Made by a program: the position numbers and the translations under genes | Notes under the pieces: model-generated | What the model saw: the letters and a program-made list of their open reading frames with translations, nothing else | Databases searched by the model: none | Told to the model about the DNA's origin: nothing | Shown: one piece after another, positions 1 to 26,432 of the stretch | Layout: each line of letters begins with the position of its first letter | How positions within the stretch are numbered: position 1 is the first letter of the stretch | Source: Patescibacteria group bacterium | Lineage (GTDB): Bacteria; Patescibacteriota; Patescibacteriia; Magasanikbacterales; GWA2-37-8 | Assembly: GCA_038064745.1 (NCBI GenBank) | Contig: JBBTSL010000045.1 | Coordinates: 1,291-27,722, forward strand | Length of the DNA: 26,432 nucleotides | Reading direction: 5' to 3'

Positions 1-28
1 GTCGTGGTCGTTTTTGTGGGAAAGAACC

Positions 29-57
29 TTGCCGATCACGATTTGGCATGGTACTCT
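29..57 (+). promoter_or_regulatory. sigma70-type promoter for tRNA-Asn
   Basis: TTGCCG (29-34), 17-nt spacer, TACTCT (52-57) with an extended -10 TG at 49-50; about 20 nt upstream of the tRNA. Confidence 0.55.
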
Positions 58-77
58 CTCGTCGCTCGATATCATAT

Positions 78-152
78 TCCGGGGTAGCTCAGCGGCAGAG
101 CGAAGGACTGTTAATCCTCAGGTCGCGGGTTCGATCCCCGCCCCCGGAGCCA
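78..152 (+). tRNA. tRNA-Asn (anticodon GTT)
   Basis: Acceptor TCCGGGG/CCCCGGA, D arm GCTC-AGCGGCA-GAGC, anticodon loop CT-GTT-AA (GTT at 110-112), T arm GCGGG-TTCGATC-CCCGC, discriminator G and encoded CCA (150-152). Confidence 0.97.
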
Positions 153-156
153 TGAG

Positions 157-186
157 TGAACGTGTGTGGCAACCCACATGCGTTCA
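157..186 (+). other. 13-bp stem-loop directly after the tRNA
   Basis: TGAACGTGTGTGG-CAAC-CCACATGCGTTCA: 13 pairs including 2 G.U pairs on the + strand. Confidence 0.5.
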
Positions 187-189
187 GTC

Positions 190-219
190 AAAAAACCACT
201 ACGAAAGTAGCGGTTTTTT
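190..219. terminator. bidirectional intrinsic terminator
   Basis: AAAAAACC-A-CTAC-GAAA-GTAG-C-GGTTTTTT. GNRA loop on +; the A/C mismatch becomes G.U on -; 6-nt U tract on both strands. Confidence 0.8.
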
Positions 220-484
220 GTTGCCTGCCTGGCTTTCCTGGTTCGGGAAAAAGTTCGATATCCAGTTGTTCGCTTACGACAGGGGTGGGATGAGGAACCA
301 GACGAAGGTTCTATTCTGAGGATATTCCCGAATGAAGTTAACGGTTCGATACCCGACCTAAGTATCGCGTATTCAAAATCGTGTATTTAGAGGTATTATT
401 TCTCTGTGGATCTTTCAAAATTATTATCGGCTCTGGTCGGGGTTTATCCCTGCGGTTGCGGGTGTCGGTGCAATTCCGACAGAA

Positions 485-682
485 ATGTTGATTACATGTC
501 AGGTATTGACCGTAATCGTAATCTCTATGATCAATAAAAAGATCGAAGTTCTTTGGAAGAAGATGCCTTTACTTCCACTCACAGCGTTCTCTATGGGTTA
601 CTTGTTGCGCGATTTATTCGTCAGCATTCTCCTAGGTGAACTCGCGACCAGATTTGATAATGGCGAGTTGGCAAAAATATGA
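485..682 (+). CDS. small hydrophobic hypothetical protein (start may be ATG at 527)
   Basis: Stop overlaps the next start as ATGA (679-682), suggesting translational coupling; short hydrophobic stretch. No family recognised. Confidence 0.35.
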   Translation: MLITCQVLTVIVISMINKKIEVLWKKMPLLPLTAFSMGYLLRDLFVSILLGELATRFDNGELAKI

Positions 683-2094
683 TTCTGGACGAAGAATTTT
701 CGGATAAATTTACTAAATTACTGCATGATTCAGGATATCGGAATAACCTTGAATCGTTCGTAAATCTTTTGCGTTGGACACGGGTGCCTTTTTTGAAGAG
801 AAATGGTTTGTTTATGGCGGTAATGCAGACGAATATGTTGCGTTATCTCGTCGCTTTTCAAAAAGAATTGAGGAGACTTGAAAAAGAAAGTAAGGCGACA
901 ACTGATGTAAAAGAAAAGTCAGAAGTGGAAAGAAAGATTCTGATTGAAAAACAATGGATTCGCACTCTCTACACAATTGCAGATGGAATAGCTTGGAGGG
1001 CTTACGGCTTCAACAGACCACTATTGCGTGTAATGTCTGAAAATAGTTCCCCCGGTGATATTTCCCAAATCGATTATGATTATGTTGCCTTGTTAAGAAG
1101 GGTCCTCGCGAATGCGCCACGATCCACCTTTCGTATCGCAAATGATCTAACGAGATTTTTACGTATCGCAGATTTTACCGTTTTTTATCCCGATGGCAGG
1201 GTGATTCTCTACGAGATCAAAGAAAAGGGTAAAAAGATTTTCGATGTTGGATCTATTTTGAATGAAATGAAATTGCACCGCGTTAAGCCAAACCCGCAAA
1301 AGTTTCGACATCTGGTAGCCCAAATGGCAGTTATAAACAATAAGATCGACGTACCCATCATTCAGGGCAACAAGATCACAAGTAGGTTAGAAGTTGAGAT
1401 ACTCGATCTTGATTTTCCAATTCACACTCATTTGAAAAAGTTGAAAGGACTAATTAAGAAGGCGGATAAAAATGTAATCGCTACGGAATTAGTTGAGGAT
1501 GGTTATTATATACAGGTACTCGCGCTCGATAGAATCAAGAAAGGTCATGATTCCGAAAGTACAAAGAGACAGATGGATGCTGCGCCAGAGTGGATAAAAG
1601 AATGTGGCGGATCTACTATTAAAATAGGCAGTTGGGACGCATTCCTCGAGGCTGGAACCGAATTCCCAAGAAACATTTTGCCATACTCCGTTCTTCCATT
1701 TTCTGCTAAAGATTGTGCCAGAATCATTTTGGGCTATGTTCGGATATCGGTATTTATTAAGGTTGAGTCCCTCAAGGAGAAGTTGATTGAGGAAGGATGG
1801 GACGTTGTGGTCAAAGACCCAACGGATGGATTCGCACATAATTCAAAACGATCTGGCGAACCCATGTTTAGTAAAAACCACGAAGACGTTTTATTTCAAC
1901 TTAAGCGCAGTGACGAAACAGGTACTTATAATACATCGGTACTTCTGACTCAGCTTCTAATTATGGGCAGCTCCTTTTATAGTTTCAGGTTTATTACAGA
2001 CGGTGCGATGGAAATGTTTAAAAGAGCAAAATTGGATCGTGCAACAAGAAGTATTTCCATCAACTATTTAGGCGAAAGAAAAGTTTTGCGCTAG
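679..2094 (+). CDS. hypothetical protein with a putative PD-(D/E)xK nuclease motif
   Basis: 471-aa ORF; NDLTRFLRIADFTVFYPDGRVILYEIK fits D-(x)n-E-x-K; N-terminal helical/coiled-coil stretch. Confidence 0.6.
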   Translation: MILDEEFSDKFTKLLHDSGYRNNLESFVNLLRWTRVPFLKRNGLFMAVMQTNMLRYLVAFQKELRRLEKESKATTDVKEKSEVERKILIEKQWIRTLYTIADGIAWRAYGFNRPLLRVMSENSSPGDISQIDYDYVALLRRVLANAPRSTFRIANDLTRFLRIADFTVFYPDGRVILYEIKEKGKKIFDVGSILNEMKLHRVKPNPQKFRHLVAQMAVINNKIDVPIIQGNKITSRLEVEILDLDFPIHTHLKKLKGLIKKADKNVIATELVEDGYYIQVLALDRIKKGHDSESTKRQMDAAPEWIKECGGSTIKIGSWDAFLEAGTEFPRNILPYSVLPFSAKDCARIILGYVRISVFIKVESLKEKLIEEGWDVVVKDPTDGFAHNSKRSGEPMFSKNHEDVLFQLKRSDETGTYNTSVLLTQLLIMGSSFYSFRFITDGAMEMFKRAKLDRATRSISINYLGERKVLR

Positions 2095-2108
2095 TCTATA
2101 CAGATTTT

Positions 2109-3242
2109 ATGGATCCAATTAAAACAATTGAAAATGAACTACGGAATTTGATTCACGATGTATTGTCGGATAAGTTTGGCGTTTCTTGGACTGATAATAT
2201 AGACGTTGGACTGACCAAAGAATGGACGGGGCGTGGGAATTTAGAAGAAAAGGCGAAAAGGGATAGATCGATTAGAGGAGACGTGGCTATCTACGACATG
2301 CCATTGGCGTACTCAGAATTCTCGCATCTAAAGATTATTCTTGAAAACCGCAAGAGTCTGTTCGAAGAAGTTTTCAAGGAATGGGAAAAGACGATGCAGT
2401 ATCTCTCTGTAGCGGAAAACTTTCGCAACGCGCTAGCACACAATAGAGACATTACCCCGACTCAACAGCAACTGCTGATTGGTATTGCTGGCGAGATTAT
2501 GGATGACATATATCTTTGGCGTATAGGAACCAGCACAGCGATAAAAGAAACCGTGATTGAATTCAGAGACTACATTCCCACCGAGAACAAGATGGAAAGC
2601 GAAGTTTTAGAAGCATCCAGAGTTTTTGTTGTTGATTTGAACAATCTGATCGTTGATGCCTTGAAAAAGAGCGGCTTTGACGATAAAAAGATAGTTGAGA
2701 AAAGAGAAGAATTCGTTTCTCAGATCACTGCACCGCAGATTTCGGTAGATACGCACACGTCACCTAAGGGTCAACCAAATTCTCAGCAAAACGGAATTAA
2801 GTGCAAAAGTTTCATCACCAGCATTCGCTATAAGCCAGCGTGCAAAGTGGATTTAAATTCGATCCTAACTTGCTTCGGTAGGCAATACTTTTCAATTCAG
2901 TTTGTACTTAACAAACCCATAAATGTCGATTCGTTGGTTCACTGGTCTGTAGAAAAAGCAGGTCTAAATCCTGGTAGCACCGTAAAAAGTGGAGACGCTT
3001 TCGATAACGTAGATTACAAACTTTTGAACGGAAAGTTGAGAATTAACGTTTCAAGATCGGGTAGCATTTGCCTTACCTGCGAAGATCCAGAAAGTTTTTG
3101 GTTCCCGCACAGAATTATTTCACCAGATCATCTATTTGGTTTTGTACTTGGGAACATTACGCCTAGAGCCATGATGCATCTCCATCAACGGTCATTTCTT
3201 TCTCTTGGCACGATTGGTGATAGTTCCTCCAGTGATCGTTAG
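2109..3242 (+). CDS. Swt1-like HEPN domain protein (putative RNase) with an unknown C-terminal domain
   Basis: IENELRNLI...LAYSEFSHLKIIL...LFEEVF pattern and the R-x4-H motif RNALAH (R106/H111). Confidence 0.75.
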   Translation: MDPIKTIENELRNLIHDVLSDKFGVSWTDNIDVGLTKEWTGRGNLEEKAKRDRSIRGDVAIYDMPLAYSEFSHLKIILENRKSLFEEVFKEWEKTMQYLSVAENFRNALAHNRDITPTQQQLLIGIAGEIMDDIYLWRIGTSTAIKETVIEFRDYIPTENKMESEVLEASRVFVVDLNNLIVDALKKSGFDDKKIVEKREEFVSQITAPQISVDTHTSPKGQPNSQQNGIKCKSFITSIRYKPACKVDLNSILTCFGRQYFSIQFVLNKPINVDSLVHWSVEKAGLNPGSTVKSGDAFDNVDYKLLNGKLRINVSRSGSICLTCEDPESFWFPHRIISPDHLFGFVLGNITPRAMMHLHQRSFLSLGTIGDSSSSDR

Positions 3243-4523
3243 CTCAGTTCGAACGTGTCCCAGTAAATCTCGTTTCTCTTCTTTTGTCCCTTCTTTAAGG
3301 ATGTATTTTGCACACGCGTACACGTCAATGTCTGGCATGATTTCGGCAACTTTTGCGGTTGCAATGTGACCACCGAGACTCGAGATCATCTTGGTTAGCC
3401 GATCTATTTCCTCTTTGATCCGCGCGACAGCGGCGAGTTCATCGATGTCGACGCTCTCAATGATTTTACAGAGCTGGCTCAATAGCTCTTCTTCTCGAAT
3501 GTACGGCTCTTTACAGCCGGTTACCCAGCGTTTCATGCATCCGTAGTAAACGTATCGCTTTATCGTGCCGTCCTTCAAACGCTTCTTCTTTTCTTCGGCA
3601 CTGATTCCTGAATTACAGTTTCCACATTTAAACATTCGAGTGAATCCGAATTCGTGTGTTCCTGGCGGTACCCGTGTTCCTGTTACTTTCATGACTTCCT
3701 GAACCCGCTCAAACACATCTTTTGTTATTAACGGCTCATGTTTTCCCTGATACCACTGACCGCTCTTCTGCGGAAATTCGTATCGACCCGTGTAGAAAGG
3801 GTTATCCATCATGCGATAGATCATACTTAGCGAAACATTTTTTCCTTTGCGCGTGGTGAAGTTTTTTTCTTTCATATAGTTCTGGATATTGCGTCCTGTC
3901 CATCCTTCGTATGCAACCTTATGGAAGATCTCTTTGACCATCGGTCCACGCTCGGGATCCATGAAAATTCGACGAGCACCCTTTTCTGCATATTTGTCAT
4001 GAAGATATCCGAGAGGTGACATATTCGGTCTGTATCCCATCTCCACCTTGGCTCGGAAGCCACGTTTTACGTTCACGCCTTTGTTGTCGTTCTCCAGCTT
4101 CGCCTGACCACACATCATCATGAGCATGAACTTATCGCTCGGAGAGTTTGTAAACTTCGGTCCATGTGTTCGGATCTCCTGAAGTAAACCCTGATCCATC
4201 AAGTCGACAACCGTACCAAGGTCACCCGCGTTACGACTTATACGATCTGCCGCCCACGTCAGGATTCCATCAAATTTCTTTTCCCTAATGTCCCCAATTA
4301 GACGATTAAACTCCGGGCGTGACCCGGAGTTTTTTGCGGAATGACTTTCGCGACGAACTTCTGCAACGTTTAATCCGTCCCTCACGGCTAGTTCCATGAC
4401 CTCTTTTACCTGGCTCTCAATCGACAAGGCTTGTCGTTCGTCATCCTCCGACGACTTTCTCGCGTAAAGGCAGTAGCGGATTGGTATAGCCTGCGTTTCG
4501 CTGTTCGTATTTTGTCCGTACAT
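3192..4523 (-). CDS. large serine recombinase 1 (short form)
   Basis: YCLYARKSS catalytic motif, DRISRN, recombinase domain (NPFYTG...GKHEPLIT) and Zn ribbon (CGNC...YYGC...C); 443 aa. Confidence 0.93.
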   Translation of the reverse strand: MYGQNTNSETQAIPIRYCLYARKSSEDDERQALSIESQVKEVMELAVRDGLNVAEVRRESHSAKNSGSRPEFNRLIGDIREKKFDGILTWAADRISRNAGDLGTVVDLMDQGLLQEIRTHGPKFTNSPSDKFMLMMMCGQAKLENDNKGVNVKRGFRAKVEMGYRPNMSPLGYLHDKYAEKGARRIFMDPERGPMVKEIFHKVAYEGWTGRNIQNYMKEKNFTTRKGKNVSLSMIYRMMDNPFYTGRYEFPQKSGQWYQGKHEPLITKDVFERVQEVMKVTGTRVPPGTHEFGFTRMFKCGNCNSGISAEEKKKRLKDGTIKRYVYYGCMKRWVTGCKEPYIREEELLSQLCKIIESVDIDELAAVARIKEEIDRLTKMISSLGGHIATAKVAEIMPDIDVYACAKYILKEGTKEEKRDLLGHVRTELTITGGTITNRAKRKK

Positions 4524-4729
4524 AGATTTGGTTACTCCTTATACCCACACACTACCGCGTCTGTCCCAGGTGCCTAGTCACGACCTGTAGGCAAGCTGTA
4601 GGTAACTAATTGATTAAAAAATGCCAATATTTGCTAGTATTAGGTCAGATTTTTCTACTTTTCCCGTCATGAACAAATATGTTGCTCCTGTGGTCATTTT
4701 CTGATAAAATTCGAGGGAATATTTTTCCT

Positions 4730-7700
4730 ATGGCAACTTCTCGAATCATCGATAATCATCGACAGTCACTTCTTGCTGCATTTCAAGAGCTTGCCTCTAA
4801 ACACGAAGAAATCTCGATCGCTACAGGTTACTGGGATCTTCCAGGAACAACTCTTGTTTTGCCTCAATTAAAGGACTGTAAAAAAATCCGTCTGCTTATT
4901 GGTCGCGAACCCCTCATTCCCCGATACCAATTAACAAAACCCGAAGTTGATTTTCCCGATAAGGATTTTTTCTCAGACTTGGAACGCCTTGAACACAATG
5001 AAACTTTTAGAGAGTCCGTCGTTAAAATCAAAGATTTAATCGCAAAAGGCGTACTTGAGGTTAGGGTTTATAAAGAAGAATTCTTCCATGCTAAATGTTA
5101 CATTTTTGGAAACTACGAATCCCCTGAAGCGGTGGGCATTATCGGCTCATCTAACTTCACGAAGAACGGCTTGACCGCCAATACTGAACTCAACGCGCTT
5201 GAGGCTGATCATCGCATCGTTACCTACACTCCACGCGTCGAAGATCAGGAGGTCGGTCACCTCGCATGGTTTGACCAATTTTGGAATAAGTCTCTTCCGT
5301 GGGATCAATCGTTTACCGCGATTATTTCCCAATCCTCACATGGCGACCTGCTCTTTACGCCATATGAGATGTACATCAAAACTTTGTACGAAATTTATAA
5401 AGAGGAGTTGGAAGACGAAGATTTGAAGGAGACCACTCGTGGAACATTTACCCTGCACGATTTTCAAATGAAAAACGTTCACGGTCTCATGCGTCGGTTA
5501 CGGAAGCATAAGGTTGCGATGCTAGCTGACTCGGTAGGATTAGGAAAAACTATCACGGCGATTGAGGTCATTAAGCAGTATAAAGAATCCGGCTTGCGTG
5601 TTGAGATTATTTGTCCAAAATCTCTTACCGTGCAATGGGAGAAACAAATGGCGACGCAAAGGATGGATGGCTCTACGCCTATCACGTTGCAAAATCCTCG
5701 CGAGATCGAGCGCAGACGGGGTCTTGATTCAATTGCTGCCGTTGGATTATTCGTGATTGATGAATCGCATAACCTTAAAAGTCGTTCCGGAAAACGCTTC
5801 AAGCAAATCACTGAGTGGATTGGCGCGAATCCAAAAGCTCATGTCTTGCTTTTGACTGCTACGCCAATTAACAACCAGCTCTCCGATATCACCAACCAAA
5901 TCCTGCTTGCGTGCCGAGGAGAAGCAGGTCTTCTACGCTTTGCCGTGCCAGATAAAAAGAACAAACAGACTACGATTGTTGATTTTAACCAAGCGGTAGA
6001 AAACCTCGCGCGTTCAATCAAACGAGATGCCGAGGAAGGAAAGTCCATTGACTTTGGATATGTTCGGGCAACCATGTCACCGATCCTTCGCGAGTTTGTT
6101 GTCCGTCGAACACGCCAAGGGATTGAGAAGGAATACGGCGGGCTTGTAGATGATCAGGGTATTCTTCAAACCTTTCCTAAGGTTGTTCCAGATGTTCGTG
6201 CGTATCGCTTCAATGAAGATGTTGCGAAAAGAATTCGAGACATTACCACCGATTCAGTCGATTTAGATTCACTGTATTCTTTGACGATCAGCGATATTGT
6301 TGATGCTACTCAGCGGCTCACACATCCGATCGATCAGATAAGTAACGCGCAATCCTCAGGTGAGACAGCGGATGTTACTTCTCCGATCGCCTTAATTTAT
6401 CGCACGATCCTTCTGCTCGGTTTCTTACCCTACCGTTGGCAGATGTATCGAACAAAATTTTACGGAAAGACCCGCGAAGAAATTAAGGAAATGAAGCTTT
6501 CGAGCGATGAACGAAACAGTTTGTTCTCTCAGCTTAGTATCTACGGCATTCTCCGTACGATGTTCCTGAAACGTCTCGAATCTTCGGTCAGCGCAATTCA
6601 TTCATCGCTGGAGACTTACGATCATAAGCTCGACATCTTTGAGCGTGGGTTACGCCAAGGGAAAATTATTACGTTAACGAACATTGATGAAATCGACGAA
6701 ATTCTTGGTGACGTTGAGGATAAAGATGCAGAGGAAGTTGAAGTGCCCGAGGAATTCATTCACGACACAATCGATGAAAATAATTATGTAGTCGATGCGC
6801 TCAAAGCCGACGTTGCAAAGGAACGTGAGTTGATTGATTTGCTTCGTCAGCAATTAGTCGTCCTTCACGAAGACGACTCAAAACTCAAGACTTTTGTTGG
6901 TCTTATTGAGGATCTTGCAAAGCGTCAACCAGCTGGTAAAAAAGTCCTTATTTTCTCCTATTACGCTGACACGATTAATTATCTGCGTGAAGTGGTTGAA
7001 ACGCGTACGAATGTCGTAAATAAAGATAACGCTGCATTTTTATCTTCAAATAATCGAGAGGATGCAGAATCGCTTGCGGGTCGATTCTCTCCTGTCTCCA
7101 AACAACACGCACTGAAAGATGGAGAAAAAGAATTATCCTATCTTTTTTCGACCGATATCTTGTCAGAAGGACAGAATCTTCAAGACTGCGGCATTCTTGT
7201 GAACTATGACCTTCACTGGAATCCGGTTCGTATGATCCAGAGAAACGGTCGAGTGAATCGTCTTGGAACATCATTCAAGGATGTCTACATCTATAACATT
7301 TCTCCAGAGGGACAATTGGACGAATATCTGCGTTTGGTCGCACGCCTTGAACGAAAGATCGATCTCATTCGTAACACTATCGGTACGGACACTCCAGTAC
7401 TCGATGAAAAAGCGAATCCGATAGAGTTCGTTGATTCTTGGAAGGACGTTTACAGTAGTGATGTCGAGGCGCGCATGGAAGCGATTCAAAATGCTGAGGG
7501 CGAAGCTGATTTCTTGCTCGCCGAAGATGAGTTTGTTTCAGACTTGAAGAGATTCCATCACGATCCAAATCACACACCAGAACAGAAGGCGGAAATATAC
7601 AATATTCCAAAAAGGAAATGGGGGGTGATGCCGACCGCGACATCTCGCGGTGATGAACGTCCCGATGTCCTCTCACTCGTTTCTCTTCAAAGCTCATCTG

Positions 7701-8200
7701 AAGTTACCCTTGGCTATGCTTTTGTAGCCATGAATAGAGATGGACGCGAAATGCACCACGTGCCTCAACTACAAGCTCTTGAATGGCTTCGTTCAACAAT
7801 TCAACGGAGCAATGAACGTCAAGCTGATCACATCAGTGCTGATCGGGTTAATCTCTTAGCTCGCGCGAAGGAAGCCGCAGAGGCTTACCATGATGACGAA
7901 GTGGTCATCGCTCCTGTTGGACAACAAGGAGACGTTCTTCGGATCATGTACGAACTTCATTTTTCGCAAGACGATCTTGATGTTGTACGAATGGCATTTG
8001 GTACGAAGAATGTCCTTGCTCGTGAAGATATGAAAAAGTGTGTGCGTCGTATCGTAAAAACAAAGAATGAAAATGGCTCGGTCCTACAAGACGTTCAAAC
8101 GATTCTTGATATCGCCCGATCACTTCAGCGTAATATTGACCGTATTGAGCGACCCAACGGAGCGGAACCACTTCTGATGTATGCCAGAACAAACGAATAA
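4730..8200 (+). CDS. PLD-nuclease/SNF2-family helicase fusion
   Basis: FHAKCYIF...IIGSSNFTKNGL (PLD HxK motif); LADSVGLGKT (motif I), IDESHN (II), LLTATPINN (III), SEGQNLQ...NYDLHWNPVRMIQRNGRVNR (V/VI). ATG 4730 preferred over 4679. Confidence 0.92.
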   Translation: MATSRIIDNHRQSLLAAFQELASKHEEISIATGYWDLPGTTLVLPQLKDCKKIRLLIGREPLIPRYQLTKPEVDFPDKDFFSDLERLEHNETFRESVVKIKDLIAKGVLEVRVYKEEFFHAKCYIFGNYESPEAVGIIGSSNFTKNGLTANTELNALEADHRIVTYTPRVEDQEVGHLAWFDQFWNKSLPWDQSFTAIISQSSHGDLLFTPYEMYIKTLYEIYKEELEDEDLKETTRGTFTLHDFQMKNVHGLMRRLRKHKVAMLADSVGLGKTITAIEVIKQYKESGLRVEIICPKSLTVQWEKQMATQRMDGSTPITLQNPREIERRRGLDSIAAVGLFVIDESHNLKSRSGKRFKQITEWIGANPKAHVLLLTATPINNQLSDITNQILLACRGEAGLLRFAVPDKKNKQTTIVDFNQAVENLARSIKRDAEEGKSIDFGYVRATMSPILREFVVRRTRQGIEKEYGGLVDDQGILQTFPKVVPDVRAYRFNEDVAKRIRDITTDSVDLDSLYSLTISDIVDATQRLTHPIDQISNAQSSGETADVTSPIALIYRTILLLGFLPYRWQMYRTKFYGKTREEIKEMKLSSDERNSLFSQLSIYGILRTMFLKRLESSVSAIHSSLETYDHKLDIFERGLRQGKIITLTNIDEIDEILGDVEDKDAEEVEVPEEFIHDTIDENNYVVDALKADVAKERELIDLLRQQLVVLHEDDSKLKTFVGLIEDLAKRQPAGKKVLIFSYYADTINYLREVVETRTNVVNKDNAAFLSSNNREDAESLAGRFSPVSKQHALKDGEKELSYLFSTDILSEGQNLQDCGILVNYDLHWNPVRMIQRNGRVNRLGTSFKDVYIYNISPEGQLDEYLRLVARLERKIDLIRNTIGTDTPVLDEKANPIEFVDSWKDVYSSDVEARMEAIQNAEGEADFLLAEDEFVSDLKRFHHDPNHTPEQKAEIYNIPKRKWGVMPTATSRGDERPDVLSLVSLQSSSEVTLGYAFVAMNRDGREMHHVPQLQALEWLRSTIQRSNERQADHISADRVNLLARAKEAAEAYHDDEVVIAPVGQQGDVLRIMYELHFSQDDLDVVRMAFGTKNVLAREDMKKCVRRIVKTKNENGSVLQDVQTILDIARSLQRNIDRIERPNGAEPLLMYARTNE

Positions 8201-11200
8201 CCCCAATCAACTACTTCGGAAGATTGATGATGCTCTGCGTTCGCTTGCGGAACATCATTCCTTCCAGGAAACACAGGCGGTGATAAATGCTGTCATCGCT
8301 CTTCTTGGTGTTACGAGCGAATCTGACGGCTGGAGATTGTTCAGTGATTCCGCGGGAAAAATTCGCTCAAACGGACACTGGTTCATGCCAGCTGATGGTT
8401 ATGCTGACCGACGAGCAGTTTACGAGGTGGCTAAGGGAAATAATTGGAAGCTCGACTTTAAGGCATACTGGGTACAAAATACGAATAAGTCCGTCATTCA
8501 TTGGGTGACGGCGATCACGCCCAATTTCGAGGACGCTCCCTGGTTAGCGTCAGAAAATGTCGGCATTGATTTCGTTATTCCAGAAAAGGCTGATCGAGTT
8601 TTCGTTGTTTTAAGCAAGGAGCACGCTTTGCGTGTTATTGAGTTGCGTGATCACCTCTCTCCGACTGCTTCTGAGATTTTTTCAAAATGGACTCAGTCCT
8701 TTGATTTTTCCAACAAGGCACAGCTCCACCAAATACTTTGGGATAGCTTTAATTTTGAGGCAATTAATAAAGTCTTTTACAAGACAATTAGCTCATTCTT
8801 TACTGAGCTTAAGCAGCATCTCCTTTCAAAATCAAAAGACCTGTTTGACGATCATTCGGCGGCTTTATTTGTAAACCGTCTTATTGGTCGCATCATTTTC
8901 TGTTGGTTCATTGATAAAAAAGGAATTTTAAATACAGAAGTTAATTACTTTCAAACAAATGGCTTAACCGCGTCTGAACATTATCGCACAAAACTCGAAA
9001 CACTATTTTTTAGAATTCTTAACACGCCAGTTGACGAACGTGTCAGTGGACTGGATATAAAAACTCCATTTCTCAACGGAGGTTTATTTGAAGCAAAGAC
9101 TGGTGACCACGAAGGAGATCCTCGCGTTTCATTTCCGGCAGATTATTTTGACCGGCTTTACGAATTTCTTCGCCGCTATAACTTTACTACCGACGAATCC
9201 TCGAGTACGTTCCAGCAAGTAGCAATCGACCCTGAGATGCTCGGTCGTATTTTTGAAAACCTGCTTGCCGAGCAAATTGAAGAAACCGGCGAACAGGCTC
9301 GCAAGGCGAAGGGTGCATTCTACACCCCACGGGAGATCGTTGATTACATGTGTAAGGAGAGTCTACGAGAATATCTCCGATCTAGGGTTCCTGAAACGAC
9401 GGATCGTGACGAACAGCTCGCGAAGTTACTTGATAAAAAACCGCATGAGTTCCGGGATCAGCAACGGAATTATCGGGGAGACCTTAAACCGTATAAACAC
9501 GACATTCTCGAAGCCCTAGAAGAGCTTACGGTGCTCGACCCAGCTTGTGGATCAGGTGCTTTTCCAATGGGCATGCTCCAGCTTCTCCTGGAAACATACG
9601 ATCGCTTGGAGAGCGATTACGATCCCTACAAGAAAAAGTTAACGATCATCAAGAACAACATCTTTGGTGTTGATATTGAGCCAATGGCGGTAGAGATTGC
9701 CCGCCTCCGTGCTTGGCTTTCTATTATTGTTGACGAAGACGTCACCGATGGCCGAATTGAGCCTTTACCAAACCTTGATTTCAAATTTGTTTGTGCCAAC
9801 ACGCTGATTCCGTTAGATCACTCCGAAGGTCTGTATGACACATTGAATGTCGACCAATTAATTGAGATTCGAGATGAATATTTTCGAGCGAGAAAATATA
9901 CTCGAAAACAAGAATTAAGAGAAAAGTTTAGTCTTTTAATAAAAGGAAGAGGGATGAATGGGATGTTCGCATCCGAGAGAGAAAAACAGCTTAAGACATA
10001 TCAGCCATTCAACGCGGAAAATTCAGCACTATTTTTCGACTCGCGAGTAATGTTTGGAATGGTGGATGGTTTCAATATCGTGATTGGTAACCCGCCGTAT
10101 ATTAGTCATGATAAATTCCAATTGCCAGAAGAAGTGTTGAATGGATACCGTTCATACCAACCATTCGCCGATTTGTACTGTTACTTTTTTGAACTTGCCA
10201 TTCTTCTAACCCAAAAAAAACACGGCGTTGTTTCATTCATAACATCCAATTCCTACATCAAAGCCGAATACGGAAAGGGTTTGCGTAAACTATTATCGGA
10301 GACAAGCACTTTGATAAACTTGATCAATATTGATCAGTCTCAGGTTTTTGAGTCCGCAACTGTCAATACAGCTATCCTGATTAGTAAAAGCCAGTTGACT
10401 GATGCAGACGTGACTATATTCAATGCACCTTACGATAATAAAGATACCGACTTTAGGAAATACATTCAGACAAATTCGTTTTCAAAAAAGAGTAGCTACT
10501 TTACAGAAAGCCCATGGCTGCTAATTGGGGGCAAGACTGCAGATTTGATCGATAAAATCCGAATGAGTGGCAAGACTCTTGAGAAATTAAAGACAAAAAT
10601 TAGATTGGGTCTAGCCACTGGAGCAAACGAAGCTTTTGTATTAAGCGAGGAAGTAAAACAAAGGCTCATCGAGCAAGATCCTCGTAATGCTGAGGTTATT
10701 AAACCGGTCTTGAGAGGAAGAGATATATCAAGGTTTTCTTATCGTCAAAAGTTATACATATTATTGACGAAGAATGGCATCGATGTCCCCAATGATTACC
10801 CATTTGTTTATGAATACCTCAAAAGTTTCGGGGAGGCTTTCATGAACCGTGGAGCGAAGGGACAGCATTGGACTAATCTCCGTGCATGTGCATTTTTTGA
10901 TGATTTCAAAAAAGATAAAATCGTTTGGATTGAGCTGACAACGAAAAGTAAGTTTGCAATGTGCAGAGAGGAAATCTACTTATTAAATTCCTGTTACTTC
11001 ATGCTTACGCCCGATGGATATAATTCATCCGCACTATTAGGAGTACTTAATTCCAAGTTGATTCAGTTCTACATGGACGTGGTTTCCCAAACCAGTGGAA
11101 TGGGAACCAATCGATGGATAAACGTAGTCGTGAAAGATTTTCCGGTTCCGGATCTTTCTAATACTAAAGAGGTAATAGATCTCGCACAGTTAGTTGACGA

Positions 11201-11333
11201 GATAACTAATTTAAAACATGCAGATCCAGAAGCTAATACGAATCTTCTCGAGTCACAAGTGAATAGAATGGTATACGAATTGTATCGTTTATCCGATGAA
11301 GAGATTATGTTAATAGAAGGTAACCAAAATTAG
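8181..11333 (+). CDS. Eco57I/TaqI-like N6-adenine DNA methyltransferase with C-terminal target recognition domain (type IIG-like)
   Basis: FLNGGLF, IDPEMLGRIFENLL, GAFYTPREIV, LDPACGSGAF (SAM binding), GNPPYI (catalytic), TaqI_C-like KIVWIEL...F region; overlaps the helicase stop by 20 nt. Confidence 0.93.
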   Translation: MPEQTNNPNQLLRKIDDALRSLAEHHSFQETQAVINAVIALLGVTSESDGWRLFSDSAGKIRSNGHWFMPADGYADRRAVYEVAKGNNWKLDFKAYWVQNTNKSVIHWVTAITPNFEDAPWLASENVGIDFVIPEKADRVFVVLSKEHALRVIELRDHLSPTASEIFSKWTQSFDFSNKAQLHQILWDSFNFEAINKVFYKTISSFFTELKQHLLSKSKDLFDDHSAALFVNRLIGRIIFCWFIDKKGILNTEVNYFQTNGLTASEHYRTKLETLFFRILNTPVDERVSGLDIKTPFLNGGLFEAKTGDHEGDPRVSFPADYFDRLYEFLRRYNFTTDESSSTFQQVAIDPEMLGRIFENLLAEQIEETGEQARKAKGAFYTPREIVDYMCKESLREYLRSRVPETTDRDEQLAKLLDKKPHEFRDQQRNYRGDLKPYKHDILEALEELTVLDPACGSGAFPMGMLQLLLETYDRLESDYDPYKKKLTIIKNNIFGVDIEPMAVEIARLRAWLSIIVDEDVTDGRIEPLPNLDFKFVCANTLIPLDHSEGLYDTLNVDQLIEIRDEYFRARKYTRKQELREKFSLLIKGRGMNGMFASEREKQLKTYQPFNAENSALFFDSRVMFGMVDGFNIVIGNPPYISHDKFQLPEEVLNGYRSYQPFADLYCYFFELAILLTQKKHGVVSFITSNSYIKAEYGKGLRKLLSETSTLINLINIDQSQVFESATVNTAILISKSQLTDADVTIFNAPYDNKDTDFRKYIQTNSFSKKSSYFTESPWLLIGGKTADLIDKIRMSGKTLEKLKTKIRLGLATGANEAFVLSEEVKQRLIEQDPRNAEVIKPVLRGRDISRFSYRQKLYILLTKNGIDVPNDYPFVYEYLKSFGEAFMNRGAKGQHWTNLRACAFFDDFKKDKIVWIELTTKSKFAMCREEIYLLNSCYFMLTPDGYNSSALLGVLNSKLIQFYMDVVSQTSGMGTNRWINVVVKDFPVPDLSNTKEVIDLAQLVDEITNLKHADPEANTNLLESQVNRMVYELYRLSDEEIMLIEGNQN

Positions 11334-11359
11334 TTAATACGAAATAATATTCTTCTGAT

Positions 11360-12826
11360 GTGCTAACAAAATCTAACTTCATGCAATTCCTTCGCTGTAC
11401 GTGCGAGCTTTGGCTTGCAAAACAGCGACCGGATTTGTTTCCTCCCACCGATCCCGCGCTTCAGCGAATTTTCGACGAGGGAAACGTTGTTGATCGTTGG
11501 GCGCAGAAGTTGTTTCCAGACGCGGTGAACGTCGATGGATTCGGGATGCCTGCGGCGATCAATACCAAGAAAGCCATTGCGATTGGGGCGACGGCGTTGC
11601 TCCAGCCGACGTTCATGACGAGCAAGATTTCCTGCCGCTCTGACATTCTCACAAAGAATGCCGACGGCTCGTGGAGCATCTACGAAGTAAAAAGCTCAAC
11701 GGACGTAAAGGAAGAGCACGTCATAGATGTGGCGTTTCAGCGCATCTGCCTTGAGGAGTCCGGAATACGCGTCGCACAAACGTTTCTTGTTCACGTCAAC
11801 AATCAATACGTCAGACATGGTGAGATTAATCCTCGCGAGCTTTTTGCCATCAAAGACATTACGCACGAAGTAGAGACGGTCATGCCGATAGTAAAGAAAG
11901 AGATCCCTCGTGCGCTTTCGGTACTTGAGTGGGATAAGACACCGAGCCTTACGCACGTTTCTTCTTGTGTGAATCCTGCCGAGTGCGAATTCCTCATATG
12001 CTATTTCTCAGAGCTGAAAGACGATCACATCTATTCGATTGCAACCTCGCTTTCCAAGGAAAAGCTCACGGCATTCCTTGAGCGAGGACTTTTGAAGCCC
12101 GAGCAGATTCCCGCTGACATTATGGCTGAGTTGCCCGATATCAAACTTCCGGGAGTGCAAACCGAACCAACCCTTTCCGTCGACAAAGAAACGATAAAGT
12201 CTGAACTCGAAAGCCTCCAGTACCCGCTCTACTTTTTGGACTACGAAACATTCTTTCCCGCCGTACCAATTTTTGACGGCTACCGACCCTATCAGCAAAT
12301 GGTGTTCCAGTATTCTGTTCACGTTATACGCAAACCAAACGCGGAACCAGAGCATTATGAATACCTTACGGAGGAAATGATTGATCCTGCTCATGACATC
12401 GCCACCTCGCTCAAAAACCACATTGGGGATACAGGAAGCGTCATCGTTTGGAATGCTCGCTTTGAGGCATCACGCAACGCGGAAATCGGCGAGCATCTCC
12501 CGGAGTTTGCTGACTTCATGGCGAATATCAACGACCGCATGTACGATCTCATGATGGTTGTGAAGAAGGGCTATTACGTTGATTCCCGATTCGGTGGCAG
12601 TGCATCGATCAAGAAGGTATTGCCAGTCATGTGTCCCGAACTTTCCTATAACGATCTTGCGATTCACGAGGGCGGAACAGCGTCTGCAAGTTGGACAACG
12701 CTCACCGATCCCATGACCTCACCTGAAGCAAAGGAACTGCTCAAAAAGGATATGCTCGCGTATTGCGGACTCGATACCTACGCAATGATTGCGATCTATC
12801 GCGAATTTCTTGAATCGATTAAGTAA
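11360..12826 (+). CDS. DUF2779-domain protein (RecB/Cas4-like nuclease plus RNase H-like domain)
   Basis: TKSNF...C...LWL start, SDIL...IYEVKSST (D...ExK), YFLDYETF, VIVWNARFE, SIKKVLP...LSY, YCGLDT. GTG start. Confidence 0.85.
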   Translation: MLTKSNFMQFLRCTCELWLAKQRPDLFPPTDPALQRIFDEGNVVDRWAQKLFPDAVNVDGFGMPAAINTKKAIAIGATALLQPTFMTSKISCRSDILTKNADGSWSIYEVKSSTDVKEEHVIDVAFQRICLEESGIRVAQTFLVHVNNQYVRHGEINPRELFAIKDITHEVETVMPIVKKEIPRALSVLEWDKTPSLTHVSSCVNPAECEFLICYFSELKDDHIYSIATSLSKEKLTAFLERGLLKPEQIPADIMAELPDIKLPGVQTEPTLSVDKETIKSELESLQYPLYFLDYETFFPAVPIFDGYRPYQQMVFQYSVHVIRKPNAEPEHYEYLTEEMIDPAHDIATSLKNHIGDTGSVIVWNARFEASRNAEIGEHLPEFADFMANINDRMYDLMMVVKKGYYVDSRFGGSASIKKVLPVMCPELSYNDLAIHEGGTASASWTTLTDPMTSPEAKELLKKDMLAYCGLDTYAMIAIYREFLESIK

Positions 12827-12862
12827 CTAGCGATTTCCGGATGGATCAATGGCAGTAATTAT

Positions 12863-13807
12863 ATGTCGTACTTTAGCGAAGTAGCATCTGTTTTTAGTGA
12901 CGATTTTCCGTTGGTGACAACAAATGAGGAATTGGCTTTGCAAATAAACGCGAAAACTGATTGCGATTTATCATATGTTTCGTCAGGATGCATTGAGGAA
13001 AGAAAGAGAAAAATAGATGCACTCTGGCCTGCATTTAAGCCGTATGCTGATAAAGAATTTTTGAAAGGTATTCGGGTCAACTTTGATCAAAGGTGTTGGG
13101 AGATGTATTTGGCGAATATTTTTACCGATCACTTTGACATTTCATCAAGTGTAAAAAATCATGGTCCAGATTATGTTCTAGATGACAGGATCTGTGTTGA
13201 AGCGATTGCGTGTAAGCGAGGAGAAAGTCCGAACGGTGTTCCTGAACTTTACATAACAAACCCCACTGAAGATAAGCTTTTGTTTGTAGATACGATTCCA
13301 GAGGACAAAATGATTCTCAGGATCACCCATGCAATTCACGAGAAGTACGCGCAGTACAGTCGGTGGCTATCGAGTCTTACATCAGTAAACGAAAAGTCAC
13401 CATTGGTGATCGCGGTAAACACAGGCGGTTTGGGATTTCCTAGCCCTGGAGATTTACCGCTAGTTTTGAAACCTTTATTCGGAATCGGTCACAGACAGTT
13501 CCGAAAGGAAGCAGGACGTTTAGTAGATAGTGGATGGAGCGGTCGTCCCACTATCAGTAAAAATAATGGTACGCAGATCGATGCATGCTTCTTTGAAGAT
13601 CAAAAATACGCAGCCATAAGTGCCGTTTTGTTTTCAGAGACGCGAACCTTAGATCACTCATCGCATATCGGAGAGGATTGTATCGTGGTTCATAATCCGA
13701 ATGCGAAAAATCCAATTGATCAAAAGGTTTTCTCTTTTCTCGACCAATGGATTGAAGCAGGAGAAAGTATCGTACATCGACCAGCTGAAATTAATCAAAC
13801 TTTTTAG
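12863..13807 (+). CDS. hypothetical protein, restriction-endonuclease-like fold
   Basis: FDQRCWEMYL, GPDY...CVEAIA (PD...E), ISAVLFS...HNPNAKNP; 314 aa; 36 nt after DUF2779. Confidence 0.6.
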   Translation: MSYFSEVASVFSDDFPLVTTNEELALQINAKTDCDLSYVSSGCIEERKRKIDALWPAFKPYADKEFLKGIRVNFDQRCWEMYLANIFTDHFDISSSVKNHGPDYVLDDRICVEAIACKRGESPNGVPELYITNPTEDKLLFVDTIPEDKMILRITHAIHEKYAQYSRWLSSLTSVNEKSPLVIAVNTGGLGFPSPGDLPLVLKPLFGIGHRQFRKEAGRLVDSGWSGRPTISKNNGTQIDACFFEDQKYAAISAVLFSETRTLDHSSHIGEDCIVVHNPNAKNPIDQKVFSFLDQWIEAGESIVHRPAEINQTF

Positions 13808-14252
13808 GCAGTGAGATTCCACCTTGTACCTTCGGCATTGTTCCTACCATGAAGTGATTCAGTGTTGTCTTTATCGCTCGGTGGTTGCCGAGGATGACGA
13901 CGATATTTTTCTGATCGAGAAGCTTTGCGTCGATAATCATCTGCACGCGCTGATTTGAGGCGAGGAAAAATGGATTTGTCCGATCTATCGAGCCGAGTTC
14001 GCACATCTCCTCGCTATTCGGCACCGTGCACCACTGTAATTTTGTTTTGCTGAATATCGCTGCGTAGTTTAATCGGCGATTCGCGGACGTGATAAATGCG
14101 AGAAATCCGCCGTTGCAACGAAACAGTGTAGTCGTCACAACTGCCTCGGTCGGTACGTCGAGCACCTTCGCGATTTCGTCATATTCTCCCTCTGCCATGA
14201 CGGGTAAGTCGATCACGTCGAGGTCTATTTTGAGTTCGAGTTCGTTATTCAT
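13791..14252 (-). CDS. YbaK/ProX (tRNA-editing) fold protein, degenerate
   Basis: EIAKVLDVPTEAVVTTTLF...RRLNY...EEM..LG....NPF...QMIIDAKLL....VVILG matches YbaK spacing. ATG 14252 preferred over 14273. Confidence 0.6.
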   Translation of the reverse strand: MNNELELKIDLDVIDLPVMAEGEYDEIAKVLDVPTEAVVTTTLFRCNGGFLAFITSANRRLNYAAIFSKTKLQWCTVPNSEEMCELGSIDRTNPFFLASNQRVQMIIDAKLLDQKNIVVILGNHRAIKTTLNHFMVGTMPKVQGGISLPKKFD

Positions 14253-14359
14253 ACACGACAAGTAATGCCACATGGGTTGGGGTTGTCTAGTCTTAAAACC
14301 CTTGAAAAGCTCAATAAGTACAAGGATAAGGAAGGAAGAGAAGGAGTTGGTAACCAGAC

Positions 14360-14388
14360 TTCACTTTGGGTGGTTTGTAAGCTATACT
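14360..14388 (+). promoter_or_regulatory. putative sigma70 promoter
   Basis: TTCACT (14360-65), 17-nt spacer, TATACT (14383-88); predicted start near 14394-95 coincides with the first base of the long RNA stem. Confidence 0.45.
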
Positions 14389-14393
14389 TTCTC

Positions 14394-14532
14394 TGTCTAG
14401 GTTCGACCTCCTTACAGGGGCATGTTTTGCCTATCCGGATCGCACGCAATAAGCGGCATCCGGTTAAAACGACACTCGTACGATCCGTACGGGGGTCGGG
14501 CCTAGACACCACCGGGTGTCGCTTTTTGTTTT
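14394..14532 (+). ncRNA. candidate structured ncRNA or attenuator leader of unknown class
   Basis: 18 contiguous pairs 14394-14411:14491-14508 (3 G.U); internal hairpins 14418-32 and 14435-63; alternative hairpin 14470-98; terminator-like GACACC-ACCG-GGTGTC followed by a U-rich tract to 14532. Confidence 0.55.
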
Positions 14533-14570
14533 AGCAACATCGCGGGGTTCTAATCCCTAACCACCCGCGT

Positions 14571-15104
14571 ATGTCGCAAACGACAAATACTTCGGTGACG
14601 AAGAAGCAACCCATGAGTTGGATGAAGAAGTTCGTGATTGGTTTATCAATCTTTCTTGTCGGATCGCTAGGATTCCTCGTCATCATTACTCCAAAAGTAC
14701 CGGAACTCACCCCGGAACAGAAGACCGTAATCGAAGCGGAAAAGTTAGCAACGAACGCCCTACTTGATTCCTTCATCGTATCCACGAAGATCGAAAATAA
14801 TTCCATCGGCATTCCAGAGCTTCACATGGTGGTGAAGAACACTTCAGAGAAGACCATGGACGGTATCGAGATCACGGCAAGTTTTTACAACAACTTTGAC
14901 GAACCTGCTGGTGAATGGGGTGACCCGAACGATAACTCTCTCCTCGTAAGATCACAGGACGTGATTGCGCCGGGTGACTCGGAACCGATGTATTGGAACC
15001 TCACCGCCTTCAGTGGAGCGACGAAGGTTACGAAGGCGAAAGTAATTCGCGTGCATTACACGGACGGCACAGAAGTCACAAGGCAATACCCCTCAGAGGA
15101 TTGA
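14571..15104 (+). CDS. single-pass membrane protein with FxLYD/DUF3426-like Ig-fold domain
   Basis: N-terminal TM segment (FVIGLSIFLVGSLGFLVII), then VVKNTSEKTMDGIEITASFYN...IAPGDS pattern. Confidence 0.65.
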   Translation: MSQTTNTSVTKKQPMSWMKKFVIGLSIFLVGSLGFLVIITPKVPELTPEQKTVIEAEKLATNALLDSFIVSTKIENNSIGIPELHMVVKNTSEKTMDGIEITASFYNNFDEPAGEWGDPNDNSLLVRSQDVIAPGDSEPMYWNLTAFSGATKVTKAKVIRVHYTDGTEVTRQYPSED

Positions 15105-15126
15105 TCGATGAACAGCATCGCATCAT

Positions 15127-15666
15127 ATGCCAATCCTCGACTCAGTACCCATTCCAGAACGTAACATGCTTTTTCGACGGTGGTCTGGCGTGCCAATCAA
15201 TCACACGTTCGGAAATAAAGGTTTGATTGATATCGACGGCAAACCGATGTTCGCCGAGCTGGCTATCGCGGAAACCATGAAACGAGACGGCTATGAAACG
15301 CGATGGGTTGAGGTGTACGGACGAGGAAATAAAGAACCGATTTATCTCACGCAGTGGAAAGATGCGCCATACAAAGATCAGATAAACATGCCAATTCAGG
15401 AACGATGGATTACGGATACTTTGGCTGGTATTGCGAGGCTGAATAACAACTCATACAAAGGTTGTTGGGATGTTCTTGCGTGGAAGGACGGCAAACTATT
15501 ATTCGTCGAGTCGAAACGCAAAAAGCGCGATTCTGTGCGAGGATCACAGATCGCTTGGCTCGAGGCAGGTTTAAAATACGGGCTCACTCCTGACAACTTT
15601 CTAATCCTACAGTGGGACTTCGAGGACGCTCGACCCCGGCTATCACTTTCTCAATCTCACACTTGA
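15127..15666 (+). CDS. VRR-NUC domain nuclease
   Basis: GCWDVLAWKDGKLLFVESKRKKRDSVRGSQIAWL matches the VRR-NUC PD-(D/E)xK pattern. Confidence 0.8.
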   Translation: MPILDSVPIPERNMLFRRWSGVPINHTFGNKGLIDIDGKPMFAELAIAETMKRDGYETRWVEVYGRGNKEPIYLTQWKDAPYKDQINMPIQERWITDTLAGIARLNNNSYKGCWDVLAWKDGKLLFVESKRKKRDSVRGSQIAWLEAGLKYGLTPDNFLILQWDFEDARPRLSLSQSHT

Positions 15667-17094
15667 TCTGTTGAAGACCTTTTCAAACCCGTAGGTGACC
15701 GCAACCACGAAGGCATCCATCAGATCATCGTGCTTTTCGAATCCGAACCCAACAATCTGGGTGATAAGTTCCTTTGCACCTGTATTTGGGAAGAGAATAT
15801 TCCCATCACGGATTCTTGGAGAGATCAAGTTCAGTCGCGTACGCTTATCAACGTTTCCGACGCTGAATCCGTCAGCCTTGCATCCTGTCTTTTGGAGTGC
15901 TTCAATCAGGACTCGTTGATACGTAACGTCTTCCACCGCAATAATGACGTAATATTGCTCGTTGTATTCGTTATACAGATGTACGAGTGTGTCGATTTGT
16001 TCTGTGAATCCCATCCGTTTATTGATGATTGGATTCGTGACAAGGACCTGAGGTTTTTCACGATTACCCATAACAATTACCGGAACCATTGCCGTGTAGT
16101 CCGCCGTTTCCTTGTCTGATACCGCGAGGTCAACGCCAATAATCATGGCTGGTCTGTCCGATCTCGGAGCCACGTACAGTAATTCGTCCGGATATCGCTG
16201 TATCCAATCCAACTGAACGACTCGCTCAAGGTCGGAGACAATCTTGAGTAGATATTCCATCGACCACGCGACTTCATCAACGATCTTTTTTCTGAGTTCT
16301 TCGATGTCCTCCTGTGTTTTGTATTTTCCAGGCCATAACGGTTTTCCTTCCTTATCGAGGAGAGGATATTCCACCACTTTTCCTGTTCGTTCATTTTTCT
16401 CAATCTCTTCCTTGATCCGACTGATGAGCGAATCTTCGTGGAGCAAGTTTCCAACGACTACGATGTTCGTCTTTGTGTCGCCAACTGGAATGAGATCGCG
16501 GGTAAACCACTGGTAGGTTTTTTGACGTGACTCGCGCGTCTTTACCGATGCCAAATCTTCGATGTCGTCGCAGATAATGAGATCGGGACGATTCGCTCCG
16601 TGGCGCAATCCGCGTACGCTTTGGTCAAGTGATATGGCAGTTATCCTCGCGCCGAACTTCGGTATAACGAGTGATCCCGAATTCCACTCCTCATCGTGTT
16701 CAGTGAATGGTCCGAGATCGTCACGGAGCAAGGCATTATTTTCCATTTCACGCCGAATGTTTTGTAGATGGAACCGCGCCTGTGCTTGTGTTTGGCAAAC
16801 GATCAGCACGAACTTCTTTTGCTGTATTCCGAGGATCGACCACAGGGCGAGCGACATCGTGCAAATCGTGGACTTTGCTGAGCCACGGAACGCCAAAACG
16901 ACGAGCATTGCGTAATCCTGCTCGGTCAGGCTCAGGAGTTCTTTCTGGAATGGCGCGGTCTCGCAAGTGATGTATTCCGAGAAGTAGACGTGGAAGAAGT
17001 AGAAATGACTTTTTGCCGTCAGCCCCGTTCGGAATCTTCTGTCCGTTCGCACCCGCCCCATGATGTTATTCAGACTCTCCGTTTCCGTTTTCAT
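15643..17094 (-). CDS. terL: phage terminase large subunit
   Basis: Walker A AFRGSAKST, Walker B IICDDIED, nuclease acidic residues IGVDLA, AVED, HDDLMDA. ATG 17094 preferred; 17121 possible. Confidence 0.9.
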   Translation of the reverse strand: MKTETESLNNIMGRVRTDRRFRTGLTAKSHFYFFHVYFSEYITCETAPFQKELLSLTEQDYAMLVVLAFRGSAKSTICTMSLALWSILGIQQKKFVLIVCQTQAQARFHLQNIRREMENNALLRDDLGPFTEHDEEWNSGSLVIPKFGARITAISLDQSVRGLRHGANRPDLIICDDIEDLASVKTRESRQKTYQWFTRDLIPVGDTKTNIVVVGNLLHEDSLISRIKEEIEKNERTGKVVEYPLLDKEGKPLWPGKYKTQEDIEELRKKIVDEVAWSMEYLLKIVSDLERVVQLDWIQRYPDELLYVAPRSDRPAMIIGVDLAVSDKETADYTAMVPVIVMGNREKPQVLVTNPIINKRMGFTEQIDTLVHLYNEYNEQYYVIIAVEDVTYQRVLIEALQKTGCKADGFSVGNVDKRTRLNLISPRIRDGNILFPNTGAKELITQIVGFGFEKHDDLMDAFVVAVTYGFEKVFNRSSVRLRK

Positions 17095-17515
17095 AGGGAG
17101 CAATCTCACTTGAAATAACATTTCCGAGGGTCAGCGCACGACCAATCGCTTCTTCCTCTTCCTGCGTAAGCGGACGATCAACGCGAACGCTGGCGTTCAG
17201 GTCAACGCGCGTTCCGTAGGCGCGGTGGCGGTGCTTGAGCCAAAATGTAATCGCGCCGAGGTTGCCGTTTCGAATCATGCTGATCATGTGACTTTCCGCC
17301 ATGTCGCTCACGAGCGAATTGCCCTCGATGATCGCCTGTTGTGACTGCACATGGAAATCATCGTCGTCTTTGAGCCAGCGATAATATGTTGCGCGACCGA
17401 TACCGACCTTTTCGCATGCGACCTGCACAATAGGCGTACGTTTCAATTGTTCAACCATCTCGCCCTTCTTGTCGTCCTGGCGTTCGACGACCTTACTTGG
17501 TACTTGTTTTTTCAT
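17066..17515 (-). CDS. HTH protein, probable terminase small subunit
   Basis: IVQVACEKVGIGRATYYRW HTH followed by helices ending AITFWLKHR; overlaps the 5' end of terL. ATG 17515 (TTG 17527 possible). Confidence 0.75.
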   Translation of the reverse strand: MKKQVPSKVVERQDDKKGEMVEQLKRTPIVQVACEKVGIGRATYYRWLKDDDDFHVQSQQAIIEGNSLVSDMAESHMISMIRNGNLGAITFWLKHRHRAYGTRVDLNASVRVDRPLTQEEEEAIGRALTLGNVISSEIAPYENGNGESE

Positions 17516-18299
17516 ATGCGTTTTCAATCAGTTTTGCTTTGATTCCTGTTTTGTCCTCGAACCGTTTGATAATCGTTGCAATGTATTCGGGTTCGATCTC
17601 GATCCCAAAACACCGTCGTCGCGTATCTTCGCAAGCTATGAGCGTTGATCCGCTTCCAAGGAAGCCGTCATATACAACATCATGGATACTTGAACTATTC
17701 ATAATGAGTCGTCGCAAAAGTCCCGTCGGTTTGACCGTAGGGTGCATCTTGGAACTCGAGGGCTTCGGATAGATCAGGATCGTCTTGTCTTTGGATTTCA
17801 TGAACTTGTGCGTGCCATACCATCCGTATGCAATTAGCTCGTGCTGAGGGAGGTAGTCCATGCGACCAATGACCGCGTGCGACTTCGCCCAAATAAGAAG
17901 CTGGGTAAACTTGAACCCCGCATCGAGGATGCCTTCGCGCATGGCAAAGATCATCTTGTCCGAGTTGAAGATGTAGTACGCGTTCTTCGGTGTAAGATGA
18001 TGTTTAATCGGCTCAAGCCAATCCTTCGTAAACTTCCGATACTCTTCGTCGGACTGCGCGTGGTCGTTCAGAATAATCTTTTCTTTGCCTAGCTTCTGCT
18101 TGAACCCAGCCTTACTTTCCACATACGCGCACCCGTATGGGGGATCATTTACAAGTAGGCTGGCACGATCTTTTCCGAAGAGCTTATCTACGAGTTTTGT
18201 GTCTCGTGAATCCCCGTAGGCAAGCTTATGGTTTCCAAGGACAAAAATGTCCCCGAGGTTAATTGATGCGCTTTGCTTTTTGGTTGGTGAGTTTTTCAT
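17493..18299 (-). CDS. N4-C/N6-A DNA methyltransferase (beta class)
   Basis: NDPPYG precedes HPTVKP and YDGFLGSGST (motif order IV then I). Confidence 0.92.
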   Translation of the reverse strand: MKNSPTKKQSASINLGDIFVLGNHKLAYGDSRDTKLVDKLFGKDRASLLVNDPPYGCAYVESKAGFKQKLGKEKIILNDHAQSDEEYRKFTKDWLEPIKHHLTPKNAYYIFNSDKMIFAMREGILDAGFKFTQLLIWAKSHAVIGRMDYLPQHELIAYGWYGTHKFMKSKDKTILIYPKPSSSKMHPTVKPTGLLRRLIMNSSSIHDVVYDGFLGSGSTLIACEDTRRRCFGIEIEPEYIATIIKRFEDKTGIKAKLIENAYEKTSTK

Positions 18300-19542
18300 A
18301 TCGTTGTATAATTACGTCACAGAAGACTGGATCTTTTTCAATTGTGAATGATTTGCGTTTCATCTGCTCGCACGCCGCCATGGTGCTACCCGATCCTCCG
18401 AAGAGGTCGAGGACGATGTCTCCGGGCTTCGTACAGCGTCTGAGCGGCTTCTCGTGAAGCGATACGGGTTTTTCGGTTGGATGCGTATAGTCTTGGCCGT
18501 TGAGTCGTTTGGCGAGCCAGATATCGAACAGATCCACAATGTCATCGATCGTACGGTTACCTGGCTGAATATCGCGGTTGAGAATCTCGGTAAGGTTCAT
18601 CACCTTGTCGCAGAGATACGGCGAACCGATGACCCCATACACGCAAGGCTCATACGCCTTGTTGAACGCGATCTGAGGTGTCATGTTGAAATTGTTCTTC
18701 ACCCATAGGCACACGCGCTTATTTTTTATTCCAGTTTCCTCGTAAAGGGATTGCAGAAGTCCGATGGAAAGTTGGTCTACCCACATAAAGAAGTGGGCAT
18801 CCGGTTTAGCCACCGCCTTCGCGTTTTCAATGCACGTTTTCAGGAACACGCGGTATTCCACTGGCGACTTATTGTCATCGACCTTGCCGCCATACTTACC
18901 TTTGGTCGAAATACCCTTGGAGTAGTCGAGCGAAATGTTGTAGGGAAAATCCGAGTAACACATGTCTACCTTGTGTTTGCCCATGATATGAGACACGGCT
19001 TTTGGGTCTGTGGAATCACCGCACAATAAAATGTGATCACCGAGCTGGAACATCTCCCCGAGTTTTGTCTTCGGCTTCTTGATCGCTGCCGCGGCTTTCT
19101 CCGAATCGAAGTCGTCTTCTTCGACGGAGAGCGTGTCATCCCATATGTGGCTGAGATCAGTTTCATCGAACCCTACCTCGATCAGCATCTCCATGTTGAA
19201 TTCCTTCAGGAGATCCCAATCCCATTCGCCAGTATTTCTGTTTAACCTGACGTTTAACTCCTTCTCTCTTTCAAGATCCGGAATGTTCACGTAAACGACT
19301 GGCACCTGCGTAAAGCCAAGAGACTTGGCGACGGATAATCTGAAGTTCCCCCCGATTACTATGTTCTTCCGCTTTGGCGCGGAGTTCACAATCAGGGGGT
19401 CAAGCATGCCAAATCGCTTGATACTGTCCTTGAGCTTTTCCTCCGCGATCACATCGTGTTTTCTCGGATTGAAGCTTGGCGTGGTAAGTGCATCTATTGC
19501 GACGTACTCCACTTTGATTGAACCTTTGGATATTTCTGACAT
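18259..19542 (-). CDS. ParB-like N-terminal domain fused to N4/N6 DNA methyltransferase
   Basis: NPRK...FGMLDPLIVN...IGGNFR...LNRNTGEWD (ParB-N); SDFPYN, HPTEKP, LDLFGGSGST (MTase). Confidence 0.92.
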   Translation of the reverse strand: MSEISKGSIKVEYVAIDALTTPSFNPRKHDVIAEEKLKDSIKRFGMLDPLIVNSAPKRKNIVIGGNFRLSVAKSLGFTQVPVVYVNIPDLEREKELNVRLNRNTGEWDWDLLKEFNMEMLIEVGFDETDLSHIWDDTLSVEEDDFDSEKAAAAIKKPKTKLGEMFQLGDHILLCGDSTDPKAVSHIMGKHKVDMCYSDFPYNISLDYSKGISTKGKYGGKVDDNKSPVEYRVFLKTCIENAKAVAKPDAHFFMWVDQLSIGLLQSLYEETGIKNKRVCLWVKNNFNMTPQIAFNKAYEPCVYGVIGSPYLCDKVMNLTEILNRDIQPGNRTIDDIVDLFDIWLAKRLNGQDYTHPTEKPVSLHEKPLRRCTKPGDIVLDLFGGSGSTMAACEQMKRKSFTIEKDPVFCDVIIQRYEKLTNQKAKRIN

Positions 19543-19572
19543 ATAACGAAACGTGAATAATAAGAGAATGAA

Positions 19573-19603
19573 AAAAATCCCAACCGATCAGGTTAGGATT
19601 TTT
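19573..19603 (-). terminator. intrinsic terminator upstream of the ParB-MTase operon
   Basis: On the - strand AAAAAUCCUAACC-UGAUC-GGUUGGGAUUUUUUU: fully paired with one U.G, followed by a 7-U tract. Confidence 0.65.
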
Positions 19604-19844
19604 ATATGGAACAAATGGGCATTAAGTTAAATACAAAAAAACTAAAACTGATAAGTTTTTATGTACTCGACCTAATGCCTATAACTTTGATAAGAGTAGG
19701 AGCTTTCCCTCGCACTTTGGCTACGTTCGTTTGTCTAACTGTTTATTTTATGTGGCGTTTCAGTGTTCTCCTTAGCAATAACGGTGTACCACCACAAACG
19801 TAGGAGTAATTGGATTTTTAAAGAACGCGTAACCGTACCGTGTC

Positions 19845-20063
19845 TTACTTGCCGAAACCGCGAATTGTGCCGAGCAAGTCTTCGACAGACGCATTCACGT
19901 CGTCAACGACCTTATCGACCGATTGTTCTTTCTTGAGTGCGATACTTTTCCCGCACCCAGGACAAACCAGTGACTTTTCCTCCCTCACGTCATTGAGAGA
20001 GAAAGAGATTGGTGCCTCGCATCCCGGGCATGCTGTTTTAATTTGCTCTTGCCCGATATCCAT
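19845..20063 (-). CDS. small Zn-ribbon protein (CPGC...CPGC)
   Basis: 72 aa, two CxxC pairs, C-terminal amphipathic helix; near-consensus promoter directly upstream. Confidence 0.75.
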   Translation of the reverse strand: MDIGQEQIKTACPGCEAPISFSLNDVREEKSLVCPGCGKSIALKKEQSVDKVVDDVNASVEDLLGTIRGFGK

Positions 20064-20090
20064 ACCGAATATTTAGTGAATTATGAGGAT

Positions 20091-20119
20091 ATTTTACCGA
20101 GGGCGTTTATGGCTGTCAA
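20091..20119 (-). promoter_or_regulatory. leftward sigma70 promoter
   Basis: On the - strand TTGACA (20119-20114), 17-nt spacer, TAAAAT (20096-20091). Confidence 0.75.
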
Positions 20120-20142
20120 GTCCGTCAAGTTTTGCACTTGAC
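20115..20142. promoter_or_regulatory. candidate repressor operator (GTCAAGT half-sites)
   Basis: GTCAAGT at 20115-21 and 20124-30; inverted ACTTGAC at 20136-42, forming a perfect IR with a 5-nt spacer; overlaps both -35 boxes. Confidence 0.55.
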
Positions 20143-20165
20143 TATTATGTACTATCCTGTACTAT
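20138..20165 (+). promoter_or_regulatory. rightward promoter for the repressor operon
   Basis: TTGACT (20138-43), 16-nt spacer, TACTAT (20160-65); ATG follows at 20177. Confidence 0.55.
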
Positions 20166-20176
20166 TATTTTCAAAT

Positions 20177-20827
20177 ATGCATGAAATCCAACAAAAAATC
20201 TTGGAGCTGGCAAAGAAATATGACCTTGGAAGCTTAAGTTTGCGGAAGATCGGCGAGCTTATTGGTCAACCCCATCCACAGCAGGTGAAGCATCACTTCG
20301 AGAAGCTTGTTTCGGCAGGTCTTCTGAAGGCAAGCTTTGACCGAAAGATCGTTAAAAAAGTTGATGTGACTAGGAAAACAGCGGATGGACTTCTGTTGAT
20401 CCCTATTTTTGGCAGTGCAAACGCTGGTCCAGCGACTATTTTTGCAGATGAAACCCTTCAGGGGTACCTGCATGTATCAAAGTCCCTTCTTCCCAAGACT
20501 CGCGGCAAAGTATTCGCGGTGCGCGTGAGCGGAAACTCAATGAATGACGCATCGCTTAACGGCAAAACGATCGACGACGGCGACTTCGCGATTGTCGATT
20601 CTGGTCAGACCGACCCGCCAAGCGGCAAGTACGTGCTGTCAGTCATTGGTGACGTTGCGAACATCAAACGTCTGGTTAAGGACGAGGAAAACGAGCAGAT
20701 TATCCTCGCCTCGGACTCGAAGGAAAAATCGTACTCGCCGATTTACATTCACGAGGACGAAAAAGAGACGTTCCGAATCAGTGGTGTGGTTGTGGAGGTG
20801 ATGAAAGATCCAAAATTAAAAAAGTAA
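20177..20827 (+). CDS. LexA/CI-like repressor (wHTH plus S24 peptidase)
   Basis: N-terminal wHTH, Ala-Gly cleavage site (FGSANAG), catalytic Ser (VSGNSM) and Lys (NIKRL). ATG 20177 preferred over 20132. Confidence 0.9.
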   Translation: MHEIQQKILELAKKYDLGSLSLRKIGELIGQPHPQQVKHHFEKLVSAGLLKASFDRKIVKKVDVTRKTADGLLLIPIFGSANAGPATIFADETLQGYLHVSKSLLPKTRGKVFAVRVSGNSMNDASLNGKTIDDGDFAIVDSGQTDPPSGKYVLSVIGDVANIKRLVKDEENEQIILASDSKEKSYSPIYIHEDEKETFRISGVVVEVMKDPKLKK

Positions 20828-20834
20828 AGTTCAT

Positions 20835-21896
20835 ATGGCTTACGAAATTGACTATCTCCCAGTGGGAGAAGGTGAAAGGGGCGGAGATGCGATCGCATTG
20901 CGTTTTGGAAACCTTGCGGGTTCGCGTGAAGAGCAGACCGTAATTGTGATTGATGGTGGGACTAAGGACTCTGGCACCGCCTTGGTTGAACACATCAAGC
21001 TCTATTACGGAGGAACAGACTTTGTTGACTTTGTAATCTCTACACATCCAGATGCAGATCATGCCTCAGGGCTGTGCGTAGTTTTGGAGCAGATGCGAGT
21101 CGGAACGCTTGTAATGCACAAGCCTTGGGAACATGCCGAAGATATCAAGAGTCTTTTTGTTAACGGCAGAATTACCGCTTCTGGTCTTGAAGATAAACTG
21201 GAAAAGTCGCTTCAGCACGCAAGCGATCTCGAATCGCTCGCCAAGGGGAAAAACATCACGGTAGTTGAACCGTTTCAAGGCGTTGCCGGAATGGACGGAG
21301 CGATTCATGTGCTGGGTCCATCAATGGAATACTATCAATCCTTGCTGCCGCATTTTCGTGGTACACCACAACCAAAAGATGCATTGGGTATTCTTGGAGC
21401 GATAAGAAAAGCAGCGGAAGATATCGTGAATAGTATCCGTGATAGCCTTGACATTGACCTGTTGAACAACGACGAAGATACGACTTCCGCCGAAAATAAT
21501 ACGAGTACTGTGATTCTCTTTAACCTGGACGGTCACAAGATGCTATTTACAGGAGATGCAGGAAAAACCGCCCTTCATAACGCATCCGATTATGCTGAGA
21601 CATCGGGAATCGCGTTAACCGACCTGCATTTTCTTGACGTTCCTCATCATGGAAGCAAGAGAAATCTTAGCAGCAGCCTCCTAAAGAGGATCAAAGCGCA
21701 GGTCGCTTACGTTTCTGTTCCAAAAGAATCAACTAAGCATCCTGCAAAGAAAGTCACCAACGCGCTTAAAAAAATCGGCGCGTCAGTCTATACGACAAAG
21801 GGAAAAACTATTCGATACAGTAGTGCCGATGCTCCGGCGCGGGCAGGATGGAGCGCAATTCAGGAAGAACCGTTCCACGAATACGTCGAGGAATAG
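20835..21896 (+). CDS. ComEC/Rec2-like metallo-beta-lactamase-fold hydrolase
   Basis: GGDAI, VIDGG, STHPDADHASG, LFTGDAG, DVPHHGS; no membrane domain. Confidence 0.88.
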   Translation: MAYEIDYLPVGEGERGGDAIALRFGNLAGSREEQTVIVIDGGTKDSGTALVEHIKLYYGGTDFVDFVISTHPDADHASGLCVVLEQMRVGTLVMHKPWEHAEDIKSLFVNGRITASGLEDKLEKSLQHASDLESLAKGKNITVVEPFQGVAGMDGAIHVLGPSMEYYQSLLPHFRGTPQPKDALGILGAIRKAAEDIVNSIRDSLDIDLLNNDEDTTSAENNTSTVILFNLDGHKMLFTGDAGKTALHNASDYAETSGIALTDLHFLDVPHHGSKRNLSSSLLKRIKAQVAYVSVPKESTKHPAKKVTNALKKIGASVYTTKGKTIRYSSADAPARAGWSAIQEEPFHEYVEE

Positions 21897-21898
21897 AT

Positions 21899-22591
21899 AT
21901 GAAACCAGATGCATATACACTCGTCGCGCGAATATTTCCAGGCATCCTCGGTGTCATTCCGTTTCTTGTCCTATATTTTCGCGCTTTGCGACCATTAATC
22001 GGAGATCTTGTTGATAGTATCTTCGGACTTCAATTCGTTTCTGACGTAACGATCCCCCTCGTTCTTCTGTACCTATTCGTGCAGTTGGCAAAGTACTTAT
22101 CAAAGGAGCTGTACCAGAAGAAAATGTTTAACAACGGTCTGAACATGCCGACGACAAATTTCTTGTTGCATCTCAACGACTTTTTTACAAGGGATTTCAC
22201 GAAAAAAGTACATGAAAAAATCTTGTCGGACTTCAACATTCAAATTCCAAGTATTGAAGCCGAACAATCTGACTCCGTTCATTCCCGAAAGACTATTAGC
22301 GAGGCGGTATCCTGCATCTGCGGAAAAATGAAAAAAGGGCATCTCATCGGTCAGCACAATACAGAATATGGTTTCTGGAGGAATCTCGCCGGAGGATCAA
22401 TTATTTCGGTGATTGCATCGGTAGTGAGCGTTATCGTTTTTGCGTGGCTCTACCCTGATGGGTCAGCTTTGCGTACGTCGATCGCTCTTGGAATCATATA
22501 CTCTATCCATCTGATTTTCGCCAAAAAAATGATAGTTCATTCTGGAGAAGAGTACGCAAAAATACTCATCCGCGAATATGTTGTGAGCTAG
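21899..22591 (+). CDS. 4-TM membrane protein of unknown function
   Basis: Two pairs of hydrophobic helices flanking a soluble domain ending HNTEYGFWRNL; starts 2 nt after the MBL stop. Confidence 0.8.
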   Translation: MKPDAYTLVARIFPGILGVIPFLVLYFRALRPLIGDLVDSIFGLQFVSDVTIPLVLLYLFVQLAKYLSKELYQKKMFNNGLNMPTTNFLLHLNDFFTRDFTKKVHEKILSDFNIQIPSIEAEQSDSVHSRKTISEAVSCICGKMKKGHLIGQHNTEYGFWRNLAGGSIISVIASVVSVIVFAWLYPDGSALRTSIALGIIYSIHLIFAKKMIVHSGEEYAKILIREYVVS

Positions 22592-22612
22592 TTTTGGTTT
22601 TTCCTTATCCCT

Positions 22613-22939
22613 ATGCCAACAAAACAATCAACCGTAGACTACATTCTTGATCAGTTAGCTGATCTTCCTGGCATCGAAGCCAAGAAAATGTTTGGCGAGT
22701 ACGCCTTGTACACGTCCGGTAAAGTTGTTGGGCTGATCTGCGACGATACGCTCTTCATTAAGATTACGGATGCTGGAAAGCAGTTTGTTGGCGATGACTA
22801 CAAGGAGGGTTCTGCGTACCCAGGGGCAAAGGCATCAATGGAAATACACGGAGACTTGTTGGAAAACCGCGAATGGCTTTCGAAACTTGTCGCCATCACT
22901 GAAAAAAATCTACCCACGCCAAAACCAAAGAAGAAATAG
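22613..22939 (+). CDS. TfoX/Sxy N-terminal domain protein
   Basis: VDYILDQL...AKKMFGEYALY..GKVVGLICDDTLFIK. Confidence 0.85.
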   Translation: MPTKQSTVDYILDQLADLPGIEAKKMFGEYALYTSGKVVGLICDDTLFIKITDAGKQFVGDDYKEGSAYPGAKASMEIHGDLLENREWLSKLVAITEKNLPTPKPKKK

Positions 22940-22946
22940 AATCGGT

Positions 22947-24266
22947 ATGCAAGAAAAAATGCAAAAGCCAATTGCATACTGTCTTTACGCGCGTAAAAGC
23001 AGCGAGTCGGAGGAGCGTCAATCTCTTTCCATTGATTCCCAAATCAAAGAAATGCAGAAGCTCGCCGAGCGCGAAGGCTTAAACATCAAGGAGATAAAAC
23101 GTGAGAGTCGTTCCGCAAAGTCGCGGGGAGACAGACCGATTTTCAACGAGCTGATCAACGACGTTCGTTTTGGTAAATTTGGTGGTATTCTCACATGGGC
23201 AACTGACCGCCTCAGTCGTAATGCTGGAGATTTAGGCGCACTGGTCGATCTGATGGATGCGGGAAAACTTATTGATATTCGCACGTTCAACCAGCGTTTC
23301 ACGAATTCGCCCAACGAGAAGTTTTTGCTCATGATTCTTGGCAGTCAGGCGAAACTAGAGAACGACAACCGAAGCGTAAACGTAAAGCGCGGTATTCGTT
23401 CTCGCGTCCAAGCTGGATTATGGCCTGGTCCTGCGCCTATTGGCTATCTCAACCAAAACCGTACGGATAAAAGATGCGAAGTGATCGTCGATATCGAGCG
23501 AGCGCCTACCATCAAACAAATGTTTGAGAAGGTGGCTAATAATCGCATGAGTACGAGGAATATTTACCAGTGGTTGAAGGACATCGGATTTCGTTCACAT
23601 CACGGAAAAGTTTTCGCCCACAGTAGCGTACAAAGAACGCTGAATAATCCATTTTACTACGGGCGGTTCGAGCATCCTAAGAAAAGCGGTAAGTGGCATA
23701 CGGGCAAACACGAGCCGATCATCACCAAGGCGTTGTTTCAAAAAGTTCAGGATCGACTTCATCGTATTCAGACCAAGCGAAGCGTGAAGGAGTTTTCTTT
23801 TGTCCGTCTTTTTACCTGTGGTCTTTGCGGATCTGGCATCGTTGCTGAGGACAAGGTGAAGAAGCTAAGTGACGGAACGATAGCTCATTACATTTATTAC
23901 GGGTGCAGTCGTGGTCGGGATCGATTCTGCAAGAATAGCTATATTCGCGAGGAGGAGCTGATCAAGGAGCTGGTTGGAATCATCGACACGGCAGAAATTG
24001 ATGAACTTGGCATTCGTTATAAATTCGACGAAGAGGTCACGCGGTACGGCAAGTTTTTAAATCACGTTCTAGGCAAACCCACAGATCTCAAAGCGGAAGA
24101 GATCGAGCTAAATATTCGGGCATACGCCAAGTACGTCTTAATGGACGGTTCCAAAACCGAAAAGCGCGAACTCCTCGGACATTTGCGGAGCCGCCTCGTT
24201 TATACGCACAAGAAGTTTCGTCTTTTACCTTCCGAGCAACAGGAAGAGGAATCAGTCGTCCAGTAA
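22947..24266 (+). CDS. large serine recombinase 2 (short form, paralogue of recombinase 1)
   Basis: YCLYARKSS, DRLSRN, NPFYYG...GKHEPIIT, CGLC...YYGC...C. ATG 22947 (or 22959); the 22770 start overlaps tfoX. Confidence 0.93.
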   Translation: MQEKMQKPIAYCLYARKSSESEERQSLSIDSQIKEMQKLAEREGLNIKEIKRESRSAKSRGDRPIFNELINDVRFGKFGGILTWATDRLSRNAGDLGALVDLMDAGKLIDIRTFNQRFTNSPNEKFLLMILGSQAKLENDNRSVNVKRGIRSRVQAGLWPGPAPIGYLNQNRTDKRCEVIVDIERAPTIKQMFEKVANNRMSTRNIYQWLKDIGFRSHHGKVFAHSSVQRTLNNPFYYGRFEHPKKSGKWHTGKHEPIITKALFQKVQDRLHRIQTKRSVKEFSFVRLFTCGLCGSGIVAEDKVKKLSDGTIAHYIYYGCSRGRDRFCKNSYIREEELIKELVGIIDTAEIDELGIRYKFDEEVTRYGKFLNHVLGKPTDLKAEEIELNIRAYAKYVLMDGSKTEKRELLGHLRSRLVYTHKKFRLLPSEQQEEESVVQ

Positions 24267-24737
24267 TAACTCAGAATCCAGGCTCAGATTCTCTTCCTTC
24301 AGAAATACATAGAAGTACGGTTTACCATTAGCATTTCTAACAATCCTTGCTTTCAGCTCGCCACTTCGTGCTTTCGCCTGAACCGTCGTGTGATGCCAGC
24401 CGTATTTTGATGTGAGCTGGCTTACTGAGAACCACGCTTTGTCGTCCAAGACTGCCGATCCGGGGACAACGTCTTCATCGACCGCCTTTCGGCAGAGCGG
24501 ACACTTGAGACCGTACTGGTCATACCAGCCCTCGTTATCCCTCATGGATCGACGGCACAAATTGCAGTCGTAAATCCCGTAGGTTATCGGGAAACCGTCG
24601 GGTTCAGTTTTGAGCCGCTCTTTCCATCCCTCAAGCCGCATGTGAATGCTCAGGAGTAGCTCGCCGAATTTCACAAATTGCACGATTTCCTCATCCGTAA
24701 AACTTCGGTTTTGTTCGTGTTCCGTTCGTGTTTCCAT
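24252..24737 (-). CDS. Zn-finger plus excisionase/MerR-like wHTH protein
   Basis: CNLC...CPLC, then FSVSQLTSKYGWHHTTVQAKARSGELKAR. ATG 24737 preferred because the 24920 extension crosses the repeat/att region. Confidence 0.65.
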   Translation of the reverse strand: METRTEHEQNRSFTDEEIVQFVKFGELLLSIHMRLEGWKERLKTEPDGFPITYGIYDCNLCRRSMRDNEGWYDQYGLKCPLCRKAVDEDVVPGSAVLDDKAWFSVSQLTSKYGWHHTTVQAKARSGELKARIVRNANGKPYFYVFLKEENLSLDSELLLDD

Positions 24738-24773
24738 AGTTGTTAAATTCCCTTTATATTCGCTATTTTTGTG

Positions 24774-24859
24774 TGAGACAGACCCCCTCTGTACTGTCTC
24801 AGATGTCTCATTTTGATGAGACCCGGGTGCTTGTTTGACCCCCTCAAAAGACCCCTCAA
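24774..24859. repeat. cluster of short inverted and direct repeats beside the att-like site
   Basis: TGAGACAG/CTGTCTCA IR (24774-81/24794-801); GTCTCAT/ATGAGAC IR (24805-11/24816-22); GACCCC(C)TC at 24781, 24837 and 24850. Confidence 0.6.
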
Positions 24860-26432
24860 TCATTGATGGAAAGTGAGTTCGAGATCCGCCCGCCGAGCCA
24901 TGTAGAACCGACCATTGCAAAACGGTCGGTTTTACATTTAGTAGCAGGCGTTTTCGTCGGTTCTAACCTTCTATACTCCATTTCAAGTGCAGGATAGCTT
25001 TCGATGATTGGTTTGAACCAAAAATGTGGCTGAATGCTGAGTTTTCCGTTCAAAATTGTCGGGTTCGAACCTAAAGCCATCATGATCTCTTTTTTCTTGT
25101 GAACATCACCCTTTAGGAATGCGCTGTGAGCGTAGGTGGCAAAATCAAATACTTGCTCGGTTAGTTCTAGCCAATTCTCAGCCCGAGAATCCAACCGGGC
25201 TATTTCAGAGGCTATTTTCTGCATCTCCCCCTTGAGCCTGTCGCGTTCCTTGATATAGCCATCATCGTCGATAAGGTCACGAACACGCATTCCGGTAAGG
25301 TTGTCGATCTGCGCCTGCGTTGAGGTATGAGTTTTTATTAGGGACTCATAGACTGACGATCGGGTAGTGACTTCCTTTTCATGTTCCTTTCCCAAACATT
25401 CCAGCGCCCAAGATCGGAATTCCGGCATGATAGTGAGCTTCGAAAGCTCATGCTCAACTTGCTCGGTTAAAACGTCTTCCGTAATACAAGTACGTTGAGA
25501 GCATGAAATGTCCTTTCGTTTCCGTGTGCAATGATAGTAGGTGTAGCTCTTGAGCGTCTGAGTGCTCTTAATATGCTTGGTCTTCGTTTCAGCGGTGTAC
25601 ATGCATCCGCACTCCCCACATCGGATAAAACCGGTAAAAGCGAACTCTCGCGTTTGTGGGCGTGCTTTACCGTGTTTACCTAGTAAGCGCTGAACATGAT
25701 CGAATTCTTCTTGAGTGATCATGGGAGTATGACTCCCGTTATGCCACTCTTTTTGATACGAAATCTTTCCAGTATAAAAACGATTATTGAAAATTCTATA
25801 TATGCCGCTTTCTGAAAGCGGCTTGCCACCAATATGGCGCATCTTTCGAGTTCTAAAGCCCCATTCAATATTCGCAATATCTGCAATCTTTGAGGCTGAA
25901 TATGTTCCGGTGAGCATTAAGTCCCACATCTTTCGAACCAATGGGAATCGTTCCGGATCATTAATGATTATTCCGCGGCCTTCATCGTCCTTAGCATTGA
26001 GATAGCCTAAAGAAGCCATGTTTGGCATCCAACCTTTTTCTACACGTCCACGCATGCCGCGCATTGTGTTCTTGCGAAGGTCGAGAATAAATTGATTCGC
26101 CACGCCACCTTCCATGCTTAAAATGAGCGCGTTGTCATCAGGCTTATATTCTCGATCAATTGTCTGAATGGAATGAATAACGCCTTGCTGAAGCATCCAC
26201 TGGAGCGTTCCGCTATCAACTGGATTGCGCGAAAGGCGATTAATCTGCCAACAGAGAATTCCGTGTGCATCACCCTTTTCAATACGCTCAAGCATCTCTA
26301 AAAACAGTGGACGATTGTTTGGTTGCTTTGCAGACTTCGCCTCTTCGTAAATCTCAACTATTTCCAACTTCATCTGCGCGGCAAGAATCTTGAGGCGATC
26401 AATTTGATCTTCAATGCTTTGCACCTGTCTTT
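24856..26432 (-). CDS. large serine integrase 3 (long form), 5' end outside the window
   Basis: Frame open to the window edge (..RQVQSIEDQ; catalytic YxRxS not visible); NRLSRN, NRFYTG, CGECG...YYHC...C, long coiled-coil; more than 522 aa. Confidence 0.9.
   Translation of the reverse strand, partial: RQVQSIEDQIDRLKILAAQMKLEIVEIYEEAKSAKQPNNRPLFLEMLERIEKGDAHGILCWQINRLSRNPVDSGTLQWMLQQGVIHSIQTIDREYKPDDNALILSMEGGVANQFILDLRKNTMRGMRGRVEKGWMPNMASLGYLNAKDDEGRGIIINDPERFPLVRKMWDLMLTGTYSASKIADIANIEWGFRTRKMRHIGGKPLSESGIYRIFNNRFYTGKISYQKEWHNGSHTPMITQEEFDHVQRLLGKHGKARPQTREFAFTGFIRCGECGCMYTAETKTKHIKSTQTLKSYTYYHCTRKRKDISCSQRTCITEDVLTEQVEHELSKLTIMPEFRSWALECLGKEHEKEVTTRSSVYESLIKTHTSTQAQIDNLTGMRVRDLIDDDGYIKERDRLKGEMQKIASEIARLDSRAENWLELTEQVFDFATYAHSAFLKGDVHKKKEIMMALGSNPTILNGKLSIQPHFWFKPIIESYPALEMEYRRLEPTKTPATKCKTDRFAMVGSTWLGGRISNSLSIND
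24877..24902 (+). repeat. degenerate tRNA 3'-end copy (att-like)
   Basis: GTTCGAGATCCGCCCGCCGAGCCATG versus tRNA 129-154 GTTCGATCCCCGCCCCCGGAGCCATG: 21/26 identical, ungapped, same orientation. Confidence 0.65.

Follow-up and report, generated by a model that had tools for sequence, protein, structure and literature searches.

Among the described elements closest to the locus analysed here are PICIs and SaPIs, which are integrated, of similar size, under a repressor-controlled switch and devoid of capsid and tail genes. They carry a packaging gene (TerS) that redirects helper packaging, and often accessory or defence genes. Packaging operon I of SaPIs is LexA-controlled. PICIs use tyrosine integrases and bring a primase/replicase and an origin of their own; besides genes that remodel capsid size, they encode TerS alone or rely on cos sites. 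P4-like satellites and PLEs are likewise integrated, helper-dependent and without capsid genes; they have no terminase genes, encode their own replication proteins and are built on other core genes, with a tyrosine integrase in P4 and a serine integrase in PLE. Satellites with their own TerS and TerL are found among cf-PICIs, which are described in one preprint as encoding all the proteins for their own small capsids and stealing only tails (10.1101/2022.09.08.507074). In NitKor-E1, an integrated element of Ca. Nitrosopumilus koreensis, adjacent TerS and TerL are the only Caudovirales-like genes, and the element also has an integrase, a toxin-antitoxin pair and a restriction endonuclease; a terminase had not previously been found in non-viral mobile genetic elements (Krupovic et al. 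2019, PMC6563490). This single archaeal case has a tyrosine integrase and was interpreted as a relic.

The stretch of Patescibacteria DNA analysed here (the window; 26,432 nt) contains one copy of an element, A, and behind it the beginning of an unrelated one, B. Element A (153 to about 24,900; 24.7 kb) extends from a tRNA-Asn to a degenerate copy of the tRNA 3′ end. Element B directly adjoins it from 24,901 and runs past the contig end. The first-pass annotation had read the whole interval as one element with three serine recombinases in its backbone. All three are present, but the degenerate tRNA-Asn 3′ end separates recombinase 3, which belongs to element B; the window is thus a tandem of two unrelated elements with an extra recombinase. 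Element A has genes for a ParB-MTase, a second MTase, TerS, TerL and two serine recombinases; a LexA-like repressor gene lies at divergent promoters, and defence genes form three blocks. Unlike PICIs, it has a serine recombinase, no replication gene, full TerS and TerL, and DNA methylases (one or two); the portal, protease, capsid and adaptor of cf-PICIs are absent, and no homology to P4-like satellites or PLEs, whose helper dependence it may share, was seen. Element A is a copy of a widespread capsid-less, terminase-encoding island family of ultra-small (CPR/Patescibacteria) bacteria, which differs from NitKor-E1 in its serine recombinase, methylases, purifying selection and phylum-wide distribution. 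No paper describing this family was found, and it is apparently undescribed. The division into two elements, the motif conserved at the tRNA-side junction and the operator cluster are new.

The backbone of ParB-MTase, MTase, TerS and TerL, first proposed from the letters alone, was confirmed by Pfam and PHROG matches. The large terminase TerL is intact (15643–17121, − strand; phrog_38 at 5e-76). Its Walker A, Walker B and nuclease acidic residues are invariant across 18 relatives, and its dN/dS is 0.01–0.05 in close pairs. The HTH-type small terminase TerS (17066–17527, − strand) matches Pfam HTH_Tnp_1_2 and PHROG terminase small subunit families at about 1e-5 to 1e-7; its location upstream of TerL is kept in relatives. 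Next to it are an N6/N4 DNA methyltransferase (17493–18299, − strand; Pfam N6_N4_Mtase) and a ParB_N-methyltransferase fusion (18259–19542, − strand; Pfam ParB_N). The fusion was identified by homology in L002–L007, L046, L057 and the IMG/VR loci with TerL identity of at least 44%, and one or two MTase genes lie upstream of TerS/TerL in 27/27 loci. Values of dN/dS were 0.02–0.13 for TerS, 0.03–0.14 for the MTases and 0.03–0.10 for the recombinase. The core is intact and under purifying selection, strong for the terminase; relaxed selection, which would have indicated decay, was not observed. A pattern scan and reading of the letters revealed, 30 nt upstream of where the ParB-MTase begins, a hairpin (19573–19603) with a 13-bp stem and T runs on both sides, which could serve as a bidirectional terminator gating the packaging operon.

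TerL relatives of 36–52% identity were present in 45 of 401 sampled Patescibacteria genomes, representing 41 of 320 genera. The genes of the family core share one strand and encode the ParB-MTase, TerS, TerL and a large serine recombinase, joined in some loci by a second MTase. The order MTase-TerS-TerL-variable genes (0–8)-serine recombinase was found at each of the 27 genome loci examined, the window included, and at all IMG/VR loci with TerL at least 44% identical. The core therefore recurs with variable cargo and without structural genes, as had been predicted. In the minimal relatives (L039, L040, L047, L048, L050, L054, L055), MTase, TerS, TerL and recombinase are adjacent within about 5–6 kb. 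In a quick tree, the 42 island TerLs grouped in a single clade with an SH-aLRT of 100, next to a clade of 21 phage and phage-tier TerLs. The temperate Caudoviricetes of the sister clade (IMG/VR L085–L126; TerL 33–39% identical) share the TerS-TerL order, and some have a ParB-MTase upstream, as in the island. In these phages portal, protease, HK97-type capsid and adaptor come immediately after TerL; in the island that place is taken by cargo and the serine recombinase.

Searches of the window ORFs against Pfam and PHROG gave no match to portal, capsid, tail, lysis, primase, Rep or relaxase families. In the nearest true phages, the series TerS-TerL-portal-protease-capsid-adaptor is easily detected (portal at 2.6e-118); HMMs made from their proteins had no match in 837 kb of island loci, in the window or in the whole genome. 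Among the 45 carrier genomes, the phrog_12 portal occurred in one and the phrog_10 capsid in one or two, so the tested portal and capsid families are absent from 43 or 44 of them. Homologous loci consistently accompanied by portal and capsid genes, the pattern expected of a decayed prophage, were thus not encountered. Element A is without head, tail, lysis and replication genes, as are the carrier genomes with one exception. The earlier claim that virion and replication genes are missing stands for matches in the window, but for replication it holds only for element A, since relatives of recombinase 3 encode a Toprim primase-helicase.

The left junction (attL) of element A is formed by a tRNA-Asn(GTT) with encoded CCA (78–152, + strand; ARAGORN and Rfam). 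The element-side arm (153–185, + strand) contains AACCCA about 20–25 nt beyond the tRNA end, a variant of the family junction motif GACCYG, which is the inverted partner of the T-arm GGGTTC. The motif is at a fixed offset at 8 of 11 element-adjacent tRNAs, the window having the variant, and at none of 32 control tRNAs of this genome. Among 26 relatives, 11 have a tRNA on the side of the recombinase, with the conserved junction motif; the expected recurrence at tRNAs was seen to that extent. The right junction (attR; 24876–24900, + strand) is a degenerate tRNA-Asn 3′ end from T-loop to CCA, matching the tRNA at 21 of 26 positions and in direct orientation with 128–152. An intact tRNA-Asn 3′ end is fused to the sequence at exactly 24895 in Logan contigs; the unitig 24895–25038 has a depth of 3x. 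The only other far-end mimic of this kind among the relatives is in L109, upstream of a homologous zinc-ribbon/HTH ORF. The window tRNA-Asn is an extra copy; the native, syntenic one is on another contig (C101) of the genome. The window's contig (C45) was placed in this genome by binning, and its left 1.1 kb has 62% G+C and no homologue in 20 family genomes. The placement by binning only, the non-native tRNA-Asn and the G+C-rich left end weigh against the explanation favoured below.

All three large serine recombinases have Resolvase, Recombinase and Zn-ribbon domains (Pfam). Recombinase 1 (3192–4523, − strand) occupies the canonical position of the family, as the last core gene and facing the tRNA. 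It is 52–56% identical to the recombinase after TerL in L002–L007, and a same-family recombinase follows TerL in every relative. Recombinase 2 (22770–24266, + strand; probable start near 22950) lies with a TfoX_N-domain ORF at 22613–24266 (+ strand; Pfam). It is 51% identical to recombinase 1 and, being of the family type as well, closes the repressor operon; no relative examined has a second recombinase in this slot. Recombinase 3 (24856–26430, − strand; Pfam) is truncated at the contig end, which is also the right end of the window; its identity to the other two is only 34%, and it is the first gene of element B. In its clade the last codons overlap a tRNA 3′ end; in 6/6 relatives the gene shows this overlap and is followed by the Toprim primase-helicase. 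Between recombinases 2 and 3, an ORF with a zinc ribbon and C-terminal HTH in its translation (24252–24920, − strand; likely start near 24737) is the last gene of element A and may encode an Xis-like recombination directionality factor. It had no Pfam match, the one lead being to HTH_17 (Atlas, 0.81); in L103, L104 and L109, homologues occupy element ends or positions close to them. The Xis-like protein of the first-pass annotation thus has a best candidate, and is weak.

The LexA/CI-like repressor (20132–20827, + strand; Pfam Peptidase_S24 at 3e-18) has GNSM and IKRL catalytic motifs and an Ala-Gly site in its translation. It forms a block (20132–22591, + strand; Pfam, PADLOC) with an MBL-fold protein (PADLOC PDC-M48B at 2e-88) and a membrane protein of 247 aa. 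L046 and L057 have the whole block, and L078 has its MBL and membrane-protein genes at another position. It is a regulatory and/or defence cassette; because its position varies among relatives, it may be defence cargo and not the master switch of the element. Divergent from the repressor gene is a 72-aa zinc-ribbon ORF (19845–20063, − strand; ATG start, two CPGC motifs, weak Pfam zinc-ribbon matches), more likely to be a gene than the overlapping 78-aa + strand ORF. Its promoter-like site (20119–20091) matches at 11/12 positions. The divergent promoter-like sites coincide with a candidate operator cluster (20091–20165) in which the heptamer GTCAAGT occurs at 20115–20142 as two direct and one inverted copy; three of its four copies in the window fall within these 28 nt. 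The proposed CI/LexA switch is therefore upheld as an S24 repressor at divergent promoters with a clustered repeat, and qualified by the candidate defence role of the block.

The defence-like cassettes were verified by PADLOC matches, in addition to PDC-M48B, in two further blocks. Cargo block 1 (485–3242, + strand) comprises a 65-aa ORF and genes for an unknown protein of 471 aa and a HEPN protein of 377 aa (Pfam HEPN_Swt1 at 0.0017; PADLOC PDC-M34B at 1e-12). Cargo block 2 (4679–13807, + strand; Pfam, PADLOC) fills the TerL-to-recombinase hotspot, which holds 0–8 variable genes in relatives, with an HKD(PLD)-SNF2 helicase, a type IIG RM (PADLOC, 1.5e-192), a DUF2779/Cas4-like nuclease and a PD-T7-5-like protein. 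Between this cargo and TerL (13791–15666) are a YbaK/tRNA_edit-like ORF (13791–14273, − strand; Pfam tRNA_edit at 6e-8) and four small unknown ORFs without Pfam match, three of which were tested against PHROG, also without match. Cargo sites in the family are TerL-recombinase, recombinase-tRNA and upstream of the methylase.

The best reading, to which we give a probability of about 0.4, is that the island DNA is packed with the aid of a helper phage and travels in the capsids of that other phage. Of the first-pass interpretation, partly supported as a whole, the results on recurrence, carrier genomes, terminase selection, tRNA position and the repressor speak in favour. The serine recombinase would insert the element at a site whose centre is the tRNA 3′ terminus, with the universal T-arm GGGTTC and the element-borne inverted partner GACCYG as half-sites; the same recombinase with a directionality factor, perhaps the zinc-ribbon/HTH ORF, would excise it. 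The LexA-like self-cleaving repressor would silence the element until DNA damage or phage infection. TerS may then recognise the island's own DNA and TerL load it into procapsids that come from a helper phage whose TerL belongs to the sister lineage. Protected by the methylases, the transferred DNA would escape restriction in the recipient, and anti-phage defence from the cargo would repay the host. Against this, terminases normally work on concatemers, yet element A encodes no replication gene, and the TerL of a portal-less element must dock on a foreign portal, with no helper found for this genome. No joint skipping element A was seen in Logan contigs (contigs, not reads), 13 full-length IMG/VR contigs, of which nine are island loci, all lack terminal repeats, and the far-end mimic is confined to the window and L109.

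Unlikely, though the least so of the rivals, is a defence island with a domesticated terminase, in which TerS/TerL disrupt packaging by related phages that infect the cell, through cleavage or mis-packaging of phage concatemers or titration of portals, and which spreads by natural transformation or generalised transduction followed by recombinase-mediated integration. The cargo is almost wholly anti-phage, the island TerLs are sister to true phage TerLs and could engage their procapsids, and element A includes the competence-type TfoX_N ORF. The lack of a replication module and of circular forms in Logan or IMG/VR contigs also fits, and purifying selection suits any retained function. Interference alone, however, needs neither a cognate TerS nor protective methylases, and the co-oriented TerS/TerL/methylase/integrase unit in 27/27 loci of varied contexts has the look of a self-transferring unit. 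No PADLOC model matched the core in a scan covering its proteins other than the terminases. We consider it more doubtful still that infection triggers lateral-transduction-like packaging in situ without prior excision, headful from a pac inside the island through TerL, cargo and recombinase into the neighbouring chromosome. The conserved one-strand order TerS-TerL-cargo-recombinase agrees with this, as cargo and integrase would travel together, and so does the lack of replication gene and circular junctions; yet the methylases, repressor block and far-end ORF upstream of TerS would be left behind despite being conserved with the element. Such packaging still needs helper capsids and is a variant of the helper-phage reading, not an alternative.

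A temperate phage that lost its structural, lysis and replication genes and gained defence islands is very improbable. The packaging module clearly derives from phages ordered ParB-MTase-TerS-TerL-portal, and a relic is how the archaeal element that has just TerS and TerL was interpreted (Krupovic et al. 2019, PMC6563490). Decay is contradicted by an identical truncation point right after TerL in 27/27 loci from at least 40 genera, by the low TerL dN/dS and invariant catalytic residues, by TerL monophyly and by the lack of any structural-gene fragment in the 837 kb of island loci; a decayed prophage was rejected on these grounds. There is equally little to expect from an autonomous virus whose novel capsid and portal are among the ORFs without match (679–2094, 14265–15666, 19606–19803). 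These ORFs are not conserved among relatives, the minimal relatives leave no room for virion genes, and a TerL of this type works with a portal, which in sister phages is easy to detect.

For the reading in which a helper supplies the procapsids, a candidate helper lineage was noted in one genome with two island copies. A contig binned with it carries a capsid gene and a portal gene, the latter 30% identical to that of the sister phages.

The window was mapped from an ORF listing together with Pfam, PHROG and PADLOC scans. A tRNA-Asn gene (78–152) is followed by three plus-strand ORFs, one of them encoding a PDC-M34B-like HEPN protein, and by the gene for serine recombinase 1 (3192–4523, minus strand). 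Beyond recombinase 1, plus-strand genes encode an HKD-SNF2 helicase, a type IIG RM enzyme, a DUF2779/Cas4-like nuclease and a PD-T7-5-like protein; the pair formed by the helicase and the type IIG/MmeI-like enzyme, with the DUF2779 nuclease, occupies 4679–12826. A YbaK-like ORF and small unknown ORFs separate this cargo block from the minus-strand genes at 15643–19542 for TerL, TerS, an MTase and a ParB_N-MTase fusion. The divergent plus-strand operon carries a LexA-like S24 repressor, an MBL-fold protein, a membrane protein, a TfoX_N ORF and recombinase 2 (22770–24266). A zinc-ribbon/HTH ORF (24252–24920, minus strand) and serine recombinase 3 (24856–26430, minus strand), which is cut by the contig end, complete the map. 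Resolvase catalytic, recombinase and zinc beta-ribbon domains were all found in each of the three recombinases. No window ORF matched portal, capsid, tail, lysis, replication or conjugation families in Pfam or PHROG. The gene list of the first-pass annotation was therefore right, both in the genes it named and in the lack of structural, lysis, replication and conjugation matches; its 'Xis-like' protein was so called solely on an HTH_17 lead at 0.81.

The same annotation had treated the whole interval as one element, which was not borne out. Two elements are stacked here, and a degenerate tRNA copy separates recombinase 3 from the rest. When Logan contigs from four runs were aligned to 6433–26432, a unitig at 24895–25038 was present at three times the local depth, and an intact tRNA-Asn-like 3′ end was joined exactly at 24895 in another context. 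A degenerate tRNA-Asn 3′ end (T-loop to CCA), recognised only after the contig alignment had singled out 24895, lies at 24876–24900 in direct orientation, shares 21 of 26 positions with 128–153 and precedes a terminator hairpin. Exact-seed repeat search revealed no tRNA 3′-end direct repeats elsewhere in the window. The tRNA-Asn at the left and the degenerate copy thus bound element A, which spans 24.7 kb. A tRNA-end mimic, AGTTCGAGA...AGCCA, also lies upstream of the zinc-ribbon/HTH homologue in L109, an IMG/VR locus, so the mimic looks like the far-end arm of the island family. In five relatives, a search of the far side reaching about 24 kb upstream gave no tRNA-end repeat with at least 18–19 of 26 matches, and no recombinase-3-type relic was seen beside the left tRNA.

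The core of element A recurs widely. TerL relatives (36–52% identity) were detected in 45 of 401 sampled Patescibacteria genomes, about one in nine, and in 41 of 320 genera; the six sampled genomes of the window's own family had none. In all 27 genome loci (26 fetched and the window), one or two MTase genes, TerS, TerL, 0–8 variable genes and a serine recombinase follow each other on one strand, and the recombinase closing each locus belongs to the same clade as recombinases 1 and 2. The recombinase comes directly after TerL in seven loci, giving a unit of about 5–6 kb. Elsewhere, DUF2779, type IIG RM and further large genes of defence type recur in the variable slot. The gene pattern was the same on all IMG/VR contigs whose TerL was at least 44% identical. 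The proposal that the core would recur with variable cargo and without structural genes was upheld in 27 of 27 genome loci and in the IMG/VR loci at or above 44%. In the window, the ParB_N-MTase-TerS-TerL-recombinase core is co-oriented and collinear with the 26 other genome loci and the IMG/VR loci, and its membership in this recurrent island family is close to certain. TerL is doubled in tandem in one Peribacteria lineage (L002–L007); both paralogues are full-length, form sister clades in the tree and evolve under strong purifying selection (dN/dS 0.01–0.05), and a conserved unknown protein of about 380 aa is encoded upstream of ParB-MTase in these loci. The cargo slot of two other loci contains tRNA-Arg and tRNA-Phe genes immediately behind TerL (L044 7573–7813 and L051 7604–7755), and the island may carry its own tRNAs there.

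The terminase is intact and conserved. Across 18 aligned TerLs, the Walker A and Walker B motifs and the acidic residues of the nuclease did not vary, and the TerL of the window is full-length. Among close pairs, dN/dS was 0.01–0.05 for TerL, 0.02–0.13 for TerS, 0.03–0.14 for the methylases and 0.03–0.10 for the recombinase. In a quick maximum-likelihood tree, 42 island TerLs including that of the window formed one clade (SH-aLRT 100), beside a clade of 21 TerLs (support 97), to which phage contigs contributed 16; no phage TerL was nested within the island clade. A third small clade from IMG/VR (L081–L083, 38–41% identical) fell outside both the island and phage clades; one of these short contigs has ParB-MTase upstream of TerL, and they are compatible with island or phage.

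On the sister phage contigs, whose TerLs are 33–39% identical, the order is TerS-TerL-portal-protease-HK97 capsid-adaptor, with PHROG E-values down to 2.6e-118; the structural genes of that lineage are therefore easy to detect. HMMs built from its portal, capsid, protease and adaptor had no hits in the 837 kb of island loci and flanking sequence, the window or anywhere in the genome. Of the 45 carriers, one contained the phrog_12 portal and one or two the phrog_10 capsid. The exception is G016, a genome with two island copies and a separate contig (G016:C12:34576–40237, loci L147 and L148) whose genes for portal, protease and HK97-type capsid are those of the sister phage lineage and whose TerL is truncated where the contig ends. 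The portal encoded there shares 30% identity with sister-phage portals. The phage on this contig is a candidate helper lineage, tied to an island carrier by binning only. A gene transfer agent, which would need head and tail genes at another place in the same genome, was rejected as an explanation, the portal and capsid families searched, phrog_12 and phrog_10, being nearly absent from the carriers and absent from the genome under study.

The island family is likely to be a self-mobilising unit because its distribution is patchy, its genomic contexts differ and some genomes hold two copies. The best reading, to which we assign a probability of about 0.4, is that it travels in a helper's capsids by means of its own terminase, which would pack the island DNA into the heads of the helper phage. 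Element A has no replicon, and no helper is known for this genome. No excision, circular junction or particle association was seen at the level of the assembled Logan contigs, and none of 13 full-length IMG/VR contigs bore terminal repeats. A domesticated terminase used in anti-phage interference was also considered, and is rather unlikely; headful packaging in situ appears quite improbable.

The readings that place the locus within a virus deserve very little credence. The first-pass annotation had pointed to portal or capsid genes in homologous loci, or relaxed selection on the terminase, as signs of a decayed prophage. The homologous loci proved to be free of portal and capsid genes and the terminase was not under relaxed selection. 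An intact or decaying Caudoviricetes prophage was rejected since every locus has cargo and a recombinase after TerL, TerL dN/dS is 0.01–0.05 and no structural fragments were found; decay of a prophage is thus highly improbable. The chance of an autonomous virus that has escaped recognition is judged to be just as slight.

Carriage in helper capsids may belong to a wider picture, which is possible and put forward tentatively: that these are phylum-wide minimal satellites with a complete terminase (TerS and TerL) and no portal, capsid or replication genes, which integrate by a serine recombinase into the T-arm/3′ end of many tRNAs and act as the main shuttle of anti-phage defence genes among Patescibacteria. 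If true, no earlier satellite system in CPR bacteria would precede it, nor any earlier satellite whose own TerL motor docks on the portal of its helper.

The terminase counts as a hallmark gene of true tailed viruses, and its conservation here raises the question of what purpose a packaging motor serves in a capsid-less element. PICIs and SaPIs have a tyrosine integrase and their own primase or replication initiator with an origin, whereas element A has serine recombinases and no such replication domain; they redirect packaging by TerS or capsid-size genes without TerL, whereas element A encodes a full-length TerL. The cf-PICIs carry their own portal, capsid, protease and head-tail connector beside TerS/TerL, none of which is present in the window, the island relatives or the genome. 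If capsid piracy takes place, the satellite concept would reach CPR bacteria and take in a new set of parts (TerL without portal, serine integrase, no replicon), and the movement of defence systems among organisms with genomes of about 1 Mb would be accounted for. No description of the island family was found in the literature on CPR/Patescibacteria terminases, recombinases, prophages or phage satellites; no published work found names it, and it is defined from the present analysis. The two-element split, the recombinase clade whose genes overlap tRNAs, the junction motif and its control, the mimic at the far end and the cluster of candidate operators are new here. The nearest published case found is the thaumarchaeal NitKor-E1, an element with TerS and TerL as sole viral genes that was interpreted as a relic; its authors stated that a terminase had previously been unseen in non-viral elements (PMC6563490). 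The TerS and TerL gene set dismissed as a relic in that element (PMC6563490) is here a conserved, selected and probably mobile unit.

Targeting of tRNA genes was partly supported and could be defined more sharply. In 11 of 26 relatives a tRNA gene lies 0.5–8 kb beyond the recombinase with its 3′ end always toward the element, and in 8 of 11 element-adjacent tRNAs (ten relatives and the window) the motif GACCYG occurs about 23 nt past the discriminator base. At the window junction this position is taken by the variant AACCCA. The 32 other tRNAs of this genome all lacked the motif. GACCYG and the T-arm GGGTTC form an inverted pair, the two lying at similar distances on opposite sides. From these sequences we infer that the att site has the tRNA 3′ terminus at its centre, which would account for the many different target tRNAs; the stretch from recombinase to tRNA (here 153–3191) would then be a second cargo zone. 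A caveat is that the tRNA-Asn of the window is an extra, not the native, copy. Three tRNA-Asn(GTT) sequences are present in the genome, on C45 (window 78–152), C90 (1–55) and C101 (3647–3719), and the C101 copy is native, being the sole one syntenic with relatives. The C45 and C90 copies have an encoded CCA and GC-rich stems; that on C90 is a 3′ part, truncated at the contig start, and this contig may be the outer junction of stacked elements. At L047 13339–13788, in G016, a tRNA-Asn gene is accompanied by a second copy in two halves, 3′ and 5′, with 215 nt between them; an insertion or intron may have interrupted this tRNA, or integration may have left scars there more than once.

Recombinase 3, outside element A, shares only 34% identity with recombinases 1 and 2 and falls in a different clade. 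In all six of its relatives (L170–L175) the gene end overlaps the 3′ end of a convergent tRNA, one each for Gln, Ser, Asn, Trp, His and Glu. The last 10–17 codons in this clade are the reverse complement of the tRNA 3′ end, and in the tail '...W...DSN' the W corresponds to CCA and DSN to the T-loop. Five of the six relatives have a zinc-finger protein and then a Toprim primase-helicase of about 730 aa, with a small ORF of about 160 aa between the two genes in four; the sixth, L173, has an AAA_25 ATPase in place of the primase-helicase module. No convincing primase-helicase or zinc-finger genes were found near other island loci or elsewhere in this genome, so element A is no regular companion of element B. 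Given the primase-helicase in the relatives of recombinase 3 and the absence of the module from other island loci, element B is an independent integrative element of a replicative, tRNA-targeting type, stacked with element A at one tRNA locus. The earlier statement that replication genes are missing stands for element A, which has no primase, Rep or helicase-loader domain, and does not extend past 24,900. T-arm-centred att sites in two unrelated serine-recombinase clades would bear on how serine integrases choose their targets.

The S24 protein of element A matched Peptidase_S24 at 3e-18, and its translation contains GNSM and IKRL Ser/Lys motifs and an Ala-Gly site; the N-terminus is LexA-like, with a winged HTH read by eye only. 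By these features it qualifies as a putative self-cleaving repressor of the LexA/CI type. Its gene is divergent from a 72-aa zinc-ribbon ORF (19845–20063, minus strand), with back-to-back promoter-like sites at 20119–20091 and 20138–20165. Three of the window's four GTCAAGT heptamers fall within 28 nt at these sites, two direct and one inverted. A hairpin with a 13-bp stem and T runs on either side lies 30 nt upstream of ParB-MTase and could gate the packaging operon. The repressor, promoter-like sites, candidate operator and hairpin describe a putative switch in its architecture, not its function. The MBL partner is a full-length match to the candidate defence protein PDC-M48B (2e-88, PADLOC). 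The S24-MBL-membrane block is divergent from the methylase in two other loci; a third locus has its MBL and membrane-protein genes downstream of the recombinase.

C45, the contig of the window, is the longest of 179 in an assembly of 939 kb scored 98% complete (G+C 48%); the right end of the window is the end of this contig, and no contig-end overlaps extended it. Logan contigs do continue past 26,430. All reference-genome TerL relatives were MAGs of Peribacteria, Peregrinibacteria or other Patescibacteria, and the host is therefore a CPR bacterium. The exact sequence of recombinase 2 had no record in public assemblies. Bases 1–1100 of C45 (L001), left of the window, have 55–65% G+C (62% overall for the 1.1 kb left of the tRNA), with no homologue among 20 same-family genomes and no Pfam or Rfam match; this DNA may be foreign, from another element or an assembly chimera. 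DNA of the window was present in groundwater metagenomes from two studies. In Logan contigs of several runs a cluster of variants was seen at 14436–14532, with a 1-nt deletion at 14514 and divergence at 14498 and 14532, a pattern suggestive of heterogeneous strains or of a recombination breakpoint where the cargo gives way to the small ORFs.

What the first reader, a model, noticed from the sequence alone, without database searches (positions are those of the whole stretch)
129..24902. Degenerate att copy of the tRNA-Asn 3' end 24.7 kb downstream
129-154 and 24877-24902 match at 21/26 positions without gaps, including GTTCGA and GAGCCATG; the match extends 2 nt past the CCA. This is the expected footprint of integration at a tRNA 3' end. 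tRNA targeting is more usual for tyrosine integrases, and serine integrases need little homology, so GAGCCATG could contain the crossover.
Basis: partly seen in the sequence, partly recalled or inferred. Interest (0 to 1): 0.65.

Follow-up and report, generated by a model that had tools for sequence, protein, structure and literature searches.

The report
tRNA-Asn att junction of serine-recombinase island
The degenerate copy of the tRNA-Asn 3' end is a genuine integration scar: a 24.7-kb defence island carrying only serine recombinases was inserted between the tRNA and an older serine-recombinase element, an enzyme family that a 2014 database paper said was not known to target tRNA genes.

Summary
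Positions 129-154 and 24877-24902 match at 21/26 without gaps. About 4e-5 such matches are expected by chance, and the next best is 17/26.

Two groundwater metagenome contigs carry an orthologue of the recombinase at the window's right end (LSR-3, 95-96% aa). In both, an intact tRNA-Asn joins exactly the sequence that follows 24894. The next 100 nt are 100% identical, and identity collapses to the left.

The right flank is not chromosome. It is an older element, so this is a tandem array at tRNA-Asn.

The window has no tyrosine integrase, only three large serine recombinases. LSR-3 homologues sit convergent on a tRNA 3' end in 28 of 29 genome loci of the same class. With three metagenome loci added, their reading frames run into the antisense tRNA in 30 of 31.

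A complete genome (G012) has a syntenic island at tRNA-Asn with homologous ends. Its left end recurs behind GGAGCCATG in a third genome.

The crossover is not pinned down. GAGCCATG is favoured, and the T-loop is not excluded. I saw no excision products, and only assembled contigs could be laid.

The parts
78..152 (+). Intact tRNA-Asn(GTT), the integration target
   Evidence: ARAGORN. All stems pair perfectly (read).
129..154 (+). Left copy of the repeat (junction J1), running from the T-loop to 2 nt past CCA
147..154 (+). Core GAGCCATG at J1. It is the only stretch shared by J1, J3 and the empty site
155..195 (+). Left arm (P') of island A
   Evidence: 35/39 identical (counted by eye from the printed sequences) to the sequence behind GGAGCCATG at G012 site 2. 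It is also found behind GGAGCCATG in an Uhrbacteria MAG, L126. It resembles the arm next to LSR-1/2-type genes at tRNA-Trp in L078 and L079.
155..24894 (.). Island A, the 24.7-kb insertion (defence and phage-satellite-like cargo)
   Evidence: It is absent between tRNA-Asn and the LSR-3 orthologue in L082 and L086. A syntenic island lies at tRNA-Asn in G012.
3166..3173 (+). Third GAGCCATG, 19 nt past the LSR-1 stop codon; significance unclear
   Evidence: It is not conserved next to the LSR-1 homologue in G012.
3192..4523 (-). LSR-1, a large serine recombinase convergent with the tRNA; best candidate integrase of island A
   Evidence: Pfam Resolvase, Recombinase and Zn_ribbon_recom domains. 51% identical to LSR-2.
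4679..13807 (+). Defence cargo: HKD+Snf2 helicase, Type IIG restriction-modification enzyme, Cas4-like/DUF2779 nuclease, PD-T7-5-like protein
   Evidence: Pfam and PADLOC.
15643..17527 (-). TerL and TerS terminase genes, with no head or tail genes found nearby
   Evidence: PHROGs.
22770..24266 (+). LSR-2, a large serine recombinase near the right end of island A
   Evidence: Pfam. 73% identical homologue at the same place in G012.
24740..24876 (+). Right arm (P) region of island A, with TGAGAC/GTCTCA repeats
   Evidence: It aligns with the region left of the site-3 remnant in G012.
24877..24902 (+). Degenerate tRNA-Asn 3' copy (junction J3), the finding itself
24895..24902 (+). Core GAGCCATG at J3. 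100% identity to the empty-site contigs starts here
24856..26430 (-). LSR-3, a large serine recombinase cut by the contig end. Its last 15 or so codons are read from the antisense of J3
   Evidence: Pfam, translation and the full-length form P0002 with the same tail.

Best explanation
Positions 24877-24902 are the right-hand recombination junction (J3) of a 24.7-kb integrative island, A (155-24894). Island A inserted site-specifically at the 3' end of tRNA-Asn. The tRNA was already occupied by an older element whose serine recombinase gene (LSR-3) abuts the tRNA end, so the locus is a tandem array: tRNA-Asn | island A | tRNA-like remnant | LSR-3 element. Shown: the repeat itself, the empty-site arrangement in close relatives, the conserved ends of island A in other genomes, and the absence of a tyrosine integrase. 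Inferred: a large serine recombinase did the integration, most likely LSR-1, whose family has the same kind of left arm next to tRNAs. Also inferred, at about 55%, is that strand exchange lies in or beside the 8-bp GAGCCATG. In that case the intact tRNA is wholly host DNA, and the 18 nt left of the core at J3 are the island's own arm. That arm would mimic the T-loop-to-acceptor part of the tRNA because the same enzyme must bind both.
For: The repeat is 21/26 with 4e-5 expected. L082 and L086 carry the LSR-3 orthologue (95-96% aa) with an intact tRNA-Asn in place of the remnant. The window is 100/100 identical to L086 from 24895 onward, then 95, 91 and 87 per 100 nt, but 12/20 just to the left and unrelated beyond that. 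The flank upstream of that tRNA is orthologous to C45:1163-1280. G012, a complete genome of another family, has the same order at tRNA-Asn: LSR-1 homologue, TerL/TerS, methylases, LSR-2 homologue. Its left arm behind GGAGCCATG is near-identical, and its right arm ends in a tRNA-like remnant. The same left arm follows GGAGCCATG in L126, where the sequence to its left is hardly tRNA-like. Soil and sludge contigs hold 155 to about 12300 at 98-99% next to a tRNA-Asn, but with other sequence upstream of position 75. There is no PF00589 hit in the contig and none inside the elements of G082, G012 or G034. LSR-3 homologues abut a convergent tRNA in 28/29 genome loci, and in 30/31 loci their frame ends inside the tRNA. 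In G082 the adjacent tRNA-Asn is the genome's only one, and an 8.3-kb element there is flanked by a perfect 24-nt repeat of the same extent. The full-length LSR-3, P0002, has the same tail and is recorded for a cluster on 3 contigs, so J3 may also stand in other assemblies.
Against: No excision product, attP circle or restored attB was seen. Only assembled contigs could be laid, and J1 and J3 are too far apart to be laid together. LSR-1 lies 3 kb from the tRNA, and LSR-2 faces the wrong way for the canonical arrangement. Only about 8 of 29 LSR-1/2-family loci have a tRNA or the arm motif nearby. Against a GAGCCATG crossover: in G082 and G237 the remnant is identical to each host's own tRNA end although the two hosts differ in the acceptor stem. 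The G012 site-3 remnant also shares two host-specific bases with its host tRNA. That pattern is what a displaced host fragment from a T-loop crossover would give. The window is part of a MAG scaffold. Its first 77 nt differ from the orthologous host flank, which lies beyond a 10-N gap.
Confidence: 0.8

Rival explanations
1. This is the same integration event with the classical geometry. The crossover lies in the T-loop (TTCGA), the island carries its own copy of the tRNA 3' part and restores the gene with it, and the remnant is the displaced 3' end of the earlier tRNA.
For: In several independent loci the repeat block starts sharply within the T-loop: G082, G034, G330 and G012 site 2. A weaker and unconvincing candidate in L082 shows the same. 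Remnants co-vary with the host tRNA in G082 versus G237 and at G012 site 3. The T-arm is a natural dyad, which would suit a dimeric recombinase (inference).
Against: The pre-insertion tRNA would then have had two acceptor-stem mismatches, C3.C70 and G5.G68 (read). There are 8 differences in 20 nt directly beside 100 nt of perfect identity to L086. In L126 the island-type left arm is preceded by only about 10 nt of tRNA-like sequence. No tRNA in 400 class genomes lies within 3 mismatches of the remnant's 23-mer.
Confidence: 0.3
2. A tyrosine integrase made the insertion, either acting in trans or since lost. The serine recombinases are passengers.
For: tRNA 3' ends are the textbook target of tyrosine integrases (PMC4383910). 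Long perfect repeats, such as the 24 nt in G082, are more typical of them.
Against: The MAG has one PF00589 gene above the family cut-off, on another contig. The five relatives checked have one or two each. In G082, G012 and G034 none lies in the elements; in G330 one lies about 750 nt upstream of the tRNA, outside the element. The elements of G291 were not delimited. The recombinase-tRNA geometry is conserved in 28/29 loci.
Confidence: 0.07
3. The tRNA-like stretch belongs only to the LSR-3 gene and its own att arm. Its likeness to the tRNA 24.7 kb away does not mark an insertion.
For: The stretch lies inside the LSR-3 reading frame.
Against: In orthologous loci an intact tRNA, not a fragment, occupies this place. 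The DNA left of it is homologous to the right end of the G012 island.
Confidence: 0.05
4. It is an assembly or binning artefact: contigs wrongly joined at a tRNA-like repeat.
For: The genome is a MAG of 179 contigs. There is a 10-N scaffold join just before the window, and a duplicated tRNA 5' half.
Against: Logan contigs of the source run cover 77-7616 with no differences. The LSR-3 tail that spans J3 is recorded in a cluster on 3 contigs. G012 shows the same architecture in a single-contig genome.
Confidence: 0.04

Closest known systems
tDNA genomic islands (the Islander signature: an intact tRNA gene, an island with an integrase, and a displaced 3' tRNA fragment)
   Same: There is an intact tRNA at one end and a direct partial copy of its 3' end at the other. 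Recombinase genes lie inside, relatives have an empty site, and several elements sit in tandem at one tRNA.
   Different: The integrases here are large serine recombinases, not tyrosine recombinases. [quoted passage not shown] The fragment is degenerate and may be an element-borne mimic.
Phage-type large serine integrases (phiC31, Bxb1, A118/LI; from general knowledge)
   Same: They share the Resolvase, Recombinase and zinc-ribbon domain set and an N-terminal YxRxS motif. The gene lies at the edge of the element next to the att site.
   Different: Known members mostly integrate into protein-coding genes and share only short common cores (PMC5357655, PMC8092301, PMC10654092). Here the target is a tRNA 3' end, the repeat reaches 24 nt in G082, and the LSR-3-type reading frame runs into the antisense tRNA.
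Accretion of integrative elements at one att site, as with streptococcal IMEs/ICEs (PMC5357655) and SCC arrays at rlmH made by CcrAB serine recombinases (the latter from general knowledge)
   Same: Successive elements stack at one site, each junction keeps an att copy, and the recombinases of neighbouring elements are only distantly related.
   Different: The target here is a tRNA gene in ultrasmall Patescibacteria-size genomes. The newcomer sits between the tRNA and the older element.

Membership tests
tDNA-integrated genomic island | An intact tRNA gene at one boundary | tested here: met
   tRNA-Asn at 78-152.
tDNA-integrated genomic island | A direct partial copy of the tRNA 3' end at the other boundary | tested here: met
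   21/26 match at 24877-24902 with 4e-5 expected.
tDNA-integrated genomic island | An empty site in a relative that joins the tRNA to the far flank | tested here: met
   L082 and L086. The far flank is itself another element.
tDNA-integrated genomic island | A tyrosine-family integrase on board (the classical definition) | tested here: not met
   No PF00589 match in the contig.
Large serine recombinase (serine integrase) | Resolvase, Recombinase and Zn_ribbon_recom domains | tested here: met
   All three LSRs have them.
Large serine recombinase (serine integrase) | A catalytic serine in the N-terminal YxRxS motif | tested here: met
   YARKSS is seen in LSR-1 and LSR-2 and in full-length LSR-3, P0002. 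This rests on motif inspection only.
Large serine recombinase (serine integrase) | Catalyses attP x attB exchange at a 2-bp central dinucleotide | not testable with these tools
   This needs a recombination assay or sequenced excision products.
Large serine recombinase (serine integrase) | Short att sites with little attP/attB identity | tested here: inconclusive
   The shared core is 8 bp in the window, but G082 has a perfect 24-nt repeat.

The most novel reading that the evidence does not exclude
Large clades of serine recombinases in Patescibacteria-size genomes are dedicated tRNA-3'-end integrases. In the LSR-3 clade the last dozen or so codons are read from the antisense strand of the target tRNA, with CCA read as a Trp codon. 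Integration and excision would then rewrite the enzyme's own C-terminus. Successive elements stack at one tRNA by using the resident element's arm as half of the new target. This would overturn the rule that only tyrosine integrases target tRNA genes.
Probability: 0.6. Interest if true: 0.75.

Novelty: new variant of a known kind. Interest (0 to 1): 0.62.

Why it matters
Genomic-island finders such as Islander were built on the premise that only tyrosine integrases target tRNA genes. If serine integrases do so routinely in Patescibacteria, a whole class of islands in these genomes may be missed or mis-delimited. This one carries several defence systems, and its left 12 kb occurs at 98-99% identity in soil and sludge metagenome contigs. 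tRNA-directed serine integrases would also be attractive genome-engineering tools, because their target is conserved and they usually need no host factors. The overlap of the integrase reading frame with the att site offers a testable way to couple enzyme form to integration state.

Tried and rejected
I therefore could not fetch the 121-kb contig that holds full-length LSR-3, nor the closest homologues.

An Rfam scan of 24700-25000 gave only a sub-threshold RydC match.

No tRNA within 3 mismatches of the remnant's 23-mer was found in 400 genomes of the class.

A viral-contig scan with ORF 679-2094 found nothing.

Read laying could not hold J1 and J3 in one stretch and served only contigs. No excision joint could be seen, and variants at 75-503 in the soil contig were not listed.

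I considered a circular contig and rejected it. The minus-strand frame leaving the window's left end does not continue into the LSR-3 N-terminus MKFFLYARKSS.

A candidate far-end remnant of the LSR-3 element in L082 was unconvincing, because it lies inside an ORF.

GAGCCATG at 3166 might be a third junction, but it is not conserved in G012 and has no tRNA-like flank.

Attempts to read a dyad for the att site (GGTTC ... GAAC) gave no consistent centre.
Full report
OBSERVATION. ARAGORN finds one tRNA in the window, tRNA-Asn(GTT) at 78-152. Positions 129-154 and 24877-24902 agree at 21 of 26 positions without gaps. The mismatches fall at block positions 7-9, 16 and 18. With the window's base composition, 3.9e-5 such sites are expected per strand, and the next best site scores 17/26. 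The 8-mer GAGCCATG occurs three times, all on the + strand, at 147, 3166 and 24895, against 0.48 expected.

SETTING. The window is G000:C45:1291-27722. G000 is a 0.94-Mb genome in 179 contigs, which is the size of a Patescibacteria genome. The window's right end is the contig end. A 10-N scaffold gap lies just before the window's start. The piece before the gap has 60% G+C and ends in the same 38-nt tRNA-Asn 5' half.

The window encodes three large serine recombinases, each with Resolvase, Recombinase and Zn_ribbon_recom domains:
- LSR-1 at 3192-4523 (-).
- LSR-2 at 22770-24266 (+), 51% identical to LSR-1.
- LSR-3 at 24856-26430 (-), 34% identical to LSR-2 and cut by the contig end.

The remnant lies inside the last 15 or so codons of LSR-3.

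Between the repeats lie these genes:
- an HKD+Snf2 helicase;
- a Type IIG restriction-modification enzyme;
- a Cas4-like/DUF2779 nuclease;
- a PD-T7-5-like protein;
- proteins matching the PDC-M34B and PDC-M48B models;
- TerS and TerL, with no virion genes found;
- two DNA methylases;
- an S24 repressor.

No Phage_integrase (PF00589) match lies in the contig.

EMPTY SITE. A metagenome scan with full-length LSR-3 (P0002) returned L082, from a 284-kb groundwater contig (95% aa), and L086 (96% aa over the C-terminus). In both, an intact tRNA-Asn overlaps the 3' end of the recombinase gene. Anchored on GAGCCATG, the window is identical to L086 at 100 of the first 100 nt from 24895. Identity in the next three 100-nt blocks is 95, 91 and 87. 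The 20 nt to the left agree at only 12 positions, and nothing matches further left.

The 120 nt at the end of the 60%-G+C scaffold piece, comprising the flank plus the tRNA 5' half, are 78% identical to the flank upstream of that tRNA in L082 and L086. That piece is therefore the true host flank.

There is one refinement. What lies right of the remnant is another integrative element rather than chromosome, so 155-24894 (island A) was inserted between the tRNA and an older LSR-3 element.

THE RECOMBINASE FAMILIES AND tRNAs. LSR-3 homologues (40-58% aa) occur in 52 of the 400 other sampled genomes of the class. In 28 of the 29 loci fetched, a convergent tRNA lies at the 3' end of the gene. The tRNAs are Asn, His, Met, Trp, Gln, Gly, Leu and Glu. 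With three metagenome loci added, 30 of 31 reading frames end 9-126 nt inside or beyond the tRNA on its antisense strand. At tRNA-Asn the stop is always 39 nt in; in the window it is 42 nt.

A tRNA at such a spot by chance would be expected in roughly 1% of cases. That estimate is my own and assumes about 45 tRNAs per Mb.

In the complete genome G082 this tRNA-Asn is the only one, so it is a target and not cargo. An 8.3-kb element there is flanked by a perfect 24-nt repeat running from the T-loop to one base past CCA. That is the same extent as the window's block.

The five relatives checked have only one or two tyrosine recombinases each. In G082, G012 and G034 none lies in the elements. In G330 one lies about 750 nt upstream of the tRNA, outside the element. 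The elements of G291 were not delimited.

LSR-1/2 homologues are even more common, occurring in 109 of the 400 other genomes. Only about 8 of 29 loci show a convergent tRNA or the family's arm motif within 420 nt.

ISLAND A IS A RECURRING UNIT. G012 is a single-contig genome of another family. At its tRNA-Asn it has the same gene order: LSR-1 homologue (65-70% aa), TerL/TerS, methylases and LSR-2 homologue (73% aa).

The G012 island begins behind a junction that reads GGAGCCATG, followed by 39 nt that I count as 35/39 identical to window 155-193. It ends in a TGAGAC-repeat region homologous to window 24740-24876, followed by a tRNA-like remnant. G012 also has smaller elements on either side, so it too is an array.

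The same left arm follows GGAGCCATG in an Uhrbacteria MAG, L126.

Window 1-3400 is near-identical in runs from at least seven studies covering groundwater, soil, sludge, aquifer and wastewater. Contigs of a soil run and a sludge run cover 155 to about 12300 at 98-99% next to a tRNA-Asn. They diverge upstream of position 75, and 12.7-20 kb is not covered there at 90% identity or more. The left boundary therefore behaves as a mobile-element end, and the cargo modules are exchangeable.

WHICH ENZYME, AND WHERE IS THE EXCHANGE? The left arm of island A resembles the arm found next to LSR-1/2-type genes at tRNA-Trp in L078 and L079. LSR-1 is convergent with the tRNA, as in those loci, though 3 kb away. 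I infer that LSR-1 is the integrase. LSR-2's role is open.

Adjacent identical bases between J1 and J3 allow three crossover zones: the T-loop TTCGA, CCGCCC in the T-stem and acceptor, and GAGCCATG.

In favour of GAGCCATG:
- The homology break against the empty site is sharp.
- It is the only model in which the pre-insertion tRNA is intact.
- The island-type arm in L126 is preceded by only about 10 tRNA-like bases.
- No tRNA in 400 genomes resembles the remnant.

In favour of the T-loop:
- The repeat starts sharply there in several loci.
- In G082 and G237 the remnant is identical to each host's own tRNA end even though the two acceptor stems differ.

I put GAGCCATG at about 55%, the T-loop at about 30%, and leave the rest open.

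COMPARISON WITH WHAT IS KNOWN. The layout is the classical tDNA-island signature. [quoted passage not shown] Surveys of streptococcal IMEs and of mycobacterial prophages likewise place serine integrases in protein-coding or intergenic sites and tyrosine integrases at tRNAs (PMC5357655, PMC8092301, PMC10654092).

In the held library I found no paper describing tRNA-targeting serine integrases in Patescibacteria. The Mageeney 2020 TIGER paper was not held, so later reports cannot be excluded. Tandem accretion at a single att site is known for streptococcal elements (PMC5357655).

CAVEATS. This is a MAG. The window's first 77 nt are an unexplained second upstream context for the tRNA. Only contigs could be laid, not reads. 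No excision product was seen.

VERDICT. As an att scar it is ordinary. What lifts it is that every candidate integrase is a serine recombinase, from families that sit at tRNA 3' ends across this bacterial class.

Noticed in passing
window 24856-24920 and loci L011-L039, L082, L084, L086: LSR-3-family reading frames run through a terminator-like hairpin into the antisense of the adjacent tRNA in 30 of 31 loci. The CCA end is read as a Trp codon. The stop falls in the anticodon loop at tRNA-Asn loci.
   Followed up: partly
G000:C45:1-1290 and window 1-77: The scaffold piece before the 10-N gap has 60% G+C, ends in an identical 38-nt tRNA-Asn 5' half, and is orthologous to the host flank in L082 and L086. 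Window 1-77 is a different upstream context with no match elsewhere. There may be a second tRNA copy or a further element in the gap.
   Followed up: partly
window 3166-3173: A third GAGCCATG lies 19 nt past the LSR-1 stop, inside the 3' end of ORF 2109-3242. It has no tRNA-like flank and is not conserved in G012.
   Followed up: partly
window 241-360: Two further T-loop-like GTTCGAT motifs (253 and 344) lie within 220 nt of the tRNA. They could be older junction debris.
   Followed up: no
window 155-12300: This part of the island (two unknown ORFs, LSR-1, HKD+Snf2 helicase, Type IIG enzyme, Cas4-like nuclease) is 98-99% identical in soil and activated-sludge contigs. The 12.7-20 kb part is not covered there at 90% or more.
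   Followed up: partly
L083 (metagenome contig SXGU01243170.1): An LSR-3 homologue (75% aa) sits next to a tRNA-Asn 3' half that starts in the anticodon loop. Another kind of element with an anticodon-loop crossover appears to have displaced the 5' half.
   Followed up: no
L126 (Uhrbacteria MAG) 1-2300, and L128 (G237) 349-560: These loci hold arrays of att-type junctions with no recombinase gene left. L126 has an LSR-3-type arm and an island-A-type arm 2.2 kb apart. G237 has a tRNA-Asn, then a 50-nt arm relic, then a perfect 23-nt tRNA 3' copy.
   Followed up: partly
G000 contigs C90 and C101: The bin holds two more tRNA-Asn(GTT) genes, 88% and 78% identical to the window's. That is unusual for a genome of this size and may reflect strain mixture or mis-binning.
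   Followed up: no
C45:1163-1242 and L082/L086 upstream of tRNA-Asn: A conserved stretch of about 80 nt (TTCGCGAGGCGTAC...GGTGA.CGAAT) lies directly upstream of tRNA-Asn in distinct genomes. It could be a promoter or a small structured RNA.
   Followed up: no

Follow-up and report, generated by a model that had tools for sequence, protein, structure and literature searches.

A known pair of large serine recombinases (LSRs) on one element is that of SCCmec, in which ccrA and ccrB are adjacent, co-transcribed and of unequal length, and are required together. The integrases of A118/LI, TP901-1, Bxb1, phiC31 and SPbeta (SprA) share a domain series consisting of a catalytic domain, a recombinase domain and a zinc ribbon with an embedded coiled-coil. 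The catalytic domain is of the resolvase type, with a nucleophilic serine and conserved Arg and Asp residues, and enzymes of this class recombine attP with attB in one direction, at a 2-bp crossover. In these temperate-phage systems a single integrase, encoded next to the attachment site, is paired with a small directionality factor. PICI/SaPI elements and capsid-forming PICIs are site-specific islands with a repressor switch, packaging genes and anti-phage cargo, and without a full virion module.

The locus described here was found in a 26,432-nt stretch of DNA (the window) from a Patescibacteria group bacterium (GenBank assembly GCA_038064745.1, contig JBBTSL010000045.1, positions 1,291 to 27,722). 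Its recombinases, LSR A and LSR B, have the domain series of the phage integrases. As in SCCmec, two paralogous LSRs are carried on one chromosomal cassette with accessory genes, but they lie at opposite ends, on opposite strands and 18.4 kb apart, rather than being adjacent and co-transcribed. As in temperate phages, an integrase gene adjoins the attachment site, whereas a second full LSR is found at the other end; insertion is targeted to a tRNA 3' end, and the enzymes, at about 440 aa, are short for the large serine integrase class. The PICI/SaPI traits named above are likewise present, but the island has serine rather than tyrosine integrases, two of them, both TerS and TerL, no capsid or portal gene, and a CPR/Patescibacteria host. 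Other Patescibacteria terminase/serine-integrase islands have the same core, tRNA targeting and cargo slots; what sets the window apart is a further recombinase, of the B lineage, near the island's distal end, along with a cargo slot that is unusually large. No description of this island family, or of twin LSRs placed at the ends of an element, was found in the literature. On balance, 153-24902 is best read as one integrated island with A as its integrase and B as a second, specialised recombinase.

Sequence and domain analysis of the recombinases

3192-4523, minus strand: LSR A, 443 aa, usual tRNA-proximal integrase of the island family
22947-24266, plus strand: LSR B, 439 aa, B-lineage accessory recombinase in the distal position, facing outwards

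The open reading frame of LSR B spans 22770-24266 (plus strand), and its start was placed at Met60 (window position 22947) using the family alignment. An earlier note on this DNA had described outward-facing genes of about 440 aa around an 18-kb core with 94/141 ungapped identities between the catalytic domains; the lengths and the positions of the start codons agree with this, and the identity count was recomputed with exactly the same result. Over their full length A and B were identical at 212/418 positions (51%; BLASTP, E 1e-153). The two genes are 30 kb apart in the island of genome G001.

Resolvase, Recombinase and Zn_ribbon_recom domains were identified in both A and B using Pfam, and PF00239, PF07508 and PF13408 were present in all of A, B and a third recombinase, LSR C. 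The invariant family residues R22, S24, D93, R94 and R97 (A numbering) are kept in A and B, the family alignment has four invariant zinc-ribbon cysteines, and every family-invariant residue is retained in LSR B. The last cysteine is followed by 106 aa in A, 111 aa in B and about 210 aa in C, in line with the short region past the zinc ribbon reported previously. The accompanying claim that A and B lack the coiled-coil was overstated: the AlphaFold2 model of A (pLDDT 81) contains a short hairpin of about 60 aa, with helices at 362-382 and 386-422 followed by two strands at 427-438, and a coiled-coil embedded in the zinc ribbon domain is predicted for A. The whole model matched the SPbeta SprA, Bxb1, phiC31 and A118 integrases, the best structural and sequence matches being 9dxd/9dxh, 9iu2 and 4kis. 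A and B are compact LSRs with a short (about 60 aa) predicted coiled-coil hairpin.

Both genes are under strong purifying selection. The dN/dS values were 0.008/0.40 for LSR A (against G001) and 0.011/0.50 for LSR B, about 0.02 in both cases, and those of TerL and ParB-MTase were higher.

Island core, switch and cargo

679-2094, plus strand: orf471, cargo between LSR A and the tRNA
2109-3242, plus strand: orf377, cargo between LSR A and the tRNA, N-terminus PDC-M34B-like
4679..14273: variable 11-kb cargo slot between TerL and LSR A (Pfam and PADLOC), with the next five genes
4679-8200: PLD-SNF2 helicase
8181-11333: type IIG/MmeI-like RM enzyme
11360-12826: DUF2779/Cas4-like
12863-13807: PD-T7-5-like
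13791-14273, minus strand: YbaK-like
14265..15666, plus strand: three small ORFs (89, 177 and 179 aa), convergent with TerL and conserved with the core
15643-17121, minus strand: TerL (PHROGs and Pfam, as for the next three)
17066-17527, minus strand: TerS
17493-18299, minus strand: MTase
18259-19542, minus strand: ParB-MTase
19845-20063, minus strand: zinc-ribbon ORF, 72 aa, forming a divergent switch with the S24 gene
20132-20827, plus strand: S24 LexA/CI-like repressor, probable start Met16 at about 20177
20835-21896, plus strand: MBL-fold PDC-M48B-like, repressor-side arm cargo (PADLOC and Pfam)
21848-22591, plus strand: 247-aa ORF, repressor-side arm cargo
22613-22939, plus strand: TfoX_N ORF, 108 aa, repressor-side arm cargo just 5' of LSR B, considered as a candidate directionality factor
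24252..24737, minus strand: Cys-rich ORF, 161 aa, reading inwards from the distal end, in the slot that separates this end from LSR B

The window was assigned to a family of capsid-less terminase/serine-integrase islands of Patescibacteria. The order ParB-MTase, MTase, TerS, TerL and then a co-oriented LSR was found in about 36 of 80 genome loci, and the window follows it on the minus strand from 19542 down to 3192. A convergent tRNA lies 3' of the LSR, 0.1-4.6 kb away, in 42 of the 80 family loci; in the window this is the tRNA-Asn at 78-152. Both the module-then-LSR order and the convergent tRNA also hold in metagenome loci, and the order of the core itself (TerL/TerS/MTase/ParB-MTase, 15643..19542) is conserved in genome, viral and metagenome loci. 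LSR A is the family's usual tRNA-proximal integrase.

The zinc-ribbon ORF and S24 pair is also present in a JGI relative, and S24 genes stand beside the single-LSR islands L048, L159 and L164. The three small ORFs had no Pfam match; homologues of them occur in the JGI contig and in L072 and L075. Scans of all larger ORFs with PHROGs, Pfam and NCBIfam detected no gene for a capsid, portal or tail; with TerS and TerL present in the absence of structural genes, the island may be mobilised in the capsids of a helper phage.

Cargo was variable. The slot between TerL and LSR A differs in content in the JGI relative and in G001, the latter adding GmrSD and a 10.8-kb metal-resistance cluster; since opposite-strand cargo separates A from TerL in the window, A is not co-transcribed with the core. 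A different gene replaces orf471 in G001, and orf471 homologues lie directly 3' of LSRs in L075 and L056. In the repressor-side arm, the JGI relative carries a CBASS system instead of the MBL and 247-aa genes and keeps TfoX_N (92% identical), and the MBL and 247-aa pair recurs in L103. The 161-aa Cys-rich ORF is present in G001 and absent in the JGI relative, L113 and L115; in JAGOUY the corresponding slot holds AAA_15 and a 414-aa gene.

Three candidate relationships were rejected. No similarity was found between orf377 and the 161-aa ORF, considered as halves of one disrupted gene. The ORFs of about 270 aa located 5' of ParB-MTase genes were not mutually homologous and had no Pfam match, and the 224/225-aa ORFs preceding B in JAGOUY and L113 were not S24-like.

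Island ends and attachment-like scars

78..152, plus strand: tRNA-Asn(GTT), CCA encoded (ARAGORN), attachment target at the proximal junction (attL side)
338..358, plus strand: second T-arm-like tRNA scar, GGTTCGATACCCGACC (pattern match 344-355 and alignment), edge of a swapped cassette
24760..24872, plus strand: F box, conserved distal terminal region, TGAGACA/TGTCTCA repeats and ACCCCCTC
24873..24902, plus strand: degenerate direct copy of the tRNA-Asn 3' end, ending GAGCCATG, distal junction (attR side)
24856-26432, minus strand: LSR C, long type, truncated at the N-terminus where the contig ends

The whole interval from the tRNA to 24902 is shared with G001:C2 at 87-92% DNA identity, and the flanks are unrelated. 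Homology begins exactly at the 5' end of tRNA-Asn, breaks at 354/355 by the scar at 338..358, and ends exactly at the tRNA-Asn 3'-end copy (24902). This copy was 21/26 identical, and an equal score was obtained in 1/400 random windows. The JGI relative has an exact 18-nt end repeat, with one copy at tRNA-Gln and the other 200 bp beyond the JGI B gene; the terminal repeat of the JAGOUY island is only 8 nt and not significant alone, the junction repeats seen ranging from 8 to 18 nt. Direct repeats of tRNA 3' ends at the distal ends of single-LSR loci were mostly not above the reverse-strand control, and the IMG/VR contigs with the module had no terminal repeats indicative of circles. The TGAGACA/TGTCTCA repeats of the F box are clustered, inverted and direct, with 3 of the window's 6 TGTCTCA sites located at 24774-24810, and the F box is conserved 3' of B-lineage LSRs and 5' of solo LSRs. 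The interval from tRNA-Asn to 24873-24902 thus seems, on the whole, to behave as one mobile, phage-like defence island; which LSR would make the junctions was assigned from position only. Contig C45 contains an N-gap join and carries a second tRNA-Asn that does not resemble the other copy in the genome, so the host assignment is uncertain.

LSR C belongs to a separate neighbouring element as its integrase. It is absent at the corresponding place in the G001 sister island, and the terminal sequence of the island, read in antisense, supplies the final 16 codons of LSR C. In L095 a long LSR likewise abuts the F end of a dual element.

The LSR C gene and the long LSR of L095 are examples of tandem elements accumulating at tRNA sites here, and the relatives searched usually have one short LSR per genome. 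This would suit a simple stacking of two unrelated elements, both complete with an integrase and an att pair, which the earlier note had named as the outcome that would undo its interpretation. Tandem insertion at one tRNA, however, would give co-oriented rather than outward-facing integrases. A pattern search of the window placed T-arm-like scars at 129, 344 and 24877 only, which are the outer edges, and none between A and B; no tRNA or scar was found beside B, and a comparison of all 38 genome tRNA 3' ends with the window, as a search for a second attP, gave no match near B. Furthermore, the whole unit has moved between unrelated backgrounds, and the arrangement recurs with a dedicated clade of B enzymes, which in the contexts that could be read were located only inside terminase islands and in the distal position. 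Stacking is largely refuted by these results and is regarded as highly improbable.

Distribution and phylogeny of LSR B

The distal-B layout was found in at least eight assemblies. Both LSRs flank the core in five of these (the window, G001, JGI Ga0490051_000010, JAGOUY010000003.1 and G082:C17), and B-position LSRs were found in three further contigs. Because the same layout occurs in independent assemblies it is not an assembly artefact. Trees were made with FastTree, and with IQ-TREE on 54 rows. Seven B-position enzymes formed an exclusive clade (FastTree 100, IQ-TREE SH-aLRT 100) and the eighth came from another lineage, the end architecture having arisen at least twice. The A partners of B are scattered over at least three clades and target tRNA-Asn, Gln or Trp. 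The sister group of the B clade consists of solo tRNA-Ser integrases with an F box beside them. In the contexts that could be read, B-lineage enzymes occurred only in the distal position inside terminase islands; L114 has one on a 7.8-kb contig with no module or F box nearby. LSR B is an accessory recombinase of its own lineage next to the distal end, and the layout in so many assemblies, with its dedicated clade, upholds the view that the arrangement is a recurrent design and not a coincidence. A tail-to-tail LSR pair was seen on L068.

The single-LSR island L042 and the dual JAGOUY island have both termini in common, the F end and the one at tRNA-Trp, and also share A (80% nt). L042 has no B arm, and its genome holds one LSR. 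B is therefore not needed to define the ends.

These relatives bear on the comparison with the short-plus-long CcrA/CcrB pair, according to which A and B together would form the active recombinase. Two paralogous LSRs are present in one element, both under equal and strong constraint; their genes would flank attP in the circle, and L068 offers a paired arrangement. Against this, A-type enzymes stand alone in most islands, including L042, whose A is closely related to the A of a dual island; the A partners are phylogenetically diverse, and the genes are in different transcription units 18-30 kb apart. The SCCmec analogy of a short-plus-long pair is not supported: neither A nor B is long, their transcription units are separate and 18 kb apart, and in most relatives an A-type enzyme works without a partner. 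A requirement for both proteins is unlikely for A, judging from its near relatives, and an obligate heteromer is very unlikely.

Orientation and cargo were compared across homologous islands, as had been suggested. Orientation was constant in the copies compared, which speaks against the inversion also suggested; cargo was variable. Two paralogous genes in inverted orientation could in principle act as an invertase or in a shufflon-like role, inverting the 18-kb core or parts of it, but inversion was not seen: in three diverged copies (G000, G001 and the JGI contig) all shared blocks keep one order and one orientation. Apart from the LSR genes themselves, long-range inverted repeats did not exceed chance level, and A and B are integrase-type LSRs. 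Such a role is extremely improbable.

Proposed role of the second recombinase

Islands of this family combine a core of ParB-MTase, MTase, TerS and TerL with a LexA/CI-type switch and with defence cargo that can be exchanged, and a compact LSR inserts them at tRNA 3' ends. In the window A is this usual integrase, on the strand of the core and on the tRNA side, an 11-kb cargo slot having opened between TerL and A. B, apparently fully functional, is a second recombinase of a specialised lineage; it closes the repressor-side arm and reads outwards to the att junction and the terminal region at the distal end. Once the island is excised as a circle, attP would lie where the A and B genes converge. 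B is an add-on, being absent from siblings that share both termini. It is probably not a subunit required by A.

Nesting or cargo capture, which the earlier note had raised, may play a part. B could be the integrase of a nested or hitch-hiking cassette, formed by B and adjacent cargo, with the distal terminal region of terminase islands as its attB; it could then serve a selfish cassette and not the island, as most family members manage without B. The geometry fits the family rule of LSR 3' end, variable cargo and junction, and depending on the island nothing, one ORF or two genes lie between B and the F box. The distal region would be used as relatives use the tRNA end, the sister clade being solo tRNA-Ser integrases with the F box; in addition, the B arm is missing from a sibling with identical termini, and the architecture arose at least twice. 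On the other hand, no second junction was found, S24 and the cargo are tightly packed (gaps of 2-7 bp), and in L113, L115 and L116 B is only 60-70 bp past the preceding gene and has no F box on its upstream side. S24 is found in single-LSR islands as well, and no B cassette was observed other than within an island. This explanation is considered unlikely.

In the preferred explanation B would act on the distal att/terminal region of the island itself and would be controlled separately from A. B might supply a second reaction, for example excision or a reversal of direction; alternatively, it might recruit cassettes into the slot between B and the end. A more specific version, in which B-lineage enzymes are dedicated second-direction recombinases, A and B each driving one direction on the same junctions without a small directionality factor, and in which this evolved at least twice, is speculative and rather improbable as it stands.

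Significance

Serine integrases are prized in genome engineering as simple, one-directional enzymes, and reversing them needs a cognate directionality factor that is hard to find. Two diverged, equally constrained integrases placed at the ends of one element, one of them from a lineage specialised for its position, could show a new form of direction control or of cargo recruitment; if B is indeed a second-direction enzyme, A and B would form a switch without a small directionality factor. The element class would also supply orthogonal enzyme/site pairs. The mobile elements of the ultra-small CPR bacteria are poorly known. Among them the present family of defence-carrying islands seems to be both undescribed and very common, and the paired arrangement gives it a further layer.

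Layout of the island and its genome setting

The window was taken from C45, the longest of the 179 contigs of the 939-kb genome (G000). An N-gap directly precedes the window, and the other contig end falls within recombinase C. Three large serine recombinases (LSRs), A, B and C, were found in the whole genome, all of them inside the window, which is laid out as follows.

78-152: tRNA-Asn
3192-4523, minus strand: LSR A, 443 aa
Between A and B, first block: PLD-SNF2 helicase, type IIG RM enzyme, DUF2779/Cas4-like, PD-T7-5-like and YbaK-like genes
Second block: three small ORFs
Third block, all minus strand: TerL, TerS, MTase, ParB-MTase
Fourth block: divergent switch of a 72-aa zinc-ribbon ORF and an S24 LexA/CI-like repressor
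Fifth block: MBL-fold PDC-M48B-like gene and 247-aa partner, then a TfoX_N 108-aa gene
22947-24266, plus strand: LSR B, 439 aa (start set by family consistency)
24856-26432, minus strand: LSR C, cut by the contig end

The tRNA-Asn of the window encodes its CCA and differs from that of G001, the genome with a sister island, solely in one compensated T-stem pair. A second tRNA-Asn(GTT), clearly unlike it and without an encoded CCA, was found on another contig of G000 (C101, 3647-3719); either C45 was mis-binned or the tRNA moves together with the island. The 1.28 kb ahead of the N-gap (C45, 1-1290; locus L012) have 60% GC against 48% for the genome and end with nucleotides 1-39 of the window's tRNA-Asn; this is probably a scaffolding join made through the tRNA.

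Island family

Eighty genome loci were retrieved using an A/B-family profile. In about 36 of them the order ParB-MTase, MTase, TerS, TerL, 0.2-7 kb of variable genes and LSR was found on one strand, and around this module and LSR no other conserved neighbours were seen. An opposite-strand tRNA gene lay 0.1-4.6 kb past the LSR in 42 of the 80, being tRNA-Asn beside the closest relatives of A and tRNA-Ser, -Gln, -Trp or -Asp beside others. At one locus purE lies 240 bp from the left arm, which makes these loci small islands rather than prophages. LSR A follows the family layout in its strand, that of TerL, and in its tRNA side; the exception is the 11-kb cargo slot between TerL and A. Many members (IMG/VR contigs L107-L111; loci L017, L020 and L023) carry a tandem TerL paralogue pair between TerS and LSR, each paralogue 45-52% identical to the single TerL of the window. 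Literature searching turned up no paper describing this family.

Recombinase proteins

A and B were 51% identical across 418 residues and A and C 34%; the count of 94/141 identities given earlier for the catalytic domains of A and B was reproduced exactly. Homologues of 430-455 aa number in the thousands, those with names being all from CPR/Patescibacteria, and conservation of the short forms extends to the C-terminus. The short form of about 440 aa is no truncated oddity. An AF2 model of A (pLDDT 81) placed the ribbon at 298-329 and a helical hairpin at 362-422, after which the chain returns to two strands; the best matches were the integrases SPbeta SprA, Bxb1, phiC31 and A118. From this hairpin, A and B are predicted to carry a short coiled-coil. 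The earlier description of both as short enzymes lacking the long coiled-coil is thus overstated; the tail of C is about twice as long. The dN/dS values of A (0.008/0.40) and B (0.011/0.50) between G000 and G001 show a tighter constraint than on TerL or ParB-MTase.

Sister islands and cargo

The sister island (G001, assembly GCA_964414795.1, contig C2) was 87-92% identical to the window from the tRNA through 24902. Outside this stretch all sequence differs, and the flanking genes of G001 are absent from G000. The G001 core reaches 30 kb through an added GmrSD and a 10.8-kb metal-resistance cluster. This heavy-metal/redox cluster (P-type ATPase, two cation-efflux proteins, DsbD, thioredoxins, PAP2, M14 peptidase; L008, 2601-12880; G001 C2, 22601-32880) sits where the window has the PD-T7-5-like gene. 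In a more distant relative (JGI contig Ga0490051_000010) the A-position LSR lies 100 bp from tRNA-Gln, and the cargo slot (L101/L102; L101, 14251-15727) holds a diversity-generating retroelement (RVT_1 and bAvd), a DUF4011 helicase-nuclease, GmrSD and an HTH_17 gene. The TfoX_N protein directly upstream of B (22613-22939) keeps 92-94% identity in both G001 and the JGI contig; in the latter LSR B is just 68% identical to that of the window and the cargo upstream of TfoX_N is unrelated. The MBL-fold gene moves as a pair with its 247-aa partner (window 20835-22591; L103, 8975-11559; L148, from 12577), in a different cargo slot from island to island.

Between the tRNA and LSR A, the T-arm-like scar GGTTCGATACCCGACC (338-358) is the exact G000/G001 cassette-swap point, the swapped cassette (355-2107) holding orf471 in the window and other genes in G001. 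Its position suggests that cassettes are exchanged at tRNA-like cores.

Inversion, one of the possibilities named in the earlier note, found no support, since three copies are collinear.

Island termini and recombinase C

The G000/G001 homology ends where the 3' end of tRNA-Asn recurs as a degenerate direct copy (21/26 match), both copies sharing the terminal GAGCCATG; an equally high score was obtained in 1 of 400 random windows. The JGI relative has an exact 18-nt repeat of the tRNA-Gln end 200 bp beyond its own B. T-arm-like sequences in the window were located only at 129 (tRNA), 344 (the swap scar) and 24877, and the search found none between A and B. Downstream of B-lineage genes the conserved terminal region (window 24760-24872) contains clustered TGAGACA/TGTCTCA repeats (24774-24810), and the tRNA-like repeat comes next; the interval between B and this box is empty, or holds one ORF (window) or two defence-type genes. 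Solo relatives have the box 215-270 bp upstream of the integrase. Locus L042 (single LSR) and the dual island on JAGOUY010000003.1 have in common the box, the tRNA-Trp end and the A gene (80% identical), with 2.6 kb in L042 in place of the 11.7-kb B arm. The L042 genome has one LSR. The termini thus accompany the A system and do not require B.

Recombinase C, which falls outside the A-B unit, has no counterpart at this position in G001. The final 16 codons of C (24856-24902; ending LSIND) are the antisense of the island terminal sequence, so that the later insertion must have altered its tail. C fits the integrase of an older element pushed off the tRNA by a later insertion. Stacking of unrelated elements was rejected for A and B; C, by contrast, is a stacked neighbour. 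A long LSR likewise abuts the distal end of another dual island (L095, 4839-6577), and at L068 (93-2685) a lineage-2 B-type LSR and a solo-type LSR stand tail to tail, 47 bp apart.

Recurrence of the two-recombinase layout

An LSR on both sides of the core was found in the window, G001, the JGI contig, JAGOUY010000003.1 and contig C17 of another genome (G082), and a B-position enzyme beside the module on three further, shorter contigs. Among the metagenome matches, only the one at >=65% identity was in B position, the others being A-position or solo. Seven B-position enzymes formed an exclusive clade in two trees, one built from 94 and the other from 54 short LSRs (support 100 in both), with one further member of uninformative context; the sister group is solo tRNA-Ser integrases. 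The B-position enzyme of G082 is of a different lineage, so the two-LSR layout has at least two origins. The A partners are spread over at least three clades, among ordinary single-LSR integrases.

The likeness to SCCmec CcrA/CcrB raised earlier is not borne out, the gene layout of that pair being absent from A and B, nor is A likely to depend on B. That B would be a cassette parasitising terminase islands is rather improbable, given that no second junction was found and that B lies closely packed within the repressor-side arm. The favoured reading, at slightly better than even confidence, is of a single island whose accessory recombinase, B, is under strong constraint and reads into the distal att region.

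What the first reader, a model, noticed from the sequence alone, without database searches (positions are those of the whole stretch)
14394..14532. Unrecognised two-state structured RNA between a promoter and a terminator
State A: an 18-bp closing stem (14394-411:14491-508; the 3 G.U pairs favour + strand RNA) enclosing two hairpins, which occupies GACA of the terminator's 5' arm. State B: a 13-bp hairpin (14470-98, one mismatch) plus the terminator GACACC-ACCG-GGTGTC-GC-TTTTTGTTTT. AAAACGACAC (14466-75) can also pair with 14516-26. The mutually exclusive helices suggest a riboswitch/attenuator for the downstream membrane protein and VRR-NUC genes, or a ~140-nt sRNA. I do not recognise it as a known family.
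Basis: partly seen in the sequence, partly recalled or inferred. Interest (0 to 1): 0.7.

Follow-up and report, generated by a model that had tools for sequence, protein, structure and literature searches.

The report
Shape-switching RNA leader before defence genes
A conserved 140-base RNA with its own promoter and terminator, not in any RNA family library, can fold in several mutually exclusive ways and sits directly before swappable anti-phage genes in mobile islands of ultra-small bacteria, so it most likely gates their transcription.

Summary
Window 14394-14533 (+) folds far better than shuffles (z -5.2). Its 18-bp closing stem is kept in about 40 homologues, with compensating changes at 15 of 18 pairs. 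Rfam 15, ARAGORN and phage BLAST find nothing known.

It is not a housekeeping RNA. It occurs in only 1-3% of sampled Patescibacteria genomes. It always has the same place in a TerS-TerL mobile island: conserved promoter, RNA, U-tract, then 8-53 nt later a promoter-less cargo gene, then a convergent terminase gene. The cargo varies: GmrSD, type IIG and type III restriction-modification, PDC-S26, an Ltp-like lipoprotein, small membrane proteins.

I found a third layer:
- Segment X pairs either with Y or with Z.
- Y pairs either with X or with the terminator's 3' arm, right up to the U-tract.
- Three- and four-way coupled covariations support these alternatives, including in divergent members found without the biased pattern.
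- The alternative folds are nearly equal in energy.

Best reading (about 0.55): a cis-acting, multi-state transcription attenuator of unknown trigger. Main rival (about 0.28): a stand-alone small RNA with a programmed refolding pathway. No transcript data exist. The scan's first readers had noted look-alike stretches in four other genomes.

The parts
14360..14388 (+). Sigma-70-like promoter (-35 at 14360-65, -10 at 14383-88). The predicted start falls on the first base of P1.
   Evidence: Both hexamers and their spacing are conserved in nearly all homologous loci.
14394..14533 (+). The RNA element as a whole, from the predicted start to the end of the U-tract.
   Evidence: Fold z -5.2. Covariance models R1 and R2 find about 40 homologues at 67-157 bits.
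14394..14411 (+). P1 5' strand. It pairs with 14491-14508.
   Evidence: 15 of 18 pairs have changes on both sides and 96.5% of cells are paired. The conserved G.U pairs fit only + strand RNA.
14419..14431 (+). P2 hairpin, with a variable stem and a mostly U-rich loop.
   Evidence: a hairpin of 4-8 bp at this place in 30 of 31 distinct variants, with different letters.
14435..14447 (+). Segment X. It pairs with Y (hairpin P3) or with Z.
   Evidence: X:Y and X:Z both keep pairing through compensating changes.
14453..14463 (+). Segment Y. It pairs with X or with T3' (14512-14522).
   Evidence: Y:T3' is paired in 100% of cells. Compensating changes are seen in L125 and L126 and in L129 and L130.
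14464..14476 (+). A-rich linker. Its 3' half mimics the inner P1 5' strand and pairs with the inner P1 3' strand in the extended P4 hairpin.
   Evidence: three-way covariation of the P1 5' strand, the P1 3' strand and the linker.
14477..14491 (+). P4 core hairpin. Bases 14477-14487 are segment Z, which pairs with X as an 11-bp helix with a conserved C.A mismatch.
   Evidence: The X:Z helix was not part of the model that made the alignment.
14491..14508 (+). P1 3' strand. Its inner part is shared with the extended P4 hairpin and its last 4 bases with the local terminator's 5' arm.
14505..14533 (+). Local terminator hairpin (14505-10:14515-20), segment T3' (14512-22) and the U-tract (14523-33).
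   Evidence: The outer 3 pairs of the local hairpin follow P1 and are not compensated. The hairpin is lost in L130 while Y:T3' is kept.
14534..14570 (+). Short leader between the U-tract and the cargo start codon. It is too short for a promoter and is partly conserved even before unrelated cargo.
14571..15666 (+). Cargo slot of this copy: a 177-aa membrane-anchored protein and a 179-aa protein with no family match.
   Evidence: In other loci the slot holds defence or exclusion genes.
15643..17527 (-). Convergent TerL (15643-17121) and TerS (17066-17527), which bound the cargo slot.
   Evidence: PHROGs. The same order is found in 13 or more loci.

Best explanation
It is the 5' leader of the cargo slot of a TerS-TerL mobile island of Patescibacteria, and it works as a multi-state transcription attenuator. 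A conserved promoter starts transcription at the first base of P1.

The terminator's 3' arm (T3'), which abuts the U-tract, has two possible 5' partners: the local arm just upstream, and the distal segment Y. Each partner can be masked. The local arm is masked by the outer end of P1. Y is masked by X, in hairpin P3. Each mask can in turn be removed. P1 is blocked when its inner 3' strand is held in the extended P4 hairpin. X is taken away from Y by Z.

This gives three folds:
- The pseudoknotted fold (P1, X:Z, Y:T3') also ends it there.

Shown: the helices, their mutual exclusion, their covariation, their near-equal energies and the conserved gene order. Inferred: which fold terminates, that the cargo depends on read-through, and that some unknown factor tips the balance. 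That factor could be a protein, a small molecule, an RNA or transcription speed.
For: - Every helix is supported across 35 distinct homologues. X:Z, Y:T3' and the outer part of extended P4 were not fitted by the model that made the alignment.
- Coupled covariations mark single positions that keep two or three partners. X55, Y63, Z86 and T3' position 10 flip together. So do X53, Z88 and the P4 3' strand. The P1 5' strand, the P1 3' strand and the linker also covary three ways.
- Divergent members found by covariance model rather than by pattern keep all the pairings. L129 does so with almost wholly different letters. L130 compensates two T3' changes in Y but not in the local arm.
- For the window, the folds lie within a few kcal/mol: -61.5 against -50.4 plus a -19.7 duplex less a pseudoknot penalty. 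The 31 homologues of alignment A4 behave alike.
- Every locus with enough flank has a same-strand ORF 8-53 nt after the U-tract. The scan finds no second + strand promoter in the window.
- The cargo is unrelated between loci, while the promoter, the RNA and part of the leader stay the same.
- The RNA is about 80-90% identical where the neighbouring TerL is 38-48% identical.
Against: - There are no transcript data. No RNA run holds the stretch, so the start, the end and any read-through are unproven.
- No conserved unpaired pocket stands out. The junctions and the P3 loop vary, and only the A-rich linker is conserved, so a small-molecule sensor is not indicated.
- The local hairpin and Y:T3' should both terminate, so the RNA could simply be a robustly terminated sRNA.
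- One locus (G044) has an extended -10-like site in a longer spacer, so some cargo may have its own promoter.
- Most homologues came from a pattern that fixed the core of Y and T3', so the invariance of those letters is partly by construction.
- The sequences are related, so the shuffle controls overstate the support.
Confidence: 0.55

Rival explanations
1. It is a stand-alone ~140-nt small RNA of the island. The local hairpins are a co-transcriptional pathway that secures termination. After release the RNA refolds into its mature long-range form (P1, X:Z, Y:T3'), with the 3' end tucked in. The RNA then acts in trans or binds a protein. Cargo expression would be mere leakage or come from elsewhere.
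For: - It has its own conserved promoter and a U-tract.
- The helices split cleanly into a local set and a long-range set.
- Both partners of T3' give helices next to the U-tract.
- The RNA is much more conserved than any neighbouring protein.
Against: - The cargo ORFs start 8-53 nt after the U-tract, with no room for a promoter.
- The leader up to the start codon is partly conserved before unrelated cargo.
- No convincing complementary target was found elsewhere in the window.
Confidence: 0.28
2. It is a ligand-binding riboswitch in the strict sense. A small molecule stabilises one fold, for instance the pseudoknotted three-way junction, and so sets cargo expression.
For: - A terminator-type expression platform with alternative pairings.
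- A pseudoknot that involves the terminator arm.
- Near-equal energies of the folds.
- No known family matches.
Against: - The cargo has no common metabolic theme.
- The junctions and loops that could form a pocket vary between homologues.
- The sequence conservation is explained by the multi-partner helices alone.
Confidence: 0.12
3. It is a DNA-level element: a recombination, packaging or replication site made of inverted repeats next to the terminase genes.
For: It lies in a mobile island beside TerL and TerS and several serine recombinases.
Against: - Conserved G.U pairs in P1 and Y:T3' would be A.C mismatches on the other strand.
- The - strand folds worse.
- Covariation keeps RNA-type pairing, and the promoter and U-tract frame the element exactly.
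Confidence: 0.03
4. It is the lineage's divergent version of a universal RNA such as SRP RNA or 6S RNA.
For: RF00169 finds no SRP RNA in this genome or in 60 relatives. No 6S RNA is found in this genome.
Against: The element is present in only 2 of 101 relatives, 2 of 151 phylum-sampled genomes and 5 of 151 class-sampled genomes. It is absent from same-genus genomes searched. It lies inside a mobile island and is sometimes present in two copies.
Confidence: 0.01

Closest known systems
Terminator/antiterminator attenuators and riboswitch expression platforms (trp-type, T-box, ON-type riboswitches)
   Same: A promoter-proximal leader, an intrinsic terminator-like end, upstream segments that compete for the terminator's partners, and a promoter-less gene just downstream.
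   Different: - No match to any Rfam family, no leader peptide and no recognisable aptamer pocket.
- The 3' arm has two alternative 5' partners, one local and one 50 nt upstream.
- Each partner has its own mask and counter-mask, giving at least three folds.
- The regulated genes are interchangeable cargo, not one pathway.
hok/sok-family mRNA folding pathway (my knowledge: Gultyaev, Franch and Gerdes 1997)
   Same: Coupled three-way covariations show that one position keeps several partners. Local metastable hairpins compete with a long-range 5'-3' closing helix.
   Different: There is no small toxin ORF, no antisense RNA gene and no sign of 3' processing. Here the switch bears on a terminator rather than on a ribosome site. 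The likeness lies in the kind of evidence and in the folding logic, not in ancestry.
Immunity leader and CI RNA of satellite phage P4, and C4 RNA of P1/P7 (my knowledge; Rfam C4 family not matched)
   Same: A satellite-type element in which a structured leader RNA, with internally repeated complementary segments, governs premature termination.
   Different: No Rfam C4 match. No evidence of processing or of action in trans. The genes downstream are defence cargo, not the replication operon.
Defence hotspots of P2-like phages and P4-like satellites (PMC9122126)
   Same: A variable slot of anti-phage genes at a fixed place next to the packaging region of a phage-related element.
   Different: Those hotspots are defined by flanking protein genes and the cos site. 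There the systems were tested under their native promoters. Here a conserved structured RNA with a shared promoter heads the slot, and the hosts are Patescibacteria.
Lambda PR' - 6S transcript - tR' with Q antitermination (my knowledge)
   Same: A constitutive promoter makes a short terminated transcript unless termination is overcome, which then opens the downstream genes.
   Different: No Q-like gene was identified, the RNA itself carries alternative folds, and what lies downstream is cargo rather than the late operon.

Membership tests
Any Rfam 15 family | Covariance-model score at or near the family's gathering threshold | tested here: not met
   Window at gathering score: only a tRNA at 78-149. 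Region 14200-14700 at E up to 10: only chance snoRNA/miRNA matches far below threshold. Twelve homologous loci: tRNAs only.
tRNA / tmRNA | Cloverleaf or tmRNA architecture recognised by ARAGORN | tested here: not met
   only tRNA-Asn at 78-152.
Bacterial SRP RNA / 6S RNA | Present once in essentially every genome of the lineage, with a conserved domain IV or central bubble | tested here: not met
   No RF00169 or RF00013 match. The element occurs in 1-3% of the sampled genomes only.
Intrinsic-terminator attenuator | GC-rich helix ending 0-2 nt before a U-tract | tested here: met
   The local hairpin ends 2 nt before the U-tract. The Y:T3' helix ends at the U-tract.
Intrinsic-terminator attenuator | Alternative pairing that competes for a terminator strand, conserved in evolution | tested here: met
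   P1 against the local 5' arm. X against Y. Z against Y for X. Linker against the P1 5' strand. All are supported by covariation.
Intrinsic-terminator attenuator | Downstream gene depends on read-through | tested here: inconclusive
   ORFs start 8-53 nt after the U-tract and the scan finds no promoter between. Transcription was not observed, and G044 has a longer spacer with a possible promoter of its own.
Riboswitch | Conserved ligand-binding aptamer and demonstrated ligand | not testable with these tools
   No conserved unpaired pocket is evident. Binding needs bench work.
phi29-type packaging RNA (pRNA) | Rfam pRNA model, a phi29-type packaging ATPase without TerS, and complementary loops for ring formation | tested here: not met
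   No Rfam match. The island has classical TerS and TerL. The loop-to-strand complementarity is explained within one molecule.
P4 CI / P1 C4 antisense RNA | Rfam C4 model; processing from a leader; pairing in trans with targets in the same operon | tested here: not met
   No Rfam match. No convincing trans target in the window. Processing cannot be tested here.

The most novel reading that the evidence does not exclude
The RNA is a sensor that switches on whatever anti-phage or exclusion gene is plugged in behind it. It would respond to a signal of infection or of helper-phage activity: a small molecule, a phage protein or a phage RNA. That would make it a portable, RNA-based induction module for defence cargo in satellites of ultra-small bacteria, and the first structured-RNA regulator dedicated to a defence hotspot.
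Probability: 0.15. Interest if true: 0.9.

Novelty: new variant of a known kind. Interest (0 to 1): 0.7.

Why it matters
If true, three things follow.

- It adds a well-supported structured RNA family from the Candidate Phyla Radiation, where almost no regulatory RNAs are known and nothing can yet be tested genetically.
- It is an unusually clear natural case of a multi-state RNA. Coupled three- and four-way covariations show several exclusive folds kept by selection, which makes it a good model for co-transcriptional folding.
- It suggests that defence and superinfection-exclusion genes in these islands are expressed through one shared, exchangeable promoter-leader cassette. That gives a sequence handle for finding cargo slots, and hence new defence genes, in metagenomes. 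It also raises the question of what signal controls them.

Tried and rejected
- Known families: Rfam at gathering score and at E up to 10, and ARAGORN, found nothing.
- Phage GenBank records (blastn, distant mode): no match.
- Housekeeping RNA idea (SRP, 6S): rejected on distribution.
- Leader peptide: the ATG inside P2 is not conserved, for instance in L091.
- Y:T3' as an antiterminator: I held this reading first. I dropped it because the helix runs right up to the U-tract, and because L130 keeps it while losing the local hairpin.
- Trans targets: an 11-mer complementarity scan of the window gave only scattered matches of the number expected by chance.
- Expression: no RNA holder is listed. 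The two runs guessed to be RNA held nothing on the stretch. The DNA runs only showed many variants that share the RNA core with unlike flanks.
- TerL-guided retrieval from IMG/VR: six loci at 45-52% identity, none with the RNA within the DNA held.
- Chance pattern hits that the model rejected: L006-L012, L014, L080, L083, L085, L104, L128.
- Searches of the orders of G267 and G303 added no further members.
- Pairing of the leader with T3' after read-through: present in only 13 of 36 distinct loci, so left as a side note.

Full report
OBSERVATION. Bases 14394-14533 of the + strand lie in a 297-nt gap. On one side is a - strand gene for a YbaK-like (tRNA_edit) protein (13791-14273). On the other is a + strand gene for a membrane-anchored protein (14571-15104). 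The + strand folds at -62.2 kcal/mol, z -5.16, and none of 200 shuffles does as well. The - strand folds at -54.1, z -3.55. A sigma-70-like promoter (14360-88) would start transcription on the first base of P1. A hairpin (14505-20) plus a T-run closes the element. Rfam 15 gives nothing at gathering score in the window, nothing but chance matches at E up to 10 around the element, and only tRNAs in twelve homologous loci. ARAGORN finds only tRNA-Asn at 78-152.

WHERE IT LIVES. The window belongs to a 0.94-Mb, 98% complete genome of the size typical of Patescibacteria. The surrounding DNA is a mobile island:
- three serine recombinases, an S24 repressor and several DNA methylases;
- a PLD-SNF2 helicase with an MmeI-like methylase;
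- TerS (17066-17527) and TerL (15643-17121) on the - strand.
I confirmed only the terminase calls and the gene order.

HOMOLOGUES. BLAST among 60 relatives found one homologue, in another family of the same order (G044). A covariance model built from these two sequences (R1) found no other in 100 relatives. This, together with the same-genus genomes lacking it, rules out a housekeeping RNA.

Pattern scans of IMG/VR, of 185,579 species genomes and of JGI metagenomes followed, each filtered with the model. They gave 34 true members. The rebuilt model R2 found more by scoring alone, in samples of the phylum and the class (2 of 151 and 5 of 151 genomes, counts including G000) and in second copies. 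These are L121, L123-L126, L129 and L130.

The named hosts are Magasanikbacteria, Uhrbacteria, Parcubacteria and 'Patescibacteria group'. Several MAGs are labelled Gammaproteobacteria, but their genomes are 0.9-1.1 Mb, so I doubt the label.

CONTEXT IS CONSERVED, CARGO IS NOT. In 13 or more loci with enough flank the order is the same: RNA, then 0.7-4.6 kb of + strand genes, then convergent TerL, TerS and methylases. TerL is only 38-48% identical between most of these loci (about 81% in the closest relative, L087). The RNA scores 110-157 bits and is about 80-90% identical.

Upstream, conservation stops about 75-150 nt before the RNA. Both promoter hexamers are conserved.

Downstream, every locus with flank has a same-strand ORF that starts 8-53 nt after the U-tract. 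These ORFs are unrelated to one another. They include:
- GmrSD-type restriction enzymes;
- a type IIG restriction-methylase and type III Mod methylases;
- PDC-S26 PD-(D/E)XK proteins and HSDR_N proteins;
- an Ltp-type lipoprotein;
- many small membrane or lipoproteins.
From the start of its translation, read by eye only, the cargo of L125 looks like a cytosine methylase.
So the RNA heads a slot for defence and exclusion cargo. This resembles the hotspots next to the packaging region of P2 and P4 (PMC9122126).

STRUCTURE: MORE THAN TWO STATES. On 35 distinct sequences (alignment A5) the helices fare as follows.
- P1: 96.5% of cells paired, and 15 of 18 pairs change on both sides.
- P2: a hairpin in 30 of 31 variants, with different letters.
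P3 pairs segment X (14435-47) with segment Y (14453-63) and is 99% paired.
In the outer part the A-rich linker pairs with the inner P1 3' strand. It is 89% paired, against 34-45% when slid, and 9 of 12 pairs change on both sides.

Two further helices were not in the models that aligned the sequences.
- X pairs with Z (14436-46:14477-87): 11 bp with a conserved C.A mismatch, and five (A5) or six (A3) of the ten counted pairs change on both sides.
- Y pairs with T3' (14453-63:14512-22). T3' is the terminator's 3' arm plus the two bases that reach the U-tract. This helix is 100% paired.

COUPLED COVARIATIONS. Single positions keep several partners.
- X55, Y63, Z86 and T3' position 10 flip together in L125 and L126.
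- X53 covaries with Z88, and Z88 also covaries with the P4 3' strand.
- The P1 5' strand, the P1 3' strand and the linker change in step.
- L129 keeps P1, P2, X:Y, X:Z, P4 and Y:T3' with almost entirely different letters.
- L130 changes two adjacent letters of T3' and compensates both in Y, but not in the local 5' arm. Its local terminator hairpin is therefore lost while Y:T3' stays.

Caveats:
- Most members were found with a pattern that fixed the core of Y and T3'.
- The alignment was fitted to P1, P3 and the P4 core.
- The sequences are related, so the shuffle controls overstate the support.
The arguments for X:Z, Y:T3' and the outer part of extended P4 rest on unfitted columns, and for Y:T3' on the members found by model.

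ENERGETICS. For the window:
- the nested fold with P1 (14 bp), P2, P3 and the local terminator is -61.5 kcal/mol;
- with extended P4 it is -60.5;
- the transcript cut before T3', with full P1, is -60.4;
- P1, P2 and X:Z with Y and T3' left free is -50.4, to which the Y:T3' duplex adds -19.7 before a pseudoknot penalty.
The same near-equality holds in the 31 homologues of alignment A4.

HOW IT MOST LIKELY WORKS (inference). T3' can pair with the local arm or with Y, and either helix ends at or within 2 nt of the U-tract. By what is known of intrinsic termination, any duplex that forms there releases the transcript (my knowledge: Yarnell and Roberts 1999). So both should terminate.

Extended P4 blocks P1, and Z removes X from Y. 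Either event restores termination. What shifts the balance is unknown.

A leader peptide is excluded, because the ATG is not conserved. No conserved pocket suggests a small ligand. The cargo shares no metabolic theme, which points to a signal tied to the island or to infection.

The main rival is a stand-alone sRNA whose local hairpins are only a folding pathway to a mature pseudoknotted form. The short, promoter-less and partly conserved leader argues against it, but nothing here excludes it.

COMPARISON AND NOVELTY. It works like a terminator/antiterminator attenuator. The evidence for alternative folds is of the kind that revealed the hok mRNA folding pathway (my knowledge). It is not a member of any curated RNA family tested.

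The scan's first readers had noted look-alike stretches in four other genomes, one of them before a GmrSD gene. These notes are unchecked, but they fit what I find.

I rate it a new variant of a known kind: a new RNA family with an unusually layered switch, used as a shared expression cassette for defence cargo in mobile islands of Patescibacteria.

Noticed in passing
whole genome G000 and 60 relatives of its order: The Rfam model for bacterial small SRP RNA (RF00169) finds no match at E up to 0.01 in any of 61 genomes, several of them closed, while it rings in 12-13 of 14 control genomes. The SRP RNA of this order may be too divergent for the model.
   Followed up: partly
window 14262-14300: A block conserved in many loci about 100-150 nt upstream of the RNA. 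Read on the - strand it looks like a promoter placed only about 10 nt before the start codon of the divergent gene, which would give a nearly leaderless mRNA.
   Followed up: partly
window 14322-14337: A purine-rich block about 60-75 nt upstream of the RNA start is conserved in most loci. It could be an UP element or a regulator's site.
   Followed up: no
window 14534-14570 and the same place in other loci: In 13 of 36 distinct loci, a 5-mer 7-16 nt into the stretch after the first run of T can pair with the last five bases of T3', with G.U pairs allowed. L130 changes both sides together. Often a second copy of the T3'-like letters lies just before the start codon. The cargo start codons lack an obvious Shine-Dalgarno sequence.
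   Followed up: partly
window 14505-14511 with gene 13791-14273 (-): The four bases after the last G-C pair of P1 read like a tRNA 3' end (discriminator plus CCA) in most members but not all. The divergent neighbour in several loci is a YbaK-like aminoacyl-tRNA editing-domain protein. A link is pure speculation.
   Followed up: no
A nuclease-like motif can only be seen by eye.
   Followed up: partly
L082, L084, L086, L087, L090, L091 (genomes G393-G397): MAGs labelled 'uncultured Gammaproteobacteria' that carry the element have genomes of 0.9-1.1 Mb, so the labels are doubtful. G395 and G396 each carry two copies of the RNA on different contigs.
   Followed up: partly
L091 and L086: In these two loci a TerS-like gene and the methylases follow the cargo, but no TerL match was found between them. 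The island may exist in forms without TerL.
   Followed up: no

Follow-up and report, generated by a model that had tools for sequence, protein, structure and literature searches.

A capsid-less TerS-TerL terminase island of Patescibacteria (CPR bacteria)

The window analysed here is a 26,432-nucleotide stretch of a Patescibacteria group bacterium (assembly GCA_038064745.1, contig JBBTSL010000045.1, positions 1,291 to 27,722). It encodes an operon on the minus strand, in which a ParB_N-domain methylase fusion, a second methylase, a small terminase-like protein (TerS) and a large terminase (TerL) follow each other. Successive genes overlap by 23-56 nt, and TerL is the last gene. The TerL stop codon (TGA, 15645-15643) is located inside the 3' end of a convergent 179-aa gene, resulting in an overlap of 24 bp. 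The features of the locus are collected in Table 1, where handles with the prefix L denote individual loci of the comparison set.

Table 1. Features of the terminase island and its surroundings, in window positions.
Position	Strand	Feature	Basis
78..152	+	tRNA-Asn(GTT), left limit of the composite island; chromosomal genes (BipA, an ABC transporter) lie beyond it	ARAGORN and Rfam; extended contig context
3192..4523	-	Large serine recombinase A, co-directional with TerL at the far end of the cargo slot, the canonical position in the family	Pfam; phrog_95
4679..15104		Rest of the cargo slot	Pfam and PADLOC; homologues of the PLD-SNF2, IIG and DUF2779 genes sit beside the cassette in many other loci
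4679..8200		PLD(HKD)-SNF2 helicase (cargo)	
8181..11333		Type IIG RM-like methylase (cargo)	
11360..12826		DUF2779/Cas4 nuclease (cargo)	
12863..13807		PD-T7-5-like (cargo)	
13791..14273		YbaK-like (cargo)	
14571..15104		177-aa unknown (cargo)	
15127..15666	+	VRR-NUC-like PD-(D/E)xK nuclease (putative), first gene of the variable cargo slot, convergent with TerL	ESM-Atlas look-alikes; motif by eye
15643..17121	-	TerL, large terminase (ATPase plus RNaseH-like nuclease); ATG start; public gene calls use 17094, giving 483 aa	see text
17066..17515	-	TerS-like small terminase (N-terminal HTH, C-terminal TerL-binding helix, predicted); ATG start, a TTG at 17527 is possible	see text
17493..18299	-	N6/N4 DNA methyltransferase, second and optional core gene	PF01555 at 2.6e-27; phrog_498; present in roughly a third to a half of family members
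18259..19542	-	ParB_N-domain / N6-N4 DNA methyltransferase fusion, first gene of the operon	PF02195 plus PF01555
19573..19603	-	Terminator-like hairpin (13 pairs plus a T run) between the small zinc-finger-like ORF and the ParB-MTase gene	Consensus scan only
19845..20063	-	72-aa ORF (faint zinc-finger hit), first gene after the leftward promoter-like site	ORF list; called as a gene in public contigs
20091..20165		Divergent promoter-like pair: minus strand TTGACA-17-TAAAAT (11/12 matches), plus strand TTGACT-16-TACTAT; both around a 7-bp-stem palindrome at 20124-20142; putative repressor-controlled switch	Consensus scan and sequence; inference only
20132..20827	+	S24 (LexA/CI-like) autocleaving repressor (predicted), divergent from the terminase operon	PF00717 at 2.8e-18; phrog_4; recurs upstream of the cassette in 22/79 GTDB loci (BLAST) and in L047, L051 and L053
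20835..22939	+	Accessory module: metallo-beta-lactamase-fold protein (MBL), a 247-aa unknown (u247) and a TfoX_N protein	Pfam hit for the beta-lactamase-fold protein; TfoX_N from precomputed Pfam of the public contigs; MBL plus u247 recur with the cassette in L053 and L102
22770..24266	+	Large serine recombinase B, upstream, in divergent orientation	Resolvase, Recombinase and Zn_ribbon_recom; phrog_95 integrase

TerL was not recognised by Pfam or by a single-sequence PDB search, and only PHROGs, a family profile and a fold search identify the protein. It matches phrog_38 (terminase large subunit) at 5e-76. Its AF2 model has a pLDDT of 84, and the best fold matches in the PDB are full-length large terminases, namely PhiV-1/T7-like TerL (8dgc_E, 1.9e-16), followed by HK97 (6z6d, 5e-13), D6E and Sf6. 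The nuclease domain matches those of G20c, P74-26 and SPP1, and relatives carry PF17289. Walker A (F-R-G-S-A-K83-S-T), Walker B (D185, D186, E188) and the acidic nuclease residues (D331, E397, D465/D466/D469) are present. The T7-type terminase (gp19; PhiV-1 TerL, PDB 4bij / 8dgc) is the best sequence-profile and fold match among solved structures. The family profile aligns to the T7 gp19 ATPase, with the same Walker A context F-R-G-x-G/A-K-S, but identity over the fold alignment is only about 13%, and T7-like phages have no ParB-MTase and are not temperate.

The TerS-like protein shows a match to HTH_Tnp_1_2 (PF13022, 5e-7) and to PHROG TerS families at about 1e-6. A model of the complex supports binding of TerS to TerL, with TerS residues 113-132 placed on TerL residues 17-60 and 130-134. 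The score is 0.63 against a best control of 0.00, a mark reached by 58 of 80 solved complexes and 2 of 110 mismatched pairs. The interface, formed by the TerS C-terminus and the TerL N-terminus, is the one found in known terminases, although this is model support only.

The convergent gene is not recognised by Pfam even at E=10. It contains a PD-(D/E)xK-like motif by eye, and its ESM-Atlas look-alikes are VRR_NUC clusters with a score of 0.96, so that an assignment as VRR-NUC is plausible but weakly supported. Of the close relatives, only the closest (L012) has this gene, while L011 carries a DUF4352 gene in its place.

No portal-sized co-directional gene follows TerL in the window. Searches of the 0.94-Mb genome bin with PF04860, PF05133, PF12236 and PF05065 gave no match, although the PF12236 (T7-type portal) search also failed to detect its control set and is uninformative. 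A comparison with genomes of the same family, intended to define the island borders, showed instead that the bin holds a second, different tRNA-Asn on another contig (C101), together with the conserved neighbour gene. The window's contig (C45) may therefore be mis-binned, which weakens the statement that its own genome lacks a portal. Among 30 carrier genomes, several of them closed, 29 lack PF04860, PF05133 and PF05065, and the one exception has a separate prophage on another contig. The observation of the sequence-only reading, an intact TerS-TerL pair that ends its operon without a portal and runs into a convergent gene, is confirmed.

About 165 related loci were examined. The order ParB-MTase, optional MTase, TerS, TerL, 0-12 variable genes and serine recombinase holds in 18 of 20 distant genomes with 9-kb flanks, the recombinase being co-directional and downstream; in L058 and L062 no recombinase lay within the flank. 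The same order is seen in about 57 IMG/VR contigs, in 79 GTDB species representatives, with the ParB-MTase upstream of TerS-TerL in 73 of 79 loci, and in 3 of 3 long contigs. No homologue of the portals of the sister phages described below was found in any of these loci. The family was detected in 33 of 300 evenly sampled genomes of the phylum, corresponding to about 11% of sampled Patescibacteria species, but in 0 of 4 genomes of the window's own family. At least 570 loci occur in GTDB representatives. Hundreds of IMG/VR "viral contigs" are such cassettes, and the family also misleads virus-detection pipelines.

On a TerL tree with Mu-like phage outgroups, 78 portal-less copies (plus two of unknown state) form one clade with an SH-aLRT support of 100, and only one change of state is needed. 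The clade sits among portal-linked phage lineages. These sister phages, uncultured IMG/VR phages (L107, L123-L142), read ParB-MTase, optional MTase, TerS, TerL, portal, protease and MCP. Their TerL is 35-44% identical and has identical catalytic residues, and a profile of cassette TerS proteins hits the TerS of L107 at 4e-6. In the phages, a portal of about 740 aa follows TerL within 100-300 nt, which it never does in the cassette clade. The premise that terL is normally followed by the portal holds in the sister phages and in the outgroup phages. Deleting the portal-to-lysis block from such a phage gives exactly the layout of the cassette.

The portal-less copies are under strong purifying selection. 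The dN/dS is 0.01-0.12 for TerL (0.12 against the 82%-identical relative), 0.02 for TerS and 0.06-0.10 for the methylases. The Walker A lysine and the Walker B residues are invariant in 78/78 cassette and 19/19 phage relatives. D331, D465, D466 and D469 are kept in 78/78 cassette TerLs, while E397 is E in 74 and D in 4. In contrast, the TerL C-terminal tail, a usual portal-contact region, is longer than in the sister phages and hypervariable in the cassette clade, which could mean adaptation to many portals or relaxed constraint.

These data make a decaying prophage very unlikely. The sequence-only reading had set in advance that its view would fall if the nearest relatives were complete prophages and a deletion or insertion breakpoint lay at about 15640. 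However, the nearest relatives, at 82%, 74% and about 50% TerL identity, are portal-less cassettes, as are all relatives down to about 40%. The TerL/VRR-NUC junction is conserved in diverged relatives from wastewater and sludge, and in 18 of 78 GTDB loci the recombinase follows TerL directly. The position after terL is indeed a variable junction, but it is a family-wide recombination and cargo junction and an ancient breakpoint, not one specific to this genome. One replicate assembly of the same population carries a nonsense SNP in TerL, at 5x coverage. The portal-less clade and its purifying selection, which the sequence-only reading had proposed to look for, were both found.

A complete virus with unrecognised capsid and portal genes is likewise very unlikely. 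Many neighbouring ORFs have no family match, and the PF12236 search lacked a positive control. However, minimal copies are about 5-7 kb, with TerL immediately followed by the recombinase, which leaves no room for virion genes. The genes between TerL and the recombinase are not conserved between copies. Furthermore, the portal (phrog_2662/12) and MCP (phrog_10) of the sister phages are easily recognised, yet no homologue appears in any cassette locus.

Several properties point to mobility. In addition to the patchy distribution, the island carries large serine recombinases, lies beside tRNA-Asn with chromosome on the other side, and its cargo differs between close relatives. A repressor gene lies divergent from the operon, with promoter-like sites and a palindrome between them. 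A repeat search found no convincing direct repeats as att sites, as expected for serine recombinases, and an Rfam scan of the whole window at E<=0.1 found only tRNA-Asn, with no LOOT RNA in this copy. None of 80 IMG/VR contigs had terminal repeats indicative of a circular or complete element, and no excision or circle joints were found in the public data, which consisted of assembled contigs only and carried no information on termini.

The most likely reading, held with about even confidence, is that the TerS-TerL pair is the packaging core of a satellite-like, integrative mobile island belonging to a large family specific to Patescibacteria. In this view, the family descends from a temperate tailed phage that lost its whole portal-to-lysis block in a single event. 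It would have kept a LexA/CI-type repressor switch, the ParB-methylase and methylase, TerS and TerL, a large serine recombinase, and a cargo slot at the old deletion point, here holding nucleases and an RM-like/SNF2 defence set. Infection by a compatible helper phage, or stress-induced cleavage of the S24 repressor, would switch on the operon, and the methylases would mark the island DNA. TerS would bind the island's own pac site and recruit TerL through its C-terminal helix. TerL would then cut the DNA, dock on the portal of the helper and pump island DNA, cargo first, into helper procapsids, thereby spreading the island and stealing capsids from the helper at the same time. Finally, the serine recombinase would integrate the island in the new cell. 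The constant linkage of methylases with the terminase fits transfer as double-stranded DNA in particles, which is an inference. What the analysis establishes is the gene set with its conservation, monophyly, purifying selection and intact catalytic sites, the modelled TerS-TerL interface and the absence of capsid genes, whereas induction, regulation by the repressor, excision, packaging, docking on a helper portal and transfer are inferred.

Some observations weigh against this reading. No replication gene lies in the conserved core, whereas PICIs need one; rep-initiator-like small genes occur only in neighbouring mini-elements beyond the window. The helper remains hypothetical; none of the 29 TerL matches whose neighbours were read, out of 300 sampled Patescibacteria genomes, was a sister-clade prophage, and the closest cultured phage TerL is only about 25% identical. 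No satellite is known to carry TerL without a portal, and the model leaves unexplained why TerL is needed as well as TerS. The lack of excision joints, circular contigs and att repeats in the data, the hypervariable TerL tail and the nonsense SNP in the replicate assembly also count against it.

The sequence-only reading offered three mechanisms, namely capsid hijack, interference with phage packaging as a defence, or a repurposed cutting or translocating enzyme. This interpretation is partly supported, and the data do not separate the three directly. The context, i.e., the serine recombinase, the putative repressor switch, the methylases, the cargo slot and the phage ancestry with the same gene order, favours hijack, but nothing shows it.

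An unlikely alternative is a packaging-interference or restriction-like defence module, in which TerS and TerL would not move the island but act against infecting phages, either by cutting phage DNA or concatemers or by occupying phage portals, while the two methylases mark self DNA. The cassette always sits with defence cargo and next to RM systems, methylases plus an ATPase-nuclease are formally RM-like, and both catalytic centres are conserved. Satellites are known to protect hosts by interfering with helper packaging (PMC9618062). However, TerL and TerS match no family in PADLOC 2.0, and the methylases match only generic type II MTase models, whereas the cargo genes do match (HKD+Snf2 C3a139, type IIG, Cas4 and PD-T7-5). 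The same ParB-MTase/TerS/TerL order serves packaging in bona fide phages, and the tight linkage to a serine recombinase and a repressor switch, together with the patchy distribution, is typical of a self-mobile element. Pure defence also does not explain why a specific TerS with a conserved TerL-binding helix is kept. Interference and self-transfer are not exclusive.

It is also doubtful that TerS and TerL process island DNA independently of a capsid, cutting out or linearising it and translocating it without any virion, for example by release and uptake through the natural-competence machinery of CPR cells, by vesicles or by delivery across the epibiont contact. The lack of capsid genes in carrier genomes, with the one exception given above, the fact that no helper prophage was found in the phylum sample, the TfoX_N gene in the accessory module and the hypervariable TerL tails are compatible with it. 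Yet known TerL motors assemble and work only on a portal ring, and the arginine and Walker residues needed for an oligomeric motor are conserved exactly as in portal-linked relatives. Donor methylation matters little for single-strand uptake, and no membrane or export component is conserved in the core. A broader possibility, unlikely but not excluded, is a phylum-wide class of "headless" terminase elements whose motor works without any capsid of its own and possibly without any capsid at all. Such a motor could excise or linearise the island with its defence cargo and pump the DNA towards another cell or into the medium for uptake by competent CPR neighbours, or it could turn any infecting phage with a compatible portal into a transducing particle directly from the integrated state. 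Either would be a new mode of horizontal transfer, and the first use of a viral packaging motor outside a virion-encoding genome.

Phage-inducible chromosomal islands (PICI/SaPI) and the minimal islands PICMI and marine VEIMEs are likewise integrative, phage-derived and free of virion genes. Like the present family, they carry a recombinase, a small terminase and accessory or defence cargo and lie beside a tRNA gene; they also carry a repressor, to which the S24 gene is a putative counterpart here, and share the presumed dependence on a helper's capsids, which for the present family is inferred. Those elements carry TerS only, or use cos, and rely on the TerL of the helper (PMC9618062), whereas every copy of the present family encodes its own TerL. 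In addition, it has one or two DNA methylases fused or linked to a ParB_N domain, uses a large serine recombinase rather than the usual tyrosine integrase, lacks a primase/replicase in the conserved core and is confined to Patescibacteria. Capsid-forming PICIs (cf-PICIs) encode their own TerS and TerL, but also portal, major capsid protein, protease and head-tail connectors, and steal only tails (bioRxiv 10.1101/2022.09.08.507074). No portal or capsid match was found at the present locus.

No description of TerL-bearing capsid-less islands in CPR was found in the open-access literature searched, and a satellite that brings its own TerL but no portal has, to our knowledge, not been described. 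This raises the question of how a foreign TerL would gain access to the portal of a helper, and the rapidly evolving C-terminal tails offer a way to answer it. Very little is known about phages, satellites and gene flow in Patescibacteria, which make up a large share of bacterial diversity. The family is present in roughly one species in nine, and each copy pairs a complete terminase with swappable defence cargo and, usually, a serine recombinase. It may therefore be a main vehicle of defence-gene exchange in these tiny genomes.

The window is positions 1291-27722 of contig C45, which belongs to a 0.94-Mb bin of 179 contigs that is 98% complete. The same DNA occurs in assemblies of Hainich groundwater (well H41). 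The bin contains two different tRNA-Asn(GTT) genes, which are about 78% identical and of which only the copy next to the island encodes CCA. The second copy, on contig C101, keeps the neighbour gene seen next to tRNA-Asn in a same-family genome, so that contig C45 may be mis-binned and belong to another population, or its tRNA may be island-associated. The family-level conclusions do not depend on this. The positions of the features are collected in the table.

Positions and orientation of the features of the terminase cassette and its surroundings (window coordinates unless a contig is named)
Feature	Position	Orientation	Remark
tRNA-Asn(GTT)	78-152		Chromosomal genes (BipA, an ABC transporter) to its left
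Large serine recombinase A	4523-3192	co-directional with TerL	Closes the cargo slot
PLD(HKD)-SNF2 helicase, type IIG-like methylase and DUF2779/Cas4 nuclease	4679-12826		Part of the cargo slot
PD-T7-5-like gene (gene-sized stretch)	12802-13790		Replaced by 24 other bases in a sludge-metagenome relative
VRR-NUC-like gene	15127-15666	convergent with TerL	179 aa
TerL	17121-15643	minus	C-terminus at 15643-15740
TerL codon near 362	about 16010		Corresponds to L150:20465, a replicate assembly of the same groundwater population
TerS-like	17515-17066	minus	
MTase	18299-17493	minus	
ParB_N-MTase	19542-18259	minus	
TfoX_N-domain gene	22613-22939		Accessory module, next to recombinase B
Large serine recombinase B	22770-24266		Second recombinase, upstream and divergent
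Large serine recombinase	24856-26424		Third recombinase in the window
Further mobile DNA	L151:1-10000		Public contig, right of the window
Second tRNA-Asn(GTT)	C101:3647-3719		Other contig of the same bin

The four genes on the minus strand overlap head to tail, and the stop codon of TerL lies 24 bp inside the end of the convergent 179-aa gene. This convergent gene has no Pfam match, and its assignment as VRR-NUC-like rests on protein-language-model look-alikes, which are VRR_NUC clusters with a score of 0.96. TerL is likewise not recognised by Pfam, but it matches phrog_38 at 5e-76, and a family profile aligns its Walker A/B region to T7 gp19. The AlphaFold model of TerL (pLDDT 84) matches full-length large terminases from PhiV-1, HK97, D6E and Sf6 over both domains. 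The observation made in the sequence-only reading, namely a TerS-TerL pair with conserved TerL motifs that ends its operon without a portal, is therefore correct.

A fresh truncation does not account for this arrangement. Homologues of TerL at about 50% identity number in the thousands and sit on CPR chromosomes. In three distant long contigs the same cassette ends without a portal, and the relatives at 82% and 74% identity do the same. Among 300 genomes drawn evenly from the phylum, 33 carry the TerL, 28 of these with a full-length open frame, while none of the 4 genomes in the window's own family carries it. In 20 of these genomes with 9-kb flanks, all 20 read ParB-MTase, (MTase), TerS, TerL and then 0-12 variable genes, and 18 of the 20 then have a co-directional large serine recombinase. 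The remaining shorter loci are also cassette-type. In GTDB representatives at least 570 loci were found, and 79 of the best 80 had a callable TerL ORF. None of them has a portal homologue, 73 have the ParB-MTase upstream, and in 18 the recombinase follows TerL directly. Many contigs of small-genome MAGs that carry this CPR-type cassette (e.g., the loci L159, L162-L164 and L168) are titled "uncultured Gammaproteobacteria bacterium", and a few "Bacillota", "Bacteroidota" or "Burkholderiaceae". These are probably mislabelled or mis-binned records rather than true hosts outside Patescibacteria.

At the level of whole genomes, 29 of 30 carriers lack PF04860, PF05133 and PF05065 anywhere, and the single exception has an unrelated prophage on another contig. 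A search with PF12236 gave no hits, but it had no working control and is uninformative. A complete virus that merely escapes recognition is considered very unlikely.

The position at which a portal is expected becomes apparent from the related loci in IMG/VR, of which there are 343. Those with TerL at 40% identity or more are cassettes, whereas the L107/L108 pair of IMG/VR contigs (44%) and the L123-L142 group (35-38%) are real phages. In these phages, ParB-MTase, (MTase) and TerS precede TerL, which is followed within a few hundred bases by a portal of about 740 aa (phrog_2662/phrog_12), then by a protease/scaffold and an HK97-type capsid protein (phrog_10). Three cultured outgroup phages also have terL directly followed by the portal.

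A maximum-likelihood tree of 103 TerLs splits 78 portal-less copies (plus 2 of unknown state) from 19 portal-linked copies (plus 4 unknown). The split is one branch with SH-aLRT 100, and the trait needs a single change. When rooted with Mu-like phage TerLs, the portal-less set is a clade (support 100) beside two portal-linked lineages, which fits one ancestral loss of the morphogenesis block. The trees are "quick" searches and the sample was drawn by motif matching, so deeper structure should not be over-read. Several family members (L048, L049, L065, L068-L071 and L116) carry two tandem, diverged terL genes in place of terS-terL or after it, and the two paralogue lineages form separate subclades on the tree.

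The dN/dS of TerL is 0.12 against the 82% relative and 0.01-0.09 for closer cassette pairs, while TerS, MTase and ParB-MTase give 0.02, 0.06 and 0.10, respectively. The Walker A lysine, the Walker B aspartates and the nuclease aspartates D331, D465, D466 and D469 are kept in 78/78 cassette TerLs, and E397 is E in 74 and D in 4. One replicate assembly of the same groundwater population (L150, 5x coverage) has two SNPs 17 bp apart in terL, the first of which creates a stop codon. This is either a real knock-out variant or an assembly or sequencing error. Recent decay of a prophage is regarded as very unlikely.

The TerS-like protein is homologous to the TerS of phage L107. A complex model supports binding of TerS to TerL, with a score of 0.63 against a best control of 0.00, a mark reached by 58 of 80 solved complexes and 2 of 110 mismatched pairs. 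The predicted interface joins the C-terminal helix of TerS (residues 113-132) to the N-terminal region of TerL. This is model support, not proof. At the other end of TerL, the cassette proteins have tails of 25-75 residues after the conserved HDD motif, which are hypervariable in sequence (e.g., in L053, L068-L071, L089 and L093). Many of these tails end in a recurrent motif like [IL][LM]-x-M-x-[FW], which the copy described here lacks, whereas the TerLs of the sister phages have short, conserved tails. The recurrent motif may be a docking peptide. Some representatives of TerL clusters (P0121, P0123, P0124, P0127 and P0198) are about 700 aa long, with a C-terminal extension of 200-240 residues that has no Pfam match, and one (P0249) carries a LAGLIDADG intein-like insert.

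Downstream of TerL lies a cargo slot that comprises the VRR-NUC-like gene, a 177-aa unknown, a YbaK-like gene, a PD-T7-5-like gene, DUF2779/Cas4, a type IIG RM-like methylase and a PLD-SNF2 helicase, and the slot is closed by recombinase A, which is co-directional with TerL as in the family. The PLD(HKD)-SNF2 helicase, the type IIG-like methylase and the DUF2779/Cas4 nuclease recur together or in pairs beside the cassette in unrelated genomes (L043, L045, L056, L058, L059, L072, L077, L106 and L112). This suggests a multi-gene defence system, of which PADLOC knows only the "HKD+Snf2" candidate C3a139. A defence or interference role of the cassette without self-transfer remains a possible alternative, although it is held to be unlikely. 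Contigs from wastewater and sludge metagenomes bridge the TerL/VRR-NUC junction at 96% and 88% identity, and one relative lacks exactly the PD-T7-5-like gene, a clean single-gene cargo difference. So the junction is old and the cargo turns over gene by gene.

Upstream and divergent are an S24 LexA/CI-like repressor, an MBL-fold protein, an unknown, a TfoX_N gene and recombinase B. TfoX is a competence regulator in other phyla. Between the repressor and the operon there are divergent promoter-like sites around a palindrome, and a terminator-like hairpin lies before the ParB-MTase gene; these are consensus matches only. No LOOT RNA was found in this copy. Longer public contigs show at least 10 kb more mobile DNA to the right, with a fourth recombinase and two Rep-initiator-like genes but no structural genes. 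Two small units of the form Rep-initiator-like gene, small gene and serine recombinase lie beyond the window. The cassette therefore sits in a composite island of at least 36 kb at tRNA-Asn, which holds four large serine recombinase genes, three of them in the window.

Among satellites, the element would work most like a PICI or PICMI. It lacks two PICI features, because it has no replication module of its own and does not use the helper's TerL. It also falls outside the cf-PICI definition, because it has no capsid or portal. VEIMEs carry TerS only. Searches of the open-access literature found no description of such elements.

The sequence-only reading had inferred hijacking of a helper's procapsids, interference with phage packaging, or a repurposed cutting/translocating enzyme, and this interpretation is partly supported. 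The architecture, the single clade, the selection and the absence of a portal are results of the analysis, whereas packaging of island DNA, any docking on a helper's portal and transfer are inferred. No excision joints, circles or read termini were obtained, no replication gene is in the core, no helper is known, and no known satellite carries TerL without a portal. Packaging into helper capsids is judged about as likely as not, and a capsid-independent role in DNA processing or transfer is considered doubtful. The layout is what remains of a temperate phage if everything from portal to lysis is removed: a putative switch, methylases, terminase, and an integrase next to the deletion point, which now serves as a cargo slot. 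A terminase with intact catalytic residues that is kept under selection with its partner TerS, methylases that would pre-protect double-stranded DNA, a recombinase, and a patchy, mobile-like distribution are most simply explained by packaging of island DNA into capsids supplied by a helper phage, as in PICI-type satellites.
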